Made by a program: the position numbers and the translations under genes
The notes under the pieces: generated by a model
Databases searched by the model: none
What the model saw: the letters and a program-made list of their open reading frames with translations, nothing else
What the model was told of the DNA's origin: nothing
Shown here: positions 1-64,000 of the stretch, one piece after another
How the letters are laid out: the number at the start of each line of letters is the position of its first letter
How positions within the stretch are numbered: position 1 is the stretch's first letter
DNA from: an uncultured Leptospirales bacterium
Lineage (GTDB): Bacteria; Spirochaetota; UBA4802; JAFGDQ01
DNA length: 64,000 bases
Assembly (NCBI GenBank): GCA_964626055.1
Contig: CAZVDF010000012.1
Location: forward strand, 4,972-68,971
Direction of reading: 5' to 3'

Positions 1-572
1 TATTAAGCCCTCCCATCGACCAGAAAATAATAGCAGGAAGCTGCTCATAAGGGTCCGCGATGTATTTCAAAAACGACCCCGCAGCCTGAAAAAAAGTGGA
101 TACGATAACGCCTGCAATAACCAGCGTGGTTATTGTATTTATCCCGCGGTTTCCGATCACATAGACCAGGACGACTGCCGTTACTGCCCAGAAGAACGCG
201 AGTGTCTCGATGGAGAACGCAGTTTTACTGACAAATATTATAGCAAGGGAAGCCCCGAAGATAGCTCCCTGCATAATTCCGAGGAACGAAGGAGATACAA
301 GAGGATTCCTCATCAGTCCCTGGAATGTAACTCCGCCGACCGCGAGAGCGGCGCCCGTGAGTATAGCCATAAGAACTCTCGGCAACCTTACCGACCATAA
401 CACCATGGACGGGGTGGCGAGTTCCCCGCCGGCTTCCTGCCCTGTGAGCTTTAAAAATATTATATCCCGGAATGTCTCAAGTTTTATATGATATTGTCCT
501 GTAGTAAGCGCAAATATAATACATAAAACCAGCAGGATGATAATAACTATAAACGCATTTCTCTTTCTCATT
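1..572 (-). CDS. FecCD/BtuC-family ABC permease, N-terminal part (gene continues past the window start); start codon overlaps the stop of the upstream ATPase (ATGA)
   Basis: Hand translation of the reverse strand from 572 down gives MRKRNAFIVIIILLVLCII...LPRVLMAILTGAALAVGGVTFQGLMRNPLVSPSFLGIMQGA. This is the typical FecCD N-terminus with TM helices. It is not in the ORF track because it is truncated at the edge. The + strand ORF 210..491 is antisense noise. Confidence 0.55.
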
Positions 573-1356
573 GCCTGTGATCCGGGAGCACGTATTCTAT
601 GCCGGTATCCGTATTTTCTATTGTCACTCTCATGTCGTACATCGACTCGAGGGATTGTGTATGGAATATTTTATCGCGCAGTCCCTGGTAGACGATGCCG
701 CCGTTCTTAAGCATAATAAGCCTGTTGCAGTACCTGCCGGCAGTATTCGGATCATGAAGCGTTATTAGAGTTGTGAGATTCTTTTCTTTTGTTATTTTTT
801 TTATGAGCTCCATTATTGTGTACTGGCGTTTAAAGTCGAGATGCGAAGTAGGCTCATCCAGAAGCAAAATGCCGGACTTCTGGAATAAAGCCCTTGCTAT
901 GAGCACCATCTGCTTTTCGCCGCCCGAAAGCTCGTTATACCGCCTTTCTGCGAGATGCTCAATACCGAGATCCTCCAGAACCTCGAACGCGTTCAGATAA
1001 TCGTTTTTCTTCGGGATGCCGGAAAATCCGAACCTGCTGTTTCCTGCCATAAGCACGATTTGCAGCACTGTGAAGGAAAACACAACGTTCAGTTCCTGCG
1101 GCACAACAGCTATCAACCCGGCGATCTCTTCACGGGAGAGCCTGGCAATCTCCTGACCGAATATTTTTATCCTTCCCGATTTGCCGTTCAGTATCCCGTT
1201 TATGCATTTCAGGAGAGTGGTTTTGCCGGAACCGTTCGGGCCCAGAAGCCCGCAAATGTCCCCGGCTTTAACCGAAAAGTTAATGTCATTCAGGATTGTC
1301 TTTTCCCTGTAACCGAAATTCAGATCTTCCACAACAAGAATGTCGCCGTTATGCAT
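568..1356 (-). CDS. ABC transporter ATP-binding protein, iron-siderophore/cobalamin (FepC/FecE/BtuD) type
   Basis: Walker A GPNGSGKTT, ABC signature LSGGE, Walker B LLLDEP, H-loop; 262 aa; translationally coupled to the downstream FecCD permease. Confidence 0.85.
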   Translation of the reverse strand: MHNGDILVVEDLNFGYREKTILNDINFSVKAGDICGLLGPNGSGKTTLLKCINGILNGKSGRIKIFGQEIARLSREEIAGLIAVVPQELNVVFSFTVLQIVLMAGNSRFGFSGIPKKNDYLNAFEVLEDLGIEHLAERRYNELSGGEKQMVLIARALFQKSGILLLDEPTSHLDFKRQYTIMELIKKITKEKNLTTLITLHDPNTAGRYCNRLIMLKNGGIVYQGLRDKIFHTQSLESMYDMRVTIENTDTGIEYVLPDHRQ

Positions 1357-1400
1357 TTATATATCCGTTACTTATGTATTAGCTTATTCAAGTAGATAAT

Positions 1401-1523
1401 TCATGCATGATCTGACTGGATAATATCTATTTCGAAACCGCGTAAAAAACATCCTGTTTTATGCGGTTTTGGCGACATCCATGTCGCCGACTCCATAGAT
1501 ATTATCCAGTCAGATCATTATTT
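1401..1523. repeat. Palindromic MITE-like element related to family 1: 23-bp terminal inverted repeats TGATCTGACTGGATAATATCTAT / ATAGATATTATCCAGTCAGATCA and a central hairpin GGCGACATCCATGTCGCC
   Basis: Perfect terminal inverted repeats are visible directly. The core hairpin is homologous to GGCAACATCCATGTTGCC in the copies at 8964-9081 and 15395-15522. Confidence 0.5.
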
Positions 1524-1543
1524 GGCATCTACTGAAAAAAGTT

Positions 1544-2596
1544 CTAAATAGAAAACTCATCAAGAATCCGCCACGATTTCTCTTGCCCTGTTTTCACGAG
1601 AGCCTTCCATGCTACAGTAATTTTTAAGCCTTCAATAGCTACCAGAACATATCCGTGATGATCGCTGTTTGAATACTCTCCCTTCACGCGCATATCTTCC
1701 CTGTATTTCCCCGGCCAGTCTCTCAAACTGCCTCCGCCCGTGCCTAAAATTATCTGTCGGACAGGATTGCCGGTGTCGTCCGGGATCACAGCCCTATTGT
1801 ACATGTGGTCATGCCCGCAAAAATAGATCTTTGCTCCGGCTTTTCCGATGCTGTCCCAGAAAACATCGCGATCTTTATGGAAATAAGAAAGGTTATCTTT
1901 ATGGATCGTTTCGAACGCAGGCTCGTGGCCGAAAATAAAGACATGCGGATTCTTATTTTCCGCAAGCTGCCGGTTAAGCCATTCCTGGTTTATTTTGTGC
2001 TGGCTGATACTATACTGGTCAAGCCCGACAATAAACGCGTTTTTATGGGAGAAACTGTATGTCAGGCATTTTTCTTCAGGCGGCCCGTTCTGCGGAATAT
2101 ATGATTCACAGAACGCCTCTCTGAACGCTTTCCTCAATCTTATAACAGTATCCGGCGGCGGCTCAAGATGGGACGGCAGAGGCGGCAAAGCCAATCGCTC
2201 CGGCCCGCTGTCGTGGTTCCCTCTTACGGGGTATATCCGTATCCCGGCGCGATATACGGCGCCCATAGCTTTTTTCCAGCCTGCATACTGCCCGGTGTAA
2301 TCAATGCCGAAATTTCTGAACCACCCGTTCACAAGATCCCCGGCAACAAGCACAAAATCCGGATTTTCTTTTACAATATCTTCCGCAATTGCTTTTACCG
2401 CTTCATCGTTTATGCAGGATCTGCCGGATTTATTCCGGTTATCGTTCTGGGTGTCGCTTATCACCGCGAACTTCCAGTCTCCGGGTTCCCGGGTGGAAGC
2501 TCCTGCGCAAAAGAAACCAGCGGCGGAAAAAATCAGCAAAGAGAGGGAAATCGCGACAGAAAAAACATTGTATTTCGGCCTGAATACAGACAGCAT
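1544..2596 (-). CDS. Secreted calcineurin-like metallophosphoesterase
   Basis: N-terminal signal peptide. Metallophosphatase motifs GDLVNGW, RGNHDSG, FIFGHEP, CGHDHMYNR. 350 aa. Confidence 0.75.
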   Translation of the reverse strand: MLSVFRPKYNVFSVAISLSLLIFSAAGFFCAGASTREPGDWKFAVISDTQNDNRNKSGRSCINDEAVKAIAEDIVKENPDFVLVAGDLVNGWFRNFGIDYTGQYAGWKKAMGAVYRAGIRIYPVRGNHDSGPERLALPPLPSHLEPPPDTVIRLRKAFREAFCESYIPQNGPPEEKCLTYSFSHKNAFIVGLDQYSISQHKINQEWLNRQLAENKNPHVFIFGHEPAFETIHKDNLSYFHKDRDVFWDSIGKAGAKIYFCGHDHMYNRAVIPDDTGNPVRQIILGTGGGSLRDWPGKYREDMRVKGEYSNSDHHGYVLVAIEGLKITVAWKALVKTGQEKSWRILDEFSI

Positions 2597-2653
2597 TTCC
2601 TTAATATCCTCCGGATCACATCAAATCTGCCGGGACAGGCGTCTAATACCTTC

Positions 2654-2700
2654 CCGTTAAGCAAAAACAGACATAACGTCCGATGTTGTCAAGTAATAAT
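2654..2700 (+). promoter_or_regulatory. Mod-box module copy 1 (degenerate): CGTTAAGCAAAAACAGACATAACG then TGTCAAGTAATAATT, ~120 bp upstream of the porin-like gene
   Basis: Matches the 24-bp palindrome consensus CGTTATGTC-A(n)-CATAACG (right half-site perfect, left with 1 mismatch). Followed at fixed 8-bp spacing by the TGTCAAG box, as in the other six copies. Confidence 0.45.
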
Positions 2701-2823
2701 TCGCTTTTTATCGGAAGAAATTTCTTATAATACCGGAAAAAACAAAGAAATTTATTGACATATATCATGCGTTATATCGATTTTAGCATATCGCAACAAT
2801 ATAATTTTACGGAGGAAAAAATT

Positions 2824-3990
2824 ATGCAAAAAAAAATTTTTATTTTCTTTGTTTTTCTTGTTTTATCTGTTTTTTGTCTGGCCGCGGCAGCTATAGCGCA
2901 GGAAGCGCCCAAACAGGAAGTTCCGAAAGCGCCTGAAAAGCAGTTTGTCGACGTATCCGGGCAGGTGTTTTTCCAATGGGCAAAAGCGCTAACTGTTTCC
3001 GACACTGCGTCGAACGATCATGAGGTTTCGCAATTTTCTTTACAGAGAGCGTACCTGAATTTCAATAAAAAATTCGATGATGTCCTGAGCGCAAAAGTGA
3101 CAACGGACATAGAGAATACCGGGTATGGCACCGATAGCGCGAATACAACTTATAAATTATACATTAAATACGCTTACGCGCAGGCGAAACAGGATTTCGG
3201 GCCGACTAACTTGACCCTGAGGTTCGGGATGATTGATACGCCTGTCATTTCATTTATCGAAAACATAAGCGATGCAAGCTGGATTTACTCTAATTATATC
3301 AGTAAAAGCTCGGATCTTTTTAAAGGCAGCAAGCTCAGCATAGACACCCCGGCCGATATGGGGGCTTCTTTATGCGCCGATATAATAAAGATGGTCAGAA
3401 TTACCGGTCTGTATACGAACGGTAATGGGTACAAATCAACCGCAATGGAAGACAGAAGCAATACAGCCGATAATAAACAATATAAAAATTATGGCAACGC
3501 CTGGCAGGGAATGATAACCGTGACACCGATAGATGGATTATCGGCTTTCGGATTTTACAGGAACCAGGATTGGAATAAAAACACTGACGGGAACTATATA
3601 ATCTATTACGGCGCAGGCGCGGCATATTCGACTAAGCTGATAAAAGCGGGCGCGACATATTCGCTGCCTGAAAAAACAACAAAAAGCACTACAGTTGATA
3701 CAAAAGCCAGGTACTCTTTGCTTGATTCATGGGTTAATGTAAATCTCGATCCTGTTATTCGAATTCCAATTTTACTTTACGGACGTTATGCCGTCGGCAA
3801 AGCCGAGAATAACCAGGCAGAAAAGGACATGGGAACGAAATACGGCAAAAGCACAACCCTTTATGGCATCGGAGCCGGATATGTTGTAAGCGGAAACATG
3901 AGGTTAATGGCCTTCTACCAGAGCACTAAATATAAAGAAGCCAACAAGGCAGATACCGATCTATTTGTTAAAACAGAAATTAAATTTTAA
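2824..3990 (+). CDS. Putative outer-membrane beta-barrel protein (porin-like), secreted
   Basis: RBS GGAGG 8 nt before ATG at 2824. Signal peptide MQKKIFIFFVFLVLSVFCLAAAAIAQ. Alternating amphipathic beta-strand pattern, C-terminal ...KTEIKF with terminal Phe. The ORF-track start at 2755 is probably too far upstream. Confidence 0.5.
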   Translation: MQKKIFIFFVFLVLSVFCLAAAAIAQEAPKQEVPKAPEKQFVDVSGQVFFQWAKALTVSDTASNDHEVSQFSLQRAYLNFNKKFDDVLSAKVTTDIENTGYGTDSANTTYKLYIKYAYAQAKQDFGPTNLTLRFGMIDTPVISFIENISDASWIYSNYISKSSDLFKGSKLSIDTPADMGASLCADIIKMVRITGLYTNGNGYKSTAMEDRSNTADNKQYKNYGNAWQGMITVTPIDGLSAFGFYRNQDWNKNTDGNYIIYYGAGAAYSTKLIKAGATYSLPEKTTKSTTVDTKARYSLLDSWVNVNLDPVIRIPILLYGRYAVGKAENNQAEKDMGTKYGKSTTLYGIGAGYVVSGNMRLMAFYQSTKYKEANKADTDLFVKTEIKF

Positions 3991-4238
3991 TTTTTCAAAA
4001 CAAGAGATCACAGAGGATAACACAGAAAAATCATTGTAACAGATGTAATATTTTTTAAAAAAGGCATTACATTCATGGAATATCAGCTCAAACACATTTT
4101 TCATCGGATGTCCTGCCTTTTTTATATTTGCCATTTTCTGTACTTCTTTCTAAAATTGTCATTCGAATTAATTACATGTATAATTATTCAGAATACAGCA
4201 ACTTTAAATTTTATATTCTTAAATTTTACGAATAAATT

Positions 4239-5093
4239 ATGTTAAACTATATTTCAGATTCAGATATTGAAGGCTTTATAGAAGAAGACGCGCCTTACGG
4301 CGACCTGACCACGCATCTCCTGGGCATTGGAGAAAAAAAAGGCGAGATCGTGTTCTCTTCCCGCGATGAAACAACGCTTTGCTGCACGGAAGAAGCAGGC
4401 AGGCTTTTTGAAAAGCTCGGAGCGAAAGTGATTCTGTCGCTGGCCAGCGGAACAACAGTATCCCCGAACACCGAATTTTTAAAAGTACGGGGTACGGCGC
4501 AGGCCCTGCATTCCGGATGGAAAGCGGCGCTTAATCTTCTGGAATACGCTTCCGGCATATCGAGCAGGACAGCCAGGATAGTAAGATCCGCACGCAAAGT
4601 TAATCCCTCTGTTATGATAGTTTCTACGCGCAAGCTGTTCCCGGGTACAAAGAAGATTGCCGTCAAAGCCGTGGCTGCCGGGGGAGCGCTTCCGCACAGG
4701 CTCGGGCTTTCAGAGACAATACTCGTGTTCAAACAGCATACGGCTTTTCTCGGCGGGCTCGACGTATTTCTTAAAAGCATACCGGAGCTTCGGTCGAGGG
4801 CAAAGGAAACCAAAATAATAGCCGAAGCCGAAAATCCGGAAGAAGCGCTGAAGATAGCATACGCAGGAGCGGATATTGTCCAGATAGATAAAATGAAACC
4901 GGCGGAATTAAGCGAGCTGGTTAAAAAATTACGCGATTCCGCGCCTCAGGTGAAAATATCCGCAGCCGGCGGAATCAACGAATCGAATGCGGCGGAATAC
5001 GCCGCGACCGGGGTAGACATACTCGTCCTTTCTTCCGTCTATTTCGGGAAACCCGCGGACATAGGCGTCCGTATATTACCGATAAAGGAGTAA
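4239..5093 (+). CDS. modD: ModD-like protein (quinolinate phosphoribosyltransferase paralogue found in mod operons)
   Basis: 284 aa with nicotinate-nucleotide pyrophosphorylase fold signatures (…KISAAGGIN… C-terminal TIM-barrel part). Sits immediately upstream of two modA genes. Confidence 0.65.
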   Translation: MLNYISDSDIEGFIEEDAPYGDLTTHLLGIGEKKGEIVFSSRDETTLCCTEEAGRLFEKLGAKVILSLASGTTVSPNTEFLKVRGTAQALHSGWKAALNLLEYASGISSRTARIVRSARKVNPSVMIVSTRKLFPGTKKIAVKAVAAGGALPHRLGLSETILVFKQHTAFLGGLDVFLKSIPELRSRAKETKIIAEAENPEEALKIAYAGADIVQIDKMKPAELSELVKKLRDSAPQVKISAAGGINESNAAEYAATGVDILVLSSVYFGKPADIGVRILPIKE

Positions 5094-5098
5094 TTAAA

Positions 5099-5836
5099 AT
5101 GCAAAAGATTATCTTTTTAATAATATCATTTTTATTTTTTCATCTTTCCGCCAATGCCGCGGAAATAACCTTTGCGGCAGGCGCAGGTTTGAAGGATGTT
5201 CTTAACGACATATCGAACGCATATATGCAGAAAAACCATGATGTTAAAATCACTAAAAATATAGTTGTTTCAGGCATACTTGCCATGCAAATGGACAGCG
5301 GGGCAAAGGTCGATATTGTATTTGTTGCCAATAGAGAATGGATGGATTACCTGAAGGAAAAAAAACACGTTAACAATGAGAGCATTGCGCCGTTTGCCTA
5401 CAATACCCTGGTATTTGTCGGCAAAGGTAAAAATCGCGCGGTGTCGATAGAGGATATTGCCAGGCTCGATAAGATAGCAATAGGAAATCCTAAAAGCGTG
5501 CCGGCCGGTCAATACGCGATTGAAGCTATCAGGAAAGCCGGAATTGAAAATTTGCTCGAGAAAAAGCTCGTAATGTCCCGGGATGTCCGCGAGTGCCTGC
5601 TATACGCCGAGAAAGGCGAGGTGGACGGCGCCTTCGTATATAAGACCGATGCATCGCTCTCATCGAAAGTGACGGTATGGTTCACAGTGCCGCAGAAATA
5701 TTACAGCAGGGTTGTCTATTTATACGCTCTCTCGGCCGACGGGGTTAAAAATAAAAGTGCCGTACAGTTTTTCAATTTCATCCGGAGCGATGAAGCTAAA
5801 AAATCTATTTTAAAATTTGGATTTGAGATCCGTTGA
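5099..5836 (+). CDS. modA: Periplasmic molybdate/tungstate-binding protein, ModA/WtpA family (copy 1)
   Basis: Signal peptide. ModA-family motifs (AAGAGL, …IAIGNPKSVPAGQYA…, FVYKTDA). 245 aa. Confidence 0.8.
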   Translation: MQKIIFLIISFLFFHLSANAAEITFAAGAGLKDVLNDISNAYMQKNHDVKITKNIVVSGILAMQMDSGAKVDIVFVANREWMDYLKEKKHVNNESIAPFAYNTLVFVGKGKNRAVSIEDIARLDKIAIGNPKSVPAGQYAIEAIRKAGIENLLEKKLVMSRDVRECLLYAEKGEVDGAFVYKTDASLSSKVTVWFTVPQKYYSRVVYLYALSADGVKNKSAVQFFNFIRSDEAKKSILKFGFEIR

Positions 5837-5886
5837 TCCGGCGATCAGGACAAAAACAACACACTTGCAAAAGGAGAAAAATTTAT

Positions 5887-6639
5887 ATGAAAAAAAATAT
5901 TATTAAACTAATGCTGGCTTTAGTTTGTGCGATAATATCTGCAGTTCCGGCTTTTGCCGGAGATGTCAATCTGTCGGTTGCCATGAGCCTTAAAGACGTA
6001 ATGACGGACCTGACCCAGCAATTTTCAAAAGAGAATCCGGCCATAAAGTTTCAGACTAATCTCGGCGGATCAGGTGCAATAGCAAAGCAGCTTGAAAGCG
6101 GGGCGCCTGCTGATATGTTCTTTTCAGCCAATATTAAATGGATGAAATTCCTGGAAGAAAAAAAGCTGATTGAAAACAAATACAGTAAAATAATGGCATA
6201 TAACTCCCTTGTTTTTGTAGGCAAACCGGGATTAGATGTAAAAAAAATACAGGACATTATAAAACTCGATAAAATATCGATTGGCAGTCCCAGCAGCGTA
6301 CCCGCCGGCGAATATGCCATGCAGGCTCTAAAAAAAGCCGGTTTTGAAAAACAGCTTGAAAAGAAACTTGTGATGGCAAAGGATGTTCGCACATGTCTTA
6401 TGTATGCGGATAAAGGTGAAGTTAACGGTTCTTTTGTCTACAAAACAGACGCCGAAGAGATGGCAAAGAACGTAAAAATTCTTTTTACTGTTCCCCAGAA
6501 TCTTTACCCGCGCGTAACATATCCGATGGCCCTGACTGTTGCAGGAAGCAAAAATCCGGAAGCTGTTAAATTTTATGAATTTTTACAAACGAAAAAAGCA
6601 AAAACAATTCTTGCGCAGCACGGCTTTATAACAAAGTAA
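5887..6639 (+). CDS. modA: Periplasmic molybdate/tungstate-binding protein, ModA family (copy 2, paralogue)
   Basis: Start refined to the ATG at 5887 (RBS AAAGGAG upstream; signal peptide MKKNIIKLMLALVCAIISAVPAFAG). Same motifs as copy 1 (SIGSPSSVPAGEYA, FVYKTDA). Confidence 0.8.
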   Translation: MKKNIIKLMLALVCAIISAVPAFAGDVNLSVAMSLKDVMTDLTQQFSKENPAIKFQTNLGGSGAIAKQLESGAPADMFFSANIKWMKFLEEKKLIENKYSKIMAYNSLVFVGKPGLDVKKIQDIIKLDKISIGSPSSVPAGEYAMQALKKAGFEKQLEKKLVMAKDVRTCLMYADKGEVNGSFVYKTDAEEMAKNVKILFTVPQNLYPRVTYPMALTVAGSKNPEAVKFYEFLQTKKAKTILAQHGFITK

Positions 6640-6746
6640 ACTAACATACCACTTCTACAATAGTAGGATGTAGATGCTTCCATAAGGCAGGAGGACGAAG
6701 ATTTGGATTCATAACAGCCGTCTATGACGGCGGTTATGAATCCAGA

Positions 6747-6943
6747 GGTCATCTTAAAATTATAAATTCATATAAGTGATTAGCGATAAATAGGGATACA
6801 TTAGAAAATTTTCTGCGGAATCAGACTTTCCTGGTTAATTTTATATGTTTTTGAACGCAACTGCATCAGGTCTGAAAAGCGTCCTCAAAAATTTTCCAAT
6901 GTATCCCTATTTATCAAGAAAGAAAATATAATTTTAAGATAGC
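6747..6943. repeat. MITE-like palindromic element, family 2, copy 1, inserted between modA2 and modB. Nested inverted repeats: outer ATCTTAAAATTATA / TATAATTTTAAGAT, inner AGCGATAAATAGGGATACATTAGAAAATTTT / AAAATTTTCCAATGTATCCCTATTTATC. Core: AAAATTTTCTGCGGAATCAGAC…GTCTGAAAAGCGTCCTCAAAAATTTT.
   Basis: Inverted repeats read directly from the sequence. Homologous copies at 18951-19044, 26547-26800 and 41340-41540. Confidence 0.55.
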
Positions 6944-6964
6944 TTCAATTATATTTTAAAATAT

Positions 6965-7076
6965 AATTTACTCAAGTTGACTGACTTCTTTTATTGATAT
7001 AGTGAACAATAGCGATAAAATGATAAAATTTTATTGCAGATGTTTATACTTTATTTAAAAGAAGTCAGCCAGGTTA
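6965..7076. repeat. Inverted-repeat pair built on the TTACTCAAGTTGACTGAC motif (left arm 6965-6992, right arm ~7058-7076), directly upstream of modB
   Basis: AATTTACTCAAGTTGACTGACTTCTTTT versus AAAAGAAGTCAGCCAGGTT. The same motif forms the outer arms of the 8921-9120 element, and a partial copy lies at 31128-31150 upstream of fliG. It contains a TTGACT -35-like hexamer. Confidence 0.35.
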
Positions 7077-7104
7077 AAAAATAAACTCAGTTTAAATTAA
7101 TTAT

Positions 7105-7791
7105 ATGTTTGAATTTACACAGGCAGACTACTCAGCTATTTTACTTTCTGTTAAGGTAGCGATTACGGCAACCGTTATATCTCTTCCTTTCGGTTTTGCT
7201 GTAGCTTATGTAATGACATATAAACGCTTTCGGGGAATAGTCTTACTGGATGTAATTGTGAATCTCCCGCTTACCCTGCCGCCGGTCGTTATTGGATATA
7301 TTCTGCTTTTGCTTTTAAGCCGGGACGGATTTATAAGCAGAATTCTGCTTCAGCCGCTCGGTATAAGGCTTATCTTTACCTGGAAGGCAGCTGTTATTGC
7401 GACAGCCATTGTTGGTTTCCCCCTCATGGTAAGGTCGATACGTACGGGCATGGAAACTATCGATAAACGGCTTATTCAGGCTTCCCGCACGCTCGGCGCT
7501 GGGAGTATGGACTCGATTATGACGATTATTTTCCCGCTTTCAATTCGCGGAATAATCGCGGGTTCAATTCTTATGTTTGCCCGCGCCCTGGGTGAGTTCG
7601 GGGCCACAATAATCGTCGCAGGCAATATCCCGGGCGTGACCCAGACCATCCCGCTTGCGATTTATGAATATGTAAGCTCCCCAAGAGGAGACCTCATGGC
7701 TATGGCATTATGTACAGTTTCCGTCACAATCTCGGTAATTGTCCTTGTATTTCACGAATGGCTCGGGAGAAAAATGGTAAAGGCCGTCTGA
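7105..7791 (+). CDS. modB: Molybdate ABC transporter permease
   Basis: 228 aa, 5-6 TM helices. Conserved ABC-permease EAA-like loop (…ASRTLGAGSMDSIMTIIFP…). Confidence 0.85.
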   Translation: MFEFTQADYSAILLSVKVAITATVISLPFGFAVAYVMTYKRFRGIVLLDVIVNLPLTLPPVVIGYILLLLLSRDGFISRILLQPLGIRLIFTWKAAVIATAIVGFPLMVRSIRTGMETIDKRLIQASRTLGAGSMDSIMTIIFPLSIRGIIAGSILMFARALGEFGATIIVAGNIPGVTQTIPLAIYEYVSSPRGDLMAMALCTVSVTISVIVLVFHEWLGRKMVKAV

Positions 7792-7792
7792 T

Positions 7793-8845
7793 ATGGAATT
7801 ATCTTTCAACCTTAAAAAGAAATATCATTCATTTTCGCTGGATATCGATTATTCCGCGCATGGCGGCAGAACCGGGGTGTTCGGTCCGTCAGGAAGCGGT
7901 AAATCCACTCTCATGAGCCTGCTCGCCGGGCTTGAGCATCCGGACAGCGGATTTATCAGCCTCGACGGGGAGACGCTTTTCGACAGCGGACATCATGTCA
8001 GCATTCCGCCCGATAAAAGAAGGATAGGCATTGTTTTCCAGCAGCCGCATCTTTTCCCGCATCTTTCGGTTCGGAATAACCTGCTCTACGGATTCAAACG
8101 TTCCGCGCCGGGAGACCGCAAAATAACTCCGAACAGCATTGTAAATGTCCTCCGGATAGAAAATCTTATGCACAGAAATGTGGCCAATCTGTCCGGAGGA
8201 GAAAAACAGCGCGTCGCAATCGGCAGAGCCGTTCTCTCGAATCCCAGGCTTCTTCTAATGGACGAACCTCTGTCGGGCCTTGACGACAAGCTGAAATTCC
8301 AGATCATCCCGTTCATAAAAAAAACATGCGAGACATTCAACATACCGTATATCTTCATATCGCATTCGATACTTGAAATGAGAATAATGACGGACCGCGT
8401 TCTGCCGATCTCCGAAGGCCGCGCCGCGGGAAGCGTCACATCCGATGAACTGGCCCTGGGGCACATGAAGGATTCAGCCGGCTATATCAATCTTTTAAGG
8501 CTTCAAAATCCCAGAAGGATCGACGGCATGTACGCGTACAGATGGGGCGGACAGAACGTTTTAATTTCCGACGGCAGCGATACGGACGAAGCGCTTTTCC
8601 AGATATTATCAACGGATATAATACTTTTTAAACGCCATCCTGAAGCTACCAGCGCGAGAAACCTTCTGAAATGCAGGGTCAAGAATGTTTTTCAAACCGG
8701 ACACAGGCTCGGTGTCGAGCTCGATTGCGGCGGAGAAAAGCTTATCGCTGAAATAGTAAAAGAGTCCGCCGAAGAGCTCGGAGTCCGCGAAGGAGCGGAG
8801 ATATTTGCCGCGATGAAAGCGGTCGCATTCAGGCGGCTGCTGTAG
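7793..8845 (+). CDS. modC: Molybdate ABC transporter ATP-binding protein with C-terminal TOBE (Mop) domain
   Basis: Walker A GPSGSGKST, LSGGEKQR, LLMDEP; C-terminal ~70-aa TOBE-like beta domain; start overlaps the modB stop. Confidence 0.85.
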   Translation: MELSFNLKKKYHSFSLDIDYSAHGGRTGVFGPSGSGKSTLMSLLAGLEHPDSGFISLDGETLFDSGHHVSIPPDKRRIGIVFQQPHLFPHLSVRNNLLYGFKRSAPGDRKITPNSIVNVLRIENLMHRNVANLSGGEKQRVAIGRAVLSNPRLLLMDEPLSGLDDKLKFQIIPFIKKTCETFNIPYIFISHSILEMRIMTDRVLPISEGRAAGSVTSDELALGHMKDSAGYINLLRLQNPRRIDGMYAYRWGGQNVLISDGSDTDEALFQILSTDIILFKRHPEATSARNLLKCRVKNVFQTGHRLGVELDCGGEKLIAEIVKESAEELGVREGAEIFAAMKAVAFRRLL

Positions 8846-8920
8846 TCCGAAAATAATATTTTTATTTGCTTTATTCTCTCCTGCGCATTATAATCCGAAC
8901 ATAATCTTTAAAAATAAACA

Positions 8921-9120
8921 AATTATTTACTCAAGTTGACTGACTTTTATCACACTTAATACTATCGATAGAATGATAGATTATGATCAATTTTCCGCAT
9001 CAAATACCCCATCCGTGGACTCTTCGGCGGTCGGCAACATCCATGTTGCCTTAAAATTGATCATAATCTATCATTCTATCGCAAATGTTTATAAAAAAGT
9101 CAGTCAAGATGAGTTATTTA
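8921..9120. repeat. Composite palindromic element: outer arms AAATTATTTACTCAAGTTGACTGACTTTT / AAAAAGTCAGTCAAGATGAGTTATTTA enclosing MITE-like family 1 copy A (8964-9081: TIRs ATCGATAGAATGATAGATTATGATCAATTTT / AAAATTGATCATAATCTATCATTCTATCG, core hairpin GGCAACATCCATGTTGCC)
   Basis: The core 8985-9052 is the reverse complement of 15425-15495 (copy B, opposite orientation). Confidence 0.55.
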
Positions 9121-9132
9121 AAGGAGGCGCAT

Positions 9133-9339
9133 ATGCAATTAAGCGCAAGAAACCAGCTTAAAGGCAAAGTGCTCAGCGTCGATCTCGGGACCATTATGGC
9201 AAAAGTAAAGATCGATATCGGCGGGGGTAACAAAATAACATCACTGATATCCAAAGAAGCTGTCGAAGACCTGAAAATAAAAGCAGGTGACAGCATCACA
9301 GCTATTATTAAAGCTACCGAGGTTATGGTAGGGAAATAA
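9133..9339 (+). CDS. mop: Molbindin: stand-alone TOBE/Mop-domain molybdate-binding protein (~68 aa)
   Basis: RBS AAGGAGG 6 nt upstream of the ATG at 9133. MQLSARNQLKGKV…ITAIIKATEVMVG matches the TOBE/Mop fold pattern. The ORF-track start at 9085 is probably too early. Confidence 0.7.
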   Translation: MQLSARNQLKGKVLSVDLGTIMAKVKIDIGGGNKITSLISKEAVEDLKIKAGDSITAIIKATEVMVGK

Positions 9340-9386
9340 ATTTTTATTTATAATTAGTAATTCAACAATATTAAAGTATTCATTAA

Positions 9387-9812
9387 TTAAGAATATTTAT
9401 ATAGACTTTCGGTAAAATCTTTCCACGCAGACGCAAATATATAAGATATATCGTTCTCGATAAATTTTACAATGTCGCCAAGCCTCTCTTTCGGGAAATA
9501 AGCCAGCGCGCCCGAATCGAAAGCATATCTTAAAATATTCGGATCGGTAGACTCCGTTGAAAGAACTACCGCGTTAAAATTCCTGACAATAGCGGCTTCA
9601 AGAACGTCAAAGCTGCAAACGTCCGCAATATCCACTATTACAAGGTCATAATATCCGGAATTGACTTTGTCGATCGCAACTTCGTATGAGTCCGCTTTAT
9701 CAAAAAAGCAGCTCGGATATGCATATTTAATTTCCTCTTCCATCACGGATAATATATCCCGGTCATTATCAACCGCCAGTATTCTTCTTCCGTTCAATAT
9801 TGAATCTTTCAT
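9387..9812 (-). CDS. Stand-alone CheY-like response-regulator receiver domain protein
   Basis: 141 aa. Acidic pocket (AVDND) and phospho-acceptor Asp in DLVIVD. No output domain. Mod-box immediately upstream. Confidence 0.65.
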   Translation of the reverse strand: MKDSILNGRRILAVDNDRDILSVMEEEIKYAYPSCFFDKADSYEVAIDKVNSGYYDLVIVDIADVCSFDVLEAAIVRNFNAVVLSTESTDPNILRYAFDSGALAYFPKERLGDIVKFIENDISYIFASAWKDFTESLYKYS

Positions 9813-9885
9813 ATATTTTCCTCCGTAATTTTCAAAAGATCAAATTCAAAAATATTTGATAATTCAATTAAATTGCCCTGAACTC

Positions 9886-9935
9886 CATAACGTTATGTTA
9901 ATAAAAACATAACGATTATTGATGTCAATAATAAT
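9886..9935 (+). promoter_or_regulatory. Mod-box module copy 2: CCATAACGTTATGTTAATAAAAACATAACG (three half-sites) then TGTCAATAATAATT, upstream of the receiver gene
   Basis: 24-bp palindrome CGTTATGTTAATAAAAACATAACG at 9891-9914 with perfect GTTATG/CATAAC half-sites. Confidence 0.55.
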
Positions 9936-10065
9936 TATATATTTTTTTAAACAATTTAGAGTACATATGGAAGCCGTCTCAAAATTATATTTTTATATTG
10001 ATGCCGCTGCCCCGGGAGATATTTACAATACCATTAAGATAAACATTAAAATAATAGCACTTAGA

Positions 10066-10105
10066 ATGAAAAACCCTCCTGATTTTTAATAATACAGGAG
10101 GGTTT
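10066..10105 (-). terminator. Rho-independent terminator downstream of the TBDR1-PBP1 operon
   Basis: 9-bp stem AACCCTCCT/AGGAGGGTT with a 15-nt loop, followed on the minus strand by TTTTCATTC. Confidence 0.5.
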
Positions 10106-10211
10106 CAGAAGGAGAATTTTCGAGTTACTTTTTTAAAAAAATTTTAAAATGTTAATGTTTAAAATTATAAGACATTTAAACCTGTTGCTTTGAAAAATAC
10201 TTTTAATCCAG

Positions 10212-11267
10212 TTATACTGGAGGCAGACACTGCAGTATCCTTTCCGCATCCTTATCCGTTATTTTTTTTCCGTAAATATCGGAATAATATGCTTTCATTT
10301 CTTTTATCATGTCGATGTTTTTAAATAATCCGGGATGGAATATCTTTACCATGTATATCATAAGCAGCACGCCTTCATTGCTTGCGTGATCCCATGCGTA
10401 AACGCCCATAGGCATTCGATACACCCTTTTATTCTTAACAGCCCTGAGATTCGCGAACTCCGGGTTTTTCTTTGCAATATCCGTCGAATCAAAATATCCG
10501 CTGAGGAGAATAATATCCGGGTCCCACGAAAGCACCTGTTGCGCGGATGCCTTTGCATGATTATCATCGATCGCTTCCGGCAGAAAGTTGCCCCCGGAAA
10601 CTTCAACGTTCCAGTGCATTACGCTGCCTTTTCCCTGGCTGCCCATCAGGCTGCCGTGCAGGCCGCCGTAATAAACAGAAGGCCTCTTTTTTCTATCTAT
10701 CTTTGATGTTATCGCAAGGATCTGCTTTACTTTTTTATCGAAATACTTATTGTATTTATCCGCTCTTGCTTTTGCGTCCGACCCCAGAAGGTCGCCGAAC
10801 ATCGTCACCTGTCCCTTAAAGTTTTCGATGTAGTCATTTACATTCATTGGTCTTTTTTCGGCTGAGAAAGCGCATACTGTCTTTAAACCGACAGAGCTGT
10901 ATTGTTCGCCTTTTGTCATGCCGGGCGTATAAAGCACGAAATCGATCTTCTCCTTCAGCAGATCCTCAGGTTTAATGCTTTTATTCGCACAGGCCTTTTT
11001 TATTTCCGGGAACAGCCTGTAAGCCCATGGCGATTGTTTTGCCATATGACTTATCCGGTCTCCTTTGCCCAGCGTCATTATTTTCTCCGGGGAAACACAG
11101 TGCATGCACGCGATCTTTTTCGGATCAGCCGGAATTTCGACCTTGTTTCCACACATGTCAGTTATTATTTTATTTTCTCCGGCATAAAGCGGAGAGCCAG
11201 TCCTGCTCATGCCAAAAGAAATGCCTAAAAGCATTATAATTGAATAAATAAGAATTGTTTTTTTCAT
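10212..11267 (-). CDS. Periplasmic substrate-binding protein of a siderophore/cobalamin-type ABC system (FecB/BtuF, Peripla_BP_2 family)
   Basis: Signal peptide. 351 aa. Family pattern: …DPDIILLSGYF…; C-terminal region similar to the PBP at 17672 and the pseudogene fragment at 21898. Confidence 0.75.
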   Translation of the reverse strand: MKKTILIYSIIMLLGISFGMSRTGSPLYAGENKIITDMCGNKVEIPADPKKIACMHCVSPEKIMTLGKGDRISHMAKQSPWAYRLFPEIKKACANKSIKPEDLLKEKIDFVLYTPGMTKGEQYSSVGLKTVCAFSAEKRPMNVNDYIENFKGQVTMFGDLLGSDAKARADKYNKYFDKKVKQILAITSKIDRKKRPSVYYGGLHGSLMGSQGKGSVMHWNVEVSGGNFLPEAIDDNHAKASAQQVLSWDPDIILLSGYFDSTDIAKKNPEFANLRAVKNKRVYRMPMGVYAWDHASNEGVLLMIYMVKIFHPGLFKNIDMIKEMKAYYSDIYGKKITDKDAERILQCLPPV

Positions 11268-11382
11268 TTTATAAAAGCTCCACGTATATTTTCCTGTTCA
11301 TTTATAAAGATATCCGGGTGAGGAAAAATTTATAAAATCATTGTTTTATTATCCCCACCAAGGATAAATTTATATTTTTAAG

Positions 11383-13818
11383 TTATAACTCCGCACTTAA
11401 ACCGAAGAAGAACTGCCTTCCGGGGCCCGGGTTGAACGGGTCAATATCATAATCATCTAAAATATTTCTGCAAAGCACGTAAGCCTCATATTTATCTAAT
11501 ACTTTTTGTGAAATTTTTACATTGAACATTATCGGATCATGCAGCTCGACTTTTTTATAATATGCCGTTGAAAAAGAATTAGACGCCGTAGGATTACTTG
11601 CCATTGCATATCTCACAGCTTTAGCCATATATTCTCCGAATATATTCAGAGAAGTTTTCGTAAAGAAATCGAATCTTAAATCCGCAACAAATTGATGCTG
11701 AGGAACGGAAGTCGTACCATTTGTGCTTGTAGGTATATCGCCTTTATTTATTGCCGAATTAGCGCTGTTTTCCAAATTCTTAAGCCTGAGGTATGTGTAA
11801 GTAAGACTGATATTAAGATCCATTACCCTGTCTATTAAGTCTTTAAGTTTTCCGTTTGCGATTAATTCAACACCCTGATGAGTTTCTCCCTTTGTATTTG
11901 TATAAAGCTTGTTCCCGGTTACATTAGGATCATATATTGTAGCCAGCTTATCCTTAAATTTTGTGTAAAAGTAATCGGTGCGTAAGCTAACTGTCCTTTG
12001 CAACAGGAAAAATTCAGGGCCTATATTTGTATTATATGATTTTTCAGGTTTTAAACCGTCGTCCGTAACTTCCGAAGCCACATTGGCATATTGCGACATG
12101 GTCGGAAGCTTGGTCTTCTGTGAGAAGGAACCGCGCAGCAATAGAAAATTCTTAAGAGGTTCATAAGTGACTCCGACTACAGGATTAAATGAATCCCTCG
12201 TCCCCCATATAGCCGAATCCTCTTTGGCGATGTACTGGTCTTCCATATTAGGATAAAAATATGTTACGCGTCCGGCTGTCCTTGTAACATTTCTTTTCTT
12301 ATAATCCATGAATTTTTGGGCGTCGTAAGATATTCCGGCGCTTATGTTAACCGGCAAACTTAAAGCCGGATTGAGATTAATTTCATCCTCCAGTGCGACC
12401 GTGAGCTGTTCCATGGTCATGCGTTTTGTGTCGAAGTAGTCATAACCGGCTAATGCATATGCTGCGTCAGCGCTGCCTAATCCTGTTCCGACAAATCTTT
12501 TATCAGCCTGTTCCCTTTCAACATGTTTATCCCATCGGAAAAGAATAGAATTATTGAGTTTATTCCAGTTTGCAAGCTTATAAGAGGGAAAAATATTAAA
12601 ACCGGCAGATGTATTTTTCCAATTGGAATGATCGCCTCCCCAGCTTGTTACGGGCGTGGTCTCATCGGCGTCTATATAACCATCAAGAACTTCATTATTA
12701 TAAGTATAAAATACATTTCCTTTTAAAGAAAAATCTTCTTTTTCATAATTTAAATAAGGTGCCGCAGTTATTGAATATACGTCCCGCCAGTTAAATGCAG
12801 TTGCGCTCAATTTAAAGGTATTTGAAGAAGCTGAGTTCGACCATGCGCCGTTAGATGTCTCTTCAGTATTAGTCAGTGAATTGCTGTATCTCTTTGATTC
12901 ACTCTGAGTATAATTTGCCGTAATACCTGTTTCAAGGCCTTTAAAAAAAGAATATCCGGTTTTTCCTGAAATATTATATTTAAACATTTCCTGATGAGGC
13001 CATTCGCCGGTATCATTTAAATATTTATCGAGCGCGTACTGGGAGGCTGCAGAAGAATCCATTGTGTATCCCAGGGATGGATATAACTTATTGAACCATT
13101 TTAAACGTTCCGATTTATCCAGCTTTTTGGAGACTTCAAAAGAAGCTTCTTTTGAGACATTGGCTGTCAGCCAATAATAGAAATCATTTAAAGCCATTCC
13201 CTGGGCTGCATTAATAGTATAATCCCCATTAATACCATACTCGATACCTCCTTTTGCGTATAAATCCGTAGGCCTCTTTGAAATTATATTTATTGATCCG
13301 ACCGTCCCCAGACTTCCATATAGGGCGGAAGAGGTACCGCGATTAATAATGATTTCCGAAGCATCCATTACAGGGATTTTTGAAATATCGACATTTGCCT
13401 CATAAACATCGGCTATCGGAATACCGTCGACCAGCAGGGCGACATAAGGCATTTCAAATCCTCTCAGGTAAAAACGTTTATGACCTTTTCCATGTTGAAA
13501 TGTAATAAAACCCGGAACTAATTTCAGTGAATCGCTAAGATCTCTGTCACCATGCGCTTTAATATCCTCCGCTGTCAATATTGAAGTAGTGGTCGCGTTT
13601 TCGATATTTGCGATCCTTTTCTGTTTTACCACGATCTCGCCAATGGTAAACGGCTCGGTTTTTTGTTTTTCGGCTTTCGTCGAATCTGTTTTTTTCTCTT
13701 CTGTCTGTATTTGCGCAGGCTGATCCTGTACTGCCTGTGCATCCAGATTCATTACTGAAATTGACAGAAGAAATAAAGAACTCAATAAAAATGCTGAAAA
13801 TCTCTTCATAATCAACAA
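11383..13818 (-). CDS. TonB-dependent outer-membrane receptor (TBDR1)
   Basis: 811 aa. Signal peptide. TonB-box-like EPFTIGEIVV near the N-terminus. Plug then a long beta-barrel with amphipathic strands. Mod-box directly upstream. Confidence 0.8.
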   Translation of the reverse strand: MLIMKRFSAFLLSSLFLLSISVMNLDAQAVQDQPAQIQTEEKKTDSTKAEKQKTEPFTIGEIVVKQKRIANIENATTTSILTAEDIKAHGDRDLSDSLKLVPGFITFQHGKGHKRFYLRGFEMPYVALLVDGIPIADVYEANVDISKIPVMDASEIIINRGTSSALYGSLGTVGSINIISKRPTDLYAKGGIEYGINGDYTINAAQGMALNDFYYWLTANVSKEASFEVSKKLDKSERLKWFNKLYPSLGYTMDSSAASQYALDKYLNDTGEWPHQEMFKYNISGKTGYSFFKGLETGITANYTQSESKRYSNSLTNTEETSNGAWSNSASSNTFKLSATAFNWRDVYSITAAPYLNYEKEDFSLKGNVFYTYNNEVLDGYIDADETTPVTSWGGDHSNWKNTSAGFNIFPSYKLANWNKLNNSILFRWDKHVEREQADKRFVGTGLGSADAAYALAGYDYFDTKRMTMEQLTVALEDEINLNPALSLPVNISAGISYDAQKFMDYKKRNVTRTAGRVTYFYPNMEDQYIAKEDSAIWGTRDSFNPVVGVTYEPLKNFLLLRGSFSQKTKLPTMSQYANVASEVTDDGLKPEKSYNTNIGPEFFLLQRTVSLRTDYFYTKFKDKLATIYDPNVTGNKLYTNTKGETHQGVELIANGKLKDLIDRVMDLNISLTYTYLRLKNLENSANSAINKGDIPTSTNGTTSVPQHQFVADLRFDFFTKTSLNIFGEYMAKAVRYAMASNPTASNSFSTAYYKKVELHDPIMFNVKISQKVLDKYEAYVLCRNILDDYDIDPFNPGPGRQFFFGLSAEL

Positions 13819-13843
13819 ACCTCCCTAAATGTTAGTAATCATT

Positions 13844-13890
13844 CGATATGTCCAAAAAAACATAGCGTTTATATATGTCAATATATATTT
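13844..13890 (+). promoter_or_regulatory. Mod-box module copy 3: CGATATGTCCAAAAAAACATAGCG then TGTCAATATATATTTT, 26 bp upstream of the TBDR1 start
   Basis: Matches the module consensus (2 mismatches in half-sites). Confidence 0.55.
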
Positions 13891-13984
13891 TGTTATTTTT
13901 GACATTTTTAGTAATTTTGCAGATCTGAAGGCGCAAAAAAATAGCAGGGAGTGGAATTCATCTGTCCGGAAATAGTCAAAAAGG

Positions 13985-14025
13985 GACCTCCCAGGCCGGG
14001 GGATGTCCCTTTTAAAAAGAGATAA
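13985..14025. terminator. GC-rich hairpin GGGACCTCCCAGGCCGGGGGATGTCCC flanked by T/A runs on both strands, between tonB (end) and the TBDR1 promoter region; possible bidirectional terminator
   Basis: Stem GGGAC/GTCCC plus an inner CCC/GGG pairing, followed by TTTTAAAAAG on the plus strand and TTTTGAC on the minus strand. Confidence 0.35.
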
Positions 14026-14254
14026 CAAAATGAGATTCATTTATCATTATGTAAAATTTAACATATCGCGAATTCCTGTCGACAAATTTTTTAAAAAATA
14101 TATTTAAAACTTATGTTCTGTACGCGATGTATTGTAAAAACGGAATTGGGCGATCAGGCTTTTCTGGTAATCGCTTTCCTCAGCATGGGCGGAAGCGTCC
14201 GGAAATAAAAGCAGCAGGCAGAATATCTGTTTCATCGGTATGTTCTCCTTTATT

Positions 14255-14914
14255 TCAGTCCTGCAGCGTGAACACTATAGGAAGGCGCACCACCATCTTT
14301 ACGGGTTTACCGCTTTTTTTACCGGGCCGAAAGCGCATTCTCGCGAGCACTTTCATCGCGGCGTCGTCGAATCCGTATCCGGCGTTCGCGGACAGGACTT
14401 TTGACTTGTTGATCGCTCCGTTGTCGTTGACCTGGACTTCCACAATAACCGTGCTCCGCGTAATGTTCGCCGATCTGGCCGCTTTCGGGAAATATTCGTC
14501 GGGATTGAAATCAATGATAGGCACAGGCGGACGCTCCGCCAGGTCCGCGAACATGTATCCGTCCTGGTCTGTGCCTGTACCCGAAAGCTTGTTTATGTTC
14601 ACATCGACATTCTCCGCGTCAGCCTTGCCTTCGCCCGTGCCCTCGACCCATTCTTCCTTCTGTACCGGCGCCGGGTTAGTGTCGCCGCCAAGGATTATCG
14701 ATTCCGGAATATCGATAAAATCGACTTCTACATTTTTATTCGCGAGTTCGCTTCCGTCGAAAACCATTTCTTTATTGGACGCGAAAGCGACAATTGCAGG
14801 AAAATAATATATAATAATAATTATAACATGAAGCGCGAACGAGCCGGTAAAGCACCGTTTAAAAAGATCCATTTTTTTGAACCGCCGAATTATTTTTCCG
14901 ATCTTATTATTCAT
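14255..14914 (-). CDS. tonB: TonB energy-transducer protein
   Basis: N-terminal TM anchor, Pro/Glu-rich spacer, C-terminal TonB_C-like domain (…AMKVLARMRFRPGKKSGKPV…). 219 aa. Follows exbB/exbD. Confidence 0.7.
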   Translation of the reverse strand: MNNKIGKIIRRFKKMDLFKRCFTGSFALHVIIIIIYYFPAIVAFASNKEMVFDGSELANKNVEVDFIDIPESIILGGDTNPAPVQKEEWVEGTGEGKADAENVDVNINKLSGTGTDQDGYMFADLAERPPVPIIDFNPDEYFPKAARSANITRSTVIVEVQVNDNGAINKSKVLSANAGYGFDDAAMKVLARMRFRPGKKSGKPVKMVVRLPIVFTLQD

Positions 14915-14930
14915 AATTCAACCCCCGGAA

Positions 14931-15332
14931 TTAACGTTTTACGGACAGGGCTATCCTCGTAACGCCCGCCTGGCGGATCAATCCCATCGCGTACGCTATT
15001 TTGCCGTATGAAAGCCTTTCGTCCGCGGAAAGCGTCACCCTCATGTTGGGCCTGTATTTCGCTTCCTGAGTAAGCTTAACAAGCATTCTGTCTTCCGTGA
15101 TCTCGCTATCTTCCATCAGCAGTTTGCCGTTTACCGTCAGGGCGATCTGCACCGACTTCTGAATGTTCGGATCGGCCGCGTTGGCCTTTGGAAGATTGAT
15201 GTTTACGGATTCCATTTTCAGGAAGTTGGCCGTTACCATGAATATTACGAGAAGCACGAGAAGAACATCTACCATAGGAGTAATATTGATATAACCGATC
15301 TCGTCGCTCTCGGAGTTTGAATACATTGCCAT
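14931..15332 (-). CDS. exbD: ExbD/TolR biopolymer transport protein
   Basis: 133 aa, single TM (…PMVDVLLVLLVIFMV…), ExbD periplasmic domain. Confidence 0.8.
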   Translation of the reverse strand: MAMYSNSESDEIGYINITPMVDVLLVLLVIFMVTANFLKMESVNINLPKANAADPNIQKSVQIALTVNGKLLMEDSEITEDRMLVKLTQEAKYRPNMRVTLSADERLSYGKIAYAMGLIRQAGVTRIALSVKR

Positions 15333-15394
15333 AATTTATTACCTCCTTATTAAAATAATAGCTTATCCGATATATTTTTATATAATGGATAAAC

Positions 15395-15522
15395 ATTAAT
15401 GATAGAATGATCAGATTTAATTAATTTTAAGGCAACATGGATGTTGCCGACCGCCGAAGAGTCCATGGATGGGATATTTGAGGCGGAAAATTGATTAGAT
15501 CTGATCATTCTATCAACAGTGT
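15395..15522. repeat. MITE-like palindromic element, family 1, copy B, inserted between exbB and exbD (TIRs CATTAATGATAGAATGATCAGAT / ATCTGATCATTCTATCAACAGTG; core hairpin GGCAACATGGATGTTGCC)
   Basis: The core is the reverse complement of the core at 8985-9052. Confidence 0.6.
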
Positions 15523-15552
15523 TAAAAAATTAATGTAATAAAAGTTAGTATA

Positions 15553-16185
15553 TCAGTTTATTTTCTTCCCCTTCGCACTGAGATTGGCGCTGATCTCTTT
15601 TGAAAATATCTCAAGGTGCTGGATAATGACCTTTACTTTTTTCGAAAAATAGTTGTTTGCCATGACGACCGGTATGGCTATAAAAAGCCCGAACGCTGTC
15701 GCGTACAGCGCCTTGGAAATGCTCCGCATCACCACTTCCGCGCCCGTGCTCCCCAGAGTTCCCAGCCCGTAGAACGCCTTGATGACTCCAAGCACCGTGC
15801 CCAGAAGACCTATGAACGGGGCGTTATTCCCCAGCGTGTTCAGGATCGTCAGCCTCTTTTCCATAAATATCTTCTCTTCAATAATTTTTCCGGACATGAG
15901 CTCCGGTAGGCTGCCCTCGTCATTTTTAGCATGATCTATTGAAAATTGCGCGAACCTGGTATACGCGTTATCGCCTGCCGCTTTTATCAGATCGGCTGAT
16001 GTTTTAAGATCGCGCTTTCTGAAAAGAGCTATCAATTCCTCCGCGAATGCGGTAATCTTTTTATTGGAATTCTTATTGAATACCATTGCTCTTTCAATTC
16101 CGACGGCAAGCGCAACTATGCTCGCGAGAATGAGCATTGAGAAAACAATTATTTCGCCGTAATCCACTAATATCAATTCGTACAT
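15553..16185 (-). CDS. exbB: ExbB/TolQ/MotA-family proton-channel protein
   Basis: 210 aa, three TM helices, conserved MotA_ExbB region (…LGTVLGVIKAF…). Confidence 0.8.
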   Translation of the reverse strand: MYELILVDYGEIIVFSMLILASIVALAVGIERAMVFNKNSNKKITAFAEELIALFRKRDLKTSADLIKAAGDNAYTRFAQFSIDHAKNDEGSLPELMSGKIIEEKIFMEKRLTILNTLGNNAPFIGLLGTVLGVIKAFYGLGTLGSTGAEVVMRSISKALYATAFGLFIAIPVVMANNYFSKKVKVIIQHLEIFSKEISANLSAKGKKIN

Positions 16186-16233
16186 GTCGTTCTTCCTTAA
16201 ATTTGACTTATATAGTTTTATATTGCCATCTCA

Positions 16234-17568
16234 TTAAATAATGGGGTGCTCCTGCCGCCAATCCAGAGGCAGAACTTTTATTGTATCCCCGGCTTTTACC
16301 GCGGAACCTGCCGGAATGATAGCGAGCGAGTTTGCGGCCGCCATTGAAGCTATCATGCCCAGTCTGTCGCCAAGTCCAAGTATTACCCGGTATTCGCCCT
16401 TAACTTTTTCCAGGCGTGAATACTTTACAAATGCCATGCCCATTCTTTGAGGCGTCGAATCCATGGCCGTTGCGTCCACCGCAGGATGTCCTGTTTCCGC
16501 GATACCTCTCATTTTAAGAAGAGCGGGCCTTACAAGAGTCTCGAAATTGATTATACAGCCCGCAGGCGGGCCTGCAAGGGAAAAGACCGGGATTGCTTTT
16601 TTCCCGCCATCCCGGGAAAAATTACTGATTACGCCGAACGCTACCGCCGCTCCGGGGCCCATTTTAATTTTGGAAAAAATTACTTTACCAAGTTTCCCAA
16701 CTACAAGCCTTACCAGGTCGTAATCGCCCTTGGACACTCCGCCGCTTGTGATCACGACATCCGCCGTTACCCCGGTCGGGATTTTCGATAAAATAGCGTC
16801 TTCTTTATCCCGTGCGATACCCAGTATCCTTGGTATGCCTCCGTAGTGCGAGACAAGAGAAGAGATCGTAGCGGTATTGGAATTATAAGTTTTACCGCGT
16901 GACAACGGCCTGCCGGGTTTGATAAGTTCGTCCCCCGTGGCTATTATGGCAACAACCGGACGACGCACTACTTTAATCCAGGCCTTTCCGATGGACGCAA
17001 GCGCGGAGATCTGTGTCGGGCCGATAACCGTTCCTTTCTGCACAATAAGGGCGCCTTTTTTTACATTGCTTCCTGCAGGACGAATGCTGTCCCCGGGATT
17101 CGCTTTCACATAAATCTTTACGTATGAGGGCTTATTTCTGTTGGGCCCGTTTTTATTACCGGGCTCGTCGGTATCCTCAAAACGCACCACGCAATCCGCT
17201 CCTTCCGGGACTACCGAACCGGTCATGATACGAATGGCCGTCCCGGGAGTGACTTCAGTCCGGATGAGGCGCCCTGCCCGCGCCGTAGCCGCTATTCTCA
17301 ATACTGCTGGATTCTGCGCGGAGGCATCTCCGATATCTTCCGACCTCACCGCATAGCCGTCCGGGCCGGAAATGGAAGCCTGGGGCAGATCGAAATTGGA
17401 ATAAATATTTTCCGCGAGCACCTGGCCTGCGGATTTGACAATCGGCCTCTCCTCTTCTCCTATGACGAATGTATTCTTTAAAACAATTTCCAGCGCGTCT
17501 TCATAATTTATGGCGGTCTTTTCTTTACCCTTCCGAATTGTTTTAACGACATCCCGTGATTTTGTCAT
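16234..17568 (-). CDS. moeA: Molybdopterin molybdotransferase MoeA (Moco biosynthesis, Mo/W insertion)
   Basis: 444 aa. MoeA N/linker domains, MoCF_biosynth domain with GGVSKGDYD, MoeA C-terminal domain. RBS GGAGG. Confidence 0.85.
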   Translation of the reverse strand: MTKSRDVVKTIRKGKEKTAINYEDALEIVLKNTFVIGEEERPIVKSAGQVLAENIYSNFDLPQASISGPDGYAVRSEDIGDASAQNPAVLRIAATARAGRLIRTEVTPGTAIRIMTGSVVPEGADCVVRFEDTDEPGNKNGPNRNKPSYVKIYVKANPGDSIRPAGSNVKKGALIVQKGTVIGPTQISALASIGKAWIKVVRRPVVAIIATGDELIKPGRPLSRGKTYNSNTATISSLVSHYGGIPRILGIARDKEDAILSKIPTGVTADVVITSGGVSKGDYDLVRLVVGKLGKVIFSKIKMGPGAAVAFGVISNFSRDGGKKAIPVFSLAGPPAGCIINFETLVRPALLKMRGIAETGHPAVDATAMDSTPQRMGMAFVKYSRLEKVKGEYRVILGLGDRLGMIASMAAANSLAIIPAGSAVKAGDTIKVLPLDWRQEHPII

Positions 17569-17590
17569 GCTGCCTCCATTATAATATATA

Positions 17591-17638
17591 CGTTATGTCA
17601 AAAAAAACATAACCTGGATGCTTGTCAAGGTATTTTTA
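17591..17638 (+). promoter_or_regulatory. Mod-box module copy 4 (best consensus): CGTTATGTCAAAAAAAACATAAC then CTTGTCAAGGTATTTTTAAA, 23 bp upstream of the moeA start
   Basis: Perfect inverted half-sites GTTATG/CATAAC. Resembles the E. coli ModE operator architecture (from memory: CGTTATATT…TACATAACG). Confidence 0.6.
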
Positions 17639-17671
17639 AATAAATTTTAGAACATTTATTGAGTGAAAGGC

Positions 17672-18724
17672 TTATTCTATTCCGCCCGCAAGAATAGTCT
17701 TAATATCGCTATCGGAAAGTTTATAGTCAAAAAAACGCCGGTAAAAAGACCGTACCTCATCTTCAATGCTGATATGTCTGAATCTATCCGGATAAAACAT
17801 CTTTGCTGCCCATAAAACGGTTAATGCCTGTTCGACTGTTCTCTGCCCCCATGAATGAGCCCCCATCGGAATAGAATATACCTTCTTATTTATTACTGCA
17901 TGCGTTCCTGAAAGCCTTTTATCTTTATATATTTTTGATATCTCCGACGGTGAAGCGACTATCATAATATCCGGATTCCAGATTAGCACTTGCTCATGTG
18001 AAAAAGACACTTTCCCTGTTCTTTTAATTCCAGCAGTCACACTTATTCCTCCCGCTTCCTTGATCCACCAGTCAGCGATGAGTAGCGGCGTTGTTAAAGT
18101 ATCCGGGCTAAAATACAGCACCACGGGCATCTCATTTTTCGAAATTCCGCTTAAACGATTCCTGATATTTTTCATCGATACTTCAAAATATAATAAATAC
18201 TCTTTCGTCCTTATCATACGATCCAGCAGGTTTCCCAAAATTTTCATATTCGATAAAATTTCCGAAGAGTCTCTCCATTCTATAAAAACAACCGGCATCC
18301 TGTAACGTTCCAGCATATTAACCATAAACATGTCCATGGTAATAACCACATCCGGATTCAACTTAAACAAAACTTCCATATTGAGATCGCGACTCTGCCC
18401 CTGGATCATCGGCTGTTTTGCCAGATGAGGCGCAATAGCAGTCTGCATATTGTATCTATTCGATTTTGCAAATAATGGGAGACCGTTAACAATTTTTTTT
18501 CCTTCACCGAGCGCAAATAGATAGCTATTAATTACAGGGACTGAACCTACGGTTGCGATCCGGGAGATTTTATACGGTACAATGACTTTTCGTCCCGCCA
18601 TATCTATGATGGATTTACTGTGCGGGATTTCTTCCGTAATCAATTCATTTGCCGATAATCCATTGTGCCACAGGCTGCATATGCATGTAAGCGTAAACAG
18701 CAATTTTAAAAAAACAGCTTTCAT
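17672..18724 (-). CDS. Periplasmic substrate-binding protein, FecB/BtuF (Peripla_BP_2) family, second copy
   Basis: Start refined to MKAVFLKLLFTLTCICSLW (signal peptide). C-terminal …IPMGAHSWGQRTVEQALTVLWAAKMFYPDRF…; the ORF-track N-terminal extension to 18820 is unlikely. Confidence 0.75.
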   Translation of the reverse strand: MKAVFLKLLFTLTCICSLWHNGLSANELITEEIPHSKSIIDMAGRKVIVPYKISRIATVGSVPVINSYLFALGEGKKIVNGLPLFAKSNRYNMQTAIAPHLAKQPMIQGQSRDLNMEVLFKLNPDVVITMDMFMVNMLERYRMPVVFIEWRDSSEILSNMKILGNLLDRMIRTKEYLLYFEVSMKNIRNRLSGISKNEMPVVLYFSPDTLTTPLLIADWWIKEAGGISVTAGIKRTGKVSFSHEQVLIWNPDIMIVASPSEISKIYKDKRLSGTHAVINKKVYSIPMGAHSWGQRTVEQALTVLWAAKMFYPDRFRHISIEDEVRSFYRRFFDYKLSDSDIKTILAGGIE

Positions 18725-18950
18725 GTATTTATCCCATATACTCTTTATAATGCATGGCAGAGACGGGTTTATTATGAAATAAAACCATCGCTTTTGGCTG
18801 TGGTCCACCGGTCTTTTCAACGGTGGAAATACGGGTTATGCCCGTATTCTTTTCATAACAAACGACCAAAATTGTCATCTTGAAAGAAATGTATTTTAAT
18901 AATGCTTTTAATAGGGGCTGTCTTAAAACAAAGCCTGTTTAATATGTAAT

Positions 18951-19044
18951 ATCGAAATTCGATTATATTAGTAAAATTTTCTGCGGAACTCGGCCTTCGG
19001 GCTCAGACAGTCCTCGAAAATTTTACTAATATAATCGAATTTCT
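18951..19044. repeat. MITE-like family 2, short copy, between TBDR2 and PBP2 (IR ATCGAAATTCGATTATATTAGTAAAATTTTC / GAAAATTTTACTAATATAATCGAATTTC; core CTGCGGAACTCGGCCTTCGGGCTCAGACAGTCCTC)
   Basis: Shares the AAAATTTTCTGCGGAA…TCCTCGAAAATTTT core with the other family-2 copies. Confidence 0.5.
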
Positions 19045-19198
19045 TAGAACCAAGACATTTTGGGACAACCTCTTGTTTATAATAGAACTGCGACCTCTAA
19101 AATTATTTAATTGTAAAGTCAGCTGCCGGCACAAGGCTGCGCAACATCCGAGTTGTTGCCGGCGGCTGCTTACATAGGATGAGTTATTTATACTCCTT

Positions 19199-21544
19199 TT
19201 AAACTTTTCCTGAAACAGTGAATATAACGGTTAATGGAGCAGCTGGAGCGTATGTGCCGCTGCCGTCGTATTGATATTCAGTCCAGTTGATAGTTCCTAC
19301 ATATTTTCTGTTGAAAAGATTCGTAACAGATATGCCTGCCGTAAAATCCTTGATCCCGAACAAAGAATCTTTTTTATACGCAATATTCAGATCCGCAGTA
19401 ATATAGCTTGGAACCCATTGATTATTTTCCATATTGCCATATCTGAGATCAACGTATCTCGCTATCGGCGATACTGATATATCCCATATCTTGTATTCAA
19501 GCCCCGCTGTTGCTGACCATTTCGGGCAGTCCGGCACCTGGTTGCCTTTTGCGTGTACAACATTGCTGGATGATGTTTTTACGTCATCTGAAAAGGTATA
19601 GTTGTCATACGCGCCTGAAGAAAAGATTGTGAAGTTTTTAGCCGGTGATACACCTGCCGTGAGTTCTGCGCCGTAAGATCGCGCTTTTGCGGAGCTCTCA
19701 AAATAATAGACGCCGGTACCGATGGTCGGGTCATAGATTTTAACTTGTTTATGACGATACATGGCATAAAAAACGGAAGGCTCGACATACCAACTTTCTT
19801 TGTTATATCTCATGCCTAAATCGAAGTTGTCTACGATTTCAAGTCTCAGCTTTCTCCATAGATCCTGGAAAGTAATACCGGCAGCATTAAATTGGCTCTC
19901 AAATGCGTAGTATGTTGCCGGAACAGATCCCCAGTTCTGACGGCCGTATCCGCGCGCGTAATTTGCGCGTACGACTGCGTCGCTGCCGAAGGAGTAGCTG
20001 ACACCCGCGTTCGGGAGCCATTCACGGAATGTCTTCCCGTCGCATATCATACCTCCTCTAATTGATGGATTCTGATCCCATACGTCGTCGCCGTTCGCAT
20101 CTGCCAGATCGCGGCCATCGTAATATTTGTAAGAAGGTTCACGATAGATAAGATAACGTACTCCGCCGGTTAGCATTAAATTACCGATATTGCTTTCGAG
20201 ATTCACAAAAGGGCTGTTGCTTTTATGATCTGTAAATTTAGCGAGGTTATTCCAGCCTGCGAATGTCAGTGATCCGTTGTTTTGAATTCTATAAGCTTTT
20301 TGATTGCTTGGGGGGGGCGGCGGCTGCATTGATTGATACCAGTGTCCAAGGCTGACGCTATGGCCTTTAAAAGTATGATCATAGCTCAATACTCCCCCGT
20401 ATGTATCATGTTTTTGATACCAATAGGTTACTCCGGGTCGATTAAGATCTGCAGCTCTTACGTTGGATAGCTTGCTGGTCCCGGATATTGATAAACCGTC
20501 TTCCCGTATGTAATAAGGTTTCAAAAACAGTTTACCGTTATCAAAAACAGATAATACGGCTTTTCCGAAAACAGCCTGTTCCGTATATCTCTGCTTATTG
20601 TAATCTTTATAAGCCCAATCCTGTGCCGAGTAAGTCTTTTTATCATTATAGCTATATTTGTAGTTGTCGGAATCTGAAATATTTTTTGCTTGTTCATATG
20701 TTAGATTTCTGTAGTTATGCCCATTGTCCCTGCTCCATATTCCATATGCTTCGATATAGAGCCTGCTTAATATAGTCTGTGTTAAGCCTATTTCTGCGTT
20801 CTGACGCTGCTGAAAACCATCGCCGCGCCATTGATTCGCGTAAGTATAAGAACCGGAAGCGAAAATGCTGGTACCCCACGGCATTTTACCGGAATCAACC
20901 CTAGCATAAGTTTTGGTGAAATCGTAAGTGCCGACGGATTGTTTTACCTGTGTGGAGAATGTGTCGGACGGCTTCAGCATAATCATGTTTATAACTCCTC
21001 CGGCATTTGAAAATCCGAATCCTTTGTTTGCCGGCACAGCTCCGCTGTAAAGCGTAGTGCTTTCTATGTTTTCCAGATCGATAATATCGCCCTGTGCTCC
21101 GAAATAATGACCTCCCTGAATCGGTACGCTGTCAACGTTTCGGCATAGATGATAGGAATTTTTCCCTCTGATATTGACAGCCTGGCCTTTATCCAAACCA
21201 TATGCATCCGGGCTTTGTATATTGACTGATGGCAGAGTTTGTAGCGGCATTAACGAATTTGTCTGACTTGCCCCGCCAAGTCGTTCGATGCCTTTTTTAT
21301 TCACTGTTCTTTCCTGATATGGCTCCTTTCCTTTTCTTTCGAAAAAATTTTCGCGTTTCCCTTTTACGACGATCTCGGCTGAAAGGGGCACTTCGTTTCC
21401 GCTTTTCTCTTTTTCAACATCCGCTTCTTTTTTATCGACGTCTTTAGATGAATCCAGGGCATTGACGTCATTAAAGGCTATAAAGCAGAATAGCAACGAT
21501 AAAAAAAGTATTGTTTTACTTAATGGATATTGCTTGCATTTCAT
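19199..21544 (-). CDS. TonB-dependent outer-membrane receptor (TBDR2), paralogue of TBDR1
   Basis: 781 aa. Signal peptide. TonB-box-like AEIVVKGKR. Plug plus barrel architecture. Mod-box upstream. Confidence 0.7.
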   Translation of the reverse strand: MKCKQYPLSKTILFLSLLFCFIAFNDVNALDSSKDVDKKEADVEKEKSGNEVPLSAEIVVKGKRENFFERKGKEPYQERTVNKKGIERLGGASQTNSLMPLQTLPSVNIQSPDAYGLDKGQAVNIRGKNSYHLCRNVDSVPIQGGHYFGAQGDIIDLENIESTTLYSGAVPANKGFGFSNAGGVINMIMLKPSDTFSTQVKQSVGTYDFTKTYARVDSGKMPWGTSIFASGSYTYANQWRGDGFQQRQNAEIGLTQTILSRLYIEAYGIWSRDNGHNYRNLTYEQAKNISDSDNYKYSYNDKKTYSAQDWAYKDYNKQRYTEQAVFGKAVLSVFDNGKLFLKPYYIREDGLSISGTSKLSNVRAADLNRPGVTYWYQKHDTYGGVLSYDHTFKGHSVSLGHWYQSMQPPPPPSNQKAYRIQNNGSLTFAGWNNLAKFTDHKSNSPFVNLESNIGNLMLTGGVRYLIYREPSYKYYDGRDLADANGDDVWDQNPSIRGGMICDGKTFREWLPNAGVSYSFGSDAVVRANYARGYGRQNWGSVPATYYAFESQFNAAGITFQDLWRKLRLEIVDNFDLGMRYNKESWYVEPSVFYAMYRHKQVKIYDPTIGTGVYYFESSAKARSYGAELTAGVSPAKNFTIFSSGAYDNYTFSDDVKTSSSNVVHAKGNQVPDCPKWSATAGLEYKIWDISVSPIARYVDLRYGNMENNQWVPSYITADLNIAYKKDSLFGIKDFTAGISVTNLFNRKYVGTINWTEYQYDGSGTYAPAAPLTVIFTVSGKV

Positions 21545-21744
21545 TGTAAAAACCTCCTGAAAAATTAAATGATGTATTTATTTAATTATTTTTTTGTGAT
21601 ATCCGGACGAGTAATGGCATCCGGAATATTTTTTTGGGGGGAATTGATTAGGATGTTATCTGTTTCCCTTACTCAATACTTTATACTTATCCTTTCATTA
21701 TCAATAAGCAGCCTCCTTTTTGTACATGTTATCCAAAAAATATT

Positions 21745-21790
21745 CGCTATGTCTAAAAAAACATAACGTATATTCGTGTCAATAATTATT
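21745..21790 (+). promoter_or_regulatory. Mod-box module copy 5: CGCTATGTCTAAAAAAACATAACG then TGTCAATAATTATTTATAT, upstream of TBDR2
   Basis: Matches the module consensus. Confidence 0.55.
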
Positions 21791-21897
21791 TATATATTTT
21801 AACTAATTTATTATAGAGTATTATTTTGATGACCCAGGATACGGAGGTTGCATATGTATTAAAATTAATTATGAACCGGCCCTATATAGGTCAAACA

Positions 21898-22105
21898 TCA
21901 GATATCCTCGCTCAATATCTCCAAAACTTCATTCTCGGACATTTGATAACGGAAGAAGTGTTTATAAAAATACTGCATCTCTTTGATCAGATTTAAATCT
22001 GTAAACTTATCGGGGTGAAGTATTTTTGCTGTACGAAGCACCATAAGAGGCTGCTCCGCGGTCCTGCTCGCCCATGAATGAGCCGCTGTGGAGCGGTAAA
22101 TATTT
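21898..22105 (-). pseudogene. C-terminal remnant (~68 codons) of a FecB-type periplasmic binding protein gene, without an N-terminal part
   Basis: Hand translation gives …IREKIQLNIYRSTAAHSWASRTAEQPLMVLRTAKILHPDKFTDLNLIKEMQYFYKHFFRYQMSENEVLEILSEDI*. This aligns residue-for-residue with the C-terminus of PBP2 (…INKKVYSIPMGAHSWGQRTVEQALTVLWAAKMFYPDRFRHISIEDEVRSFYRRFFDYKLSDSDIKTIL…). The frame runs into the 3' end of the 22129 gene in a different frame. Confidence 0.5.
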
Positions 22106-22128
22106 AACTGTATTTTTCGCGGATTATC

Positions 22129-23091
22129 CTATTTCGCGTTCCTGAAAATATCCGCAAGGTTTTTCTTTAACCGGTGAATGTCGTTATTCCTTATGAAATC
22201 CCATCCGACCCATTTAAACCCGGCTCCTTCAGGCAACCTGTTGTCGACATCTATGTGCTGGCTTGGGAATCCCATTCCCGCAGCCAGTTCCCCGAAATCT
22301 TTTCCGGTTATATATAAAGCTAAAACCTCCGCCCTTTTGAGCCCGATTTTTTTAACAAGCATGTATACCGGTTCAAGTATGGCGCCGTCTTCAGGCCAGA
22401 TAAGCTCCATCCCGTCATTCGTTGAGTCTTTCAATGCAAAATGATAGGGTATTGCATACACGGCCGGTTTGTCTTTTTTGCCTGCCATGTCGTTCACAAT
22501 TTTCGAATACCCTTCCACTGCTATAACATTACGGGCCAGCTTTTTTATTCCGTCTTCTCCGAAATATTTGAATATTGTAAATAACACTGCGTCATTCGCG
22601 ATGCCGTCTTTCCCGCTGACTGCGATCTTTTTTGTGTATTTATCATCAAGGATATCCGTCCATCCGGCAGGCGCAGGCAGCTTCCCCAATTCTCTCCTGT
22701 CCGCCAGGAATACATAAGGGAAGGAAGAAACAAGCCTGTAACACCCTATTTTATCGATATATCCGTCATTTTGAAAATTTTCATTCATCCGCTCATCGGC
22801 GAATCCCGCGAAATTCTCCGTATTTGCGAATTTTTTTATGAATTCGGATTTCATAAAATCTCCGAATCCCATTGAAATGATTACATCAGGCAGCATTTCC
22901 ATGCTTTTAATGTCAGTAAAATTATCGTATTTCGCTCTGTCCTCTGAAAAAGAAGGCAAGACAACCACTAGCTCCTCTCCCGTCTTCAATTTATGCTCTT
23001 CCAGCAAAATGTTCAGTCGTGCCAGCAGCGGTCTTTCCATGGGGCACGGAGCAAATGCAATCATATTTATTTCCCTGTTATCAACGATCAT
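22129..23091 (-). CDS. Substrate-binding-protein-like (type-2 PBP fold?) protein lacking a signal peptide; function unknown
   Basis: 320 aa. No hydrophobic N-terminus. 12-nt gap after the ATPase gene, so no room for a leader. Weak resemblance to Fe3+/thiamine-type solute-binding proteins. Low certainty. Confidence 0.35.
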   Translation of the reverse strand: MIVDNREINMIAFAPCPMERPLLARLNILLEEHKLKTGEELVVVLPSFSEDRAKYDNFTDIKSMEMLPDVIISMGFGDFMKSEFIKKFANTENFAGFADERMNENFQNDGYIDKIGCYRLVSSFPYVFLADRRELGKLPAPAGWTDILDDKYTKKIAVSGKDGIANDAVLFTIFKYFGEDGIKKLARNVIAVEGYSKIVNDMAGKKDKPAVYAIPYHFALKDSTNDGMELIWPEDGAILEPVYMLVKKIGLKRAEVLALYITGKDFGELAAGMGFPSQHIDVDNRLPEGAGFKWVGWDFIRNNDIHRLKKNLADIFRNAK

Positions 23092-23103
23092 GATGTTATC
23101 CTC

Positions 23104-23937
23104 CTAAATATCATTCTCCTTAAAATTTTTCTTATTATTTTTTCCTGAAATCCCGCATACGGACTTAGGTATGCATACCCTCAGAGAATCGTTCAACTTC
23201 AATACATTCACGCTTGCGTTATAAAGGTCGGATAGGCTCTCACTGTTAATCACGTCGTCGCTTTTGCCGTCGGCCGCTATGACGCCGTTTTTAATCATGA
23301 TCGCGCGATCGGCTATCCAGAGCGCATGCTCCGGGGAATGCGTCGATTTAATGAATGTATAGCCTTCCTTCGACAGCTTGACTATTTCTTCGAGCAGCTT
23401 TAGCTGATTCCCATAATCGAGTCCGCTTGCGGGTTCGTCCATAATGACTGTTTTTGCTCCCTGTGCGAGTGCCCTTGCGATTATTGTAAGCTGTCTTTCA
23501 CCGCCGCTGATTTCAGTGTATGGCCTTTCCGCAAGATGCAATATTGACAGCCTTTTCATGGCTTCATGCGCGATTCGCACATCGTCTTTAGTGTATTTAT
23601 AAAAAAAATTTTTATGCGGGATCCTGCCCATAAGAACGACATCAATAACACTGTAAGGGAAAACCGTTTTATGAATCTGCGGGACATAAGCGATTTTTCG
23701 CGCAAGCTCTTTGATGCCGATGTCGCTGATATTTTTTCCGTTAACATATATGTTGCCTCTGGCCGGGTTAAGGAATCTAAGCATAATCCTGATCAGCGTT
23801 GTTTTGCCGCTGCCATTCGGGCCGAGAATAGTTACGATTTCTCCCTCAGTAACATTAAAATTAATTTGCTCGAGAATAATTCTATTTGTGTATCCGAATG
23901 AAATATCGCTTACACTGATATGCCGCTTTAGCTCCAT
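23104..23937 (-). CDS. ABC transporter ATP-binding protein, FepC/FecE type
   Basis: GPNGSGKTT, SGGERQ, IMDEP motifs; 277 aa; overlaps the permease gene. Confidence 0.85.
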   Translation of the reverse strand: MELKRHISVSDISFGYTNRIILEQINFNVTEGEIVTILGPNGSGKTTLIRIMLRFLNPARGNIYVNGKNISDIGIKELARKIAYVPQIHKTVFPYSVIDVVLMGRIPHKNFFYKYTKDDVRIAHEAMKRLSILHLAERPYTEISGGERQLTIIARALAQGAKTVIMDEPASGLDYGNQLKLLEEIVKLSKEGYTFIKSTHSPEHALWIADRAIMIKNGVIAADGKSDDVINSESLSDLYNASVNVLKLNDSLRVCIPKSVCGISGKNNKKNFKENDI

Positions 23938-24947
23938 CCCTTCCTCGCCTTTCTTAATATAAGCACAAAGAACGGTATGCCTATAATAGATGTGATTATT
24001 CCGATTGGTATCTCGACATCAAAAAGAAGCCGTGAAAAATTGTCGACTATGATAAGATAGGAAGCCCCGATAAGAGCGCTTGCGGGGATTAATACTTTGT
24101 TGTCCGGTCCTATTAACATCCTGGCGATATGCGGAATGATAAGCCCTACCCAGCCTATCATTCCAGCCATAACAACCGTCATTGCGCTTATTACTGTCGA
24201 GATCAAAATAAGCAGCATTCGAATTTTGCCGACAGGAACTCCGAGAGCCTGCGCTTCATCATCTCCAAGGCTCAATGCGTTTATGTAACCGGAAAGAAGG
24301 ATGATAATGATTATCCCGGTAGTTTGAGTTACAGCAGAAAAAAAAGCCGTATGTTTGTCGCAAAATGATAGACTCCCCATGAGCCACTGGGTTATGGCCG
24401 GGAGCTGGTTATATGGATCTGCGACATATTTCATGATCGAAAGCATCGCTGTAAAAAATGCGCCGCTTATTACGCCTCCAAGTATTAAAAGAAGAACAGA
24501 ATTTCCCCTGTACATCTTTGCGATCCCGACTGAGATCATGACTGCCGCGAAACCGAAACTGAATGTAAGCACCTGCACCGTAAACCAGCTTTTTGCAGTA
24601 ATCATTCCCAGAGCGGCGCCAAAGGAAGCACCTGCGAGAACACCCAGAATGGACGGGGAGACAAGCGGATTAACGAATATAGCCTGGTACGTTGCCCCTG
24701 AAACAGCCAGAGAGGCTCCTATTACAAGACCCGCCACAATCCGAGGCATCCTTATTTCAATTAAAATATTATTCAGAAGCTGAAGCCTGCCGGCATCCAT
24801 ATCGCATACGTTAAACAGTTTGTTTAAAAAAAAACAGACTGTGTCTCTGACAGGGACCGGGTACTTTCCCATTGTAAGTGAAACAACCACTGTACAGACC
24901 AGTATTAAACCAAGCAGGATGAATAATTTTTTCTTGTGAAATATCAT
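23928..24947 (-). CDS. FecCD/BtuC-family ABC permease
   Basis: 339 aa, ~9-10 TM helices, conserved FecCD core (…RIVAGLVIGASLAVSGATYQAIFVNPLVSPSILGV…). Confidence 0.85.
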   Translation of the reverse strand: MIFHKKKLFILLGLILVCTVVVSLTMGKYPVPVRDTVCFFLNKLFNVCDMDAGRLQLLNNILIEIRMPRIVAGLVIGASLAVSGATYQAIFVNPLVSPSILGVLAGASFGAALGMITAKSWFTVQVLTFSFGFAAVMISVGIAKMYRGNSVLLLILGGVISGAFFTAMLSIMKYVADPYNQLPAITQWLMGSLSFCDKHTAFFSAVTQTTGIIIIILLSGYINALSLGDDEAQALGVPVGKIRMLLILISTVISAMTVVMAGMIGWVGLIIPHIARMLIGPDNKVLIPASALIGASYLIIVDNFSRLLFDVEIPIGIITSIIGIPFFVLILRKARKGWS

Positions 24948-25267
24948 ATGGAATTATTTATCTTTTAAATTTCTTCTTTATTATTTGCCTTAAATCCCGC
25001 CTTTCTCTGCTGAATGACAGCAAACACTACTCAAAAAAAATCAGCCCTGATAATCCGATTAATTTTTTATTTAAAAGTTAACAGAGAAAGATACTTTTTA
25101 AATATCTTCCCGCTTACTTGATCTTCCGCAATTCGGTTACAGTAACAGTTATTGAATTTACATTATTAATATATGGAACAACATATTACTTGTTACCTTG
25201 TGTTTGCATTTCGCACAATACCTGTTATAAAAGTTATAATTATTTTCTAAAACTATTATAAGTTGCT

Positions 25268-26137
25268 TTACCGTTTGTCCATAACAGGCAGTTTATTCCG
25301 GCTGATCACTACCCGCTCTGCCGATTTGCCGTAAAAGTGATAACCGGAACCGGCTTCCATAAGCGTGTCCAGAAGCGCGTCCGGATTTGTTACCATAATA
25401 CCGCCGATTTTATTTACTCCACGCCTGAAAAAAGCTTCGGGGAGCATGCTGGCGGTAGGCCATACCAGTATAACTTCCGCTTCAGGGCGCGCAAGTTTCA
25501 GTATATCCTGCAGCGTATCGTTGATCAGCGTAGTGCCAGTAATAATGAGAAAATCCGACTTACTTATGCATTCATTCGCTTTTTCCGGAGGACAATAGTA
25601 TTGGAGCTCATTGGCTTTGAGAGTACGCGTATCCTTCTCCAGGATATGAAACGGACGCCCCCGTGTTTTAAGCAGTCTGATATACGGTATAAGCGCGCCT
25701 ATCACTGTAACATCCGCGTCATCCGGAATAATACTGTTTTCCACAGGGTCTGCATTGTATATAATAAAATATGCTTCGGGAGATACCTTTTTCCAGTATG
25801 TCTCTGAAAGCGCGTTTAAAACCGCGATTCCCAGCGCTGCCTGCAAAGGACTTTCCTTTCTCAGATTCTCAATATATTCGGAAACCGGACGCTCTATCAA
25901 TTTTCCGCACTCCGGCATTGCCCGAAGTGAACTCGGGCAGCAGACGGCCTCAGGTATTTCCTTTACAGGCGTAAAACATATTCCGCCCTCTCCGTTGGAA
26001 AGTTTAACGCCGGAAAAAAATAATCCAATTACCGCCCTCTCAACTTTAATCGAATCCATTTCCGGCCCCAGTACAGTCCGCAGATGGTCCGCTGTCTCCA
26101 TCAGGATCTCTCGCTTTAAATTTTGTTTTAACTCCAA
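25268..26137 (-). CDS. DUF4213/DUF364-type protein (Rossmann-like 'putative heavy-metal chelation' domain family)
   Basis: 289 aa. Domain-family resemblance recalled from memory, not searched. First gene of an operon with FecCD/FepC. Mod-box 37 bp upstream. Confidence 0.45.
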   Translation of the reverse strand: MELKQNLKREILMETADHLRTVLGPEMDSIKVERAVIGLFFSGVKLSNGEGGICFTPVKEIPEAVCCPSSLRAMPECGKLIERPVSEYIENLRKESPLQAALGIAVLNALSETYWKKVSPEAYFIIYNADPVENSIIPDDADVTVIGALIPYIRLLKTRGRPFHILEKDTRTLKANELQYYCPPEKANECISKSDFLIITGTTLINDTLQDILKLARPEAEVILVWPTASMLPEAFFRRGVNKIGGIMVTNPDALLDTLMEAGSGYHFYGKSAERVVISRNKLPVMDKR

Positions 26138-26173
26138 AATAGCAACCTCCGGCTTTTTTATTAAAATGCACTG

Positions 26174-26221
26174 CGATATGTCAAAAAAAACATAACATAG
26201 CTGCCTGTCAAGGGTATTTTT
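26174..26221 (+). promoter_or_regulatory. Mod-box module copy 6: CGATATGTCAAAAAAAACATAACA then CTGTCAAGGGTATTTTT, upstream of the DUF364 operon
   Basis: Matches the module consensus. Confidence 0.6.
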
Positions 26222-26464
26222 ATAGTATTAAATTTTAATTGAAAATTTATCCGGCAGGAAGAATATATGGCAAAAAAATGGGCGCACCTTGCCGGATGCA
26301 CCCATAATATCAATGGTTTTGAGAATATACCTGAAATTTACGCACGGCCTTTTTTGGGGGGGGAAGGCCGGTTATAAATCCAGGCAGGATATAAAGGTAA
26401 CGAATTAACTTTCTAATCTATGCGTTACAATTACGTTAAGTCTAAAAAGATTATCGGAAATATT

Positions 26465-26512
26465 CGTTATGTCAATTTAAACATAACGAATATTTCCTGT
26501 CAAGTATTTATA
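26465..26512 (+). promoter_or_regulatory. Mod-box module copy 7: CGTTATGTCAATTTAAACATAACG then TGTCAAGTATTTATAAT; no adjacent minus-strand gene; nearest plus-strand gene is the ModE-like regulator 600 bp away
   Basis: Perfect half-sites. Confidence 0.6.
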
Positions 26513-26546
26513 ATATTTTTTTAAAAAATTTTTTAGTGTCTACAGA

Positions 26547-26800
26547 AACCATCTCGAAATTACAGATTTAAGTAAGTAATTAGCGATAAAGCGGGATACA
26601 TTACAAAATTTTTGAGGACGCCTTTCAGACCTGATGCAACAGTCTTCGAAAGTATGAAAAGTTAACCAGAAAGTCCGACAGCCACGGATGGCTTAGTGCC
26701 GGGTGCGGGCAGGAAGCCCGTTTGTACCCGGCTGATTCCGCAGAAAATTTTGTAATGTATCCCGCTTTATCGACAAATAAAATATAATTTTGAGGTGAGT
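26547..26800. repeat. MITE-like family 2, long copy (outer IR CATCTCGAAATTA / ATAATTTTGAGGTG; inner IR GCGATAAAGCGGGATACATTACAAAATTTT / AAAATTTTGTAATGTATCCCGCTTTATCG) with an extra ~110-bp GC-rich structured insert
   Basis: Inverted orientation relative to copies 6747 and 41340. The insert 26660-26745 forms long stems (CCGGGTGCGGGCAGGAAGCCCGTTTGTACCCGG). Confidence 0.55.
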
Positions 26801-27115
26801 TCGAATTTAACTATCCCGCATCCCGTAAAATCCGTAATACCGGAATTTTTTTACTTTTGGATTTTTTAATTTAATAAAATTCCCCGGGGCAAGCCTCCGG
26901 TACTAACGTACCGGCCGCCACCTTCGGTGTCGGCGGGGTATTATGTTTCAAGGCGTTATCGATTTGCTCCGCAAATCGATAGGCTTACATCCTCGACGCA
27001 AGCGTCAAGGTATTACGCCTTGAAATAAAGGATTCGCTTACGGCTTTTTAATAAAGCCTTCATCAAAGGCTTTATTAACTTGACAAATTATAAAAATATC
27101 GAGATCTTAGCAATC

Positions 27116-27466
27116 ATGATAAGGAAAAACTTCGACATCGGATATAAAATCTGGCTTGATAAAAACGGCATGGCTTTCGGATTGGGTCCGTACATGCTTT
27201 TAAAAAACATTCAGATCACATCCTCTTTAAGCCAGGCGGCTCTTGAACTGAAAATGTCGTACCGCCAGGCATGGGGGCTTATAAAAGAATGCGAAGAAAG
27301 ACTGGGCTTTGACCTGATCGAGCGCCAGGCAGGCGGCGCATCCGGCGGATACTCCCTCTTGACTCCGGAAGGTGAAAGATTTATTTTCTGGTTTGAAGGC
27401 CTGCACGATGAAATTGCTAAAACAATCGATAAAATATTCAAAAAGAGGCTGGAAAAACTCAGTTAA
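27116..27466 (+). CDS. ModE N-terminal-domain-like winged-helix transcriptional regulator (no TOBE domains)
   Basis: …ITSSLSQAALELKMSYRQAWGLIKECEERLGFDLIERQAGGASGGYSLLTPEGERFIFWF… matches the ModE HTH domain pattern (E. coli …ISQGAKDAGISYKSAWDAINEMNQLSEHILVERATGGKGGGGAVLTRYGQRL…). The ORF-track start at 27080 is a TTG; the ATG at 27116 is preferred. No clear RBS. Confidence 0.6.
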   Translation: MIRKNFDIGYKIWLDKNGMAFGLGPYMLLKNIQITSSLSQAALELKMSYRQAWGLIKECEERLGFDLIERQAGGASGGYSLLTPEGERFIFWFEGLHDEIAKTIDKIFKKRLEKLS

Positions 27467-27696
27467 GGTTCATTATTTCCCCCCTATAATATTTTTATTC
27501 CGCAGTATACGTAACCCTTTATTAGTTCATGGTGAATAATTCAGTTTAATAATTCAAAAGTTTAGCCTCCCCCATGTCCGTCGAAAATTTATGTCACATA
27601 AAAAAATGTATTATGCTTTTTGAAATTATACCGATCAATATAACAGGTGTACTTCTATGGATATTATAGAAGAAAATTAGCAAAAGAAGGGAAAAT

Positions 27697-28128
27697 ATGT
27701 TCGAATCAAGCAGTTCGTGGCGCATTAACAATCTTCTGGAGAAAGCGCTGGATGTTGAATCGCTGAGAAGAAAAGTGATCGCGAACAATGTCGCGAATGT
27801 CGATGTGCCTCACTTCAAAAGAAGCGAAGTCAACTTTGAGAGCGAATTAACAAGAGTGCTGATGGAGCAAAGCAATCCGGATAATAAACTGCCGGCAAGG
27901 CTGACCGACCCAAGGCATATACCTTTCTATATCCCGCGGGAAATTGAAAGCGTGCAGCCGAGAATAAATCTCGATTATAACACAACAGCAAGAAATGACG
28001 GCAATAACGTCGATATTGAAAAAGAAATAGTCGATTCGGCAAAAAACCAGTTAAGATACAATGCATATATTACAATGCTGAATACCAATTACAGAAATCT
28101 TAAGAACGCGATGAGGCCTGTGCCGTAA
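27697..28128 (+). CDS. flgB: Flagellar basal-body rod protein FlgB
   Basis: N-terminal rod motif (…IANNVANVDVPHFKRSEV…), 143 aa, first gene of the cluster. Confidence 0.85.
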   Translation: MFESSSSWRINNLLEKALDVESLRRKVIANNVANVDVPHFKRSEVNFESELTRVLMEQSNPDNKLPARLTDPRHIPFYIPREIESVQPRINLDYNTTARNDGNNVDIEKEIVDSAKNQLRYNAYITMLNTNYRNLKNAMRPVP

Positions 28129-28149
28129 ACGATATTAAGGAGATAATTT

Positions 28150-28608
28150 ATGGGAATGTTCACTGAATTAAATATAGCCGCAACAGGACTGACAGCACAG
28201 AGACTCCGCATGGATCTCATAAGCAGCAACCTGACAAACGCAGGAACTACCCGCACGCCCGAGGGCGGGCCGTACAGAAGAAAACGGGCAGTATTTGCTC
28301 CCGTTAATGTTCGCCCTTTCTACAAATCCCCATTAGTGCCCGGCAGGGTCGACCATGGACCGGGGCAGGGAGTGAGAGTAGTTAAGATAGAAGACGACCG
28401 GAAGCCATTCCGGCTTGTATACGACCCCACACATCCGGACGCCATAAAGATCGGCGAAAAAAAAGGCTATGTTGAAATGCCGAACATCGATGTCGTGACA
28501 GAAATGGTGGATCTGATTTCGGCATCCAGATCCTATGAAGCAAATGTTATGATGATCAACAACACCAAGGCGATGTTCGGGAAAGCGCTGGAAATCGGCA
28601 GAGCGTAA
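28150..28608 (+). CDS. flgC: Flagellar basal-body rod protein FlgC
   Basis: …AATGLTAQRLRMDLISSNLTNAGTTRT… and C-terminal …SRSYEANVMMINNTKAMF…. Confidence 0.85.
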   Translation: MGMFTELNIAATGLTAQRLRMDLISSNLTNAGTTRTPEGGPYRRKRAVFAPVNVRPFYKSPLVPGRVDHGPGQGVRVVKIEDDRKPFRLVYDPTHPDAIKIGEKKGYVEMPNIDVVTEMVDLISASRSYEANVMMINNTKAMFGKALEIGRA

Positions 28609-28674
28609 TACCATTTATCCCAACCCCCCCCTTAAGGGGGGTTTGGGGGGCCAGTTAATAAAAGGAGAAAAAAT

Positions 28675-28818
28675 ATGAATAAAGAAAAAATAGGAGAAAA
28701 GGAAATAAATCTTTCGCATGATATTTCCGGAAGAAAAAACGTAAGAAAGGAAAGACTCGAGCCGCGTGAAGGGCATTATCAGAAAACTTCAGTCTGGCAG
28801 AATTTAAAATCGGCATAG
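28675..28818 (+). CDS. Small hypothetical ORF (47 aa, basic/hydrophilic) between flgC and fliE
   Basis: Strong RBS AAAGGAG 7 nt upstream of the ATG. Not in the ORF track (<60 aa). No recognisable family. Confidence 0.25.
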   Translation: MNKEKIGEKEINLSHDISGRKNVRKERLEPREGHYQKTSVWQNLKSA

Positions 28819-28865
28819 GGATCATCACAGGCCAATAATAATATTAGAAAAATCGAGGTATTTAA

Positions 28866-29204
28866 ATGAATACGATCGCAAATAAGGCAATGGGCAGTAT
28901 AGTAACTATGAAGACGACCCACCCGCTTCATTACACAGGCATAAATGAAGAACAAAAAACCGAAAGACAGGCGGATGATGTAACGGGTACTTTCGCGGAT
29001 GCCCTCATGAAAGCCGTCGGGAACGTTAACAATCTATTGTCCGAGTCCGACGAACTGAGCCAGAAGATGATACACGACCCGGCATCGGTCGATATACATA
29101 CTGTAATGATCGCAGCCCAGAAAGCCGAGATAGCTCTCAACTTTACAAAAGCAGTCAGAGATGAGGCGATAAGATCATACAGGGATTTAATGAACTTAAG
29201 GTAA
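28866..29204 (+). CDS. fliE: Flagellar hook-basal body protein FliE
   Basis: 112 aa, C-terminal …ALNFTKAVRDEAIRSYRDLMNLR typical of FliE. Confidence 0.8.
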   Translation: MNTIANKAMGSIVTMKTTHPLHYTGINEEQKTERQADDVTGTFADALMKAVGNVNNLLSESDELSQKMIHDPASVDIHTVMIAAQKAEIALNFTKAVRDEAIRSYRDLMNLR

Positions 29205-29355
29205 CATAGTCATGATGTATACCGAACATCCGAAATTTCCGGCGAAATTTACGAAACTGTATTTTTTTTATATAACTAAAATTTTACTTTACAAATTTTT
29301 TTATTTGTGTGAAAAATGTATTATGTCGCATATCATGAATTTGGAGGGATAATTC

Positions 29356-31056
29356 ATGGGTGAATTCCTAAAAAAGATATATACTCAGCTGAAAGACGTT
29401 TTTTCCAAGCTCGATAAAACAAAAAAAATAATAACCTTCGCGGTTCTCGGAGTAGTCCTTATTTCATTTATAGTGCTTTTCTCCGTTTCAGGCAGCAAGG
29501 GAAACGTGCTTCTCTTCAGCGAACTTACATCGGAAGATTTCGGCCAGGTGACCAAAAAGCTGGAAGAAATGGGCTATTATTACACTACCTCCGGGACAAC
29601 GAACATCTTTGTCCGTCCCGAACAAAGGGAACTCTTAATGACGCGACTTGCCCAGGAAAACATGATCCCTAAAGGCATACCCGGATGGAAACTCTTTGAC
29701 CTTTCGAACTGGACGGAAACCAACAGGGAACTGGACGTCAAATACATGAGGGCCCTCCGCGATGAGATCAAAAAGCATATCGAGTCCTTAAAAAATATCG
29801 ATAAAGCCGATGTCGACATCGCTATAACACAGGACGAGCTTTTCAAAGACAAAGACAATCCCTACACCGCCGCCGTTACCGTTCATCTCGCGCCCGGTTA
29901 TGACAAGCTGAGCAAAAAAGAAATAAAAGGCATAATGTACCTGGTTTCAAGAGCCGTAGGCGGAAAACTGAAACCGGAAAATGTGACAGTTACGGACGAT
30001 CACGGAAATATCATTTCAGAATTCGACGATGATATGGATAAGGCAAAAGCCGAATATTCGCTTGTGGAAAGCCGCAGGAAGATAGAAGAAAAAGCCAGGG
30101 TGCAGCTCTTAAAAGACATCAGGGACGGCCTTGAAAGGATATATTCGCCCGACAGAATTCAGGTTGTAAGACTCAACATGGGATTCAACTGGGATGTCGT
30201 CGCGGAGGATAAGGAAGAGTACACTCCAATTGAAATGGAACCGGACAATCCGACAACCCCGTATTCCGAACGAAAAGTAAAAGACTCTTTCGTGGTTTCC
30301 GAGAAATCCACAGCGGAAGATTTCCAGGGGCACGGCTGGAATCCTCAAGGGCCGGCAGGGACTGAAAGCAACACTCCCCCGGGATACAAGGCGAGCGATG
30401 ACCAGTTCTCAAAATACAATAAACAGGAGAATGTCAGAAATTACGTTGTAAACAAGTCGTTAAAAAAGATACAGCGCGAGCCATATAATATCACGAGCCT
30501 GTCGGTGGCAATAGCCATTGACGGCAACCAGAGCCTGCCTAAAACGCTGGATGGCGACGTAGATACCGATCCGTCAAAACCTCCTGTTCAGGTTGCTCTT
30601 ACAAAAGAAGAGCTCAAGCAGGCGGAGAACATTGTAAAAAAATCCATAAACTTCAAAGAAGCCCGCGGAGATCAGGTTGCTGTGGAAAATATAATGTTCG
30701 ACAGGACAAAACAGTGGCAGGACATGCGCGAAGAGTTCCTTAAGAAAGAAAGGCTAAGAAAAACGCTTCTCGCAGCTTTGATCGGAGTTTTTGCCCTTGT
30801 TCTGGGTATAATATTATTCAGGTTCATATCCAGAGAGCTTACAAGAAGAAGAAGATTAAGAGAAGAGCAGCTGGCTCTGGAACAGCAAAAAATGCGCGAA
30901 GCTGCTCTCAGGGCTGCAGAGGAGGAAGGAGTCGATGTCGAGCTCTCGCTTGAAGAAAAAGCAAGGCTCGAGCTGCAGAAGAACGCGGTTAATCTTGCAA
31001 AAGAAAGGCCGGAGGAAGTCGCTCAGCTGTTAAAGACATGGCTGGCTGAAGAATAA
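29356..31056 (+). CDS. fliF: Flagellar M-ring protein FliF
   Basis: 566 aa, N-terminal TM, periplasmic YscJ/FliF domain, second TM near the C-terminus, charged C-terminal tail. Confidence 0.9.
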   Translation: MGEFLKKIYTQLKDVFSKLDKTKKIITFAVLGVVLISFIVLFSVSGSKGNVLLFSELTSEDFGQVTKKLEEMGYYYTTSGTTNIFVRPEQRELLMTRLAQENMIPKGIPGWKLFDLSNWTETNRELDVKYMRALRDEIKKHIESLKNIDKADVDIAITQDELFKDKDNPYTAAVTVHLAPGYDKLSKKEIKGIMYLVSRAVGGKLKPENVTVTDDHGNIISEFDDDMDKAKAEYSLVESRRKIEEKARVQLLKDIRDGLERIYSPDRIQVVRLNMGFNWDVVAEDKEEYTPIEMEPDNPTTPYSERKVKDSFVVSEKSTAEDFQGHGWNPQGPAGTESNTPPGYKASDDQFSKYNKQENVRNYVVNKSLKKIQREPYNITSLSVAIAIDGNQSLPKTLDGDVDTDPSKPPVQVALTKEELKQAENIVKKSINFKEARGDQVAVENIMFDRTKQWQDMREEFLKKERLRKTLLAALIGVFALVLGIILFRFISRELTRRRRLREEQLALEQQKMREAALRAAEEEGVDVELSLEEKARLELQKNAVNLAKERPEEVAQLLKTWLAEE

Positions 31057-31255
31057 CATTTTGAAATTGTCAAATACTGGATAATAATAATATCCAATTG
31101 ATTATATAAACGAAGATTGTATTTTAAAAAACTAAGTTGACTGCTGAATCATCCGATATATATTATTATAAAGGAATATTTTAAAATAATATTTGTTTTT
31201 TTATTTAAAAGCAATTATAATTATAAATGCCGGATTGAAAAAATGAGGTAGAAGG

Positions 31256-32272
31256 ATGCTTCAATCCAAAAAATCACAGCTGACCGGAAGGCAAAAAGCC
31301 GCGGTATTCCTTGTCTCTCTGGGCTCCGAAGTATCATCCGAAATCTTTAAACACATGCGCGAAGATGAGATCGAGCAGCTCACTTTCGAGATCGCGAGGC
31401 TGGACAAAGTTGAGTCGGACGATAAAGATAAGGTCCTGATGGAATTCCAGGAAATGATGATGGCGCAGGGCTTTATATCCTCGGGGGGGATCGATTACGC
31501 GCGCGAAGTGCTCGAAAGAGCCCTGGGGACACAGAAAGCCATTGACATTGTAAACAGGCTCACATCGTCGCTTCAGGTAAGGCCGTTCGATTTTATCAGA
31601 AGAACGGATCCGAGCCACCTGCTGAACTTCATCCAGGGAGAGCATCCCCAGACGATCGCCCTCATATTATCGTACCTGGAGCCCAACAAGGCGGCGCTCA
31701 TACTCGGAGGGCTGAGCCATCAGATACAGGCGGACGTAGCCAGAAGAATAGCGACAATGGACAGAACTTCGCCCGACGTTCTCCGTGAAGTTGAAAGAGT
31801 ACTTGAAAGAAAACTATCGACACTCGCAAGCGAAGATTACACTTCGGCAGGCGGTATCGACGCAATAGTTGAAGTTCTTAACCAGGTTGACCGCGGTACC
31901 GAGAAAATAATCATCGAAGCTCTTGAAGAGGAAGATCCGGAACTGGCGGAAGAGATCAAAAAGAGAATGTTCATATTCGAAGATATCGTGCTTCTCGACG
32001 ACAGGTCTATCCAGAAGGTTCTACGCGAAGTCGACAACCAGGATCTCGGCAAGGCGCTCAAGGGGGTCGATGCCGAAGTCCAGGAAAAAATCTACAGGAA
32101 TATGTCCAAAAGAGCCGCATCCCTGCTCCGTGAGGATATGGATTTTATGGGTCCCATCAGGCTGCGTGACGTTGAAGAAGCACAGCAGAAGATCGTCAAT
32201 ATCATAAGAAAGCTTGAAGAGGCCGGAGACATTATAGTGGCGAGAGCCGGCGAGGAGGAATTGATTGTCTAA
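31256..32272 (+). CDS. fliG: Flagellar motor switch protein FliG
   Basis: 338 aa. N-terminal (…AAVFLVSLGSEVSSEIFKHM…), middle and C-terminal domains with the charged torque helix. Confidence 0.9.
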   Translation: MLQSKKSQLTGRQKAAVFLVSLGSEVSSEIFKHMREDEIEQLTFEIARLDKVESDDKDKVLMEFQEMMMAQGFISSGGIDYAREVLERALGTQKAIDIVNRLTSSLQVRPFDFIRRTDPSHLLNFIQGEHPQTIALILSYLEPNKAALILGGLSHQIQADVARRIATMDRTSPDVLREVERVLERKLSTLASEDYTSAGGIDAIVEVLNQVDRGTEKIIIEALEEEDPELAEEIKKRMFIFEDIVLLDDRSIQKVLREVDNQDLGKALKGVDAEVQEKIYRNMSKRAASLLREDMDFMGPIRLRDVEEAQQKIVNIIRKLEEAGDIIVARAGEEELIV

Positions 32273-33191
32273 GTTAGTTTTTAAACCGAAAGAAATCAAA
32301 TATGTCCAGAGTTTTAAACAGATTGAACTTCCGGAAAAATATCAGAAAAACGTCATTTCAGATGAAGAATATAAAGAGTTCGAAGTAGACGAGCAGGGCA
32401 ATCCAATCGACGTTTATCAGGGCCCCTCAATCGAGGAAATGGAAGCCGAACTCGAGCGTTACAGAAGAGAAACCGAAGAAGAAGTCCGCAAACTGCTGGC
32501 AGAAGCGAAGGAAAAAGAAAAAGCCATTATTGAGAACGGCAAAGCATCCGCGTTCAAAGAATTGCAGGAAGCCAAAGAACAGATAAAGGCGGAAAGAGAA
32601 AAATTCAAGATAGAAACCGACCAGGAAATCGAGCGTGGAAAATACGAAGCCGAAAAAATGATAAAGGAAGCCGAGCTCAAGGTCTCGGAGATAGAACACC
32701 AGGCGTATAAAAAAGGATACGAAGCGGGCCGCGAAGAAGGTTACAAGGAAGGCCAGGCGGAGGTCATGAGACTTATCGACAGGCTCGGTACCATAGTTTC
32801 AACGGCGGTCGACATAAGGGACGACATTATAAGATCATCCGAAAAACTCATGACGGACATGATACTGATGATATCGAGGAAAGTAATTAAAGACGAAATA
32901 GTTGAAAGACGGGAAGTCGTCATTAATAACATCAAGGAAGCCATTCAGAGAGTCAAGGACAGAGACAGGATAGATATACGGGTTAATTTCGCCGACCTCG
33001 ACATGACCACAGCCCATAAAGACGAGCTGATTAAAATGATGGATTCACTGAAGAAAGTAAATATATACGAAGACAACAGGGTAGACAGAGGCGGCTGCAT
33101 AATCGAAACGGACGTAGGCGCCATTGACGCGAGAATTTCGACTCAACTCGATGCCGTTGAAGAGTCGATCAGGAGCGCAATAACTCTTTAA
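32265..33191 (+). CDS. fliH: Flagellar assembly protein FliH (export ATPase regulator)
   Basis: Glu/Lys-rich coiled-coil N-terminus, C-terminal FliH domain, position between fliG and fliI. Confidence 0.7.
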   Translation: MSKLVFKPKEIKYVQSFKQIELPEKYQKNVISDEEYKEFEVDEQGNPIDVYQGPSIEEMEAELERYRRETEEEVRKLLAEAKEKEKAIIENGKASAFKELQEAKEQIKAEREKFKIETDQEIERGKYEAEKMIKEAELKVSEIEHQAYKKGYEAGREEGYKEGQAEVMRLIDRLGTIVSTAVDIRDDIIRSSEKLMTDMILMISRKVIKDEIVERREVVINNIKEAIQRVKDRDRIDIRVNFADLDMTTAHKDELIKMMDSLKKVNIYEDNRVDRGGCIIETDVGAIDARISTQLDAVEESIRSAITL

Positions 33192-33253
33192 AAGATAATT
33201 CCCGCGGCCGGCCGCGGGGTTTCTTTTAATGCATAATGAGACATAACGCCCTC

Positions 33254-33357
33254 ACCCCCCCCCCTAACCCCCGGAGGGGGCATGCGGTCTCTGAAATTTT
33301 GATTGCGAATTATAAAATTTATAACAAGACGGTGCCCCCTCAGGGGGATAGGGGGTC
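33254..33357. repeat. Inverted pair of GC-rich palindromic units (CCCCCTAACCCCCGGAGGGGGCATG … GGTGCCCCCTCAGGGGGATAGGGGGTC) in the fliH-fliI spacer
   Basis: The unit GTGCCCCCTCCGGGGGATAGGGGG recurs at 34971-34997, 39082-39109 (rc) and 39374-39398. Confidence 0.5.
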
Positions 33358-33469
33358 GAAAAGACATCCGCGATAAAATGTAAGTATTGCCGCTGGATGA
33401 GAATATAAGTAGCTGACCCAAAGTTGCAATTAGCAAAATTGTGCCAGTTAAGTTAATAGGGACTAAATA

Positions 33470-34870
33470 ATGATACAAATTCTTCCACATGAAAAAATCG
33501 ACATACTCTCAAAGTATAAAGACCTGATAAACCAGACGGAGGTCATTAAATTCACAGGGAGGGTCGAAAGGATTGTGGGGCTCACCATCGAATCCAGGGG
33601 CCCGGTTGTCAAACATGGAGAGCTGTGCAGAATAGAGATCGAAAACGGCGAACCTTTATATGCCGAGGTAGTCGGCTTTAACAAGGACAGAATTGTACTG
33701 ATGCCGATAGGCGAAATGAAAGGGGTCATTGCGGGGGCCGAAGTTATTGCCGCAGGATCATCTCTCTCCGTGCCTGTAGGCAATGAACTCCTCGGCAGAG
33801 TTATAAACGGGCTGGGCAAGCCTCTTGACGGTAAAGGAGAGATATTCACTAAGGAAAGGTATCCGGTTATCGGTAAAACACTGAACCCCCTTGTCAGGAG
33901 CATTATTGATAAACCGCTTTCTGTCGGCATAAGAGCAATAGACGGTCTTATCACCGTAGGCAAGGGCCAGAGAATAGGTATTTTTTCCGGCTCAGGCGTC
34001 GGTAAATCCATTCTGCTGGGAATGATAGCCCGTTATACCTCAGCCGATATAAACGTGATCGTTCTGATAGGAGAACGAGGCCGAGAGGTAAGAAATTTCG
34101 TTGAAAGAGAGCTGGGCGAAGAAGGGCTGAAACGCTCCGTAGTAGTCGTGGCGACATCCGACCAGCCTCCCATGCTGAGGATAAGGGGCGCTTTTCTCGG
34201 ACATGCGCTTGCAGAATACTTCAGGGACAAGGGCAGAGACGTCAACCTTATGATGGACTCTGTGACAAGGTTCGCGCTTGCTCAAAGGGAAGTCGGCCTT
34301 GCCGCAGGCGAACCTTCGGCAACCAGGGGCTTTCCTCCGTCTGTATTCTCCCTGCTGCCCAGGCTGCTCGAACGTTCCGGCACCAGGGAAGGGCACGGAA
34401 GCATAACAGGTTTCTACACAATACTCGTCGAGGCCGACGATATGAACGAGCCCATCGCAGACGCGGTGAGAGGAATTCTGGACGGGCACATAGTGCTCGA
34501 CCGCAACCTGGCCAACAGGGGTCATTACCCTGCTATAGATGTTCTGGGCTCGGTATCGAGATGCATGCGCGACGTAATCGACAAAGAACACCAGAAATCG
34601 GCAAGCCAGTTCCGGGAGCTTATGGCCGCCTATAAAGATGCGGAAGACCTCATAACGCTCGGCGCGTACGCGAAAGGATCGAATGCATTGATAGACAGGG
34701 CGATAGAAATGATCGGGAACATAAACGCGTTTTTAAAGCAGGATATGTATGAGAGAGATACGTTCAATGAAATTATAAAAAAATTAAAAGGATTATTTGT
34801 TCAGGAAGCTCCGCGGCCAAGGTCAGATCTGGCAAATCAGAGGCGGCCGTTTGCCCCTGCGAAAAGATAG
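33470..34870 (+). CDS. fliI: Flagellum-specific ATP synthase FliI
   Basis: Walker A GSGVGKS, Walker B, F1/T3SS ATPase core, 466 aa. Confidence 0.9.
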   Translation: MIQILPHEKIDILSKYKDLINQTEVIKFTGRVERIVGLTIESRGPVVKHGELCRIEIENGEPLYAEVVGFNKDRIVLMPIGEMKGVIAGAEVIAAGSSLSVPVGNELLGRVINGLGKPLDGKGEIFTKERYPVIGKTLNPLVRSIIDKPLSVGIRAIDGLITVGKGQRIGIFSGSGVGKSILLGMIARYTSADINVIVLIGERGREVRNFVERELGEEGLKRSVVVVATSDQPPMLRIRGAFLGHALAEYFRDKGRDVNLMMDSVTRFALAQREVGLAAGEPSATRGFPPSVFSLLPRLLERSGTREGHGSITGFYTILVEADDMNEPIADAVRGILDGHIVLDRNLANRGHYPAIDVLGSVSRCMRDVIDKEHQKSASQFRELMAAYKDAEDLITLGAYAKGSNALIDRAIEMIGNINAFLKQDMYERDTFNEIIKKLKGLFVQEAPRPRSDLANQRRPFAPAKR

Positions 34871-35059
34871 ATAGCTATTTTAACTCATCCGCCTAATCCC
34901 GTGCGGAGCCTCCCCTTGGGACAAAGGAGACAGCAGTTATGAAGATTAAATGATGAACTTTTTCCAAGATGGTGCCCCCTCCGGGGGATAGGGGGTCAAA
35001 AGTCAATGATTAAAAAAGAAGAATATATTTTAATAATATAAAAGGTCAACCAGATCTTT

Positions 35060-35524
35060 ATGAAAAAATTCCAGTTTAAACTGTACAGGCTTCTGGATAT
35101 ACGCGCGGCAAAGGAAAAACAAATAAAGAACGAACTCGCGGAGCTTGTGAATATTCAGAATAAAGAAAGGACAAAACAGCTGGAATTGCGTCAAAAAATG
35201 GCACAAAGAAAAAAAGCCTTAAAAGAGACCATGGAAAAGAAAATTTTTTCCTATAATGAAGTAATAATTTACGAAAAATTTACCGACAACGCGAACAAAG
35301 CTATAAATATTGCGGAAACAAAAATACAGCAGATGGAGCCTGCGATTCAAAAGGTAAGGGAAAGACTTATTGAAGCTTCTAAAGAGAAAAAGGTAGTCGA
35401 GAAACTCAAGGAAAGAAAATACAGGGAATATTTATATAAGCTGAACAGGGAAATAGCAAAAGAAAACGACGATATGAACCAAAAAATCTACCATAAAAAA
35501 ATGGCAGACGATTTATATCAGTGA
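35060..35524 (+). CDS. fliJ: Flagellar export chaperone FliJ-like coiled-coil protein
   Basis: 154 aa, all-helical coiled coil, position after fliI. Confidence 0.5.
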   Translation: MKKFQFKLYRLLDIRAAKEKQIKNELAELVNIQNKERTKQLELRQKMAQRKKALKETMEKKIFSYNEVIIYEKFTDNANKAINIAETKIQQMEPAIQKVRERLIEASKEKKVVEKLKERKYREYLYKLNREIAKENDDMNQKIYHKKMADDLYQ

Positions 35525-35613
35525 AATGATAATTTAGTTCGGAAGAACTTAAAACTGATGAAAAATATTTTTAAATCCTAATTCCATTTTATTTAAGAGA
35601 GGAGGGACATTTA

Positions 35614-36165
35614 ATGCTTCAGGACCTTAATAAAGTATTGGACAGGATCAATGAGATCCAGAGACGCTTTAATCATAAAAGGAATTACTCTTTTAATATT
35701 GAAAATCATGCTGCAAATAAAAATTTCTCCGAGACATTAAACGATCAGATATCGAACAACAATAATAAAGAGATGCCTGCTTCTATGATAAAGGATATAG
35801 CAAAAGGTTATGCGGTAAAAAACGGCCTGCCGCCGGCCCTGGTTGACGCTGTAATAAAGGTGGAATCGGGATACGATCCCAAAGCGGTTTCGAAAAAGGG
35901 AGCTGCCGGTCTTATGCAGATTATGCCGGAAGCCTTAAAGGACATGCGGATATCCAATCCTTTCAATGTTGAAGACAATATTCAGGCAGGGGTTAATATT
36001 TTAAAAAAACTGATGAATAAATACGATTGGGATCTCAAAAAGGCTCTTGCTGCTTACAATGCGGGCGAAAAAGCCGTGGATAAAAACGGAGATATTCCTC
36101 CGATAAAAGAAACAAAGGAGTATGTACAGAAGGTTTTAGACGCATATATACAAAATATAAAGTAG
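35614..36165 (+). CDS. Flagellum-associated lytic transglycosylase (SLT domain)
   Basis: SLT motifs: VESGYDP (catalytic Glu), AAGLMQIMP, AYNAG. Confidence 0.7.
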   Translation: MLQDLNKVLDRINEIQRRFNHKRNYSFNIENHAANKNFSETLNDQISNNNNKEMPASMIKDIAKGYAVKNGLPPALVDAVIKVESGYDPKAVSKKGAAGLMQIMPEALKDMRISNPFNVEDNIQAGVNILKKLMNKYDWDLKKALAAYNAGEKAVDKNGDIPPIKETKEYVQKVLDAYIQNIK

Positions 36166-36179
36166 AATGGAAGTGAGTT

Positions 36180-36779
36180 ATGAAAATCACAACTGAAAAA
36201 GCAAAAATCATTTATCTAATTATTCTGATAATATTTATCATGGTAGTCGGCGTATTCTGGCTCGATTATATAGGCATGATCAACATGAATAAAGTCATAA
36301 GATCATATACCGATCGCGACGCCGCTTCGGTAGTGAACGCATCTGATGACGAGCCGTCGCTGATAGAGCGCGAAGAATTCGAAAAACAGAAAGAAAAAAT
36401 GAATGAAAGGATTGAAGAGCTGGATAAACGGGAAGCGAAAATCGAACAGACGGAAAAAGAGCTTGATAAAGAAAAGGAGAAACTCCAGGAAATAAGAAAA
36501 GGGCTGAACTTAGAAAAAGAGAAGATAGAAAAAGAAAAGAAAATGTATTCGGGCTACAGGAAAAATGTGGTAGACCTGGCACAGAAGATCTACAGCATGA
36601 GGCCCGACGAAGCGATACAGATAATCCTTAACTGGGAAGATCCTCTGATTATTGATGTCCTGAGGCAGATAGACGCGGACGCGGCGGACGCCGGCAAAAT
36701 GAGTATTTCATCTTACCTTATTTCACTGATGCCCAGGGACAGGGCCAGCAGGGTAATGTATTTGATGACACAGCTGTAA
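36180..36779 (+). CDS. Membrane-anchored coiled-coil protein of the flagellar operon (YlxF/MotE-like, MgtE-N-like C-terminus?)
   Basis: N-terminal TM, E/K-rich coiled coil, C-terminal helical domain. Assignment by position and composition only. Confidence 0.3.
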   Translation: MKITTEKAKIIYLIILIIFIMVVGVFWLDYIGMINMNKVIRSYTDRDAASVVNASDDEPSLIEREEFEKQKEKMNERIEELDKREAKIEQTEKELDKEKEKLQEIRKGLNLEKEKIEKEKKMYSGYRKNVVDLAQKIYSMRPDEAIQIILNWEDPLIIDVLRQIDADAADAGKMSISSYLISLMPRDRASRVMYLMTQL

Positions 36780-36786
36780 TTCCGGA

Positions 36787-37548
36787 ATGCGACCTAATTC
36801 ATTTATTTTTATCTCGTTAATTATTGTCAATATACTTTATACTGCCTCATCTGCGGCGGATACCGACCTTGCGCTTTTCAAAGAAATAATCGATGCAAAC
36901 ACAGGCATAAGATCGATAGATGCGGAAATAATCCAGTATATAAATACGCCGGAACATTCAAGGGAAGTTTATAAAGGAAGATACATCGCAGATGACAAAG
37001 GACGTTTCAGGATCGATTATAATATCCCCTCCCGTCAGGTTGTTTTGAATACCGGGAAATCAGTTTACTGGTTTTTCCCCGGGGATAATATTCTCTATAT
37101 AATAGGGAACGAGAAAGCAGCCCCGAAAGAACCAAAAGTCAATCCGCTTCAGGAATTTAAAAACAGGGAGTTCGAAAATCAGTTTAAAGTAAATTACCGC
37201 GGCAAGCGTTTTTACGGATTTTTCAATACCGCGTATGAATTCAGGATTGAAGACATTAAAAACGAACTGAATTTTGAGATACGCGTCGACCCGAAAAATA
37301 AAGTGCTGCTTTCCAAGATCGTCACGAACAGATCCGGCCAGGAAATAATCAGGGAATTATACGAAAACTATAAAAATATAAAGGATACGTTTTTTCCTGC
37401 GAGGGTAGATGTTTTCGCAAGAACCGGTGAAGGCATTACCAGAAACACTACCGAATATTCAAATATACGCTTGAATTATTCAGTACCTGAAAATATATTT
37501 CATATAAAATTCCCCGAAAATGTAAAGAAAAAATATCTACAGCAATGA
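36787..37548 (+). CDS. Secreted protein, LolA-like/outer-membrane lipoprotein-carrier-like fold (tentative)
   Basis: Signal peptide. 253 aa. Beta-rich with alternating pattern. Weak resemblance only. Confidence 0.3.
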   Translation: MRPNSFIFISLIIVNILYTASSAADTDLALFKEIIDANTGIRSIDAEIIQYINTPEHSREVYKGRYIADDKGRFRIDYNIPSRQVVLNTGKSVYWFFPGDNILYIIGNEKAAPKEPKVNPLQEFKNREFENQFKVNYRGKRFYGFFNTAYEFRIEDIKNELNFEIRVDPKNKVLLSKIVTNRSGQEIIRELYENYKNIKDTFFPARVDVFARTGEGITRNTTEYSNIRLNYSVPENIFHIKFPENVKKKYLQQ

Positions 37549-38996
37549 GAATATCAAAAATCCTTCCCGGTTATTTTCGCAGAATATCAATTTTAATATT
37601 TTTAATGAGCTTTAATCTTATATTCAGCGCCGCCATCTCCGCCATTGAAATTAAGCAAATGGAAATTATTGGAAGCACGATTGACCTTGATATAAAAAAA
37701 TATGTAAAAACCATTAAAGGGGATCTATCGGAGAAAGATATTGAATCGATCGGAATAAGAGTTACCAACGAATATCATAACAGGGGCTATACGACCAGTT
37801 ATGTTGAAAAGCTTGAGGTCAGCCGGAACGGAATCCTCGAAATATATGTTAAGGAATCAAAAATTGCCGACATCAGCATAACCGGCGTCGGAGGCAGGGA
37901 AAAAAGCGAGATCGAATTTTTACTGAATTCGTTAAATGGTTCTATTTACAATCGCAATGAACTTCAAAAAAAAGCGGAAACATTAAAACGGCTTTACAAT
38001 CTCGGATCAGTTCAGATTTATCCCGTAAATTACAAAGACAGCAGTGATGTCTTTCTGTCGGTAAAAATAAATAAAAAAAGCTCAGGCGATTTCTACGGCG
38101 GCATCGGATTTGAACCGATCTACGGTTTATCTCCGTACCTCGGTTATTATCATCCTTTTTCGGATACCGCGATTGACCTTTTCGCGAAAGCCGGTTACAG
38201 GGAAGGCAAATTCAGAAGAGCGGAAGGTGATGTAAAATTTTTTCTGTTCACGGACAATGAACCCAGAGGATTTTACATGGGCTCAAATGCTGCAATGTTC
38301 CTGGAGCATTGGGAATCATACGGAAGGGATTACAGAAGAATATCATTAACTCCTGCTCTCGGATACAGGGCGATATACCGGTATCTGATCATGGATATAT
38401 ACGCGAATGAAATTATTTCAGAAATTTCCGATTATAAAACCGAAGGAGAAAATTTCCGCGATTACGACACACGCATTACACTTGAAATCGAGATAACAAA
38501 CAAAATAAATCTACTTTCTAAAAAGGATGCTACCGGCCTTAAGCTCGCTGCTTCTTCCGGCAAAAGCGATCTAAGCAAAAAAGTATATGTTATCTCGTCC
38601 TGTGAGTTGAAAAGCCCTTTCTTGCCATTCAGCCGGCTCAGAATCACCCCCGGACTTTACTCATACTATACGACAATGAAAGAACGTTACTTCTGGCAGT
38701 ACGTATACGATAAAAGACTGCTGGGATTTTACGGCGATTTCACCGCGTCGAAATGGAAAAATACCGCGGGGCTCGATTTTGAATTCGAATTTATACCGCA
38801 GTTTCTTTACGCAGGTCCGTTTGTAAATACGGGATATTTCCAGGATGAAGAGCTTAAATGGAAAAGCAGGACAGGCGGCGGTATGATGGGCACACTGGAA
38901 TTTAAAAATTCTTATATCGGAATTTATTTTGCATGGGATCTCTCAAAAGGCCCGTCCAATGGCGGAGTCTCGGTAATTGCCGGCGGAAGCTTTTAA
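37545..38996 (+). CDS. POTRA-domain outer-membrane beta-barrel protein (Omp85/TpsB/ShlB-like)
   Basis: Signal peptide. POTRA-like N-terminal domain (…IGIRVTNEYHNRGYTTSYVEKLEVSRNGILEIYVKESKI…). Beta-barrel with C-terminal …VIAGGSF (terminal Phe). 4-nt overlap with the upstream gene. Confidence 0.55.
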   Translation: MRISKILPGYFRRISILIFLMSFNLIFSAAISAIEIKQMEIIGSTIDLDIKKYVKTIKGDLSEKDIESIGIRVTNEYHNRGYTTSYVEKLEVSRNGILEIYVKESKIADISITGVGGREKSEIEFLLNSLNGSIYNRNELQKKAETLKRLYNLGSVQIYPVNYKDSSDVFLSVKINKKSSGDFYGGIGFEPIYGLSPYLGYYHPFSDTAIDLFAKAGYREGKFRRAEGDVKFFLFTDNEPRGFYMGSNAAMFLEHWESYGRDYRRISLTPALGYRAIYRYLIMDIYANEIISEISDYKTEGENFRDYDTRITLEIEITNKINLLSKKDATGLKLAASSGKSDLSKKVYVISSCELKSPFLPFSRLRITPGLYSYYTTMKERYFWQYVYDKRLLGFYGDFTASKWKNTAGLDFEFEFIPQFLYAGPFVNTGYFQDEELKWKSRTGGGMMGTLEFKNSYIGIYFAWDLSKGPSNGGVSVIAGGSF

Positions 38997-39081
38997 GACA
39001 AATTTTATATTATTATACAAATTGGACTCCTCCAGAAATATTGGAGAAAATAAATTATATTGAAATAATGCATGTTGCTAC

Positions 39082-39398
39082 TCCCCCCCTATCCCCCGGA
39101 GGGGGCACAGATATGAAACAACTAGTAATAATATAAAACAATGCTCACGATTTATGTCATTGAACTATATGTGGCAAAATATAACAGAAGCAGTAGAGAG
39201 ATAATGGCGGACAATAAACACAAAACAAATGAATAGTCTGATATTCTGTTGTCGGCATCCGGTCAGTCGAAAACTACTGGATCTTTACTTTTATGAAAAA
39301 TAACTTGTAATTTAAGTCAATGGGAAAGTGTAAAAAAATTACGAATAGAATGGATGCTGTTTTTTTTAAAATATAATATGAATTTCAATGAAGGTGCC
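39082..39398. repeat. Pair of GC-rich palindromic units in inverted orientation (39082-39109 CTCCCCCCCTATCCCCCGGAGGGGGCAC; 39374-39398 GGTGCCCCCTCCGGGGGATAGGGAG) flanking ~265 bp of non-coding AT-rich DNA
   Basis: Same unit as in the flagellar-operon spacers. Possible small non-autonomous element or REP-like pair. Confidence 0.45.
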
Positions 39399-39460
39399 CC
39401 CTCCGGGGGATAGGGAGTGGAGGCATTTCCAGACATACCGGAAAGAGCAAAAATAATATA

Positions 39461-40252
39461 TTACTTTAGCTCCGCAGTGTATCTTCCGCCTTTTTTATAT
39501 GTTTTAACGTTCATAGAATAAAGCTGCGACATATTGGAATCCGTCAATATTCTATCGCATTTGCCGTCCAGGAACACTTTCCCATTATTAAGCACGACTA
39601 CTCTTTTAACAGCAGGGATAATATCTTCAAAATTATGAGTAACAACAATTATGCCTGTTCCGTGTTCAGCCAGCCTGTTTAAATTTTTCCTGAAAAGATG
39701 CGAAGCTTTTATATCCAGCCCGCTTGTGGGTTCGTCAAGCACAAGCGCATTCGGTTTATGGATAAGAGCCCTTGCGATCAAAGCAAGCCTGGCTTCCCCG
39801 GTTGACACTTCAGTCATAAGATGCTCTGAAAGCCCGGCAATCCCGAAAAACTCCAGAGATTCCCGTGCTTTCTTAATCATAGCAGGAGTAATATCATCTT
39901 TATTCATTATGCCGATGCTGGAAAAAAATCCTGAAAGTACGGTGTCCATAACTGTTGTTTCAATGCCGGTCTTCTGCTGGAAACCGGGGGTTACTATCCC
40001 AAGGTGCGATCTCAATTCAAAGACATCCCACCTTTCTTTGCCGTAAATTCTGCATATGGTATTTTCCTCCGGTTCCGGGTAGAGCTCTTTTGCTATAAGA
40101 TTTATCAGTGTCGACTTGCCCGAACCATTCGGACCGATTATCGCGACATTCTCGCAATGTTCTATCACAAGCTCCTTGATATCCAGAGCTTTAATGTTTG
40201 CAGCAAAATCATAAATAACGCTTACGTTTTTAAATTCGATAGCCGGTTTCAT
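39461..40252 (-). CDS. ABC transporter ATP-binding protein
   Basis: GPNGSGKST, LVLDEPTSGLD, 263 aa; no adjacent permease in the window. Confidence 0.8.
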   Translation of the reverse strand: MKPAIEFKNVSVIYDFAANIKALDIKELVIEHCENVAIIGPNGSGKSTLINLIAKELYPEPEENTICRIYGKERWDVFELRSHLGIVTPGFQQKTGIETTVMDTVLSGFFSSIGIMNKDDITPAMIKKARESLEFFGIAGLSEHLMTEVSTGEARLALIARALIHKPNALVLDEPTSGLDIKASHLFRKNLNRLAEHGTGIIVVTHNFEDIIPAVKRVVVLNNGKVFLDGKCDRILTDSNMSQLYSMNVKTYKKGGRYTAELK

Positions 40253-40291
40253 ACTGTAAGTTTTTTAAATCATCTTAAAAAATAACCACTG

Positions 40292-41308
40292 TTATTTTAC
40301 TATAATTTGCTTCAATACTTTCCTGATCCCATCCTCAAGGTCTTCCCTTGAATGAGTATACCCGAGCTCGCGCGCCGCCTTACCGGAATCAATGTAATGG
40401 AAGGCGCCCCCGAGAAGCACCTGCTGCCAATTGAGAATTCCGATTAATCCGATAGCCTTTGCAACAGCATCCGGCAGCACAATAAGCGGGATTAGCGGTT
40501 TACTTTTTAAGCCGAACTCTTTTTTTGCTATCGCCTTCACCAGCTGTGCGAATTTCTTCATCGACATGTTCTCGCCCCCCAGAAGATAACTCTCCCCTGC
40601 CCTGCCTCTTTCAAGTGCTAGCACTATTCCCTCTGAAACTCTGGACGCGGACGTATAGCTTGCGCCTCCGCCGAGCACAGGACTTCCGTGCATGATCTTG
40701 CGGATAAGGCCGACGTTCGTGGTTGTCATACCGTCTATTTCTTCGCCCATAAGAGAGCCGGGCTCTGCAATTACTGCCGGAATTCCCGATCGCTTAACGG
40801 ACTCCCTGATAATATCTTCCATCTCATGTTTTACATCGCAGTAAACCGAAACGCCTTTTGCGTAATGATCCGATAATTCGTCTATAAGTTTCGGAGCGCC
40901 GGAGCCGGGAGAAATAAATCCGCGCGAAGCGACGCTGCCTAAAAATACAAGCTTTTTAAGCTTTAACTTTGAGTGCATCCTTTCAGCTATTTCCAGGAAA
41001 TTTTCTACTATATCGACATTATAACGTTTCGATGTCGCATAATCCATGTGGTAATTGACAGCGCCAGCCGAGAAGATAATGCGATCAATTGAATTTTTCA
41101 AGAGATGGTTATAGATTTTAGTGCAGTCTTTCCGGTTCAAAAGATCGCCTTTCAGAAAATACTTAACCTGTTTTTTTATTAGAGGATCGGGCGCGCCGGC
41201 TTTCACATATGCATGGGCATGCACTTCGTATCCCCTGCGGATAAGTTCGTTGCAGACCCTTATGCCTATAAAACCGGAAGCCCCGGCTACAAAGACAGAC
41301 TTTGCCAT
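40292..41308 (-). CDS. NAD-dependent epimerase/dehydratase (extended SDR) family protein
   Basis: N-terminal GASGFIG Rossmann motif, 338 aa. Confidence 0.8.
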   Translation of the reverse strand: MAKSVFVAGASGFIGIRVCNELIRRGYEVHAHAYVKAGAPDPLIKKQVKYFLKGDLLNRKDCTKIYNHLLKNSIDRIIFSAGAVNYHMDYATSKRYNVDIVENFLEIAERMHSKLKLKKLVFLGSVASRGFISPGSGAPKLIDELSDHYAKGVSVYCDVKHEMEDIIRESVKRSGIPAVIAEPGSLMGEEIDGMTTTNVGLIRKIMHGSPVLGGGASYTSASRVSEGIVLALERGRAGESYLLGGENMSMKKFAQLVKAIAKKEFGLKSKPLIPLIVLPDAVAKAIGLIGILNWQQVLLGGAFHYIDSGKAARELGYTHSREDLEDGIRKVLKQIIVK

Positions 41309-41339
41309 TTATTTTCCATCCTGTAATTATGATAATTAG

Positions 41340-41540
41340 AAACCATCTCAAAATTATAAATTCATATATGTGACTAATGATAAATTGGAATACATTACAA
41401 AATTTTCTGCGGAATCAGACCTTCCTGGTCAGTTTTTCATGTTTTCGAACGCATTCACATCAGGTCTGAAAGGCGTCCTCAAAAATTTTGTAATGTATTC
41501 CAATTTATCATAAAATAAAATTTAATTTTGAGATGTCTTC
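41340..41540. repeat. MITE-like family 2, copy in the divergent intergenic region (outer IR AAACCATCTCAAAATTATAAATT / AAATTTAATTTTGAGATG; core AAAATTTTCTGCGGAATCAGACC…GGTCTGAAAGGCGTCCTCAAAAATTTT)
   Basis: Near-identical to the 6747-6943 core. Confidence 0.55.
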
Positions 41541-41802
41541 TAATGACTAAATTTTAGAACTGCTTTCATTATCCTAATAAAATAAGATATGCTCTTAATA
41601 ATTTTATAAAATTAATTAAGCTGACAACTCTTTTTTACCGGTAAAACAGCTCATTTTCTAATGTGACATAAAATAATAATTGACAATTTCGCATAAGTAT
41701 TTAATTTCTATTAGTTAAATATAATTTTTTATATATATTTCGAAAATAACGGAAAATCTATAATCGGCATACCAGTAATGCACCGCTTACCGGAGGTATG
41801 AA

Positions 41803-44106
41803 GTGATATTAAACATAATTACCCTCTTTTCATGCTTTTTGATGATAATCTTTTTCAGAAGGCTTGACCGTTCCAACCTTAAAATGACAAAGCTGAAACG
41901 CTATTCCATGAAAATATTCAGCGATTTTAAAAAGCTCACTGAAAACGAATTCAGGAAATATAACGACGCAACCATAGAAATGGATATCCTGGTAAAAAAA
42001 TCCAATACGAATGCTCAGCAGTTAAAAGACACCATCTCTATAATCGAAAACAAACTTCAGACGCTCGATAATGAAAAAGAAATCCTTGTGAAAGCGGAGA
42101 ACGGCCTTAAAATAATTTCGGATTCGGCCAAAGACGTCAATAAGCAGATCGAGTTCATCGCCGGCGCGAAGGCTTCCTTTGACGATATGAGCATCCGGAT
42201 AAAATCCCTGAACGAGGATATATCACGGGTGGAAAGGGAAATATCCTCGGTGCTGCAGGCTTTTAACGAAAAAATACGCGAAAAATCGCGCAATCTTTCG
42301 GAAGAAATCGCACATAACCTGAACGAAATGAAGGAATCGATCAGGGAAAAAGAAAATTCCATGCTGGAATCATCCAGAGAGAAGATCGAGATACTGAGCA
42401 ATCAATACTTAAATACGATATCCGAAATGGAAGAAAAAATAACCAAATCCGGCGGTGCCATAATCGAAGATATGAACTTAAAACTCGAGGAAACCGCCCG
42501 GACGATAAATTCGTTTGAAAAGAAAATAGAGCTTGCCGAAAAACGCGTTACTTCGGAATTCAGCTTAAAGATAAATAAATTCGAAAAAACCCTCAATAAT
42601 ATTGAACATATCGACGACAATATCGAGCACCTTAATAACAAACTCAGAAGCGTCGAAGATGACGTGAACGAATCGACCTCAAGGCTGATTTCCACCTTCG
42701 ACGAAGAGGTCAAGAAAGCCAGACAGGAGCTTAACAATCTCGACATACATACGATCGCCAAAAAAGACGAGATCGTTAAATCGGTGCGTAAAGAAGCCGA
42801 AGAGATGAGAAACAAAATAGATAACTTTGATGATAAATATGCGGAGATAGAAAATAAAATCATTGATACCATCGATAAGGAAACGGACAGGATTAAACTG
42901 ATGATCGACAGGATCGATGAAAAATACGCAGAAACTGTCGATAAGCTGAATGAATCCGCGGAAGAAAAACTGGAAGATATACACTCCGAATATCAGACGA
43001 TGGAGATCAACTTTAACGAATTATCAAATAAAATTTCCTCGTTCGAAGACGGTTTAAAGGACTACATAGCCGAACAGACCGAAAAAACCAGGAAAGACTT
43101 TATCTTTATGGAAGAAAAGCTCACAAATATGAAGACCGAAATACTTCAATATGAAGAAAAACAGAACATATTCTCCAGAAGCGATTTGATGATCACGAAG
43201 GTGGATGATGCGGTAAACGAGTTCAACAGAATACTGAAGGAATCGAAAGAAGAAGCGAAAAAACTGGAGCAGTTCATGGAAGACGCCGATAAATTCAAGG
43301 TAATAAGCAGGGTAATCGACAAAGAGATAAAAAAATACGAGGCAAAGCAGAGCAAACTCGCGGGCTACGAGAGCGAGATCAAGGCTCTTATGGAGCTTAA
43401 CGATATTGCGGTAGCAAAAGCCGAGTCCATGGAAGACAGCATCTCGAACATAGATAAAGTGAGCACAAAAATAGACGCCCTGATGGGAACATACTCCAGC
43501 CTCGAATCAAGGATAAACGAACTTCATGAATATGAAGATTCTATTTCAAAAAATCTCGAATCTATTCAAAAGACCGATGTTGTAATAAAATCCATTGAGA
43601 GCAGAATACAGGCATTCAAGAACAATACCGAGAGATCCGAAAAGCGCGTTCAGAAGCTAATTGAATACCTCCAATCCATAGAAGAGAATACTCTGATATT
43701 AAAATCCAGGGAGCAGGAGATAAGGGACGTAAAGGACAAATTCAATGAACTTGACGGCCTTACTCGTCATATAGAGAAACGCATTGATCAGATACACGCG
43801 ATGTTCCAGAAGACGGAAGCGATGAGAGATGAGATCGACGAAACAGACGACAGGTTGAAGAAAATGTTCGACGAAACGGATAAAAAGATAAAACAATTCG
43901 CGGATATTCTTTCATCCGTTGAAGGGAACAATTTGATCGCCAGGCAGATTAAAAGCGACTACAAATTGGGAAAGAACATAAATGACAGTATGGTTAAAAC
44001 GGTAAGAGAACTTTCGAATAAAGGCTGGACTTCAAACGAGATATCGCAGAAGCTTTTAATAGACGAGAATTCCGTGAGATTTATTATAAACACTTCATCA
44101 TTGTAA
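41803..44106 (+). CDS. Large membrane-anchored coiled-coil protein with a C-terminal HTH-like segment
   Basis: GTG start with GGAGG 6 nt upstream. N-terminal TM (ILNIITLFSCFLMIIFF). ~650 aa of continuous heptad-type E/K/I/L-rich sequence. C-terminal …RELSNKGWTSNEISQKLLIDENSVRFIIN resembling sigma-70 region-4/LuxR-type HTH. Confidence 0.5.
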   Translation: MILNIITLFSCFLMIIFFRRLDRSNLKMTKLKRYSMKIFSDFKKLTENEFRKYNDATIEMDILVKKSNTNAQQLKDTISIIENKLQTLDNEKEILVKAENGLKIISDSAKDVNKQIEFIAGAKASFDDMSIRIKSLNEDISRVEREISSVLQAFNEKIREKSRNLSEEIAHNLNEMKESIREKENSMLESSREKIEILSNQYLNTISEMEEKITKSGGAIIEDMNLKLEETARTINSFEKKIELAEKRVTSEFSLKINKFEKTLNNIEHIDDNIEHLNNKLRSVEDDVNESTSRLISTFDEEVKKARQELNNLDIHTIAKKDEIVKSVRKEAEEMRNKIDNFDDKYAEIENKIIDTIDKETDRIKLMIDRIDEKYAETVDKLNESAEEKLEDIHSEYQTMEINFNELSNKISSFEDGLKDYIAEQTEKTRKDFIFMEEKLTNMKTEILQYEEKQNIFSRSDLMITKVDDAVNEFNRILKESKEEAKKLEQFMEDADKFKVISRVIDKEIKKYEAKQSKLAGYESEIKALMELNDIAVAKAESMEDSISNIDKVSTKIDALMGTYSSLESRINELHEYEDSISKNLESIQKTDVVIKSIESRIQAFKNNTERSEKRVQKLIEYLQSIEENTLILKSREQEIRDVKDKFNELDGLTRHIEKRIDQIHAMFQKTEAMRDEIDETDDRLKKMFDETDKKIKQFADILSSVEGNNLIARQIKSDYKLGKNINDSMVKTVRELSNKGWTSNEISQKLLIDENSVRFIINTSSL

Positions 44107-44137
44107 ATATTCCTGCAGTTTCGCGGCTGCCGCGCCG

Positions 44138-44596
44138 TTACTTAAGTCCCAGTATTTCCAGGGCGGCAGCCGGATCGATCCGGAACCTGTTCCCTGCGCC
44201 CTGAAAAAATTTATGTTCTTTGATGAGATGTATCGCCAGCCTTGTAATGATGATCTCTTTCCCCCTGATTTTATCTGTCAGAACGACTTCGCCTTTCGCG
44301 AACGCGCTGTGCCCCCTGAACGGGCATGGGATGCTCCCCCTCGATTCGTAATAGGTCGCGAATATGCCATCCCCGACTTCCGTGATGTTTCCGGGCGCAT
44401 TTACAGTCCTGTCGAATATCCCTGACAGAGCATCGGCCATGATTTCCGATGTAACGCCGGCGCTGTGCAAAAAATGTTCATCTGCGGATATAATTTCTTC
44501 AATTGTCCTGGTATCTGACCCCATAAATCCGCTGCCGGAAAATTTTGATGGCTTAAAATTGTTAAAAAGACTGCTGTCCTGGGGTGATTTTTTCAT
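44138..44596 (-). CDS. Hypothetical protein (152 aa), downstream of nqrF
   Basis: ORF with reasonable composition; no recognisable family. Confidence 0.3.
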   Translation of the reverse strand: MKKSPQDSSLFNNFKPSKFSGSGFMGSDTRTIEEIISADEHFLHSAGVTSEIMADALSGIFDRTVNAPGNITEVGDGIFATYYESRGSIPCPFRGHSAFAKGEVVLTDKIRGKEIIITRLAIHLIKEHKFFQGAGNRFRIDPAAALEILGLK

Positions 44597-44609
44597 ATTG
44601 ATGACCTGC

Positions 44610-45719
44610 TTAAAATTTATCGTAAAATATCTTTTCTTCTTTAATGCCTCCGGAAGTCAGTACTTTTATGCACGCGTTAATCATTCCCGGAGAGCCGCAG
44701 AGATAGCCTTCAAAGCCCGTCATATCCGGCAGAATTTTTTTTACTGTCTCGGTTATGAGTCCGCGCTCGCCGTTCCAGCCTGTGCCTTCGGGTTCGTTTG
44801 AGAGCGCGGGAATAAACTTAAAATCGGGCAGACTACTTTCCATCTTTTTAAGATATTCATAATAAAAAAGATCTTTCTGAGTGGCGGCACCGAAAAAATA
44901 ATATGCTTTCCTTGTGCTTCCTTTTTCCTTCATGTCCGTCAGCATGCTCAGGATCGGGGCCATCCCGCTACCTCCGGCGATAAAAACAGCCGGCGCAGTA
45001 TCGCCTGTTAAAATAAATTTCCCGTACGGGCCGGAGAAGCGGACTTCATTTCCTTCTTTCAGGTAATCAAACACCCATGTCGTGCAGATACCGTCCGGGA
45101 CCTTCCGAATTACAAGGTTGATCGAATTTATGTTTGAAGGAGAGGAAGAGACCGAATACGCCCGGATCACGCTTTCTCTTCCTTTATATTCCTCTGATTC
45201 AAGCTGAACATACTGGCCGGCCGTAAAGTCGATCTCCGCGGGTTCCTTAAGCTCAATTGTCAGTTCCAGTATATCGTGGGTAAGCGGTTTTTTTGACTTG
45301 AGGACGCCTTTAAAACGTTTTACCGAAAAGAGCTCATCCGGTATTACGATATTTATGTTTTCCCGGACTTTAACCTGGCAGGAAAGACGTATATTTTTTT
45401 TTACTTCTTCATCTGACAACGACGGCGCTTCAACCGGTCCGATCATTCCGGCGCCCGAAACAACCTGCACCTTGCAGAAAGCGCATGTACCCCTGCCTCC
45501 GCACGCGGACGGGATGAATATATTATTTTCGGCCAGAGTGGATAAAAGCGAATCCCCACCCCTGACATTAAGCTTTTTTTTGCTGTTGTTTATATCTATT
45601 GAGCATTCGCCGTAATTCAGTATCTTCTTTTCAGCCAGCAGAAGCAGCACTGAAAGAATAATGCCCATAAAGCAGATAAATCCCGCCGATATGATTATTT
45701 GTGTCCATGCGATAGTCAT
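44610..45719 (-). CDS. nqrF: Na+-translocating NADH:quinone oxidoreductase subunit F-like (TM anchor + 2Fe-2S ferredoxin + FAD/NAD-binding FNR module)
   Basis: N-terminal TM. Plant-type ferredoxin cysteines CGGRGTCAFCKV. FNR-like RAYS FAD motif and GGSGMAP NAD motif. 369 aa. Confidence 0.85.
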   Translation of the reverse strand: MTIAWTQIIISAGFICFMGIILSVLLLLAEKKILNYGECSIDINNSKKKLNVRGGDSLLSTLAENNIFIPSACGGRGTCAFCKVQVVSGAGMIGPVEAPSLSDEEVKKNIRLSCQVKVRENINIVIPDELFSVKRFKGVLKSKKPLTHDILELTIELKEPAEIDFTAGQYVQLESEEYKGRESVIRAYSVSSSPSNINSINLVIRKVPDGICTTWVFDYLKEGNEVRFSGPYGKFILTGDTAPAVFIAGGSGMAPILSMLTDMKEKGSTRKAYYFFGAATQKDLFYYEYLKKMESSLPDFKFIPALSNEPEGTGWNGERGLITETVKKILPDMTGFEGYLCGSPGMINACIKVLTSGGIKEEKIFYDKF

Positions 45720-45737
45720 ATTATTTACTATTTAAAA

Positions 45738-46343
45738 TCATATCTTTATCATTCCGGAAAACGCGACAAACGCAAGCGCCATGATGCCTATTGTTATCAG
45801 GGTAATTCCTGGCCCTGCGAGCCCGGGCGGCAGTTTGCTTTCATCGATCTTTTCGCGGATGCCCCCGATAAGCACGATAGCCAGGAACCAGCCGAATCCT
45901 CCCCCGAAACCGAACACCAGCGCCTGTATAAAAGTGTACGGCTTGCTGAGCATGAATAGCGAAATGCCCAGAATAGCGCAGTTAACAGTTATCAGAGGAA
46001 GGAAAATCCCGAGCGCGTTATAAAGCTTTTCGGAGAAGCGTTCAATTACCATTTCCAGCAGCTGGACAATGCAGGCTATCATTACAATGAACGTTATAAG
46101 GCGGAGATACTCAATGTTTAACGGCACCAGTATATATTTATAAGCCAGAAAATTAAACGCGCTCGTTAACGCGGTAACAAAGGTTACTGCAGCGCCGAGG
46201 CCGATGCTCGTATCGATTTTATTCGATACGCCTATAACCGAACACATGCCCAGGAACCTTGCGAGAAGCACGTTATTGGTCAGCGCTGAAGATATAAAAA
46301 TCAGAAGGATTGAAACAAAGGAATTCATCCCGGAAATTTCCAT
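45738..46343 (-). CDS. nqrE: NqrE/RnfA-family membrane subunit
   Basis: 201 aa, six TM, Rnf-Nqr family. Confidence 0.85.
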   Translation of the reverse strand: MEISGMNSFVSILLIFISSALTNNVLLARFLGMCSVIGVSNKIDTSIGLGAAVTFVTALTSAFNFLAYKYILVPLNIEYLRLITFIVMIACIVQLLEMVIERFSEKLYNALGIFLPLITVNCAILGISLFMLSKPYTFIQALVFGFGGGFGWFLAIVLIGGIREKIDESKLPPGLAGPGITLITIGIMALAFVAFSGMIKI

Positions 46344-46346
46344 TTT

Positions 46347-46955
46347 TTATCCCTCCTTTTTCATCTGGCGGCTGCGCGCGAACCACGTAATGACGCCCAG
46401 CATAAAAAAAGCGCCCGGCGCCATGACCATAATCGTCCACTGATGCCACCATGCGTCCCTCGCAGGAAGAGGAATCCCCAGAATAGTGCCGAAGCCGAGC
46501 GGCTCCCTTACCAGAGCTATAATTATCAGTATCATCGAGTATCCGAGCCCTGAAGCTATTCCGTCTATTAAAGATATCAGCGGTTTCTGCCTGCTCGCGA
46601 ATCCCTCGGCGCGTCCCATTATTATGCAATTGGTTATGATCAGCCCCACATACGGGCCGATGAACCTGTGTATATCAGGGCTTACCGCTTTAATGAAGAT
46701 ATCGACCATCATTACATAGCAGGCAATTATCAGCACCTGAACTATCATACGGATGCGTTTCGGTATATAATTTCTCATCGCGGAAATAGTAAGGCTGGAA
46801 AGCGCCGTGGTGAATGTGACTCCCAGGCACATGAACAGCGTATTTGCCAGCAGGTTTGTGACTGCGAGCGAAGAACAGATGCCGAGCACCTGCATGAACA
46901 CGGGGTTTTCACTGATAATATCCCTGATCATTACTTTTCCGGGGGTATTTTCCAT
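46347..46955 (-). CDS. nqrD: NqrD/RnfE-family membrane subunit
   Basis: 202 aa, six TM, Rnf-Nqr family. Confidence 0.85.
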   Translation of the reverse strand: MENTPGKVMIRDIISENPVFMQVLGICSSLAVTNLLANTLFMCLGVTFTTALSSLTISAMRNYIPKRIRMIVQVLIIACYVMMVDIFIKAVSPDIHRFIGPYVGLIITNCIIMGRAEGFASRQKPLISLIDGIASGLGYSMILIIIALVREPLGFGTILGIPLPARDAWWHQWTIMVMAPGAFFMLGVITWFARSRQMKKEG

Positions 46956-46958
46956 GTC

Positions 46959-47594
46959 TTATCTATCCTTCCTGTTCTCGTAGGATTTTTTAAACATTTC
47001 AAGTTCAGAATTGATCGCGTCCATCAGGGCAAGTGACGTCTGAGTGGCTCCCGTAATTGCATCGACCCTGTTCTTCGCGTTTACGTCCGGAGACTGGCCT
47101 ATTATTATCCGTTTTTCTGCCGGTATTGCCCAGTTAAGGTTAAGAGATCTGAACTGATCTGTGAACCATTTCTCTTCTATCCTGGATCCGAGGCCGGGAG
47201 TTTCATGCTGTTCGAGGAATACAATATTTCGTATCTGGCCCAGATCGGAAGACATGACAAGTATACCTGTTATTCTGTCCCACAGTCCGAATCCGCTGAA
47301 CACAAAACCGATATCTCCGTTTCCCCGGTTCAAGTACGTCTCAATTCTTCTTCCTTTGTACTCCAGCTCACGCGGTTTCAGCGCATACGCAACTGTCTTT
47401 TCATATTCTTCCGCGGTTGCCTCGCTGCCGATCTTAAGCAGAAAAGCCTCGGACAGAACTTTATTTTTGTGAAGAGCCTCGTTTTTCATTAAAAGCGGAA
47501 GCGTGGCATAATTGACCAAGGAAATCCCAAAGCCGAACACCATGCACAGGGAGAGTATAAATATCAGCGTATATGCCGGGGACTGCTTATTCAT
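46959..47594 (-). CDS. nqrC: NqrC/RnfG-family FMN-binding subunit
   Basis: N-terminal TM, FMN_bind domain with the covalent-FMN threonine motif …DAITGATQTS…. Confidence 0.8.
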   Translation of the reverse strand: MNKQSPAYTLIFILSLCMVFGFGISLVNYATLPLLMKNEALHKNKVLSEAFLLKIGSEATAEEYEKTVAYALKPRELEYKGRRIETYLNRGNGDIGFVFSGFGLWDRITGILVMSSDLGQIRNIVFLEQHETPGLGSRIEEKWFTDQFRSLNLNWAIPAEKRIIIGQSPDVNAKNRVDAITGATQTSLALMDAINSELEMFKKSYENRKDR

Positions 47595-48673
47595 TGATTT
47601 TCCGCCATTTTCCGTGTTTTATATCTTCTTATCCAGAGATCGAGAGACGGCGAGAATATATTGCCGAACAGTATTGCGAACCCGACCGCTCCTGCGAATA
47701 CTGATTTATATCTGAAAAAAACAATTAATGCGCCTATTAAAGAACCGTATACCCATTGCGATAATTTTTCTTTCGGCGCGCTCACCGGATCCGTTGCCAT
47801 GAATACCGCTGCGTACAATAATGCGCCCGAGAAAAGCGTAAACGGAAGGGGAGGCACCTGCGATATGCCTGCGATATTGCGCAGGATCAGATTCAGGACA
47901 ACTGCTCCTGCAATTGTTGACAGCATAAGCCGCCACTGGGCCGTCTTTGTAACCAGAAGGAAGACGCCCGCAAGTATTATGATAAAAGCGCTGACTTCGC
48001 CGATAGAACCCGCGGTAAGTATCTTCGCATATCCCTGGAATGAGAACTGACCGCCGATATTTCCAAAGAAAAGACTGCTTATATCGGCTTCAAATCCGAA
48101 GTCCCTTCTGGAAAAGATAGGAGTAGCGGCCGATATGGCGTCCGCAACCTTTACCGACGACGCAGCGGCAAGGTCTGCAGCCTGCCCGGATGAAGAGTAA
48201 GCCCACTCGGCGAGTCCTCCGGGAAATCCGCTGAATGCGGGTACAAAACTGGAAGTCATTTCAACCGGAAAAGCCACATATATAAAAGTCCTTCCTACGA
48301 TAGCCGGATTAAAAACATTTCTCCCGAATCCGCCGAACACTTCCTTCCCGAATAGTATTGCCGTAACCGCGCCTGTAAACACTATCCAGAGCGGGATAGT
48401 CGGGGGCAGCGAAAGTGCAAAAATCACTGCAGTAACAAAACACGCATAGCTGATCTTCGATTTTCTTGCAGCAGTCATTATCCATTCGGTGATAAATGCA
48501 GCCAGGATGGAGACAGCAAGGATCGCGGACACCCTCCAGCCGAAAAAATAAACCCCGGCAACCGCAACCGGCGCGAGCGCGAATATAACGCGCAGCATTA
48601 TTTTTTGTTTGAGAAATTCCGGTCTTTTCATATTTGTTTTTTTTGCGATATGTTTACAAAGAGTGCGCCCCAA
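47591..48673 (-). CDS. nqrB: NqrB/RnfD-family membrane subunit
   Basis: NqrB/RnfD helices, conserved FMN-attachment SAAT threonine motif. Start uncertain: TTG at 48673 or ATG at 48631. Confidence 0.8.
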   Translation of the reverse strand: MGRTLCKHIAKKTNMKRPEFLKQKIMLRVIFALAPVAVAGVYFFGWRVSAILAVSILAAFITEWIMTAARKSKISYACFVTAVIFALSLPPTIPLWIVFTGAVTAILFGKEVFGGFGRNVFNPAIVGRTFIYVAFPVEMTSSFVPAFSGFPGGLAEWAYSSSGQAADLAAASSVKVADAISAATPIFSRRDFGFEADISSLFFGNIGGQFSFQGYAKILTAGSIGEVSAFIIILAGVFLLVTKTAQWRLMLSTIAGAVVLNLILRNIAGISQVPPLPFTLFSGALLYAAVFMATDPVSAPKEKLSQWVYGSLIGALIVFFRYKSVFAGAVGFAILFGNIFSPSLDLWIRRYKTRKMAENQ

Positions 48674-48738
48674 AAACTATATTAATCAAAAGGCAATCAA
48701 AGGCAATATCAATTCATGATAGGTAATCGGACGCACTC

Positions 48739-49308
48739 TCAGTCGCTCCTGCTTTTTTTTTCCTCTTCTTTTTTTACTTTTTCCATGACTTCTTTCATAA
48801 TATCTTCATCGGACTGCATTTTCCTGAGAATAACCCTGTATTTTATATCGAAGCTGGCGGGTTCATTAATATTCTCCGCAAATTTGAAATTCCATCTTTT
48901 CAGATCATCGACAATCAAGCTGTTGACTTCAGAAATAGGCGCGAGGATCTTCGGCCTGATTTTCATGATCCTGCCGGTGTTATAAAGCGATACTGTTAAA
49001 ACTCCGTCGCAGGTTTCGTTTATTTTGTCATACTCTTTGAGTTTTTCCAGGACAGTTTTATCGCCTTCTTTATCCTCAATTTTTGAAAGCTTTTCCTGAA
49101 ATTTCATTTGAGAACTCTCGTACCGGTCCGACAGGATCAGTACCCTGAAGACTTCGGACGAGTCGGGATCAGGCTTAAAAAAATTCTCATACTTGCCTGC
49201 CGCACGGTCTTTAAACGACGTACTGCAGGACGGCAGAAAAGACATTGATAATACCGAATTTATTATAAGAAATACTTTAAAAAAGCTTGTATTAATTACA
49301 TGGTTCAT
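48739..49308 (-). CDS. Hypothetical secreted/lipoprotein-like protein upstream of nqrB (not NqrA)
   Basis: Signal peptide with a possible lipobox (…SFLPSC…). K/E-rich, ~190 aa. Start refined to the internal Met before the hydrophobic stretch. Confidence 0.35.
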   Translation of the reverse strand: MNHVINTSFFKVFLIINSVLSMSFLPSCSTSFKDRAAGKYENFFKPDPDSSEVFRVLILSDRYESSQMKFQEKLSKIEDKEGDKTVLEKLKEYDKINETCDGVLTVSLYNTGRIMKIRPKILAPISEVNSLIVDDLKRWNFKFAENINEPASFDIKYRVILRKMQSDEDIMKEVMEKVKKEEEKKSRSD

Positions 49309-49434
49309 GATCTTGTCATCCCTGAAGCAGCGTAATTTTATTCCTGTGAAAAGGCCCAATTATTTTTAGAATGATATAATTATTAAATATAATTTCAACA
49401 ATTTTTTATTTTAATCCGATAAGGAAGATCCCGG

Positions 49435-50064
49435 ATGGAAAATTTTTTAAACGACTTAATTAATTTTTTACTGCCGCTAAACAACGCTTTTCTGTATATT
49501 TTTTTATTTTTAAGCTCGGTGATAGAAAATCTTTTTCCGCCCATCCCGGGAGACACGATCACCGTTTTCGGAGCTTTTCTCGTAGGGATAGGGAGGCTGA
49601 ACTTTTTCGGAGTTTACATATCAACAACGATCGGAAGCGTCGCAGGATTCATGATCTTATTCCTCTTCGGAAAATATCTCGGCAAAAAATTCTTCCATGA
49701 AAAAAACTATAAACATTTCTCGATTGAAAAATTAGAGAAAACCGAAAGATGGTTTCAAAAATACGGAAGCTGGGTTATAATCGCCAACAGATTTTTACCT
49801 ACCGTCAGATCAGTCATTTCACTTGCAGCCGGTATTTCGGAGCTCAATACTACGAAAGTATTGAGCTACTCCCTCATCAGCGCTTCGGCATGGAACCTGA
49901 TATGGCTTTATACCGGATACCTTCTCGGCCACAGATGGCAGACAGTGAAAGATAAATTTTCGGATATCATTATGAAATACGATATTGTCGCCGGCATAAT
50001 TATTCTTTTAGCGATAATAATTATTCTGATATATAAAAAATTTATAAAGAAAAAGATTGACTGA
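49435..50064 (+). CDS. DedA/SNARE-associated (TVP38) family membrane protein
   Basis: 209 aa. DedA signatures (…GDTITVFGAFLVG…, …RFLPTVRSVISLAAGIS…). Confidence 0.8.
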   Translation: MENFLNDLINFLLPLNNAFLYIFLFLSSVIENLFPPIPGDTITVFGAFLVGIGRLNFFGVYISTTIGSVAGFMILFLFGKYLGKKFFHEKNYKHFSIEKLEKTERWFQKYGSWVIIANRFLPTVRSVISLAAGISELNTTKVLSYSLISASAWNLIWLYTGYLLGHRWQTVKDKFSDIIMKYDIVAGIIILLAIIIILIYKKFIKKKID

Positions 50065-50127
50065 ACTCATTATTTATTGTAATATAATAATATAACGATA
50101 TATATTTCATGGAGAGAGATTTCCCTT

Positions 50128-50403
50128 TTGAACAGGTCATTAAATTTTAAACACGACAGCGAAGTACTGAAAGCTCTCGGCCACCCGGTGAGGCTGAAAA
50201 TGGTCTGCGGACTGATCGACAGCTATGAATGTAATGTGAATAAAATGGTTGAAGAACTAAAACTTCCTCAATCGACCGTTTCACAGCATCTCGCTATTTT
50301 AAAGAATAAAGGCATAATTGCTTTCCGCAAGGAAGGCGTTAAAGCGTGTTACAAGGTCGTGGATAAAAAAGTTCTGGAGATAATCGAGCTTTTAAAGAAA
50401 TAA
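50128..50403 (+). CDS. ArsR/SmtB-family metalloregulator (winged HTH)
   Basis: 91 aa, …ECNVNKMVEELKLPQSTVSQHLAILKNKGII… HTH typical of ArsR. Confidence 0.8.
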   Translation: MNRSLNFKHDSEVLKALGHPVRLKMVCGLIDSYECNVNKMVEELKLPQSTVSQHLAILKNKGIIAFRKEGVKACYKVVDKKVLEIIELLKK

Positions 50404-50462
50404 TTTTTTTTGCGTTAATATATCGTATTATTATGATAATATAATATAAAACAACCGATGTA

Positions 50463-50493
50463 CTGAATGCCTTTCCACCGATGCGGCATTCAG
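50463..50493. promoter_or_regulatory. Perfect 9-bp inverted repeat CTGAATGCC-N13-GGCATTCAG between arsR and the HesB-like gene; candidate operator or RNA hairpin
   Basis: Seen directly; no T-run, so not a classical terminator. Confidence 0.3.
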
Positions 50494-50529
50494 CGTGGAA
50501 TAGACATTCGATAAAAAAAGGAGGCAGAT

Positions 50530-50832
50530 ATGCAGATCAGCATTACAGATGAAGCGAAGAACCAGATTAAAGGAATACTGGAGAATTCGAATTTTAAAGA
50601 GCCGGCACTGAGGGTAACGATCGCGGGAATGGGCTGAGGAGGCCCCAGGCTGGGGCTGGCTCTGGATGAGTCAAAAGACACAAAAGACAATTTAATCGAT
50701 GTCGACAGAATTAAAATACTTATTGGAGAAAACGTAATATCCCTAATGGGAGAAAGCACTCCTTTAAGCATAGAATATCACGATAATTCCTACGGGAAGG
50801 GTTTTATCGTCAACACCGGATTCGGATGTTAA
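50530..50832 (+). CDS. HesB/IscA-like (Fe-S biogenesis family) protein with in-frame UGA at codon 36: candidate selenoprotein (100 aa if UGA = Sec)
   Basis: Strong RBS AAAGGAGG 7 nt before the ATG. Translation MQISITDEAKNQIKGILENSNFKEPALRVTIAGMG[U]GGPRLGLALDESKDTKDNLIDVDRIKILIGENVISLMGESTPLSIEYHDNSYGKGFIVNTGFGC* keeps the Fe-S_biosyn family pattern through and beyond the UGA, with U at the position of the first conserved Cys. A GC hairpin starts 4 nt after the UGA. The ORF track missed it because of the UGA. Confidence 0.55.
50635..50657 (+). promoter_or_regulatory. UGA codon plus bacterial-SECIS-like hairpin (GGCCCC-AGGCU-GGGGCU) immediately downstream
   Basis: UGA at 50635-50637. Stem GCCCC/GGGGC (+G.U) with a 5-nt apical loop at 50641-50657. 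Confidence 0.45.
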
Positions 50833-50849
50833 TATAAAGAGGTAAAATA

Positions 50850-50939
50850 ATGCGTTCATGGATTCTATTTATAGTTATCATTATCGGATGGATCATATTG
50901 AATAAATGGATTTTACCTAAACTCGGAATTTCCACCTGA
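50850..50939 (+). CDS. Tiny hydrophobic peptide (29 aa, single TM: MRSWILFIVIIIGWIILNKWILPKLGIST)
   Basis: RBS AGAGG 7 nt upstream; directly follows the HesB-like gene; below the ORF-track size cut-off. Confidence 0.25.
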   Translation: MRSWILFIVIIIGWIILNKWILPKLGIST

Positions 50940-50992
50940 ATGAGCCAGAGCTGCTCTCTGGATGAGAGGGAAAATAAAATCAAAAAAGATAT

Positions 50993-51030
50993 AAAAAACG
51001 ATGCTTTGTAAAAAGCATCCTTTTTATTTA
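50993..51030. terminator. Bidirectional rho-independent terminator between the convergent selenoprotein operon and the 1436-aa gene
   Basis: Stem GATGCTTT/AAAGCATC with loop GTAA, followed by CTTTTTATTT on the plus strand and a T-run on the minus strand. Confidence 0.5.
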
Positions 51031-51074
51031 TCTTATATTCTATTCTAGCAGATATTCATCGATGATCTGAGCGA

Positions 51075-54000
51075 TTACCGCATAATTTTTCTGTCGACCC
51101 CGACAGTCTCCCTGCCGTGTCCTTCTATCATTGCGTCTACTTTCAGGTCTTTTCCGAACCTGAGCACGTTCAGCATGAATATTTCGAGTTTGTTTACAAC
51201 ACCCGGAGGGAAAAGGTTGCCGTCTATCTCGATTGACATTACCGGGTAATTGCGCTCCCTTGCCCACGGCGTGTACAGGCCTTCTATGACCCTGCCTATC
51301 AGGCAGGCGAACGGAGATATATTGACAATACCCGAGTAACTGTCTTCCATGGCAGTAGCGGCTACTCCGCTTGAAATATTGATCTCCGAATAGAGCTCGT
51401 GGCTCGCAAAATGTTTCTCGCTGTTATCCATTATATGATGCATGTGATGCGGCGATTCAGGTATCATTTTCGAAGCGCTCAATGCTTTCTTTACTTTTTT
51501 CTCAACGCTGTGTTTGTACATCTGCTCGATATTCCAGTAAATCAGATCCTTGAATTCCTTCGAGAAAAGTTTTTTATACCACGGTATCAGCTTCAGTCTC
51601 TTTTTAAGATCGTACTCGCGAACGAAATCGCAGTAGTAAAACCATTCCGTGACGCCGGATACCTTGCCTATAATGCCGCGCCTGCTGAAGTGCTGAATGA
51701 GTTCGTCAACCGCGAAATCATCCCTGCGGACATATATTTCGCCCACTATCAGAACCTTCGGTGATTCCGCAAGGGTCTTCTTCAGAGGGATCTTGGCAAT
51801 TTCTGATGCAATTTCCCTGAGAGTGGGCAGCATCTTTGTGACATCCTTCTCTGCTACCGCGAGCATCCTGTGCCAGAGCGCATCGTACCTGTCCATAGCG
51901 GATACAGGATCGGCGGCGCATGTGCGAAGCGATGTCTCTATATCCTTCATAAAGTCCGCAATAATTGCTCCCCACCACAGACACTTTGTGAAAGTCGGAC
52001 CGAGTTCCGTATACGAGTTGTCGGAATCCATTGTGAAAACAACGACATTATCCAGGCGAAGATCTTTAAACAGGTTCTCATAGAACACAAAATACTGACC
52101 GGTTCTGCACGGCCCGGTTGTTGTGGGCACGAACAGAAGATATATCTCATCTTTCCTGTATTTCGGCGAAGAGAAATACTTAAGAGCCTCGCCGAGAACG
52201 AGATGCGAAGGAAGGCACTCTTTGCCTGATGCATGATTGCGCGCAAGCTGAAGCGTATGCACATCCGGGACGGGCATTGCCTCCGCGTTCACGTTAATAG
52301 AGTTGAGCGCGGCAGCTACTAGCTCTACCGACAGCCTTCCCATGTTCGCGAGCAGTAATTTAACCTGGGGATTATTGAATATCTCTATCCTCTCGTTGGT
52401 AATGACATTTTTTATATGAATTTTCTCTTTGCCGTTATTGATAAATCTGAGACCGTTATCGTATCTCTCGGCACTCTTCTCAAGAAACTTGCTCCTGTAG
52501 CCTTCAATAATGTCAAGGAAAGCCTCAACGCGCGTATCTATGCCTGCGTCGGCTGAATGAGAGTCGAGTTCCAGGATAAGGAAAGGTTTTGTTCCCATTA
52601 TCCATTTAAGGTAATGCAGCATGAATGAGTCCGGCGCGCATGAGAAATTGCTTATGTAGGTTACGTACACATTATCCTCATTCTTGAGCAGCATGGAGGA
52701 TTTCATATCCATCTGTCCGTAATACCAGTACATGTTCGGATAGATATCCATACCGGCAAAAGGCAGAATGTCGAACGGAATTACAGAATATCCTCTGGTT
52801 GTGAACTTCCTCGGGATGCTCATGTTTGCGTCCGACGTAAAAGCATTGTACGGCCTGCCGAGAACCGCTATCACGGGTCTTTTCGCTTCACGGGCTTCCG
52901 CGAGCGCTTTTTCTCCAAGCTCCGCCGCTTTTTTGAAATATTCATTCTGCTTTTCAAGCGCTACCTCGAAGGCCAGTCTTGCTTCCCTGGCGGAAAATCC
53001 GAGCTGTTCCCCGAGTTCAATAAAAGATTCCAGGGCTTTTTCGTTTCCGTATTTAAAGGTTACAACCGGTCTGAGGATTTTTTCATCCGGAATTTCAGGA
53101 AATGCTTTCTGAATATAATACGGAAGGCTCTGGGTTATGGGGCAGAAGCAGGCATGCGTATCTTCTTCAAAGCTTTCCATATCCCTGTAATGCGGGAGGA
53201 AGATATAATCCACGCCGTGATCGAAAATATCCTGCACCGCTCCGTGGGCTATTTCCGCAGGGAAACAGTACGCGCTCTCCACCCGGGCGGTGCCTTCATG
53301 TGAAATATTTTTCGACAGGATAGTCTCAATGCCGAGCGAATGGAAAAACCATGAATAGAACGGCCACATGGTATAGACGGAAAAGCAGTTCGGGATGCCT
53401 ACGACAAAATCTTTCTTTCTGTTAAGCATGGCCGGATCCGGCGTAAAATCTTTGAACATAAGTTCATTTCTTTTTTCAACATAATCGAAGATCTCGGCTT
53501 CGTTAAAGACTTTCTTCTTTCTTATATTCGCATATTTATTGCATCTGCCGCCGAACATGTATTTGTTATCGTTAACTTTTAATATGCGTATCGGGCAGAA
53601 ATTCTCGCAAGCTTTACAGTTGAATTCGCTTTCATAAACAACATTGGTGTTTATAATTTTATCAATATCGTATTCCGATTTCGCTATTATACCGTCCGCA
53701 AATTTCTGCCTTACCAGCAATCCGACTCCGAAGCATCCCATAAGCTCCGGGTCCGGCGGTACAAGTATATTCTTGTTAAGAAGCATTGCAAAAGCAAGCG
53801 GCACCGCTTTGTTCTTCGCAACCCCGCCCTGGAGTACAATATGATTGCCTATAGTTCTGTTGCCGACTACCCTGTTCAGATAGTTCGAAACGATCGATGT
53901 TACAATACCCGCGGTGATGTCCTCGCGCGATGCGCCCTGGTGAATAGCGTTCCGGATGTCGGAATTAATGAAGGCCGAACAGTGCTCGCCGAATTTGAGC

Positions 54001-55385
54001 GGGTCTTTGGCCTGTATGGCTATATCGCCTATCTCGTGAGCGTGCATAATGTTAAGGTCGCCCTGCGCGGACTCTTCGAGGAATGAACCCGTGCCTGCGG
54101 AGCATGCCTGGTTCATCGCGTAATCGATAGGCACGATGTTCTGGAGATATATGTACTTGGCATCCTGCCCACCTATCTCGAATATTGTATCGATATCCTT
54201 TTTGTAATATGTGGTGCCAACTGCATGGGCAATGATCTCGTTATACACGGCCGGGGTTTCCAGAAAAACACCGAGAATTTCCCGCGATGAACCCGTTGTA
54301 GAACACAGTGTGATCTTTATCTTTTGATCGCCTATGTCGGCCTTTATCTGTTTTTTCATTTCAACAAGGCAGTTCTTCAAGGCAAGTACCGGATCTCCGT
54401 GCGTGCGTCCGTAAAAGGACGCAGCTACTTCGTTGGTCTCTATGTCGATAAGGCACGCTTTTGTGGTTGTCGAGCCGCCGTCTACGCCGAGGATATATTC
54501 TTTTCCGGCTTTAACCTTCGCCTTCTTGGAATCTATATATGTAACCTTTCCCTCTGCCGTCTTAAGGCTGTTAAATCTCTTAAAGTGTATCTCGGCAGGC
54601 TTGAAAAGGTTTTTGAGCGGCGGCAGAACGGTTCCCATATTCTTTGCCAGCAGCGCTGCCCCGAAAGCCTCAAAATAAGCGGCCTGTTCCGGGACAATAA
54701 AATTTATTTCCGGCAGCCTTTCGCGGATAAAAGGAACAATATATTTATTCAGCGTCACTCCGCCTGTAAGAAGAACGCTTCCTTTTGTTATTTTCGCTCT
54801 TTTCAGGAAATCGATTACCTTGGTTGCCATTACGTCGCTAAGCGAAAGAACGATGTCGCCCTTTGTCGCTTCGCCCTTGTTAAGCCTGTGCGTGCAGTCG
54901 CTTTTCATAAAGACCGAGCATCTCGATGAAAGCCTCAGCACCTTGCAGCCTTCGGGTATATGATCGATGTCATCCAGCTTCATGTCCATGCGTGCAAGCT
55001 GCTGTTTAAAAAACTCGCCCGTGCCGGACGCGCATTTGTTGCCCGAAAAATTCGTTACTATCTTTTTGTTCTCATCGATGGTGTAAACCACAAGGTCTTC
55101 GCCTCCGAGAGAAACTACCGCGTCGACATCGTACCTTATGTGCTTAAGCGCTTCCTCGATGCAGAGCGGCTCAATTACGCTGTTTACGTTCAGGAGATGT
55201 CTTCCTTCCGTGCCGGTAGCCAGCGTTTTCAGATCGGCCGGGACTTCCTTTTTTGAAAGGATGCCGTTAAGCGTATGTATAAAATTTCCGTCGTGGGTAA
55301 CGACCTCGCTCCAGAGTATTGACGTACCCTCGAGCATCGTTACCTTAACATTGGATGATCCTATATTAATACCAAGACTGTGCAT
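51075..55385 (-). CDS. Giant fusion protein: two BadF/BadG/BcrA/BcrD (HgdC-type activase) ATPase modules fused to a 2-hydroxyacyl-CoA dehydratase (HgdB/DUF2229-like) region
   Basis: 1436 aa. N-terminal GINIGSSNVK… and a second ILGVDGGSTTTKACLID… ASKHA-fold ATPase module. The C-terminal ~700 aa resembles the dehydratase D-component / CoA-substrate-specific enzyme activase-associated domains. Confidence 0.75.
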   Translation of the reverse strand: MHSLGINIGSSNVKVTMLEGTSILWSEVVTHDGNFIHTLNGILSKKEVPADLKTLATGTEGRHLLNVNSVIEPLCIEEALKHIRYDVDAVVSLGGEDLVVYTIDENKKIVTNFSGNKCASGTGEFFKQQLARMDMKLDDIDHIPEGCKVLRLSSRCSVFMKSDCTHRLNKGEATKGDIVLSLSDVMATKVIDFLKRAKITKGSVLLTGGVTLNKYIVPFIRERLPEINFIVPEQAAYFEAFGAALLAKNMGTVLPPLKNLFKPAEIHFKRFNSLKTAEGKVTYIDSKKAKVKAGKEYILGVDGGSTTTKACLIDIETNEVAASFYGRTHGDPVLALKNCLVEMKKQIKADIGDQKIKITLCSTTGSSREILGVFLETPAVYNEIIAHAVGTTYYKKDIDTIFEIGGQDAKYIYLQNIVPIDYAMNQACSAGTGSFLEESAQGDLNIMHAHEIGDIAIQAKDPLKFGEHCSAFINSDIRNAIHQGASREDITAGIVTSIVSNYLNRVVGNRTIGNHIVLQGGVAKNKAVPLAFAMLLNKNILVPPDPELMGCFGVGLLVRQKFADGIIAKSEYDIDKIINTNVVYESEFNCKACENFCPIRILKVNDNKYMFGGRCNKYANIRKKKVFNEAEIFDYVEKRNELMFKDFTPDPAMLNRKKDFVVGIPNCFSVYTMWPFYSWFFHSLGIETILSKNISHEGTARVESAYCFPAEIAHGAVQDIFDHGVDYIFLPHYRDMESFEEDTHACFCPITQSLPYYIQKAFPEIPDEKILRPVVTFKYGNEKALESFIELGEQLGFSAREARLAFEVALEKQNEYFKKAAELGEKALAEAREAKRPVIAVLGRPYNAFTSDANMSIPRKFTTRGYSVIPFDILPFAGMDIYPNMYWYYGQMDMKSSMLLKNEDNVYVTYISNFSCAPDSFMLHYLKWIMGTKPFLILELDSHSADAGIDTRVEAFLDIIEGYRSKFLEKSAERYDNGLRFINNGKEKIHIKNVITNERIEIFNNPQVKLLLANMGRLSVELVAAALNSINVNAEAMPVPDVHTLQLARNHASGKECLPSHLVLGEALKYFSSPKYRKDEIYLLFVPTTTGPCRTGQYFVFYENLFKDLRLDNVVVFTMDSDNSYTELGPTFTKCLWWGAIIADFMKDIETSLRTCAADPVSAMDRYDALWHRMLAVAEKDVTKMLPTLREIASEIAKIPLKKTLAESPKVLIVGEIYVRRDDFAVDELIQHFSRRGIIGKVSGVTEWFYYCDFVREYDLKKRLKLIPWYKKLFSKEFKDLIYWNIEQMYKHSVEKKVKKALSASKMIPESPHHMHHIMDNSEKHFASHELYSEINISSGVAATAMEDSYSGIVNISPFACLIGRVIEGLYTPWARERNYPVMSIEIDGNLFPPGVVNKLEIFMLNVLRFGKDLKVDAMIEGHGRETVGVDRKIMR

Positions 55386-55515
55386 AAATTAGACTCCGGA
55401 TTAAATTCTTAGATGCAGGATAAGTAGTATCCGTATGCCTATTTTGTCTATAATTTTTTCGTGAATTTTAAAAAGCAGTTTAGCGGCTGAAAATGCCGAT
55501 ATAAACAAAAAAAAT

Positions 55516-57549
55516 TTATGTAAATCTGCTCTTTAAATAAAATGAAATTATAACAAGATACAAAAATACAAGCAGTACGGCTTTATGTTCATAAACCGGC
55601 TTTTCTTTTTCTATATGTTCCGATACGCGAACCGGACCTGCCATGCTGATGCCTTCAAGCGCAGCGGCGAATGTGTTTTTATCCGCTTCTACAAATTTGC
55701 CGCTTCCTCTCTCCGCAAAATTCCGCAGGTACTCCTTTCCGGCCGGAAGATATAAATGTTCATGCCATTTTTTCTCGTGATAATTTAAAAGCTGATATTT
55801 ATCTATAATCCGGCCGTTCTGCTCGATCGAAATATTTACAAGCCTGCCGTCGCTTTCCGTGAACGGATAAGGATTTGACGGTTTCAGGACAATATCCTTC
55901 AAAATCCTGCCGTCATAATCCGTCAACTGTATCTTCGCGTAAATATCGTTTTCGGAATTGATATAATTATTCTCAAAGGCAACGCTGCCGTTGCTGACAG
56001 CTACGGGCATAGAAGAGATCCCCAGAACATAGCGTACCAGCGACTTCAGGGCGGTTTCATTCGGTATTCGCGCATTATACGAAAATTTCCAGAAAGAATC
56101 CGTCAGTACGGCGAGCACTCTTGCCTTTTCCCTGATGCCGCCGGTAATAACCGGAAGACCGTTCCCCGTGCTGTAAAAAACATTTGCCCAGCTTTTCAGC
56201 TTAACCCTGTTAAGACCTTTGATTTTTATTCCGTGAATGGCATTCAGACCTGCGAGAGGCGTGTAACCGGACTGTACGTTCCGTATTACGTCGAATTCCC
56301 TGTTATCGTAATTCTCTCCTGCCGGGGGCACAAACGGCAGCACGGATTCGAATTTATTTGAAAGATAATCTTCGCGCTTGAACGATTCCGGGCCGCCTAA
56401 AAGCAGAAGTCCTCCGCCCGATTCAACGAATTTCACGATATTATTTATATAATATACATTTAAGAACCGGGTTAATTGAAAATCGTTTATAATGATCAGA
56501 TCGAAATTATCAAGCTCGTCCCTGAAAAGCTGATCAGTCGGGAATGGGATCAGGCTGAGCTCGCTATCCTTTGTCTTGAAAACCTGAACATTTGTCCGAA
56601 GGATATAGAAGGATATCATGTCAACGCCGGGTATGTTCTGAAGACCTCTCCTGATGAACGCAGTGTCCGGCGAAGGATGACCGCTTATATGAAGCACCCT
56701 GAATCCCCTGTATATCCCTTCGATCACGGCGAAGTCTTTATTGTTGGCCGTTACAATTTCACGCGAATCGACCGCGACCGAAGCTTCAAGCAAATTCACT
56801 CCTGTATTTTTGATTACAAGCTCAATGCCGCCCTGGCCGTAACCGTCTTTAAGATGCACAAGCGCCGCGCCCGTATTCTTGCCGTTAAGCTTAATATCCA
56901 CGGGGACGGTTTCAAGTCCGGTGCCGGGCGCGCTCACTGAAAAATATATTTTCTCTTTTGAATATTTCGGAATAAACCTCGGCGCCTTTACGATAGAAAC
57001 CGATTTATCGAACCTGACCGCGCTATTGCCGGTATTTAAATAGACGACATTATAAGGATATTCCCCCGGCAGACTCATATTATTTTTAAGTTCATCAATA
57101 TTCTCAGTCTCGTTGCCGTCCGTTATCAGCACAAATCCGGAAATGTTTTCCCCGCTATAGTTGCCGGATATATACGCGAGGACGTTTTTTAGAGATTTGA
57201 TAATGGCTGAAGACTCCGCACCCTCAGCACCGCCGGCCCGATCAGAGAAGGGAATAATGTCCAAATTATAATCTTTCCAGATTCTATCTGCGATATCCCT
57301 GAAATCGTGCATTTTCAATCCGGCGCCGGCCACGCTGGCGGAAACGTCAAAGGCGGCAACGACAGTCCTTCTTACGGCTGCCTGTTGCTTTATGCTGATC
57401 CTGTATTGAAGCCCGAATAAAATCAGTAAGACAATAATAATAAGCGTATCTGCCGCGAAAGCAATTCTGGCCCAGGACTTATCCCAGGGAAGCCTTAACA
57501 CATAAACCGAAAGTACGAGCGCAATTGCGGCTGTTATGAAGAATATCAT
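55516..57549 (-). CDS. Membrane protein with N-terminal TM helices, vWA-like segment and class-I glutamine-amidotransferase-like (DUF1355-type) domain; BatA-like cluster member
   Basis: 677 aa. …VVAAFDVSASVAG… then …VLHISGHPSPDTAFIRRGL… and …ESGGGLLLLGGPESF… GATase1-like motifs. Confidence 0.45.
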   Translation of the reverse strand: MIFFITAAIALVLSVYVLRLPWDKSWARIAFAADTLIIIVLLILFGLQYRISIKQQAAVRRTVVAAFDVSASVAGAGLKMHDFRDIADRIWKDYNLDIIPFSDRAGGAEGAESSAIIKSLKNVLAYISGNYSGENISGFVLITDGNETENIDELKNNMSLPGEYPYNVVYLNTGNSAVRFDKSVSIVKAPRFIPKYSKEKIYFSVSAPGTGLETVPVDIKLNGKNTGAALVHLKDGYGQGGIELVIKNTGVNLLEASVAVDSREIVTANNKDFAVIEGIYRGFRVLHISGHPSPDTAFIRRGLQNIPGVDMISFYILRTNVQVFKTKDSELSLIPFPTDQLFRDELDNFDLIIINDFQLTRFLNVYYINNIVKFVESGGGLLLLGGPESFKREDYLSNKFESVLPFVPPAGENYDNREFDVIRNVQSGYTPLAGLNAIHGIKIKGLNRVKLKSWANVFYSTGNGLPVITGGIREKARVLAVLTDSFWKFSYNARIPNETALKSLVRYVLGISSMPVAVSNGSVAFENNYINSENDIYAKIQLTDYDGRILKDIVLKPSNPYPFTESDGRLVNISIEQNGRIIDKYQLLNYHEKKWHEHLYLPAGKEYLRNFAERGSGKFVEADKNTFAAALEGISMAGPVRVSEHIEKEKPVYEHKAVLLVFLYLVIISFYLKSRFT

Positions 57550-59165
57550 TTGAACAGCTCCCGTTTTTTGAGCCTGTTCAGTATCTGGCGGGTATGTATC
57601 TGGTCGCTCTTGTAGTTCCCGCTGAGCATATAAAGAACGATATTAACACCGGCTTTCAATGCATCTCCGCTGCCGTTCAATATCTTCCGATTTAAATTAT
57701 TGTCTGACATAATAACAGCCGTGCGCCTTGTCGTAACGGATACATCGGCGCCGCTGAAATTCTGCTGATTCATAAGAAAAAAGGATTTATATACTGGATG
57801 GTCGGCAGGCAGACGTGAAAGACCCGGGCTGCCCGCGATCTTTAACGACAGCCCGTCGAAGAAGCGGCGGCAGGGGCTGCCCGCGCCCGCAGCATCGACG
57901 AATATTATGCCGCCTCTCTCTATGAAATCCGACAATGCAGCCGAGAGCTTTTCCGGCGATCCGCCTGTATCGGCGCAGCCGATTATCCAGAGATAAGGCT
58001 GATCGGGAAGCCTTCCCCGGATGAGCGAATGGGCTGAATGCGCCGCATAATAGTCCCGGGCTATCCTGACCGATGTCTTTTCTTCGAGCTCCCTCTTAAT
58101 TATCCGGAACATCGCCGCATTGTCTGTCTTATCGCTAAAAGTCAGCTCGATGAACTTAAAGTCTTCCGCGTAAAGATTCCCGCCGATCATCAGAATAAAT
58201 ATTAAAGACAATATTTTTTTAAAGCGTATTTTTCTATACAGGAAAAGAATCAGTTCAAAAATAAAAATAAAGCATGCGATCCCCAGCATCATATTAAGGG
58301 AAAGAAGGCTTTTCACTTCGCCGATACCCGGCACATTATCCTTCCCGGCATTCTTTGAAATTTTTTTCCCGGATTTTTCCGCAGCAGGAATATTATTAAT
58401 AAAGCCGTCAATTATTTCGGTAAAATACCCGGATACGCCCAGATCGCCCCAGAAGCCGGATACGCCCGCACCGAACAGAAGAATTCTGGCGTTATTATGC
58501 GTAAACGATACCGCTATCGCAGTGCCGTCCCACAGCTCGGCTCGTTTATGCACCTTATCGCTCGCGATAATTATCGGATAGTACGACTTTAAAGTAATGT
58601 CCGTATCCTTAATCTTTTCTTCCTTAACGCGGATCGGGGAAAAATCGAACAGCTCAATCCATTTAAGAAACGCATTGCCTGCCTGTTTTCTGTGAGGAAA
58701 AATTATCACATCACCGCGCAGTGAATTGATCGTCTTTTCGGATGGATTGTAGACAATGCTCACGCCTGCAGATCCTGTTTTGTAATTTTTTACAAAGGCT
58801 TCAAGAAAAAACCTGTCTTCATCGAATCTGTCAGTCGCCTGAGCCTGCGCGATCAGCTTCAGTCTATATTCTGCTCCAGCCGTATTTGCTTTATCGGCAG
58901 GCTCATGAAAGAACGTATTTCTCCCGGGCATGCCTACTTCCGAAGGATCGAATATAATCAGGATAATAATTATTGCGAATACAAGCCTTGCCGACAGCAG
59001 AGGAACATCTTTAAAGCTTCTCACTTTCAGGAAATCCGATTTGAGTTTCCTGATAACAAAGAACGAACCCAGTCTCTGTTCTGTGCCGCTGGAAATTCTC
59101 AGGTACATGGTTAAAAATACGAAGGGCACGGCAGCAAGCGCAAGTATATAATAAAATATATTCAT
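57546..59165 (-). CDS. Membrane protein, DUF4159-like C-terminal domain (aerotolerance/BatA-like cluster)
   Basis: 539 aa. Several TM segments. C-terminal …YLWIIGCADTGGSPEKLSAALSDFIERGGIIFVDAAG… region. Confidence 0.4.
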   Translation of the reverse strand: MNIFYYILALAAVPFVFLTMYLRISSGTEQRLGSFFVIRKLKSDFLKVRSFKDVPLLSARLVFAIIIILIIFDPSEVGMPGRNTFFHEPADKANTAGAEYRLKLIAQAQATDRFDEDRFFLEAFVKNYKTGSAGVSIVYNPSEKTINSLRGDVIIFPHRKQAGNAFLKWIELFDFSPIRVKEEKIKDTDITLKSYYPIIIASDKVHKRAELWDGTAIAVSFTHNNARILLFGAGVSGFWGDLGVSGYFTEIIDGFINNIPAAEKSGKKISKNAGKDNVPGIGEVKSLLSLNMMLGIACFIFIFELILFLYRKIRFKKILSLIFILMIGGNLYAEDFKFIELTFSDKTDNAAMFRIIKRELEEKTSVRIARDYYAAHSAHSLIRGRLPDQPYLWIIGCADTGGSPEKLSAALSDFIERGGIIFVDAAGAGSPCRRFFDGLSLKIAGSPGLSRLPADHPVYKSFFLMNQQNFSGADVSVTTRRTAVIMSDNNLNRKILNGSGDALKAGVNIVLYMLSGNYKSDQIHTRQILNRLKKRELFK

Positions 59166-60013
59166 GCGACAGCCCTTATAAATGCATTGAACGGGTCCTC
59201 GTTCGTGTATACTTTTGCGACCCTTGCGCCGAAGGATTTTCCTGTTCTGGTTACCGAATGAATATGCTCGTGGAATAAACGATGATATCTGTCGCTTATA
59301 TCGACGGTTTCCGCAAGCAGCGAAGCGCCGGATTCCGGATCGAGGAATTTAAAGCGTCCGCTGAAATTGAACTTTTCTTCATACGGATCGTTTATACTTA
59401 TCATGAAAATATTTTTTGTTTTATGCGAGAGCGTTTTCAAATAATTTGCGAGGATATCGGTTTCAATGAAAAAATCGCTAAGCATAAAGACATTGGCGGA
59501 TGAGTCCATCGCGGAATCGATAAAAGCTTCCTCTGCGCCGCGCGTTTCAATATCCGTAAGCAGATCGATTAACGAGTGCTCGGTTTCGGCGCGCAGCCTT
59601 TCGCCCGCGTACGAGACATATACCCTGTCCCTGCTTTTCAGGGCGGATCGTCCAGCAATATACGCGAGAGTAAGCGCGGTCGTGAATTTCGACACGCTGT
59701 CATTATACGACGCCCTCATGGACGCGGAGCCGTCCGGTATTATTACAAAATCGGTCTGCCTGTAGCCCTCGCGTATCTTAACGTAAAGCCTCTCCGTCCT
59801 GGCGGAGAGCTTCCAGTCAATGTCTTTTACGGCGTCGCCTTTACGGTAATACCTGTAATCCATTATTACCGGGCTGTATCCGGGTTTTGAGGAAATTCTT
59901 TCCCCCATTCGCATGCCTGTGCCTTTTACGGAGACAAGGCTTTTGCCGATTCTCGAATTAAGCCCGTAGCGGGCTATATTATTCAGAAACTGTGATTTTT
60001 GCGATAAGCTCAT
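59162..60013 (-). CDS. DUF58-domain protein (vWA-like; MoxR partner)
   Basis: 283 aa, DUF58 pattern (…DWKLSARTERLYVK…FVIIPDGSASM…), overlaps the moxR gene. Confidence 0.65.
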   Translation of the reverse strand: MSLSQKSQFLNNIARYGLNSRIGKSLVSVKGTGMRMGERISSKPGYSPVIMDYRYYRKGDAVKDIDWKLSARTERLYVKIREGYRQTDFVIIPDGSASMRASYNDSVSKFTTALTLAYIAGRSALKSRDRVYVSYAGERLRAETEHSLIDLLTDIETRGAEEAFIDSAMDSSANVFMLSDFFIETDILANYLKTLSHKTKNIFMISINDPYEEKFNFSGRFKFLDPESGASLLAETVDISDRYHRLFHEHIHSVTRTGKSFGARVAKVYTNEDPFNAFIRAVA

Positions 60014-60947
60014 CTATATCCTTGCCTGTTCTCGTGAAGATCGCCGACGGGATTATCCTGTGCCGCATTACGCTCCCGAACACGGCTTTTACATCGCGTT
60101 CGGTCACTACGCCCTCGCCGAAAAGGAGAGCGTGCGCCCTGGATGCGTGGATGAGATGGTAAGCGGCGCGCGGACCCGCCCCCCATTCGAGCATCTCGCG
60201 GACTTCGGATGAGGACGAGGGATCGTCAGGCCTTGTTTTCCTGACAAGCGACACAGCTCCGGACATCACGCTTTCCGGCACAGGCACATCGTCGACAATA
60301 CTTTGGTATTTCAAAAGATCTTCTTTCGCGATCACGGGGCTTATTCTTTCGAGGGCTTTCGAATGATCCTTTGACGCGATGATTACTTCGTCGTTAAAAC
60401 CCGGATAGTCCACCAGTATCTCCATGATAAATCTGTCGAGCTGGGCTTCCGGGAGGGGATAAACCCCTTCATAATCTATCGGGTTCCTTGTCGCAAATAC
60501 AATGAAAGGCTCGTCAAGCTTATAAAGCTCGCCTCCAAGCGTCACGCTCTTCTCCTGCATGGCCTCGAGCAGAGCGCTCTGGGTTCTCGGAGTGGCCCTG
60601 TTGATCTCATCCGCAAGAAGGATGTTTGTGAATACCGGGCCTTTGATATACCTGAAGCTCTTCTTCCCGGATTCATCCATATCGAGGATCTCGACTCCCA
60701 CAATGTCCCCCGGCAGCAGGTCCGGCGTGAATTGAATTCTTGAATTCTCGATCCCGAGCGCCATTGCCGCAGCTTTTACCGCAAGCGTCTTTGCCAGGCC
60801 GGGGGCGCCTGTTATGAGAGTATGCCCGCACGCCAGCAGAGCCGTGCTGATCTGCCTGATTATCCCGCTCTGCCCCACAATTACCTTGCCGATCTCCTGC
60901 GCAGCTTTTTCGAAGTCGTCTTTCAGCTTATTTATTAATTCCTGCAT
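59979..60947 (-). CDS. MoxR-family AAA+ ATPase
   Basis: Walker A GAPGLAKT, Walker B, AAA lid; 322 aa. Confidence 0.9.
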   Translation of the reverse strand: MQELINKLKDDFEKAAQEIGKVIVGQSGIIRQISTALLACGHTLITGAPGLAKTLAVKAAAMALGIENSRIQFTPDLLPGDIVGVEILDMDESGKKSFRYIKGPVFTNILLADEINRATPRTQSALLEAMQEKSVTLGGELYKLDEPFIVFATRNPIDYEGVYPLPEAQLDRFIMEILVDYPGFNDEVIIASKDHSKALERISPVIAKEDLLKYQSIVDDVPVPESVMSGAVSLVRKTRPDDPSSSSEVREMLEWGAGPRAAYHLIHASRAHALLFGEGVVTERDVKAVFGSVMRHRIIPSAIFTRTGKDIDELIAKITVSE

Positions 60948-61146
60948 TATTCCTCCGATCAGAACTCGCTCCGGTTTTCAATTATTGTTTTCAGGACGTT
61001 ATACAGCTCTTATATCCCGAATCTATCGGCCTAGTTGCAAAAATTTTTTCTGTCAATTAAAAATAACGATATTGTTATTTCTGTCCTGACTTATGAAGAT
61101 GTTTAAAGTGCGAGAAAATCACTCAACATTAAAGAAAACCGATTTC

Positions 61147-62769
61147 TTACGACATTTTTATCAGATTTTGCATGCTAAACACAAGCATCCGTGCGGACTG
61201 GGTCATATACCGGTTAGCCAGAAGCAGCCGTGTAACTTCATTTTCTAGAATTCTTCCTTCAGACACAGCTCTTGCGCATGCATGTATGAATTCCTTATCC
61301 ACGTCTTCAATTGATTTAAAATATGATGATAGATATTCCGTAATAGCAGAATCATTCAGTGCCCCGCAGACTTTTACGGCCGTTCCGCAGAGCTTTTCCA
61401 GACGTTTCAGGAAACCGGAATGAGCTTCGATCATAAAAGGCTGATCATCCTGCCCAATTTCTTCTATCTCCTCAAAAAGCTCATAGAGATTCCTTACGGC
61501 ATTCATAATGCTGCGGCTGGATCTTACCAGCAATTCCAGCTGCACAGCTTCCCGGCTGCTGATTTCAAAGGCCTGTGCTTTTGCATAGAAAGAGAATATT
61601 TCAGCATGCAGGCCGTCAATATCCCTGTAACCGATATCTTCCTCCTGCAATCCCAGTAAGCTGCCGGATACAATATCGGGGGGATTCAGCCTGTACTTTC
61701 TTCCGATATACAATGAAGATAAATACAGCTGATTTATGATCTCATTTTTAATAGCGGTAATTGCAGCTTCCGGTACCTGTGCATTTGTATTCTGGATAAA
61801 ACGAGTAAGCGCCGCTTGTTTCTCAGAGAATAAACGTTCAAGCTTACTGGAAAGAACGGGTAGTATCGGGAAAAAAATAACTGCGCCAGCTATATTAAAA
61901 AGCGTATGGAAAGCGGCTATACCAAGAACAGGATTGCCGGACAAACCGAAAATATCGTCTAATAATTGCGTTATAAAAGGTATAAGCGGATAAATTACAA
62001 TTGAAGTTCCCAGCGTAAATGCAAGTGAGCTTACCGCGGTTCTTTTCTTCGCTGGTATTCCCCCGATAGAGCCGATAAAAATAGTTACCGTAGTTCCGAT
62101 ATTCGCGCCGACAACCATTGCCGCGCCCTGCCCGAAGTTTATTATCCCGGAAAATATCGCGGTGAGGACCACCGCTATGGTTGCGGAACTCGACTGCATG
62201 AGAGCTGTCAGGAGTATACCGGCAATAGCGTATATCCATAAGCCGAAATGCCGGATGGACGACGGATCAAACAATACCGTAAATTTTTCCACGCTTGTTT
62301 TCATAAAATCAAGCCCCAGGAAAAGAAAACCGAATGCCGCTATCAGCTTGCTGATATTGGCATAACGCGCGGAATTGGAAAGAAAAATAAGTCCCAGGCC
62401 GCCTATTCCGATCATCGGGAAGGCAAATGCATCAATTTTAAATTTGAATCCGAACAAGGCTACGATCCATGCAGTTAGCGTAGTCCCGATCTTGGCCCCG
62501 ATTATCACTGCGATGGCATTTGAGAGAGTCATAAGACCCGCCCCTATAAAAGCCAGAATCATAAGAGATACCGCCGAACTGCTCTGTAATATGGCCGTAC
62601 TGATAAAACCGGTTATAATACCGTTAACGCGCGTTCCGGTATACCGGCGTATCAATACCTTGAAAGTGCGTCCGGCCAGTTGCTTTACGGACTCTTCCAT
62701 CATGTATATACCGAGCAAAAAAATCCCGAGCCCGGCTAAAAATTTCCATTCATCGAATAATTCCAGCAT
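61147..62769 (-). CDS. Na+/phosphate cotransporter (NptA/PNaS family) with C-terminal PhoU-like regulatory domain
   Basis: 540 aa. Duplicated Na_Pi_cotrans repeats (…ILQSSSAVSLM… / …LMQSSSATIAV…). Helical cytoplasmic tail. Confidence 0.8.
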   Translation of the reverse strand: MLELFDEWKFLAGLGIFLLGIYMMEESVKQLAGRTFKVLIRRYTGTRVNGIITGFISTAILQSSSAVSLMILAFIGAGLMTLSNAIAVIIGAKIGTTLTAWIVALFGFKFKIDAFAFPMIGIGGLGLIFLSNSARYANISKLIAAFGFLFLGLDFMKTSVEKFTVLFDPSSIRHFGLWIYAIAGILLTALMQSSSATIAVVLTAIFSGIINFGQGAAMVVGANIGTTVTIFIGSIGGIPAKKRTAVSSLAFTLGTSIVIYPLIPFITQLLDDIFGLSGNPVLGIAAFHTLFNIAGAVIFFPILPVLSSKLERLFSEKQAALTRFIQNTNAQVPEAAITAIKNEIINQLYLSSLYIGRKYRLNPPDIVSGSLLGLQEEDIGYRDIDGLHAEIFSFYAKAQAFEISSREAVQLELLVRSSRSIMNAVRNLYELFEEIEEIGQDDQPFMIEAHSGFLKRLEKLCGTAVKVCGALNDSAITEYLSSYFKSIEDVDKEFIHACARAVSEGRILENEVTRLLLANRYMTQSARMLVFSMQNLIKMS

Positions 62770-62847
62770 TTAAAAAATCCTTTCGATTAGGCTCTACGAT
62801 AATCATAACAAACCAAATATCCCTCCCGGCCTGTGGCCGGCTTTCCA

Positions 62848-62900
62848 CCTTAACGGGGGGAACTAACTATGCAGTACCGGTTGCTCCCCCTGTTAAGGGG
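62848..62900. repeat. Inverted pair of GC-rich units CCTTAACGGGGGGAA … TCCCCCTGTTAAGGGG; same theme as CCCCCCTTAAGGGGGG at 28625-28650
   Basis: Seen directly. Confidence 0.4.
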
Positions 62901-62955
62901 AGTGGCTGCGTTTCGCGGCCGAAGGGGTTTCCCTGCAAGACCGTGGGATAAGTTA

Positions 62956-64000
62956 TCAAATAATGCATCCCACATTAAATCCATCCATTATTGCCTCGTC
63001 GATGCGGCCCGGTTCTTTGCATGAACCCACAAGATAATATTCCACTCCTTTTATTGCGATGCTGTTCGCAAGATCGCGGACGCTTTCCATTCCAGTTGCG
63101 AGCACCACGGATTCGGCCGGGATTTCCTGCTCAGCATTATTTTTATCAAGCACAAGCACGCTGTTCCCGCGTATCAGGAGAACCCGGGCGGATGAAAGGA
63201 TTTTCATCTTCCGCCTGATCCTTGAAACGAACTCCCAGCGCGTTGTCTGTCCGATATCCGACGCGATCCTGTCTATTTCAATTACAGTGATATTTTTGCC
63301 TTTATCGGAAAGATATTCGGCAGTTTCCAGGCCGACCATCCCTCCTCCTATCACCGCAATATTCTTCCCGACAGGATCCGTGCCCTTTAAAATTTCGAGC
63401 GCTGTAAATAGGTTATTGCCCGAAGTGCTAAAATTCGAACTGACTATTTTTGCCCCGGTCGCCAGCACAACAACGTCGGGCCTGGCCTTGACCATTTCAT
63501 CGATATCGAATTCGGAGGAAAGCTTTATATCAATATTATTAATTTTCAATTGATGGGAATAATAATCGGCAATATTTTTTAGTTCATACTTATGAGGAGG
63601 CACCAGAGAAAGGTTTACCATCCCTCCGATCCTTGAATCTTTTTCGTACATTGTTACTTTGTGGCCGCGTATGGAGGCTACGCGCGCAGTTTCAAGTCCG
63701 GCCGGACCTGCCCCTATCACTGCGACATGTTTCGGCCGGTCCGTTTTCTTTATAAGATTTTCCCCTTCTCTCCCGACCTCGGGATTTATTGCGCAATAAA
63801 AATTCGTTTGGCCGCCTGTTTTCATTCCGGCGAGTATGCAGTCAAAACAATGACAGCAGGCCGTACATCGCCTGATCTCATTCGTCCTGCCTTCGCGAGT
63901 TTTGTTTACAAAGTCCGCATCGGCAATAAGCCCCCTGGCAAGCCCTACCAGATCGGCTTTGCCCTTCGCAATGATCTCCGCGGCTATCTCCGGATAATTG
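62956..64000 (-). CDS. NADH:flavin oxidoreductase (OYE-like TIM barrel, C-terminal end) fused to an FAD/NAD(P)-binding pyridine-nucleotide-disulfide oxidoreductase domain (2,4-dienoyl-CoA-reductase/NADH-oxidase-like); N-terminus lies beyond the window end
   Basis: Minus-strand translation of 63826-64000 continues the frame: …NYPEIAAEIIAKGKADLVGLARGLIADADFVNKTREGRTNEIRRCTACCHCFDCILAGMKTGGQ… (OYE C-terminus with a Cys cluster). Then GXGXXG motifs VAVIGAGPAGLE and IAVIGGGMVGLE. Confidence 0.75.
   Translation of the reverse strand, partial: NYPEIAAEIIAKGKADLVGLARGLIADADFVNKTREGRTNEIRRCTACCHCFDCILAGMKTGGQTNFYCAINPEVGREGENLIKKTDRPKHVAVIGAGPAGLETARVASIRGHKVTMYEKDSRIGGMVNLSLVPPHKYELKNIADYYSHQLKINNIDIKLSSEFDIDEMVKARPDVVVLATGAKIVSSNFSTSGNNLFTALEILKGTDPVGKNIAVIGGGMVGLETAEYLSDKGKNITVIEIDRIASDIGQTTRWEFVSRIRRKMKILSSARVLLIRGNSVLVLDKNNAEQEIPAESVVLATGMESVRDLANSIAIKGVEYYLVGSCKEPGRIDEAIMDGFNVGCII

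Follow-up and report, generated by a model that had tools for sequence, protein, structure and literature searches.

Copies of a ModE-type palindrome in promoter-like modules beside molybdate/tungstate genes of an uncultured Leptospirales bacterium

Genes of the region and the presumed regulator

The window considered here, the whole 64-kb stretch of DNA that was analysed from an uncultured Leptospirales bacterium, contains a series of genes that point to the acquisition of molybdenum and tungsten (Mo/W). The only plus-strand operon among them (2824..8845, then mop) encodes a porin (2824-3990), ModD (4239-5093), two ModA proteins (5099-5836 and 5833-6639), ModB (7105-7791) and ModC (7793-8845). 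There is a MITE-like insert in the gap between modA and modB. The last gene of the operon specifies a Mop/TOBE protein (TIGR00638, 82.6 bits against a 55-bit cutoff), which the earlier note had correctly recognized, although its coordinates are 9085..9339 on the plus strand rather than 9133-9339.

The other putative target genes are on the minus strand. They encode a calcineurin-like metallophosphoesterase (1544..2596), a weak CheY-like receiver (9387-9812), two pairs each consisting of a TonB-dependent receptor and a MolA-like binding protein of the Peripla_BP_2 type (10212..13818 and 17672..21544), the products of a moeA-exbB-exbD-tonB operon (14255..17568) and those of a DUF364 operon (22129..26137), in which DUF364 (25268-26137) is accompanied by a FecCD/MolB-like permease of a type II ABC importer (23928-24947), an ABC ATPase (23104-23937) and an SBP_bac_6 protein (22129-23091). 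The best match of the permease is MolB (HI1471, E 1.2e-63) and the two Peripla_BP_2 proteins match MolA (HI1472) of MolBC-A, which imports molybdate (PMC4031551). DUF364 has links to modABC.

The presumed regulator, a 116-aa ModE DNA-binding domain without Mop domains (27116..27466, plus strand), had been described before as ModE-N-like, and profile and structure matches bear this out. It matches TIGR00637 (E 7.6e-18) with 64.4 bits, which is under the NCBIfam trusted cutoff of 98.5 bits, as well as the ModE structures 1o7l/1b9m (E 5e-9) and 2ijl. HTH_1/TIGR00637 are the only domains found in it, and 14 of 14 close homologues are proteins of 95-134 aa that carry PF00126 only. A canonical ModE of the E. 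coli type, with a winged helix and a C-terminal di-Mop, was rejected as an identification because the protein is without a TOBE domain. The stand-alone Mop/TOBE molybdate-binding protein is a candidate trans-acting sensor, and it is possibly through such a separate protein that ModE-N senses the metal. In E. coli, a ModE variant that lacks the C-terminal Mop domain binds DNA whether or not Mo is present, and no response to molybdate was seen in vitro with the ModE of Methanosarcina acetivorans (PMC12327845).

The palindrome and the promoter layout around it

Nine copies of a 24-bp palindrome, CGTTATG-N10-CATAACG, with a TGTCAA box 8-9 bp away from it, occur in the window. Seven of these (2655, 9891, 13844, 17591, 21745, 26174 and 26465) had been reported in the earlier note and all exist, five with exactly the starts given there and two with palindromes that begin at 2655 and 9891 instead of 2654 and 9886; two more, at 2770-2793 and 14045-14068, had been missed. 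All nine have two mismatches or fewer, and they account for nine of the 12 matches that were found in the window at up to three mismatches, where 2.5 are expected. A motif search of the window found CATAAC-N9-TGTCAA together with the palindrome, and the composite motif (the palindrome with <=2 mismatches plus TTGACA/TGTCAA with <=1 mismatch at 8-9 bp) was counted nine times in the window and never in 100 first-order Markov simulations. In a weight-matrix scan that is partly circular, since the nine sites are scored against a matrix made from themselves, all nine reach at least 26 bits, and because no other position in the 64 kb scores above 13.6 bits, all sites are confined to the interval of 2.6-26.5 kb. 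No module was detected by the motif scan in the 37 kb of the window that carry flagellar, Rnf and other genes; within the window, the palindromes mark a Mo/W acquisition regulon and nothing else. A repeat search independently recovered the module copies as one family (D1/D2).

At 13 of 14 positions, and with the same spacing, the palindrome agrees with the modA operator of E. coli (CGTTATATTGTCGCCTACATAACG, read from MG1655), where the sequence is CGTTATA-N10-CATAACG. The E. coli operator overlaps a core promoter, as is predicted for the palindromes here, and its distance from the modA ATG is 21 nt, similar to the ~20-30 nt seen here. The palindrome also fits RTTATGT-N8-RCATAAY, which is required for ModE binding in gel shifts with M. 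acetivorans (PMC12327845), and the inverted repeat conforms to the ModE consensus (CGTTATAT/GTTATGT half-sites, 24-bp span). Judged by its sequence, it is a ModE-type operator (Mo-box), as had been proposed before: a known kind of element, textbook in itself, in a new lineage. Less usual are its predicted targets, such as the TonB-dependent receptors with MolA-like partners, moeA-exbBD-tonB, the MolB-like importer with DUF364 and the candidate RNA beside modE.

When the minus strand is read, TGTCAA(G) becomes (C)TTGACA, which has the consensus of a -35 hexamer and precedes the operator by 8-9 bp, and the AT-rich "tail" becomes an UP-element-like tract upstream of the hexamer: 86% of the 40 nt preceding TTGACA are A or T, compared with 57% in the window, and they include an A-tract at 5-10 nt from the hexamer. 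TTGACA is exact at eight of the nine window sites, and TTGAC(A) stands on the gene side in all nine window modules as well as in all 12 from five other Spirochaetota contigs (L002, L093, L094, L098 and L099). Among these 21 modules TCGACA, TTGACG and TTGACT occur as variants, and the hexamer is 8 nt from the palindrome in 17. The palindromes end 22-78 nt (200 nt in one case) before start codons with ribosome sites, and those that end 22-58 nt before GGAGG-preceded start codons would place the transcription start within the operator or a short way upstream of it. The notion of modules that face away from their genes is not supported, as the genes lie downstream of TTGACA on the minus strand; the seven modules first reported share one orientation because the genes they would drive are on that strand, where each is followed by a Shine-Dalgarno sequence and start codon or by a terminator-ended non-coding unit.

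The module at 2655..2692 (minus strand; TTGACA 2692-2687, 8-nt spacer, palindrome 2678-2655) faces the metallophosphoesterase gene, whose ATG is 58 nt downstream, whereas the porin, with which it had been paired, has a site of its own. The latter module (2755..2793, plus strand) is in inverted orientation, with TTGACA at 2755-2760, a 9-nt spacer and the palindrome CGTTATATCGATTTTAGCATATCG at 2770-2793, and is followed by GGAGG and the ATG at 2824, 30 nt downstream; the palindrome thereby sits in the promoter of the modABC operon, as it does in contig L093. The other seven modules are on the minus strand. A perfect palindrome with an extra abutting half-site (9886-9892) characterizes the module at 9891..9928, located 78 nt from the receiver gene. 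The module at 13844..13881, with GGGAGG and a start codon ~25 nt downstream, precedes the TonB-dependent receptor gene at 11383-13818 and the MolA-like gene at 10212-11267; the module at 17591..17628 precedes moeA-exbB-exbD-tonB, with GGAGG and an ATG 22 nt past the palindrome. The second receptor gene (19199-21544), with its MolA-like partner (17672-18820), starts after a 200-nt leader from the module at 21745..21782 and is an exception to the spacing of 20-40 bp given in the earlier note. The DUF364 operon lies downstream of the module at 26174..26211. The weakest module (14045..14082) has TCGACA, two palindrome mismatches and a -10-like TAAATT after TG, with a hairpin/T-run terminator (13997-13985) ~50 nt on, and could represent a short RNA unit or else a remnant of a module. 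The module at 26465..26503 has the best -10 (TTGACA-18-TAAATT / TTAAAT) and a palindrome whose arms reach 18 bp, and is followed by the candidate non-coding unit described below.

In most modules of protein genes, the hexamer position 16-18 bp past TTGACA is taken by a T-run (TTTTTT, TTTTAT) that lacks the usual A at -11, and these regions are preceded by TG in modules other than those at 26465 and 14045. The assignment of the -10 is uncertain, both because of this missing A and because a consensus promoter scanner, which asks for A in the second and T in the sixth place of the -10, accepted only the 26465 and 14045 modules. An unusual open-complex mechanism or activator dependence is conceivable for the T-run modules.

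Conservation in other genomes and a candidate RNA beside modE

The same layout is present in the five other Spirochaetota contigs. In four of them the palindrome is within ~500 bp of modE-N; in L093 the motif precedes an operon containing modE, ~5 kb from modE. Among 80 loci from Firmicutes and Bacteroidota, 35 have the palindrome within ~500 bp of modE-N genes (45 matches against ~4 expected), and the co-occurrence of palindrome and modE-N spans three phyla. A link between the ModE box and a TonB-receptor gene was also found in at least 10 Bacteroidota loci.

The unit downstream of module 26465 is a candidate small RNA of ~200 nt (26268..26470, minus strand) with three hairpins, the last of which is an intrinsic terminator (26305-26278 and a T-run). 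A candidate of this kind is kept beside modE in L002, L098 and L099, and in L002 the counterpart of module 26465 is 105 bp from a divergent modE; a C/U-rich loop is present in only three of the four homologues. Comparison of 26470-26268 with Rfam gave nothing better than E 0.2, far under gathering scores. One possible role for the RNA is that of a riboregulator which spares molybdenum, much as RyhB does with iron. The likeness to the Fur-controlled RyhB is in possible working only, namely that a short non-coding unit bounded by a terminator lies beside the gene of the regulator and has the operator of a metal repressor in its promoter, and the two have no relationship in sequence or in Rfam.

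Proposed regulation, alternatives and related systems

We think it probable that the modules are promoters of the sigma-70 type whose core contains a ModE operator, and that ModE-N represses the nine units. The predicted order in the direction of the genes is an AT-rich, UP-like region with an A-tract, the TTGACA -35 hexamer, a spacer of 8-9 nt, the palindrome (CGTTATGT-N8-ACATAACG) and a short leader with the Shine-Dalgarno sequence and start codon. The palindrome would cover about -21 to +3, i.e., the -10 region and the transcription start, and with a ModE-N dimer in this place, RNA polymerase would be kept off. A sufficient supply of Mo/W would silence nine transcription units at once, and scarcity would release all of them: ModABC with the porin, ModD and Mop; the two receptor/MolA-like pairs; moeA with ExbB-ExbD-TonB; the DUF364/MolB-like importer; the phosphoesterase; the receiver-like protein and the small non-coding RNA. 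Repression rather than activation, and the exact positions of the -10 and of the start, are what we infer from the sequence.

A perfect -35 combined with a defective, T-run -10 might instead mean that a protein is needed between -35 and +1, as in MerR-type remodelling, and that the ModE-bound form switches the regulon on as an activator or co-activator. The lack of a canonical -10 with A at -11 in most modules would agree with this, as would the dual role of E. coli ModE (annotation; PMC12327845), but the geometry from -35 to palindrome is unlike the 19-20-bp MerR spacer. Moreover, the sites from which ModE is known to activate are upstream of the promoters, and operators over -10/+1, as at E. 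coli modA, are a repressor arrangement. To our knowledge, uptake genes are universally repressed by Mo-ModE, and we consider activation improbable. The palindrome might also be bound by some other regulator, such as a tungstate-specific or iron-linked factor, with the neighbouring ModE-N being incidental. TonB-dependent receptors, ExbBD-TonB and FecCD-type importers are classic members of iron regulons, and ModE-N has no sensing domain of its own; yet no Fur box (19-bp, GATAATGATAATCATTATC-like) was found anywhere in the window at <=3 mismatches, the same site precedes a bona fide modABC operon, and the motif is identical to validated ModE sites and accompanies modE-N across phyla, all of which makes a different regulator quite improbable.

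The possibility that the modules are repeated or mobile units, or plus-strand promoters firing rightward with the palindrome alone being functional, was raised in the earlier note, and the single orientation of its seven copies and their grouping by the repeat search would seem to favor it. However, the copies are 60-80% identical, with the identity concentrated in the -35 hexamer and half-sites, while the genuine MITE-like repeats of the window carry terminal inverted repeats and are 80-85% identical from end to end. Several modules have the 3' end of a convergent minus-strand gene (e.g., 17672) on their right, whereas the leftward side of every module has a Shine-Dalgarno sequence and start or a terminator-bounded unit. 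These sense-side signals, together with the inverted copy at the plus-strand operon, argue for leftward promoters with operators, and we regard the repeat or rightward interpretation as very improbable. A MITE/REP repeat was rejected on similar grounds, conservation being limited to the -35 and half-sites and the units always lying 5' of sense genes or units.

Several known systems resemble the one proposed here. The E. coli regulator has a homologous winged-helix N-domain and modABC as a target, but in the window the N-domain is alone, with a separate Mop protein; the promoters carry a consensus -35 hexamer at a constant 8-9 bp from the palindrome and are rich in T around the predicted -10, and among the targets of the nine clustered sites are genes of the TonB system and a candidate RNA unit. 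The M. acetivorans regulon resembles the one proposed here in its extended half-sites (GTTATGT...ACATAAC), in having several sites in one genomic region, and in sites before "Fe ABC transporter"-type operons and a molybdate transporter (PMC12327845); it differs in its archaeal promoters, a ModE with one Mop domain, alternative nitrogenase targets and the lack of outer-membrane receptors. Single-domain ModE proteins with separately encoded Mop domains are known from Desulfovibrio spp. (PMC545781) and Agrobacterium (2ijl), but the site predicted for Desulfovibrio is CGGTCACG-N14-CGTGACCG, whereas the canonical ModE box is kept here. The MolB-like permease and MolA-like proteins recall MolBC-A of Haemophilus influenzae (HI1470-72, molybdate/tungstate; PMC4031551), although in the window each MolA-like gene has a TonB-dependent receptor as its partner and the importer operon includes DUF364 and SBP_bac_6, all under ModE boxes.

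A canonical ModE box unchanged in Spirochaetota, with a regulator that lacks metal-sensing domains, offers a clean system for studying how a single-domain ModE senses metal. We found no TonB-dependent Mo/W receptor in the searchable literature, and the nine co-regulated units are a candidate list for TonB-dependent Mo/W acquisition; module 26465 points in addition to a candidate conserved small RNA under ModE control. It is tentatively suggested, at somewhat less than even likelihood, that the ModE-N regulon constitutes a complete energised outer-membrane Mo/W route, made up of the two receptor/MolA-like pairs, a dedicated, moeA-linked ExbB-ExbD-TonB and the MolB-like importer with DUF364, together with the modE-adjacent ~200-nt RNA from a ModE-controlled promoter. 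In the genome collection that was scanned, the closest relative was assembled from a metagenome, and its isolate name (Zod_) hints at a sulfidic spring, a setting in which free molybdate is presumably scarce.

Operator-promoter modules and the genes they precede

Reading out 110 nt at each of the seven sites of the earlier note showed that all seven proposed ModE-type modules exist, with the shared form CG(T/A/C)TATGT-N8-ACATA(A/G/T)C(G/C/A), 8-9 nt, TGTCAA(G/T) and an AT-rich stretch; the palindromes placed at 2654 and 9886 actually start at 2655, the most divergent of the seven copies, and at 9891, where an extra half-site at 9886 adjoins the palindrome. A search of the window for CGTTATG-N10-CATAACG with mismatches allowed gave 12 matches, compared with 2.5 expected, and added two module sites, 2770 and 14045, to make nine; CATAAC-N9-TGTCAA was found together with the palindrome. 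The composite motif (palindrome with at most two mismatches and hexamer with at most one, at 8-9 bp) has nine occurrences in the window and none in 100 simulated sequences. A weight matrix scores all nine sites at 26 bits or more and the next-best position in the 64 kb at 13.6, values that are partly circular in that the matrix was made from the very sites it scores. The same module family (D1/D2) was recovered by an independent repeat search, and no site was found in the other 37 kb of the window (flagella, Rnf/Nqr, CoA activase and others). The observation of the earlier note is confirmed and extended to nine sites, and the element is a further case of an already known type.

The modules had been described as oriented against most of their genes, an oddity that disappears when the opposite strand is read. 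On the minus strand the order is an AT-rich tract, (C)TTGACA, 8-9 nt, the palindrome, a short GGAGG leader and a start codon; by its sequence, the TGTCAAG box of the earlier note is thus a consensus -35 hexamer, and its "tail" is the region upstream of that hexamer. The seven modules share one orientation because all of them drive minus-strand units. As assigned from Pfam, NCBIfam and PDB comparisons, the minus-strand genes, with the distance from palindrome to start codon, are moeA (16234-17568; 22 nt), followed by exbB, exbD and tonB down to 14255; TonB-dependent receptor a (11383-13818; ~25 nt), paired with a Peripla_BP_2 protein (10212-11267); DUF364 (25268-26137; 36 nt), followed by a FecCD permease, an ABC ATPase and SBP_bac_6 down to 22129; a metallophosphoesterase (1544-2596; 58 nt); a CheY-like receiver, which is a weak match (9387-9812; 78 nt); and TonB-dependent receptor b (19199-21544; 200 nt), paired with another Peripla_BP_2 protein (17672-18820). 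The plus-strand operon of porin, modD, modA, modA, modB, modC and Mop, the porin of which had been wrongly assigned to site 2654, has its own inverted copy of the module (2755-2793), previously overlooked: TTGACA at 2755-2760, 9 nt, the palindrome at 2770-2793, GGAGG and the porin ATG at 2824. The separate Mop/TOBE protein is confirmed as a stand-alone Mop gene (9085-9339), and modE-N (27116-27466), also on the plus strand, is followed by flagellar genes.

The closest solved structure to the FecCD permease is HI1471 (MolB; E 1.2e-63), and both Peripla_BP_2 proteins match HI1472 (MolA) as well as further class III binding proteins; the MolBC-A system imports molybdate and belongs to the type II importers (PMC4031551). 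DUF364 has repeatedly been recorded beside Mo/W/V transporters and also within a modABC operon of Methanococcus showing co-fitness with nif. A PDB sequence search gave no match for the receptor at 19199-21544 or for SBP_bac_6.

The weakest module, 14045 (13985-14082, minus strand), is flanked on one side by the end of the tonB operon and on the other by a terminator that looks bidirectional. No gene is placed for it to drive, and it represents either an RNA unit of ~60 nt or a decaying copy made by duplication of the adjacent 13844 module. Right after tonB is an unannotated 41-codon ORF (14108-14234, minus strand) that has a Shine-Dalgarno site; its N-terminus (MKQIFCLLLLFPDASAHA...) resembles a signal peptide. 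The 200-nt leader of receptor b (21545-21744, minus strand) is partly conserved with that in the spirochaetal contig L094 (31-215, minus strand), the conserved part including a strong AAGGAGG and then a very short upstream ORF of 5 codons in the window and 10 in L094, the sequence of which is not conserved. This leader possibly acts in cis-regulation or through a leader peptide.

Operator identity and promoter anatomy

Several comparisons support the identification of the palindrome as a ModE operator. The E. coli MG1655 modA operator, taken directly from the genome, is CGTTATATTGTCGCCTACATAACG; 13 of its 14 positions agree with the window palindrome, the spacing is the same, and 21 nt separate its end from the modA ATG. 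The extended half-sites fit the Methanosarcina ModE motif RTTATGT-N8-RCATAAY, both halves of which are required for ModE binding and which also precedes operons annotated 'Fe ABC transporter' (PMC12327845). The 80 modE-N loci compared from Firmicutes and Bacteroidota contain 45 copies of the palindrome (~4 expected), mostly within a few hundred bp of modE-N. That some regulator other than ModE-N binds the palindrome is unlikely, given this co-occurrence across phyla and the presence of the site at the mod operon; a search of the window for Fur boxes gave no match.

The ModE-N-like regulator noticed earlier at 27116-27466 is borne out by the alignment of its 116 aa to the ModE N-domain (TIGR00637, E 7.6e-18; PDB ModE, E 5e-9), and it also aligns to 2ijl, a 135-aa protein. 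The Mop domain is absent from this regulator and from its 14 close homologues. Single-domain ModE proteins of Desulfovibrio have already been flagged as unexplained (PMC545781). As a partner of the Mop-less ModE in metal sensing, the stand-alone Mop protein suggests itself as the natural candidate.

With a consensus -35 on one side and the leader on the other, the operator is so near the Shine-Dalgarno site and start codon that the transcription start must lie inside it or just before it. A ModE-N dimer bound there probably occludes the -10/start region, in the manner of E. coli modA, and would thereby repress the nine units when Mo/W is sufficient. The poor -10 of most modules makes it possible that ModE-N instead activates these units, which would be atypical for an operator at this position. 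Although their -35 is perfect and they have an UP-like tract, most protein-gene modules have a T-run after TG, 16-18 bp past TTGACA (TGT-TTTTTT, palindrome positions 8-15, for example window 17599-17606), and the usual A at -11 is missing; TAAATT/TTAAAT is present in the RNA-unit modules only, and a consensus promoter scanner passes only modules 26465 and 14045. TATATT serves as the -10 in the E. coli counterpart operator. The corresponding use of TATGTT in the left half-site is less likely, since the -35 would then have to fall within the six unconserved nt ahead of TTGACA, and TTGACA itself would be left without explanation. Taking the inner TTGACA of the palindrome as the -35 gives inconsistent spacings to the -10 (12-18 bp) and would cost moeA its Shine-Dalgarno site; by inspection no ECF, sigma-54 or sigma-28 promoter pattern fits. 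Riboswitches, of the Moco or any other family, were not found in the leaders: apart from TwoAYGGAY-like repeats, the Rfam matches were noise, both across 1-30 kb (gathering threshold and E<=1) and across 26240-26500 (E<=10).

The earlier suggestion that the module is itself a repeated unit or a promoter firing rightward can be rejected: conservation is limited to the boxes, several modules have the end of a convergent gene on their right, and the true MITE-like repeats of the window look quite different.

Conservation and links to TonB-dependent receptors

The window is spirochaetal DNA; its nearest genome match is a Spirochaetes metagenome-assembled genome (L002), with a ModE-N 87% identical. 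Modules of the same geometry occur in five other Spirochaetota contigs: four in L002, three in L094 (before two receptors and DUF364), two in L093 (before a porin-modAABC-modE operon and a divergent gene), two in L098 and one in L099. Alignment of the 21 modules concentrates the information in the hexamer and half-sites, with the hexamer at exactly 8 nt in 17 of them; the 40 nt upstream of it are 86% AT, compared with 57% for the window, and include an A-tract 5-10 nt before the hexamer. This is the position, relative to the -35, of the proximal UP subsite in E. coli UP elements. The inner 8 nt of the palindrome are T-rich on the coding strand, an asymmetry that tracks gene direction and therefore belongs to the promoter and not to the symmetric operator. 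A metagenome scan for TTGACA-N8-9-CGYTATG-N10-CATARCG gave 10 matches, none from close relatives, of which three are tied to Mo genes (modE-N, and modABC twice) and the remainder are uninformative; it says little on -35 coupling, as any match to the pattern presupposes the -35.

At no fewer than ten Bacteroidota loci, a TonB-dependent receptor gene beside modE-N is immediately preceded by a ModE box (L024, L026, L048, L052, L059, L062, L064, L071, L073 and L077; L074 repeats the L073 arrangement), the order at L026 being box-receptor-box-modE-N-modA-modB-modC. This suggests a widespread, undescribed link of ModE to outer-membrane receptors; within a limited literature collection, no description of a TonB-dependent Mo/W receptor was found. 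The moderately novel part of the present case is the regulon, with its TonB-dependent receptors, dedicated TonB system and MolB-like importer with DUF364, together with the Mop-less regulator and a candidate ModE-controlled small RNA.

A candidate small RNA and the repeats of the window

Module 26465 has the best -10 of the modules and is followed on the minus strand by ~165 nt free of ORFs and then a strong intrinsic terminator (26305-26278). The resulting ~200-nt unit is a candidate small RNA under a ModE-box promoter (26268-26470), kept beside modE in L002 (3742-3943), L098 (218-413) and L099 (1470-1700), all on the minus strand, with a different gene next downstream in the window and in L002. 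It folds better than shuffled sequences (z = -3.5), and a consensus of the four sequences forms three hairpins, 11 of its 48 pairs showing compensatory changes. No Rfam family matches it, and a covariance model, run over 41 sequence sources, recovered nothing beyond the four loci it was trained on. The middle loop is C/U-rich (CCUCC-like) in three of the four copies; a C-rich anti-Shine-Dalgarno loop was downgraded as a defining feature because it is absent in L098.

Only in the small-RNA module is the palindrome extended by 7-9 bp on each side (window 26456-26497; L098 ~401-438; L099 ~1686-1727), by arms that differ between genomes yet stay complementary (GGAAATATT/AATATTTCC, AATCAAT/ATTGATT and AAATTTCAT/ATGAAATTT). 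Because the presumed transcription start is downstream of the left arm, an RNA hairpin is not obviously the explanation.

The MITE-like family (6743-6950, 26543-26806 and 41337-41544) comprises copies of ~200-260 bp that share 80-85% identity and carry terminal inverted repeats of ~36 nt; one lies in the modA-modB gap and another parts module 26465 from modE, the two being only 105 bp apart in L002. A ~140-nt element resembling the Rfam TwoAYGGAY RNA is present at 15383-15532 (plus strand), 8956-9092 (minus) and 1395-1531 (minus), scoring 51.3, 42.2 and 37.3 bits, respectively, against a gathering score of 43. Its copies occupy intergenic gaps within or next to Mo/W operons, two of the three antisense to the surrounding operon, and its multicopy occurrence suggests a repeat element. 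A GC-rich hairpin repeat (GGTGCCCCCTC(A/C)GGGGGATAGGGGGTC) occurs in intergenic gaps of the flagellar region at 33316-33361, 34956-35001 and 39378-39423.

Follow-up and report, generated by a model that had tools for sequence, protein, structure and literature searches.

The 64,000-nt stretch of DNA analysed here (the window), from a spirochaete-like bacterium, encodes two pairs of a TonB-dependent receptor (TBDR1 and TBDR2) and a periplasmic binding protein (PBP1 and PBP2), and raises the question of what these pairs import and which signal controls them. A sequence-only reading had described each pair as preceded by a regulatory box, the Mod-box, and had proposed uptake of molybdate or tungstate, possibly bound to a metallophore. 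Our analysis confirmed the observation, in that open reading frames with Plug and Peripla_BP_2 domains were present where they had been placed and an exact palindrome preceded each pair (Table 1), and it supported the interpretation. With a probability of about two in three, we predict that a ModE-repressed regulon for the acquisition of molybdenum (Mo) and tungsten (W), with a TonB-energised outer-membrane scavenging route, occupies the first 27 kb.

Table 1. Features at positions 1-27466 (Mod-box mismatches are counted against the palindrome given in the text)
Feature	Position	Strand	Basis or remark
Second type II importer operon	1-2596	-	Pfam
FecCD permease	1-571	-	Translation of window start; cut by window edge
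ATPase	568-1356	-	Pfam
Exported Metallophos (calcineurin-like phosphoesterase)	1544-2596	-	Pfam; heads operon
Mod-box, phosphoesterase-ATPase-FecCD operon	2655-2678	-	2 mismatches
Mod-box, porin-modD-modA-modA-modB-modC-mop operon	2770-2793	+	2 mismatches
Classical molybdate system	2827-9339	+	Pfam, NCBIfam; modD, modA, and Mop scores above cut-offs
porin	2827-3990	+	Pfam/NCBIfam
modD	4239-5093	+	250 bits
modA (first)	5099-5836	+	143 and 176 bits for the modA pair
modA (second)	5833-6639	+	See first modA
modB	7105-7791	+	Pfam/NCBIfam
modC with TOBE	7793-8845	+	Pfam/NCBIfam
mop	9136-9339	+	Mop, 81 bits
Mod-box, receiver-like gene	9891-9914	-	Exact; precedes 141-aa receiver-like gene (9387-9812)
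PBP1, putative MolA-clade binding protein	10212-11267	-	Peripla_BP_2; signal peptide
TBDR1, 811 aa	11383-13818	-	Plug domain, 71 bits
Mod-box, TBDR1-PBP1 operon	13844-13867	-	Exact; 26 nt upstream of TBDR1; TTGACA 8 nt upstream (~13876-13881)
Mod-box before terminator	14045-14068	-	1 mismatch; then ~60 nt, then intrinsic terminator (13985-13997)
Energising operon moeA-exbB-exbD-tonB	14255-17568	-	Pfam, NCBIfam
tonB	14255-14914	-	Pfam/NCBIfam
exbD	14931-15332	-	Pfam/NCBIfam
exbB	15553-16185	-	Pfam/NCBIfam
moeA	16234-17568	-	Pfam/NCBIfam
Mod-box, moeA-exbB-exbD-tonB	17591-17614	-	1 mismatch; TTGACA-N8 layout
PBP2, putative MolA-clade binding protein	17672-18724	-	Peripla_BP_2
TBDR2, 781 aa	19199-21544	-	Plug and beta-barrel
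Mod-box, TBDR2-PBP2 operon	21745-21768	-	Exact; ~200 nt upstream of TBDR2; TTGACA-N8-box
MolBC-like importer operon	22129-26137	-	Pfam
SBP_bac_6 protein	22129-23091	-	Pfam; no signal peptide
ABC ATPase	23104-23937	-	Best solved relative MolC, 8.3e-42
FecCD permease	23928-24947	-	Best solved relative MolB (2nq2_A), 1.2e-63
DUF364/DUF4213	25268-26137	-	Pfam; first gene of operon
Mod-box, DUF364-FecCD-ABC-SBP_bac_6 operon	26174-26197	-	1 mismatch; TTGACA-N8/9 layout
Mod-box, noncoding stretch	26465-26488	-	Exact; ~190-nt conserved noncoding stretch ends in terminator (26278-26305)
Short ModE (N-terminal DNA-binding domain alone, no Mop domains)	27080-27466	+	Pfam HTH_1

The Mod-box is a 24-bp palindrome, CGNTATGT-N8-ACATANCG, nine copies of which (at most two mismatches) were found, all within 1-27 kb of the window. 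At up to three mismatches, the window contained 11 matches where 2.3 were expected, a count attained in 0 of 100 dinucleotide shuffles. Because the pattern was built from the two receptor boxes, these two provide no test of it, and it was tested by the other seven copies (preceding modABC, moeA, and other genes) and by sites in other genomes. Enrichment of the E. coli ModE consensus in its unmodified form was only modest: at up to four mismatches it matched the window 12 times, while Markov controls averaged 5 matches, with 11 at most; six of the 12 were Mod-boxes. All nine copies shared one layout, oriented toward the genes, in which TTGACA is followed by 8-9 nt and then the box. Given this distance from the TTGACA -35 element, the box covers the -10 region. 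The -10 elements within the boxes were mostly poor, and in two copies the box spacer formed TAAATT at 16-18 nt from the -35 element. Mod-boxes stand before the classical molybdate operon, the moeA-exbB-exbD-tonB operon, the two receptor operons, and the two operons with FecCD/ABC genes.

The half-site spacing equalled that of the E. coli ModE site (CGnTATATA-N6-TATATAnCG) and of the Geobacter ModE site, and the Mod-box resembled the ModE site of G. sulfurreducens modD (PMC545781). The sequence-only reading had raised a Fur-like box as the contrary outcome; no Fur-consensus site was found at the Mod-box promoters, and a search for cobalamin and Moco riboswitches gave none, even at E ≤ 5. Half-site spacing, the position of modDABC-mop and moeA behind boxes, and an adjoining gene for a ModE N-terminal domain support the view that the Mod-box is a ModE-type operator rather than an iron box, in agreement with the molybdate-type control proposed earlier. 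As in the E. coli and G. sulfurreducens ModE regulons, the palindrome (CGnTAT.T-N8-A.ATAnCG) precedes modABC and overlaps the core promoter, whereas position 7 is G here instead of A. The regulator also differs, consisting of the N-terminal domain alone beside a separate Mop protein, as does the content of the regulon: TonB-ExbBD, two receptors as well as two type II importers belong to it here, whereas no TonB-dependent receptor is part of the regulon predicted for G. sulfurreducens.

The short ModE is the likely regulator binding the Mod-boxes; it scored 64 bits against TIGR00637 (ModE_repress; cut-off, 98.5) and 45 bits against the E. coli ModE model. Since it is below this cut-off and without the molybdate-sensing Mop domains, we infer how the metal is sensed and whether the regulator represses or activates. 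The boxed receptor pairs stood as first described, but the regulon proved larger than noted then, with nine boxes, one of them predicted to control moeA-exbB-exbD-tonB.

The two receptors showed no kinship beyond the superfamily, and carried the TonB-box-like motifs GEIVVK (TBDR1) and AEIVVK (TBDR2). TBDR1 was far under the cut-offs of the BtuB, FepA, and CirA models (BtuB, 57.8 versus 599.7), its best, weak NCBIfam matches being BtuB and siderophore receptors. TBDR2 belongs to a rare family with only 14 indexed homologues, among them those of Syntrophorhabdus, Methylocaldum, and Chloroherpeton.

The binding proteins, only 24% identical to each other, had been described as ordinary FecB/BtuF types, an assignment that our comparisons revised. 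The PBP1 family profile matched MolA (PDB ID: 3psa) at 1.1e-19, above the binding proteins for siderophores, haem, and B12, and matched BtuF at only 1.7e-3. Structure prediction, which had been proposed as a check, gave an AF2 model of PBP1 (pLDDT 90.6) with its top TM-score to the same MolA structure (0.77/0.83). PBP2 retrieved 4ovk (7e-32), 4pag (6e-27), and MolA (8.8e-19) from the PDB. As judged from these searches, both proteins are members of the MolA/YiuA/4ovk branch of the fold, with MolA as the closest characterised relative at only ~21-24% identity. Docking of BtuF on its permease involves Glu72 and Glu202, and the matching positions in the PBP1 family are invariant (Glu88) and nearly invariant (Glu222). 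The same branch holds YiuA, a binder of Fe-catecholate fragments, and Ni-His-binding CeuE of H. pylori, which leaves room for a different small metal chelate as the ligand. MolA itself binds molybdate and tungstate, with low affinity. Control by Mo fits the ancestry of these proteins, since PBP1 and PBP2 fall in the MolA branch and, among solved structures, the permease and ATPase at 23104-24947 come closest to MolB and MolC.

Both candidate inner-membrane partners named by the sequence-only reading were borne out as boxed operons: the box of the MolBC-like system precedes its first gene, DUF364, and the partial system at the window start lies behind a box that precedes the exported phosphoesterase gene. 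Beyond the window, the contig also encodes a PBP1 paralogue (P0118), and the gene order ATPase-FecCD-PBP was seen in nine related loci.

According to the proposed mechanism, a ModE-type repressor (the short ModE, perhaps with the separate Mop protein) would bind the nine Mod-boxes, and scarcity of Mo or W would free the operators, so that four parts are expressed together: the classical porin-ModABC route; the two unrelated receptors, each with its own binding protein; a dedicated ExbB-ExbD-TonB motor whose genes share a transcript with that of the Mo insertase MoeA; and two type II (MolBC/BtuCD-like) ABC importers with the DUF364 enzyme and the exported phosphoesterase. The receptors would draw on the proton-motive force to pump scarce Mo/W species across the outer membrane, the binding proteins would hand them to the FecCD-type permeases, and MoeA and Mop would take them up in the cytoplasm. 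The substrate could be free molybdate/tungstate or a small chelate, and the presence of two receptor/PBP pairs suggests two different species. We know of no demonstrated TonB-dependent receptor for Mo or W, and the literature searched contained none; energised outer-membrane uptake of Mo/W, if true, would be a route without earlier experimental demonstration.

Non-iron metals are known to enter through TonB-dependent receptors, as with ZnuD (zinc), OprC/NosA (copper), FrpB4 (nickel), and the lanthanide receptors; there, a regulator specific to the metal governs a receptor that supplements the classical ABC importer under scarcity, the same logic with another metal and another regulator. BtuB-BtuF-BtuCD and FepA/FhuA-type systems share the architecture of TonB-dependent receptor, cluster-A binding protein, type II importer, and ExbB-ExbD-TonB, and differ from the present system in its sub-cut-off receptor scores, distance from BtuF, and lack of a cobalamin riboswitch and a Fur box. 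The closest counterpart by sequence is MolBC-A (HI1470/HI1471/HI1472) of Haemophilus influenzae, a type II ABC importer of molybdate/tungstate in which molybdate represses molB (PMC4031551). MolBC-A has no described outer-membrane receptor or TonB motor, whereas here two receptors are co-regulated with a dedicated ExbB-ExbD-TonB operon; DUF364, the exported phosphoesterase, and the signal-less SBP-like protein are additional here, and the PBP genes pair with receptors rather than permease genes. In addition, MolA is a low-affinity protein, whereas the present system looks built for scavenging. The low affinity of MolA fits a scavenging role poorly. The Azotobacter chroococcum cluster Achr_39320-39290, likened here by its description, is an annotation-level prediction; the paper on it reports no operator analysis or experiment, and A. 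vinelandii is without the receptor gene.

Homologous PBPs, receptors, DUF364, and TonB-ExbBD adjoined modABC, moeA, mop, nifQ, nifH, or modE in several phyla, for example in Syntrophorhabdus, Fibrobacterota, Sterolibacterium, and Methylocaldum, often with ModE-type boxes upstream. Near PBP1 homologues, moeA was found in seven loci, modABC in three or four, mop in five, modE-N in two, and the exported phosphoesterase in seven, and receptor genes lay within 10 kb in 22 related loci. ModE-type sites numbered 31 versus 3-11 in shuffles, many of them immediately upstream of an operon. The co-occurrence of receptor and box, proposed earlier as a check, was recovered in loci L007, L016, L019, and L026, where a box lies just upstream of the receptor. 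The order in Sterolibacterium denitrificans was modABC, box, DUF2325, TBDR, PBP, DUF364, FecCD, ABC, TonB, ExbB, ExbD, NifQ, and full-length ModE, and in Methylocaldum marinum two boxes preceded TBDR-TBDR-PBP-FecCD-ABC adjoining nifH. Mo genes were absent from the 10 kb around about half of the related loci, the orthologue of Sporomusa ovata stood alone and was annotated as corrinoid-binding, and the Syntrophus loci had no recognisable box. Cultured carriers of the system exist, among them Sterolibacterium denitrificans, Methylocaldum marinum, and Syntrophorhabdus aromaticivorans.

One narrower form of the main reading, which we regard as tentative, is that Mo or W arrives on a small organic chelator, self-made or from neighbours; a self-made one would be produced through DUF364, sometimes with radical-SAM or methyltransferase genes, and each of the two pairs would be specific for a different complex. 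Complexes that are too large or too scarce to enter through porins are the typical cargo of TonB-dependent receptors, and nicotianamine-type metallophores involve chemistry similar to azetidine formation by DUF364. The sole characterised DUF364 enzyme forms an azetidine ring from a SAM derivative, DUF364 genes adjoin transport genes for Mo, W, and V, and one showed cofitness with nifH in M. maripaludis. Here, the gene for DUF364 is the first of the MolBC-like operon, with a Mod-box upstream; in related loci it recurs alongside genes for FmdE, radical-SAM, methyltransferase, esterase, or luciferase-like proteins, and the kinship of the PBPs with YiuA and CeuE also suits a small chelate. Against a chelator, the window contained no exporter or recognisable metallophore synthetase, the MolA ligand is a bare oxyanion, and receptors for bare metal ions, such as ZnuD and OprC, exist. 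Import of iron (as a siderophore or other chelate), haem, or a corrinoid, merely co-regulated by ModE with Mo metabolism, appears unlikely. The homologue names "iron complex transport" and "corrinoid ABC transporter", the Fe-catecholate ligand of YiuA, and the TBDR1 matches point this way, but the names are automatic annotations and all curated receptor models were far under cut-off. The negative searches for a B12 riboswitch and for a Fur-consensus box, the MolA, MolB, and MolC kinship, the co-transcription of the TonB motor with moeA, and a Mo-gene neighbourhood kept in at least five lineages also argue against it.

Salvage of molybdopterin-type cofactors or pterin precursors from other anaerobes, which the phosphoesterase would trim and MoeA reload with metal, is quite improbable. 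BtuB/BtuF are a precedent for cofactor uptake by such an architecture, and free Moco is very labile. Salvage would suit the recurrent exported phosphoesterase, the moeA gene within the TonB operon, XdhC and FmdE beside the system in Syntrophus, and the pterin or flavin ligand proposed in the DUF364 crystallography paper. Despite the lability of Moco, however, carriers include aerobes and denitrifiers (Methylocaldum, Nitrospira, and Sterolibacterium), and kinship with MolA favours small ligands. The presence of nifQ and nifH nearby speaks for Mo itself, since FeMo-co is built from molybdate. We consider it very improbable that the box does not respond to Mo, or that ModE activates, with the receptors induced by some other signal or when Mo is sufficient. 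A short, sub-cut-off ModE without Mop domains and poor -10 elements, as in activator-dependent promoters, would agree with this, and in E. coli ModE is an activator of some operons, moa among them. Nevertheless, the TTGACA-N8/9-box geometry at modABC is that of the receptor operons, the box covers the -10 region, the same sites occur where a full-length ModE exists (e.g., L047), and, to our knowledge, ModE represses modABC wherever studied.

Within the predicted Mo/W regulon, the conserved noncoding stretch behind the box nearest the short ModE gene has an orthologue in a related locus (L012).

A single coherent gene set, delineated from the ORF listing and profile searches, occupied the first 27 kb of the window (see the table), and flagellar genes lay downstream of it. 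It contained both of the pairs that the sequence-only reading had located here, namely, the TonB-dependent receptors TBDR1 and TBDR2 with their respective Peripla_BP_2 binding proteins PBP1 and PBP2. The nearest related contigs were Spirochaetota MAGs (L012, with 83% identity in the short ModE and 95% in ExbD; L023, with 85% in ModB). The best-supported reading of this locus is a Mo/W-starvation regulon, in which the classical porin–ModABC route would be backed by an energised second route. This second route would lead from a receptor through a binding protein of the MolA clade to a type II importer resembling MolBC (MolA, MolB, and MolC being the binding protein, permease, and ATPase of the Haemophilus influenzae molybdate/tungstate importer MolBC-A), and would be driven by a dedicated ExbB–ExbD–TonB motor co-transcribed with the Mo insertase MoeA.

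Genes, operator copies (boxes), and other features in the first 27 kb of the window
Feature	Position	Strand	Remark
FecCD permease	1-571	-	cut by window edge
ABC ATPase	568-1356	-	
Calcineurin-like phosphoesterase	1544-2596	-	signal peptide
Box	2655	-	toward phosphoesterase-ATPase-FecCD
Box	2770-2793	+	toward porin-modD-modA-modA-modB-modC-mop
Porin	2827-3990	+	
modD	4239-5093	+	
modA (two genes)	5099-5836, 5833-6639	+	
modB	7105-7791	+	
modC	7793-8845	+	TOBE domain
mop	9136-9339	+	67 aa
Receiver-like protein	9387-9812	-	141 aa
Box	9891-9914	-	exact; toward receiver-like gene
PBP1	10212-11267	-	
TBDR1	11383-13818	-	
Box	13844-13867	-	exact; toward TBDR1-PBP1
Promoter and short transcript	13975-14082	-	terminator 13985-13997
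Box	14045	-	toward short transcript
tonB	14255-14914	-	
exbD	14931-15332	-	
TwoAYGGAY RNA match	15383-15532	+	
exbB	15553-16185	-	
moeA	16234-17568	-	
Box	17591	-	toward moeA-exbB-exbD-tonB
PBP2	17672-18724	-	
Palindromic repeat	18960-19040		
TBDR2	19199-21544	-	
Box	21745-21768	-	exact; toward TBDR2-PBP2
PBP remnant	21900-22074	-	Peripla_BP_2 C-terminus
SBP_bac_6 protein	22129-23091	-	no signal peptide
ABC ATPase	23104-23937	-	
FecCD permease	23928-24947	-	
DUF364/DUF4213	25268-26137	-	
Box	26174	-	toward DUF364-FecCD-ATPase-SBP_bac_6
Promoter and noncoding stretch	26270-26503	-	terminator 26278-26305
Box	26465	-	toward conserved noncoding stretch, about 190 nt
Palindromic repeat	26577-26780		
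ModE homologue (short ModE)	27080-27466	+	128 aa; N-terminal DNA-binding domain only

The box was a 24-bp palindrome, CGNTATGT-N8-ACATANCG, and preceded each receptor gene as the sequence-only reading had proposed, at a distance of 26 nt for TBDR1 and of about 200 nt for TBDR2. Allowing three mismatches, the whole window contained 11 matches versus 2.3 expected, a count reached in none of 100 shuffles, and all nine matches with at most two mismatches fell within the first 27 kb. The pattern was built from the two receptor boxes, so that these two constitute no test, and the independent evidence comes from the other seven and from the sites in other genomes. Enrichment of the strict E. coli ModE consensus was modest (12 matches with at most four mismatches versus a mean of 5), and the argument therefore rests on the local consensus and on genomic positions. 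All nine boxes pointed either at a gene or at a short transcript with a terminator, and they shared a directional layout, TTGACA followed after 8–9 nt by a box with a T-rich spacer. The 16–18 nt spacer places the -10 element (TAAATT in two copies) within the box, which consequently overlies the core promoter, as expected of a repressor site.

Half-site spacing of the box equalled that of both the E. coli ModE consensus (atCGnTATATA-N6-TATATAnCGat) and the G. sulfurreducens modD site (ATCGTTATgTcaTgAAggtTATAGCGtT; PMC545781), the main difference from the ModE consensus being G rather than A at position 7. The genes behind the boxes included modD (250 bits), modA (143 and 176 bits), mop (81 bits), and moeA, with modABC following the box at 2770-2793. 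It is unlikely that the box is bound by a protein other than ModE or that it activates transcription, given that modABC has the same promoter geometry and that the same sites occur elsewhere alongside full-length ModE, which was encoded in some related loci (e.g., L047). Within the window, the ModE homologue adjoining the boxes scored 64 bits against TIGR00637 (cut-off 98.5) and carried no Mop domains. ModE was split over two genes, one for the DNA-binding domain and a separate one for Mop; the same puzzle of molybdate sensing was raised for Desulfovibrio by Rodionov et al. (PMC545781). The operators with their geometry, the protein families, the kinship with MolA, MolB, and MolC, and the cross-lineage conservation of both the association and the operators are observed; repression by Mo, a ModE protein as the regulator, and Mo or W as the substrate are inferred.

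The sequence-only reading assumed that binding proteins of this type normally take siderophores, haem, or corrinoids, a premise that overlooks MolA, which by sequence is the nearest characterised relative of both PBPs. In a search of the PDB with the PBP1-family profile, 4ovk and 4hn9, both uncharacterised proteins from structural genomics, ranked above MolA (HI_1472; 3psa/3psh; 1.1e-19), which was followed by YiuA and then by binders of siderophores, haem, and Ni-His, with BtuF (5ysc) at 1.7e-3. PBP2 gave the same picture (MolA, 8.8e-19). Over the two PBPs, the proteins outscoring MolA by sequence were the uncharacterised 4ovk, 4hn9, and 4pag. Of the structural comparison that had been proposed for both binding proteins, the part on PBP1 was carried out at the level of the fold. 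Its AlphaFold model (pLDDT 90.6) gave the best TM-score to MolA (0.77/0.83; rmsd 2.9 Å), and PBP2 was placed by sequence. PBP1 and PBP2 were only 24% identical and were ruled out as close paralogues; the paralogue of PBP1, with 54% identity, was P0118, encoded on the same contig outside the window. The PBP1 family was tight, with a mean column identity of 66% among 22 sequences from several phyla, and its comparison with MolA covered the general conserved positions W292, E298, E88, and E222. The family alignment (A1) also contained invariant or near-invariant soft-ligand residues, namely, His56 in A-C-M-H-C-V-S, Cys132, Met217-His218-Trp219, and Trp292-Asp-His, which could suit a sulfur-containing ligand such as thiomolybdate.

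The two receptors likewise showed no likeness beyond the superfamily level, and we rejected them as paralogues; the two receptor/PBP pairs are independent of each other. TBDR2 comprised a Plug and a barrel, and TBDR1 a Plug (71 bits) with partial barrel matches (NCBIfam). Both carried a TonB-box-like EIVVK after the signal peptide, and the genes for ExbB, ExbD, and TonB (14255-16185) lay behind the box of moeA.

The permease at 23928-24947 was closest to MolB (2nq2_A, 1.2e-63, versus 7e-48 for FhuB and 3e-35 for BtuC) and the adjacent ATPase to MolC (2nq2_C, 8.3e-42), whereas the second ATPase (568-1356) scored about equally with FhuC and MolC. MolBC-A, which has a type II architecture, is well established as an importer of molybdate and tungstate and is repressed by molybdate (PMC4031551). 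Unlike in MolBC-A, the binding-protein genes PBP1 and PBP2 follow the receptor genes and are not part of the permease/ATPase operon. The sole gene of a binding-protein type in that operon (22129-26137) was the one for the signal-less SBP_bac_6 protein, and after it came a PBP remnant with 33% identity to P0118 (residues 290-344). It is possible that this MolBC-like operon once had a binding protein of its own and has lost it. The SBP_bac_6 protein (188 bits), encoded by the last gene of the operon, had no relative among solved structures, and a homologue (33%) was encoded beside the receptor in Syntrophorhabdus aromaticivorans (L009). The SBP_bac_6 protein may receive the imported species in the cytoplasm. 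The exported phosphoesterase was encoded by the first gene of the second importer operon, behind a box, and recurred beside PBP1 homologues in seven loci (L017, L019, L023, L024, L027, L035, and L037; 53–68% identity).

A genome scan with the PBP1 family yielded 41 loci in Syntrophorhabdus, Syntrophus, Sporomusa, Fibrobacterota, Geobacteraceae, Pelobacter, Spirochaetota, Acidobacteriota, Sumerlaeota, and Methanospirillum. In these loci, which bear on the co-occurrence check proposed in the sequence-only reading, receptor/binding-protein homologues, Mo genes, and ModE-type sites were associated across lineages. According to tblastn with the proteins of the window, the neighbours of PBP1 homologues included moeA (7 loci), modABC (3–4), mop (5), the short modE (2), and the phosphoesterase (7). 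TonB-dependent receptor genes lay within 10 kb in 22 loci (iterated HMM). In most loci, a FecCD/ATPase pair was immediately upstream of the PBP, and the MolBC-A-like order FecCD-ABC-PBP1 orthologue was found in L003, L015, L017-L020, and L034. ModE-type sites with at most two mismatches numbered 31, compared with 3–11 in shuffles; many lay directly upstream of the operon (L010, L012, L013, L021, L023, L024, L025, L029, L036, and L039) and just upstream of a receptor in L007, L016, L019, and L026. No Mo gene was detected within 10 kb in about half of the loci, no recognisable box was present at the Syntrophus loci, and the PBP1 orthologue of Sporomusa ovata was isolated and had no Mo context.

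The PBP2 and TBDR2 families extended to cultured Proteobacteria. The locus of Sterolibacterium denitrificans (L047) encoded, in order, ModABC, DUF2325, TBDR, PBP, one unknown protein, DUF364, FecCD, ATPase, TonB, ExbB, ExbD, COXG, NifQ, and full-length ModE, with one-mismatch boxes ahead of modA and ahead of the receptor operon. In Methylocaldum marinum (L046), two ModE-type sites were followed by TBDR-TBDR-PBP-luciferase-like-FecCD-ATPase in a cluster adjoining nifH; a one-mismatch ModE-type site (GGTTATATACAATAGGATATAACG, 17431-17454) also lay about 155 nt upstream of nifH. A Nitrospira MAG (L049) encoded a regulator with a ModA-like sensor domain beside TBDR-TonB-PBP-FecCD-ATPase, and one metagenomic contig combined a TBDR2 homologue, DUF364, FmdE, a radical-SAM enzyme, modABC, and a Mo-dependent aldehyde oxidoreductase.

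The automatic database names, and nothing else, point weakly to uptake of iron, haem, or corrinoids cross-regulated by Mo, and the tests ran contrary to this possibility. The Fur-like box named as an alternative in the sequence-only reading was not found, as no site within five mismatches of GATAATGATAATCATTATC, a consensus that may not be that of this phylum, occurred at any of the promoters. Neither a cobalamin nor a Moco riboswitch was detected at Rfam gathering thresholds over the whole window or at E<=5 over 9300-27200. Scores against curated models of receptors (BtuB, FepA, CirA, and others) fell far short of the cut-offs (57.8 versus 599.7 for the BtuB model TIGR01779; at most 45 bits versus 493–942 for siderophore receptors), and the low rank of BtuF among the relatives of PBP1 was in line with these results. 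Salvage of a cofactor would account for the exported phosphoesterase and moeA, but is a poor match for the aerobic carriers and the nifQ and nifH neighbourhoods.

With regard to the substrate of the Mo/W-starvation regulon, there is some evidence for a chelate and other evidence for a bare oxyanion, and we do not rank the two. DUF364 was always nearby; it has been linked to genes for the transport of Mo, W, and V (PMC2954201), a DUF364 gene is cofit with nifH in M. maripaludis, and the single member that has been characterised produces an azetidine ring derived from SAM (PMC12930334). Genes for an esterase, a luciferase-like enzyme, a radical-SAM enzyme, and methyltransferases were neighbours in related loci, the fold branch includes the small-chelate binders YiuA and CeuE, and the two receptor/PBP pairs are unrelated, all of which, like DUF364, favours a chelate. 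On the other side, MolA binds the bare oxyanion, and no chelator exporter or synthetase was visible in the window. We consider it conceivable, although rather improbable, that DUF364, with or without radical-SAM enzymes and methyltransferases, makes a SAM-derived chelator whose complex is taken up by the ModE-controlled receptors, MolA-clade PBPs, and MolBC-like importers in anaerobes and some aerobes. With such a molybdophore or tungstophore pathway, an outer-membrane receptor and a biosynthetic enzyme of a Mo/W metallophore system would be defined for the first time.

MolBC-A and ModE operators are already known. Passive passage through porins is the assumed route of molybdate across the outer membrane, and to our knowledge, there is no demonstrated TonB-dependent transporter for Mo or W. 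Both metals limit nitrogen fixation, nitrate reduction, and formate and syntrophic metabolism, and sulfidic or organic-rich environments keep them bound and in short supply. In the literature searched, we found neither experiments showing that Mo or W is taken up in a TonB-dependent manner nor a description of a ModE regulon including TonB-ExbBD and receptors; the sole precedent found was a single remark, at the level of annotation, in the genome paper of A. chroococcum, and the ModE regulon table of G. sulfurreducens contains no TonB-dependent receptor. Together with its relatives, the locus delimits a specific, conserved set of genes under putative ModE control (receptor, MolA-like PBP, MolBC-like importer, DUF364, and TonB motor), which is well supported by comparative genomics. 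As the carriers include growable organisms, such as Sterolibacterium denitrificans, Methylocaldum marinum, and Syntrophorhabdus aromaticivorans, active outer-membrane uptake of Mo/W and its chemical form can be tested directly. Two long-standing orphans, DUF364 and the low-affinity MolBC-A family, would also gain a physiological context from this locus.

Several minor features accompanied the boxes. The receiver-like protein served by the box at 9891-9914 was an orphan with a weak Response_reg match (21.5 bits). A further box promoter (TCGACA-16-TAAATT), immediately preceding that of TBDR1, was followed by about 60 nt and a terminator; it could give rise to another short transcript under regulation or serve as a decoy operator. 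The noncoding stretch of ~190 nt, with TTGACA-N9-box, the -10 element TAAATT, and an intrinsic terminator, had no Rfam match and was 76% identical over 211 nt to positions 2208-2440 (+) of L012, a related Spirochaete MAG, where it lies behind a box, divergent from the short modE, and ends in a hairpin and a T-run; it is a candidate Mo-responsive small RNA. The sole real Rfam match was a TwoAYGGAY RNA (51.3 bits versus a gathering score of 43) in the 220 nt separating exbB from exbD, antisense to the operon. Finally, two palindromic repeats, one upstream of the short modE and one within the TBDR2-PBP2 spacer, shared the ends ...AAAATTTTGAGGAC... and ...TTCCGCAGAAAATTTT... and look like small repetitive or mobile elements.

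Follow-up and report, generated by a model that had tools for sequence, protein, structure and literature searches.

The moeA, exbB, exbD and tonB genes probably form the transcription unit at the centre of a ~24-kb molybdenum/tungsten (Mo/W) acquisition island, which spans about 2.7-27.5 kb of the window, the 64-kb stretch of DNA analysed here. In the mechanism that best explains the arrangement, a small ModE-type repressor (27116-27466) would bind a repeated palindrome, CGtTATGT-N8-ACATAaCG, that occupies the -10 location behind a conserved TTGACA, and would shut at least five promoters when Mo/W is sufficient. Scarcity of the metal would lead to production of two TonB-dependent outer-membrane receptors with an energising ExbB-ExbD-TonB motor, of two MolA-like periplasmic binding proteins and a MolBC-like type II ABC importer with a DUF364 enzyme, and of a divergent MoeA that would place the imported metal on molybdopterin. 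A porin and ModABC would offer the oxyanion a parallel route. The proposal starts from observed features, namely the identities of the genes, the repetition and placement of the box, the arrangement conserved in a relative, and a module that recurs in other phyla, where Moco riboswitches control it. The receptors would carry Mo/W either as the free oxyanion or in a chelated form; the genomic context supports a TonB-dependent route for Mo/W well, if short of proof.

All four genes are on the minus strand, in head-to-tail order. moeA (16234-17568), encoding MoeA_N, MoCF_biosynth and MoeA_C domains, is followed by exbB (15553-16185; MotA_ExbB, PF01618, 104.7 bits), exbD (14931-15332; PF02472, 91.6 bits) and tonB (14255-14914; TonB_C, PF03544, 48.2 bits), whose product has an N-terminal anchor with an SFALH motif. 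The intergenic gaps of 48, 220 and 16 nt and the domain matches bear out an earlier note on this DNA, which had described four genes on one strand with short gaps. The PF01618, PF02472 and PF03544 matches of the trio all exceed their cut-offs, and the curated NCBIfam equivalog models for ExbB, ExbD and TonB give no above-cut-off match. The best NCBIfam matches are to tolQ for ExbB (108.7 bits, cut-off 221) and to tolR for ExbD (97.7 bits, cut-off 127), and this scoring on TolQ/TolR models, below cut-off, is counted against a Mo/W island. No tolB or pal gene is found near exbB-exbD-tonB, and the third gene of the set is the TonB_C carrier. The 48-nt gap between moeA and exbB has no terminator-like or promoter-like match, a sequence context from which co-transcription of the four genes is predicted. 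At the other end, the terminator previously placed after tonB corresponds to a real, terminator-like hairpin with a T-run (AAAAGGGAC...GUCCCUUUUU, minus strand, about 13974-14013), but it lies ~240 nt past the tonB stop, beyond a Mod box (14044-14069) and a 43-aa ORF with a ribosome-binding site (14105-14235, minus strand). The status of this ORF is uncertain because it is not conserved in the nearest relative, a Spirochaetota metagenome-assembled genome (L001).

The gap between exbB and exbD is ~130-200 nt longer than in most relatives (22-88 nt), although gaps of ~200 nt (L043) and ~170 nt (L046) occur on two short contigs. The insert that fills it is strongly structured on both strands, with inverted arms of 46 nt that are 80% complementary. 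An earlier description of this segment as a MITE holds for the extra DNA and its inverted arms, but the label itself is unproven, because no second copy exists within the 64-kb window. The insert instead matches the TwoAYGGAY RNA motif (RF01731; 15383-15532, plus strand, antisense to the operon) over the full length of the Rfam covariance model, at 51.3 bits versus a gathering threshold of 43 and with two ATGGAT loops. Three viral contigs each contain two double-loop motifs resembling it. The large hairpin could attenuate downstream expression, a possibility that is counted against the proposed island.

The promoter/operator of moeA (17590-17627, minus strand) reads TTGACA, 8 nt, aGGtTATGT-N8-ACATAaCG, and scores 34.6 bits with the box position weight matrix, for which the best score over 20 shuffles is 18.6 bits. 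Its TATGT-N8-ACATA palindrome (17590-17615) is perfect, is flanked by CG and stands 8 nt away from the TTGACA (17622-17627). The single Mod box reported earlier (17591-17638) is indeed the only one preceding moeA, yet the island as a whole has seven strong boxes, this one included, each of at least 24 bits, with the consensus TTGACA-N8-CGtTATGT-N8-ACATAaCG. Allowing up to three mismatches, the 18-mer box occurs 8 times in the window versus 0.35 expected, and the exact palindrome occurs 7 times. All seven strong boxes fall between 9.9 and 26.5 kb, inside the island, where they lie 20-200 nt 5' of minus-strand genes at a fixed spacing to TTGACA. Boxed genes include moeA, the TonB-dependent receptor gene on either side of the operon, and the operon for DUF364 and the MolBC-like importer. 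The box between tonB and receptor 1 is paired with a TCGACA -35-like hexamer (14044-14082, minus strand), and the DUF364 box has a distal companion (26464-26489, minus strand) ~290 nt further upstream. Within the boxes, a T-run occupies the -10 position and makes a poor -10 element, which is also counted against this interpretation.

We infer that the box is bound by the product of a gene at 27116-27466 (plus strand) and that binding means repression. This 116-aa protein has the ModE N-terminal domain only (ModE_repress), with no Mop domain, and its score against TIGR00637 (64.4 bits) is below the cut-off of 98.5. The canonical mod operon has an E. coli-like variant of the box (2769-2794) correctly placed after a TTGACA, and its 18.3 bits are within the range of shuffled sequence (best 18.6). 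The form of the regulator and the weakness of this box are both counted against a Mo/W island.

The remaining island genes would complete a path from outer membrane to cytoplasm. A Plug-domain receptor is encoded on each side of the moeA-tonB operon, on the minus strand, receptor 1 at 11383-13868 (Mod box 13843-13868) and receptor 2 at 19199-21769 (Mod box 21744-21769, ~200-nt leader), and both carry N-terminal TonB-box-like EIVV motifs (GEIVVKQKR and AEIVVKGKR). The two MolA-like Peripla_BP_2 binding proteins (10212-11267 and 17672-18820, minus strand), the second directly upstream of the moeA promoter, both match MolA (3psa), one at E 1e-18 and the other at E 5e-11, mainly over the C-terminal lobe, and score higher against the uncharacterised binding proteins 4ovk and 4pag. 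The importer operon (22129-26198, minus strand; Mod box 26173-26198) comprises genes for the DUF364 protein (25268-26137), a MolB-like permease (23928-24947), a MolC-like ATPase (23104-23937) and an SBP_bac_6 protein (22129-23091). Among solved structures, the permease is best matched by MolB (2nq2_A; 218.8 bits versus 167 for FhuB; E 1e-63) and the ATPase by MolC (2nq2_C; E 8e-42), well ahead of FhuB, HmuU and BtuC. A further box (9890-9915) precedes a gene for a 141-aa receiver-domain-like protein (9387-9915, minus strand). The plus strand carries a porin, modD, modA, modA, modB and modC (2755-8845), with both modA copies, modC and modD above NCBIfam cut-offs, as well as a conserved RNA motif with a four-way junction (26872-26957), which matches no Rfam family and has its sole other copy in the exbB leader of L001.

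In that relative, MoeA, ExbB, ExbD and TonB are 68%, 81%, 85% and 71% identical to the proteins encoded here, and the order is box-moeA-EamA-methyltransferase-exbB-exbD-tonB with boxed receptors on the flanks. Because two genes intervene, the direct moeA-exbB fusion is unique to the present genome; exbB of the relative also has its own structured leader. Beyond this locus, Mo genes, island genes and boxes are absent from 26 metagenomic loci with ExbB proteins 58-79% identical. In the three of these loci that were looked at for the point (L024, L034 and L044), exbB-exbD-tonB follows glnN, and a conserved promoter-like motif belonging to the trio itself is seen in 11 of the 26. The 26 loci and the separation of exbB from moeA in L001 are counted against the island; the loci without Mo genes and the placement after glnN imply that the regulon has probably taken in the general TonB system of this lineage as its motor, rather than having a dedicated paralogue.

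The same observations could be taken further, to a coincidental neighbourhood in which a general TonB system has been rearranged next to moeA, is expressed mainly from other promoters and has no Mo/W meaning. The housekeeping setting after glnN, the trio's own motif and the leader in L001 would all fit, as would the GC content, 0.45-0.47 across moeA-tonB versus 0.39-0.41 in the flanking receptor and binding-protein genes, suggesting a mosaic. We nevertheless consider coincidence unlikely, given the Mod box followed by a 48-nt gap with no promoter-like match, the moeA/trio linkage kept in L001 at ~70-85% protein identity, and the boxes on both adjacent receptors. Unrelated exbBD-tonB sets have, moreover, joined the same moeA module independently in Geobacteraceae, Smithella, Syntrophorhabdus and other lineages. 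Since both receptors are boxed, even a general TonB system would serve Mo/W-regulated receptors.

The wider distribution of the module emerges from a survey of MoeA neighbourhoods that covered 19 genome loci besides the window, L001 and L002. In Syntrophorhabdia, Geobacteraceae and Smithella, the divergent MoeA subfamily adjoins MolA-like binding proteins, MolBC-like transporters, DUF364 and TonB-dependent receptors. Across the survey, most MoeA orthologues have a Peripla_BP_2 neighbour, about half have FecCD/ATPase genes and about half DUF364; receptors stand beside them in the majority of diderm lineages, and 8-9 loci have TonB-system genes, which belong to two unrelated ExbBD types. In two Geobacteraceae loci (L005, L006), Moco riboswitches lie directly 5' of a DUF364-receptor-binding protein-radical SAM-moeA series with exbB-exbD-tonB alongside, and in Smithella (L011) a receptor gene is preceded by an E. 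coli-type Mod box.

The general assumption is that molybdate and tungstate cross the outer membrane passively. The idea in the earlier note that TonB-dependent outer-membrane uptake is part of the Mo/W response here is supported, by more than the note could draw on: the receptors, the importer operon and moeA share one box; the ModE-N regulator and modD-modA-modA-modB-modC lie in the same island; L001 keeps the boxed moeA, the trio and the boxed receptors; and the Geobacteraceae counterparts, which have exbB-exbD-tonB alongside, are under Moco riboswitches. Its further remark, that no such route is established, agrees with the literature searched, in which only annotation-level hints were found; neither molybdenum nor tungsten is named anywhere in a 2024 review of what TonB-dependent transporters carry.

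It is quite improbable that the island is under some other regulator and signal (e.g. iron, sulfide or redox), the box not being a molybdate-responsive operator, and that the cargo is iron chelates, haem or corrinoids. The Mop-less, below-cut-off regulator and the weak mod operon box would suit such a reading, as would the binding proteins, receptors and permease, whose families are associated above all with iron, haem and B12. It is countered by the architecture of the box, which is that of the ModE consensus, by the boxed moeA and the modD, modA, modB and modC genes of the island, and by the control of homologous Geobacteraceae operons through an independent Mo/W signal, the Moco riboswitch. 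The structural affinity of the permease and ATPase to MolB and MolC also argues for Mo/W, and an Rfam scan of the window and 14 genome loci finds no cobalamin riboswitch.

Within the Mo/W island, MoeA itself is unusual. Alignment to E. coli MoeA places D59, T100, E188, D228 and D259 in invariant columns, but both lysines of IKPGKP (E. coli K275 and K279) are lost, with KMGPGA instead, and GPPxGC takes the place of PGNPVS. Both substitutions recur, with small variations, in the aligned MoeA orthologues. Scores against the curated equivalog models (288, 288 and 268 bits) are all below the respective cut-offs of 534, 475 and 440.

The route could be real and its cargo something other than the free oxyanion, either a Mo/W chelate (metallophore) or a pterin/Moco-like salvage compound, a possibility that deserves weight even if we lean against it. 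Such a metallophore might be SAM-derived: DUF364, methyltransferase and radical SAM enzymes would synthesise it and, in relatives, EamA would export it. The clusters of relatives encode an EamA exporter together with SAM methyltransferases, a radical SAM enzyme and FmdE. Chelates are the typical cargo of type II importers and TonB-dependent receptors, Moco riboswitch control parallels the B12 riboswitch control of btuB, and the one DUF364 enzyme that has been characterised forms an azetidine carboxylate by cyclising a SAM derivative (PMC12930334). Metallophore biosynthesis is, however, a proposal only; the window has no EamA, methyltransferase, radical SAM or FmdE gene, DUF364 is also found in archaeal modABC operons without receptors, and MolA of the H. 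influenzae system binds molybdate and tungstate specifically (PMC4031551).

It is close to an even call, falling slightly short of one, whether these modules represent a conserved, unrecognised TonB-dependent Mo/W pathway in anaerobic diderms (Spirochaetota, Syntrophorhabdia, Geobacteraceae and Smithella). Such a pathway would combine a specialised MoeA, altered in its oxyanion pocket, and a DUF364 enzyme with dedicated receptors that ExbBD-TonB energises and MolA/MolBC-like steps in the periplasm and inner membrane, would be controlled by ModE boxes or Moco riboswitches according to lineage, and may carry a small SAM-derived Mo/W-binding metallophore. If true, Mo/W would join the scarce nutrients that are imported actively, which would explain how strict anaerobes supply their Mo/W enzymes in sulfidic, Mo/W-poor habitats. 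It would also give a physiological context to the low-affinity MolBC-A importer, DUF364 and the divergent MoeA subfamily, and the idea is approachable in cultivable Geobacter relatives.

Several known systems share part of this design. Azotobacter acquires Mo by means of catecholate metallophores. In A. chroococcum, a TonB-dependent receptor beside modE, modG and modABC genes has been read as a possible Mo route, the cluster being annotated "TonB receptor potentially for molybdate" (PMC4465626). This is an annotation-level remark that, in contrast to the island, involves no moeA or exbBD-tonB coupling and concerns another phylum with aerobic physiology.

The E. coli ModE consensus, quoted as ATCGNTATATA-N6-TATATANCGAT (PMC545781), has the same inverted-repeat architecture as the island box (CGnTATATA-N6-TATATAnCG versus CGtTATGTt-N6-gACATAaCG), with a TATAT half-site where the island has TATGT. 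In both the E. coli ModE/ModABC regulon and the island, the repeat lies over promoters of Mo uptake genes and the regulator has a ModE N-terminal domain, but E. coli ModE adds two molybdate-sensing Mop domains, both missing here. The island regulon differs further in its TonB-dependent receptors, exbBD-tonB, DUF364 and MolBC-like importer.

MolBC-A of Haemophilus influenzae (HI1470-HI1472), a type II molybdate/tungstate ABC importer, provides the best solved relatives of the island permease and ATPase, and its genes lie near modD and modA (modA-molCBA-modD), as in the island. No TonB-dependent receptor, TonB system, DUF364 or moeA appears in the gene list that PMC3928620 gives for this cluster, whereas the island importer is embedded among boxed receptors and the motor. 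A specialised MoeA paralogue is likewise linked physically to a Mo/W transporter in the moeA1-mobB-tupBCA cluster of Methylorubrum extorquens, which serves tungsten-specific maturation with a type I importer, TupABC, in a paper that never mentions TonB (PMC13197769). Uptake and cofactor assembly form one unit in both organisms, although the pocket substitutions of the two MoeA proteins differ.

Vitamin B12 uptake proceeds through the BtuB receptor, TonB-ExbBD and BtuFCD, under a cobalamin riboswitch. The island has the same three tiers, a receptor, a TonB motor, and a Peripla_BP_2 protein with a type II ABC importer, and in its Geobacteraceae homologues, as for B12, the amount of finished cofactor governs expression, through the Moco riboswitch. 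The island differs from the B12 system in its cargo and in the molecule sensed, has no cobalamin riboswitch, and includes the metal insertase MoeA in the operon.

The genes moeA, exbB, exbD and tonB follow one another on the minus strand with gaps of only 48, 220 and 16 nt, in the close arrangement that the earlier note had described. The product of moeA (16234-17568) contains all three MoeA domains, exbB (15553-16185) and exbD (14931-15332) encode MotA_ExbB and ExbD proteins, respectively, and the tonB product (14255-14914) carries a TonB C-terminal domain. Upstream of moeA lies the sequence TTGACA-agcatcca-GGtTATGT-tttttttg-ACATAaCG, and after it a GGAGG ribosome-binding site and the start codon ATG. 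The Mod box that had been proposed in front of moeA, a ModE-type palindrome of the form TATGT-N8-ACATA, is thus present, at 17590. The predicted terminator corresponds to a terminator-like hairpin with a T-run (about 13974-14013, minus strand), which lies some 240 nt past the tonB stop codon. The intervening sequence holds an additional Mod box and a 43-aa ORF, which was left out of the system because it has no counterpart in L001, the Spirochaetota MAG locus that is the nearest relative, and no Pfam match. With domains, gaps, box and hairpin all accounted for, the original observation holds with these refinements. A Tol-Pal reading of exbB-exbD-tonB was dropped because the third gene contains TonB_C and tolB and pal are missing downstream.

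The box ahead of moeA is one of seven strong sites in the window, all located between 9.9 and 26.5 kb. A search with the 18-mer TATGTTTTTTTKGACATA at up to three mismatches returns 8 sites in the window vs 0.35 expected, and the exact bare palindrome occurs 7 times. Alignment of six sites reveals a fixed composite of TTGACA, 8 nt and CGtTATGT-N8-ACATAaCG. Scored with a weight matrix derived from 11 sites, of which 7 are window sites and 4 come from L001, the seven window sites reach 24-37 bits, compared with a top score of 18.6 in 20 shuffles. Besides moeA, the boxes precede a receiver-like gene (9890), TonB-dependent receptor 1 (13843), TonB-dependent receptor 2 (21744) and the DUF364 and importer operon (26173). 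Another lies farther upstream of the DUF364 operon (26464-26489), and the last (14044-14069) precedes what appears to be a short transcribed stretch that stops at the hairpin at 13974-14013, about 50 nt further on. Each of these two distal boxes has a -35-like hexamer of its own and lies 200-290 nt farther upstream than the proximal box, that of receptor 1 in one case and of DUF364 in the other; they could produce short transcripts under Mod control or act as operators for DNA looping.

The island box shares its architecture with the E. coli ModE consensus, ATCGNTATATA-N6-TATATANCGAT (quoted in PMC545781), but differs in the half-site, which is TATGT rather than TATAT. The box spacer falls where a -10 element would be expected, 16-17 nt past TTGACA, and we therefore infer that a bound dimer should occlude RNA polymerase. 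A candidate regulator is encoded at 27116-27466, a 116-aa protein with a match to the N-terminal domain of the ModE repressor (E 7.6e-18, under the curated cut-off) and in which no Mop domain was found. Genes for a porin, ModD, two ModA proteins, ModB and ModC occupy 2.7-8.8 kb, the mod genes exceeding curated cut-offs; this operon has only a weak, E. coli-like variant of the box, behind TTGACA.

On each side of the four genes there is a TonB-dependent receptor gene followed by one for a Peripla_BP_2 binding protein. Genes for DUF364, a permease of the FecCD type, an ATPase and a protein of the SBP_bac_6 family lie farther out. The top solved relative of the permease is MolB (HI1471; E 1e-63, 219 bits), ahead of FhuB (167 bits), HmuU (147) and BtuC (125). 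That of the ATPase is MolC, and both Peripla_BP_2 proteins match MolA (HI_1472). MolBC-A is a type II importer of molybdate and tungstate in H. influenzae (PMC4031551, PMC4245157), where its genes adjoin modA and modD (PMC3928620). These matches and this precedent point to a MolBC-like inner-membrane step in the island. Reading the receptor and importer set as a system for cobalamin, haem or iron was considered but set aside, as MolB and MolC are clearly the best structural relatives and an Rfam scan found no cobalamin riboswitch in the window or in 14 genome loci. DUF364 has a long-standing context link to Mo, W and V transport (PMC2954201; also a Methanococcus fitness study), and its first characterised member cyclises methylated SAM to azetidine carboxylate (PMC12930334). 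Between the SBP_bac_6 gene and receptor 2, a 48-aa ORF (21898-22044, minus strand) resembles the C-terminus of Peripla_BP_2 (...IKEMQYFYKHFF...) and is probably a decayed binding-protein gene. The remainder of the window (flagellar, Rnf/Nqr-type and other genes) is unrelated to the island.

Comparison with other genomes places the same components together repeatedly. The closest MoeA with retrievable context, at 68% identity, is that of L001, in which the genes run in the order receptor, binding protein, FecCD, ATPase, nifH, two nifD/nifK-like genes, box, moeA, EamA, methyltransferase, exbB (81%), exbD (85%), tonB (71%), box, surface-protein-like gene, receptor, box, porin-like gene and modC. 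The nitrogenase-like genes (6106-9846 of L001), which separate the MolBC-like importer from the boxed moeA, comprise a nifH over the curated cut-off and divergent nifD/nifK-like genes under it. A scan for MoeA orthologues, limited to one genome per species, yielded 19 loci from Syntrophorhabdus, Geobacteraceae, Smithella, Desulfobacterales and Dehalococcoidia, with identities of 42-65% (52-65% without the outlier L020). As scored by tblastn, a Peripla_BP_2 gene adjoins moeA in most loci, FecCD/ATPase genes and DUF364 each occur in about half, and a TonB-dependent receptor is present at the loci of most diderm lineages. TonB-system genes, of two unrelated ExbBD types, are found at 8-9 loci.

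The Geobacteraceae locus L006 has the order FecCD, ATPase, FmdE, ExbB, ExbD, TonB, Moco riboswitch, DUF364, receptor, binding protein, radical SAM, MoeA, riboswitch, methyltransferase, binding protein, methyltransferase, a further, unassigned ORF, DUF364, receptor, riboswitch, XdhC, ModC and ModA. In a Smithella locus, a receptor gene is preceded by an E. coli-type Mod box. Homologous operons with receptor genes thus appear to be controlled, in different phyla, by two independent devices for sensing Mo/W. Genes for FmdE-like proteins, SAM methyltransferases, a BATS-domain radical SAM enzyme and an EamA exporter, all missing from the window, are seen repeatedly in moeA/DUF364/MolBC-like clusters from other lineages (L006, L011, L012, L014, L016-L018; L004, L018; L005, L009, L010, L013), which hints at small-molecule biosynthesis and export there.

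The MoeA of these loci is itself divergent. The window protein and its orthologues (proteins P0002-P0109) retain E. coli D59, T100, E188, D228 and D259, but both lysines of IKPGKP (K275, K279) are lost in the replacement KMGPGA, PGNPVS becomes GPPxGC with an invariant Cys, and a conserved insertion, RFEDTDEPGDKNGPN, is present. The window protein scores under every cut-off of the curated MoeA and Glp models, and by sequence it is assigned to a distinct subfamily of the MoeA family. The KMGPGA, GPPxGC and RFEDTDEPGDKNGPN changes suggest an altered oxyanion or substrate pocket. A transporter-linked special MoeA has precedent in the tungsten-specific MoeA1 of Methylorubrum, encoded with tupBCA (PMC13197769).

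A different picture emerges when the comparison is anchored on ExbB rather than MoeA. In the 26 metagenomic loci recovered (58-79% identity), exbB-exbD is always present, and tonB wherever the contig reaches far enough; none carries moeA, receptors, binding proteins, DUF364 or the box within its flanks. In all three loci examined, the trio lies 3' of a type III glutamine synthetase gene, a housekeeping setting. A promoter-like motif, given as AAAAAGTATTGC... or as AAAAA(A/T)GTATTGC, precedes exbB in 11 of the 26 (L023, L024, L027, L028, L030, L031, L034, L037, L039, L041 and L044) and is absent from the window and L001. The spacer of several of these stand-alone loci holds a TTAACC-N4-GGTTAA palindrome, a possible operator of some regulator. 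The motor so appears to be ordinarily stand-alone, its placement in a Mo/W island being limited to the window and L001, and its direct fusion to moeA to the window.

In L001, the gap between the methyltransferase gene and exbB contains a structured four-way-junction motif of ~80 nt (13274-13360, plus strand) as the exbB leader. The window has the other copy at 26872-26957 (+), ahead of the gene for the ModE-N regulator. Almost all differences between the two fall in loops or are compensatory, 3 of 27 pairs being changed on both sides. Rfam gave no match for the motif at E<=1, and a covariance model recovered only the two founding copies in 650 kb searched; the motif is a candidate for a new cis-regulatory RNA of the Mo/W island. 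Its location in L001 suggests that exbBD-tonB ancestrally had its own regulated leader, in which case the window arrangement would be a derived, tighter coupling. In the window, a long inverted repeat at 26560-26790 (+), GATAAAGCGGGATACATTACAAAATTTT ... AAAATTTTGTAATGTATCCCGCTTTATC, surrounds about 150 nt of GC-rich sequence and has no Rfam match. The GC content of the moeA-exbBD-tonB stretch is 0.45-0.47 (window 14000-18000) vs 0.39-0.41 for the flanking receptor and binding-protein genes, and the transporter genes of the window are 53-71% identical to Syntrophorhabdus/Desulfobacterales homologues vs 25-42% to those of L001. The island may therefore be of mosaic origin.

The 220-nt spacer between exbB and exbD contains roughly 130-200 nt more than the 22-88-nt gaps of most relatives; the gap is also wide on two short contigs, at about 200 nt in L043 and about 170 nt in L046, neither with a TwoAYGGAY match. 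The extra sequence had been called a MITE. An insert with inverted arms of 46 nt is indeed present, but no second copy of its TIR was found in the window. The insert (15383-15532, plus strand) scores 51.3 bits as a full-length TwoAYGGAY RNA (RF01731) and runs antisense to the operon. It is the sole gathering-level Rfam match in the 64-kb window and is matched in none of 16 other exbB-exbD loci. A few viral contigs contain similar sequences with a double ATGGAT loop, and three of these contigs have two apiece. Folding is strong on both strands (z -8.1 and -10.7). The mRNA strand has no U-tract after the insert, which is therefore no canonical terminator, but the insert could alter processing or the ratio of ExbB to ExbD and TonB.

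The comparative evidence supports the proposal that TonB-dependent uptake is part of the Mo/W response in this organism. Receptors, TonB motor, MolBC-like importer, DUF364 and special MoeA would form a ModE-type regulon induced as a whole when Mo or W is scarce, a reading that we regard as moderately likely. As the earlier note had supposed, the literature searched contains no established TonB-dependent route for molybdate or tungstate: a 2024 review of TonB-dependent transporter substrates has zero occurrences of molybd* or tungst*, and the first 300,000 characters of a 2024 review of bacterial metal homeostasis offer only ModE and ModABC. No paper combining a Moco riboswitch with TonB was found in the same searches. 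Catecholate siderophores of A. vinelandii act as Mo and V carriers, and we know of no receptors identified for them. The island brings together known kinds of system, namely TonB-dependent metal uptake, the MolBC-A importer and the ModE regulon.
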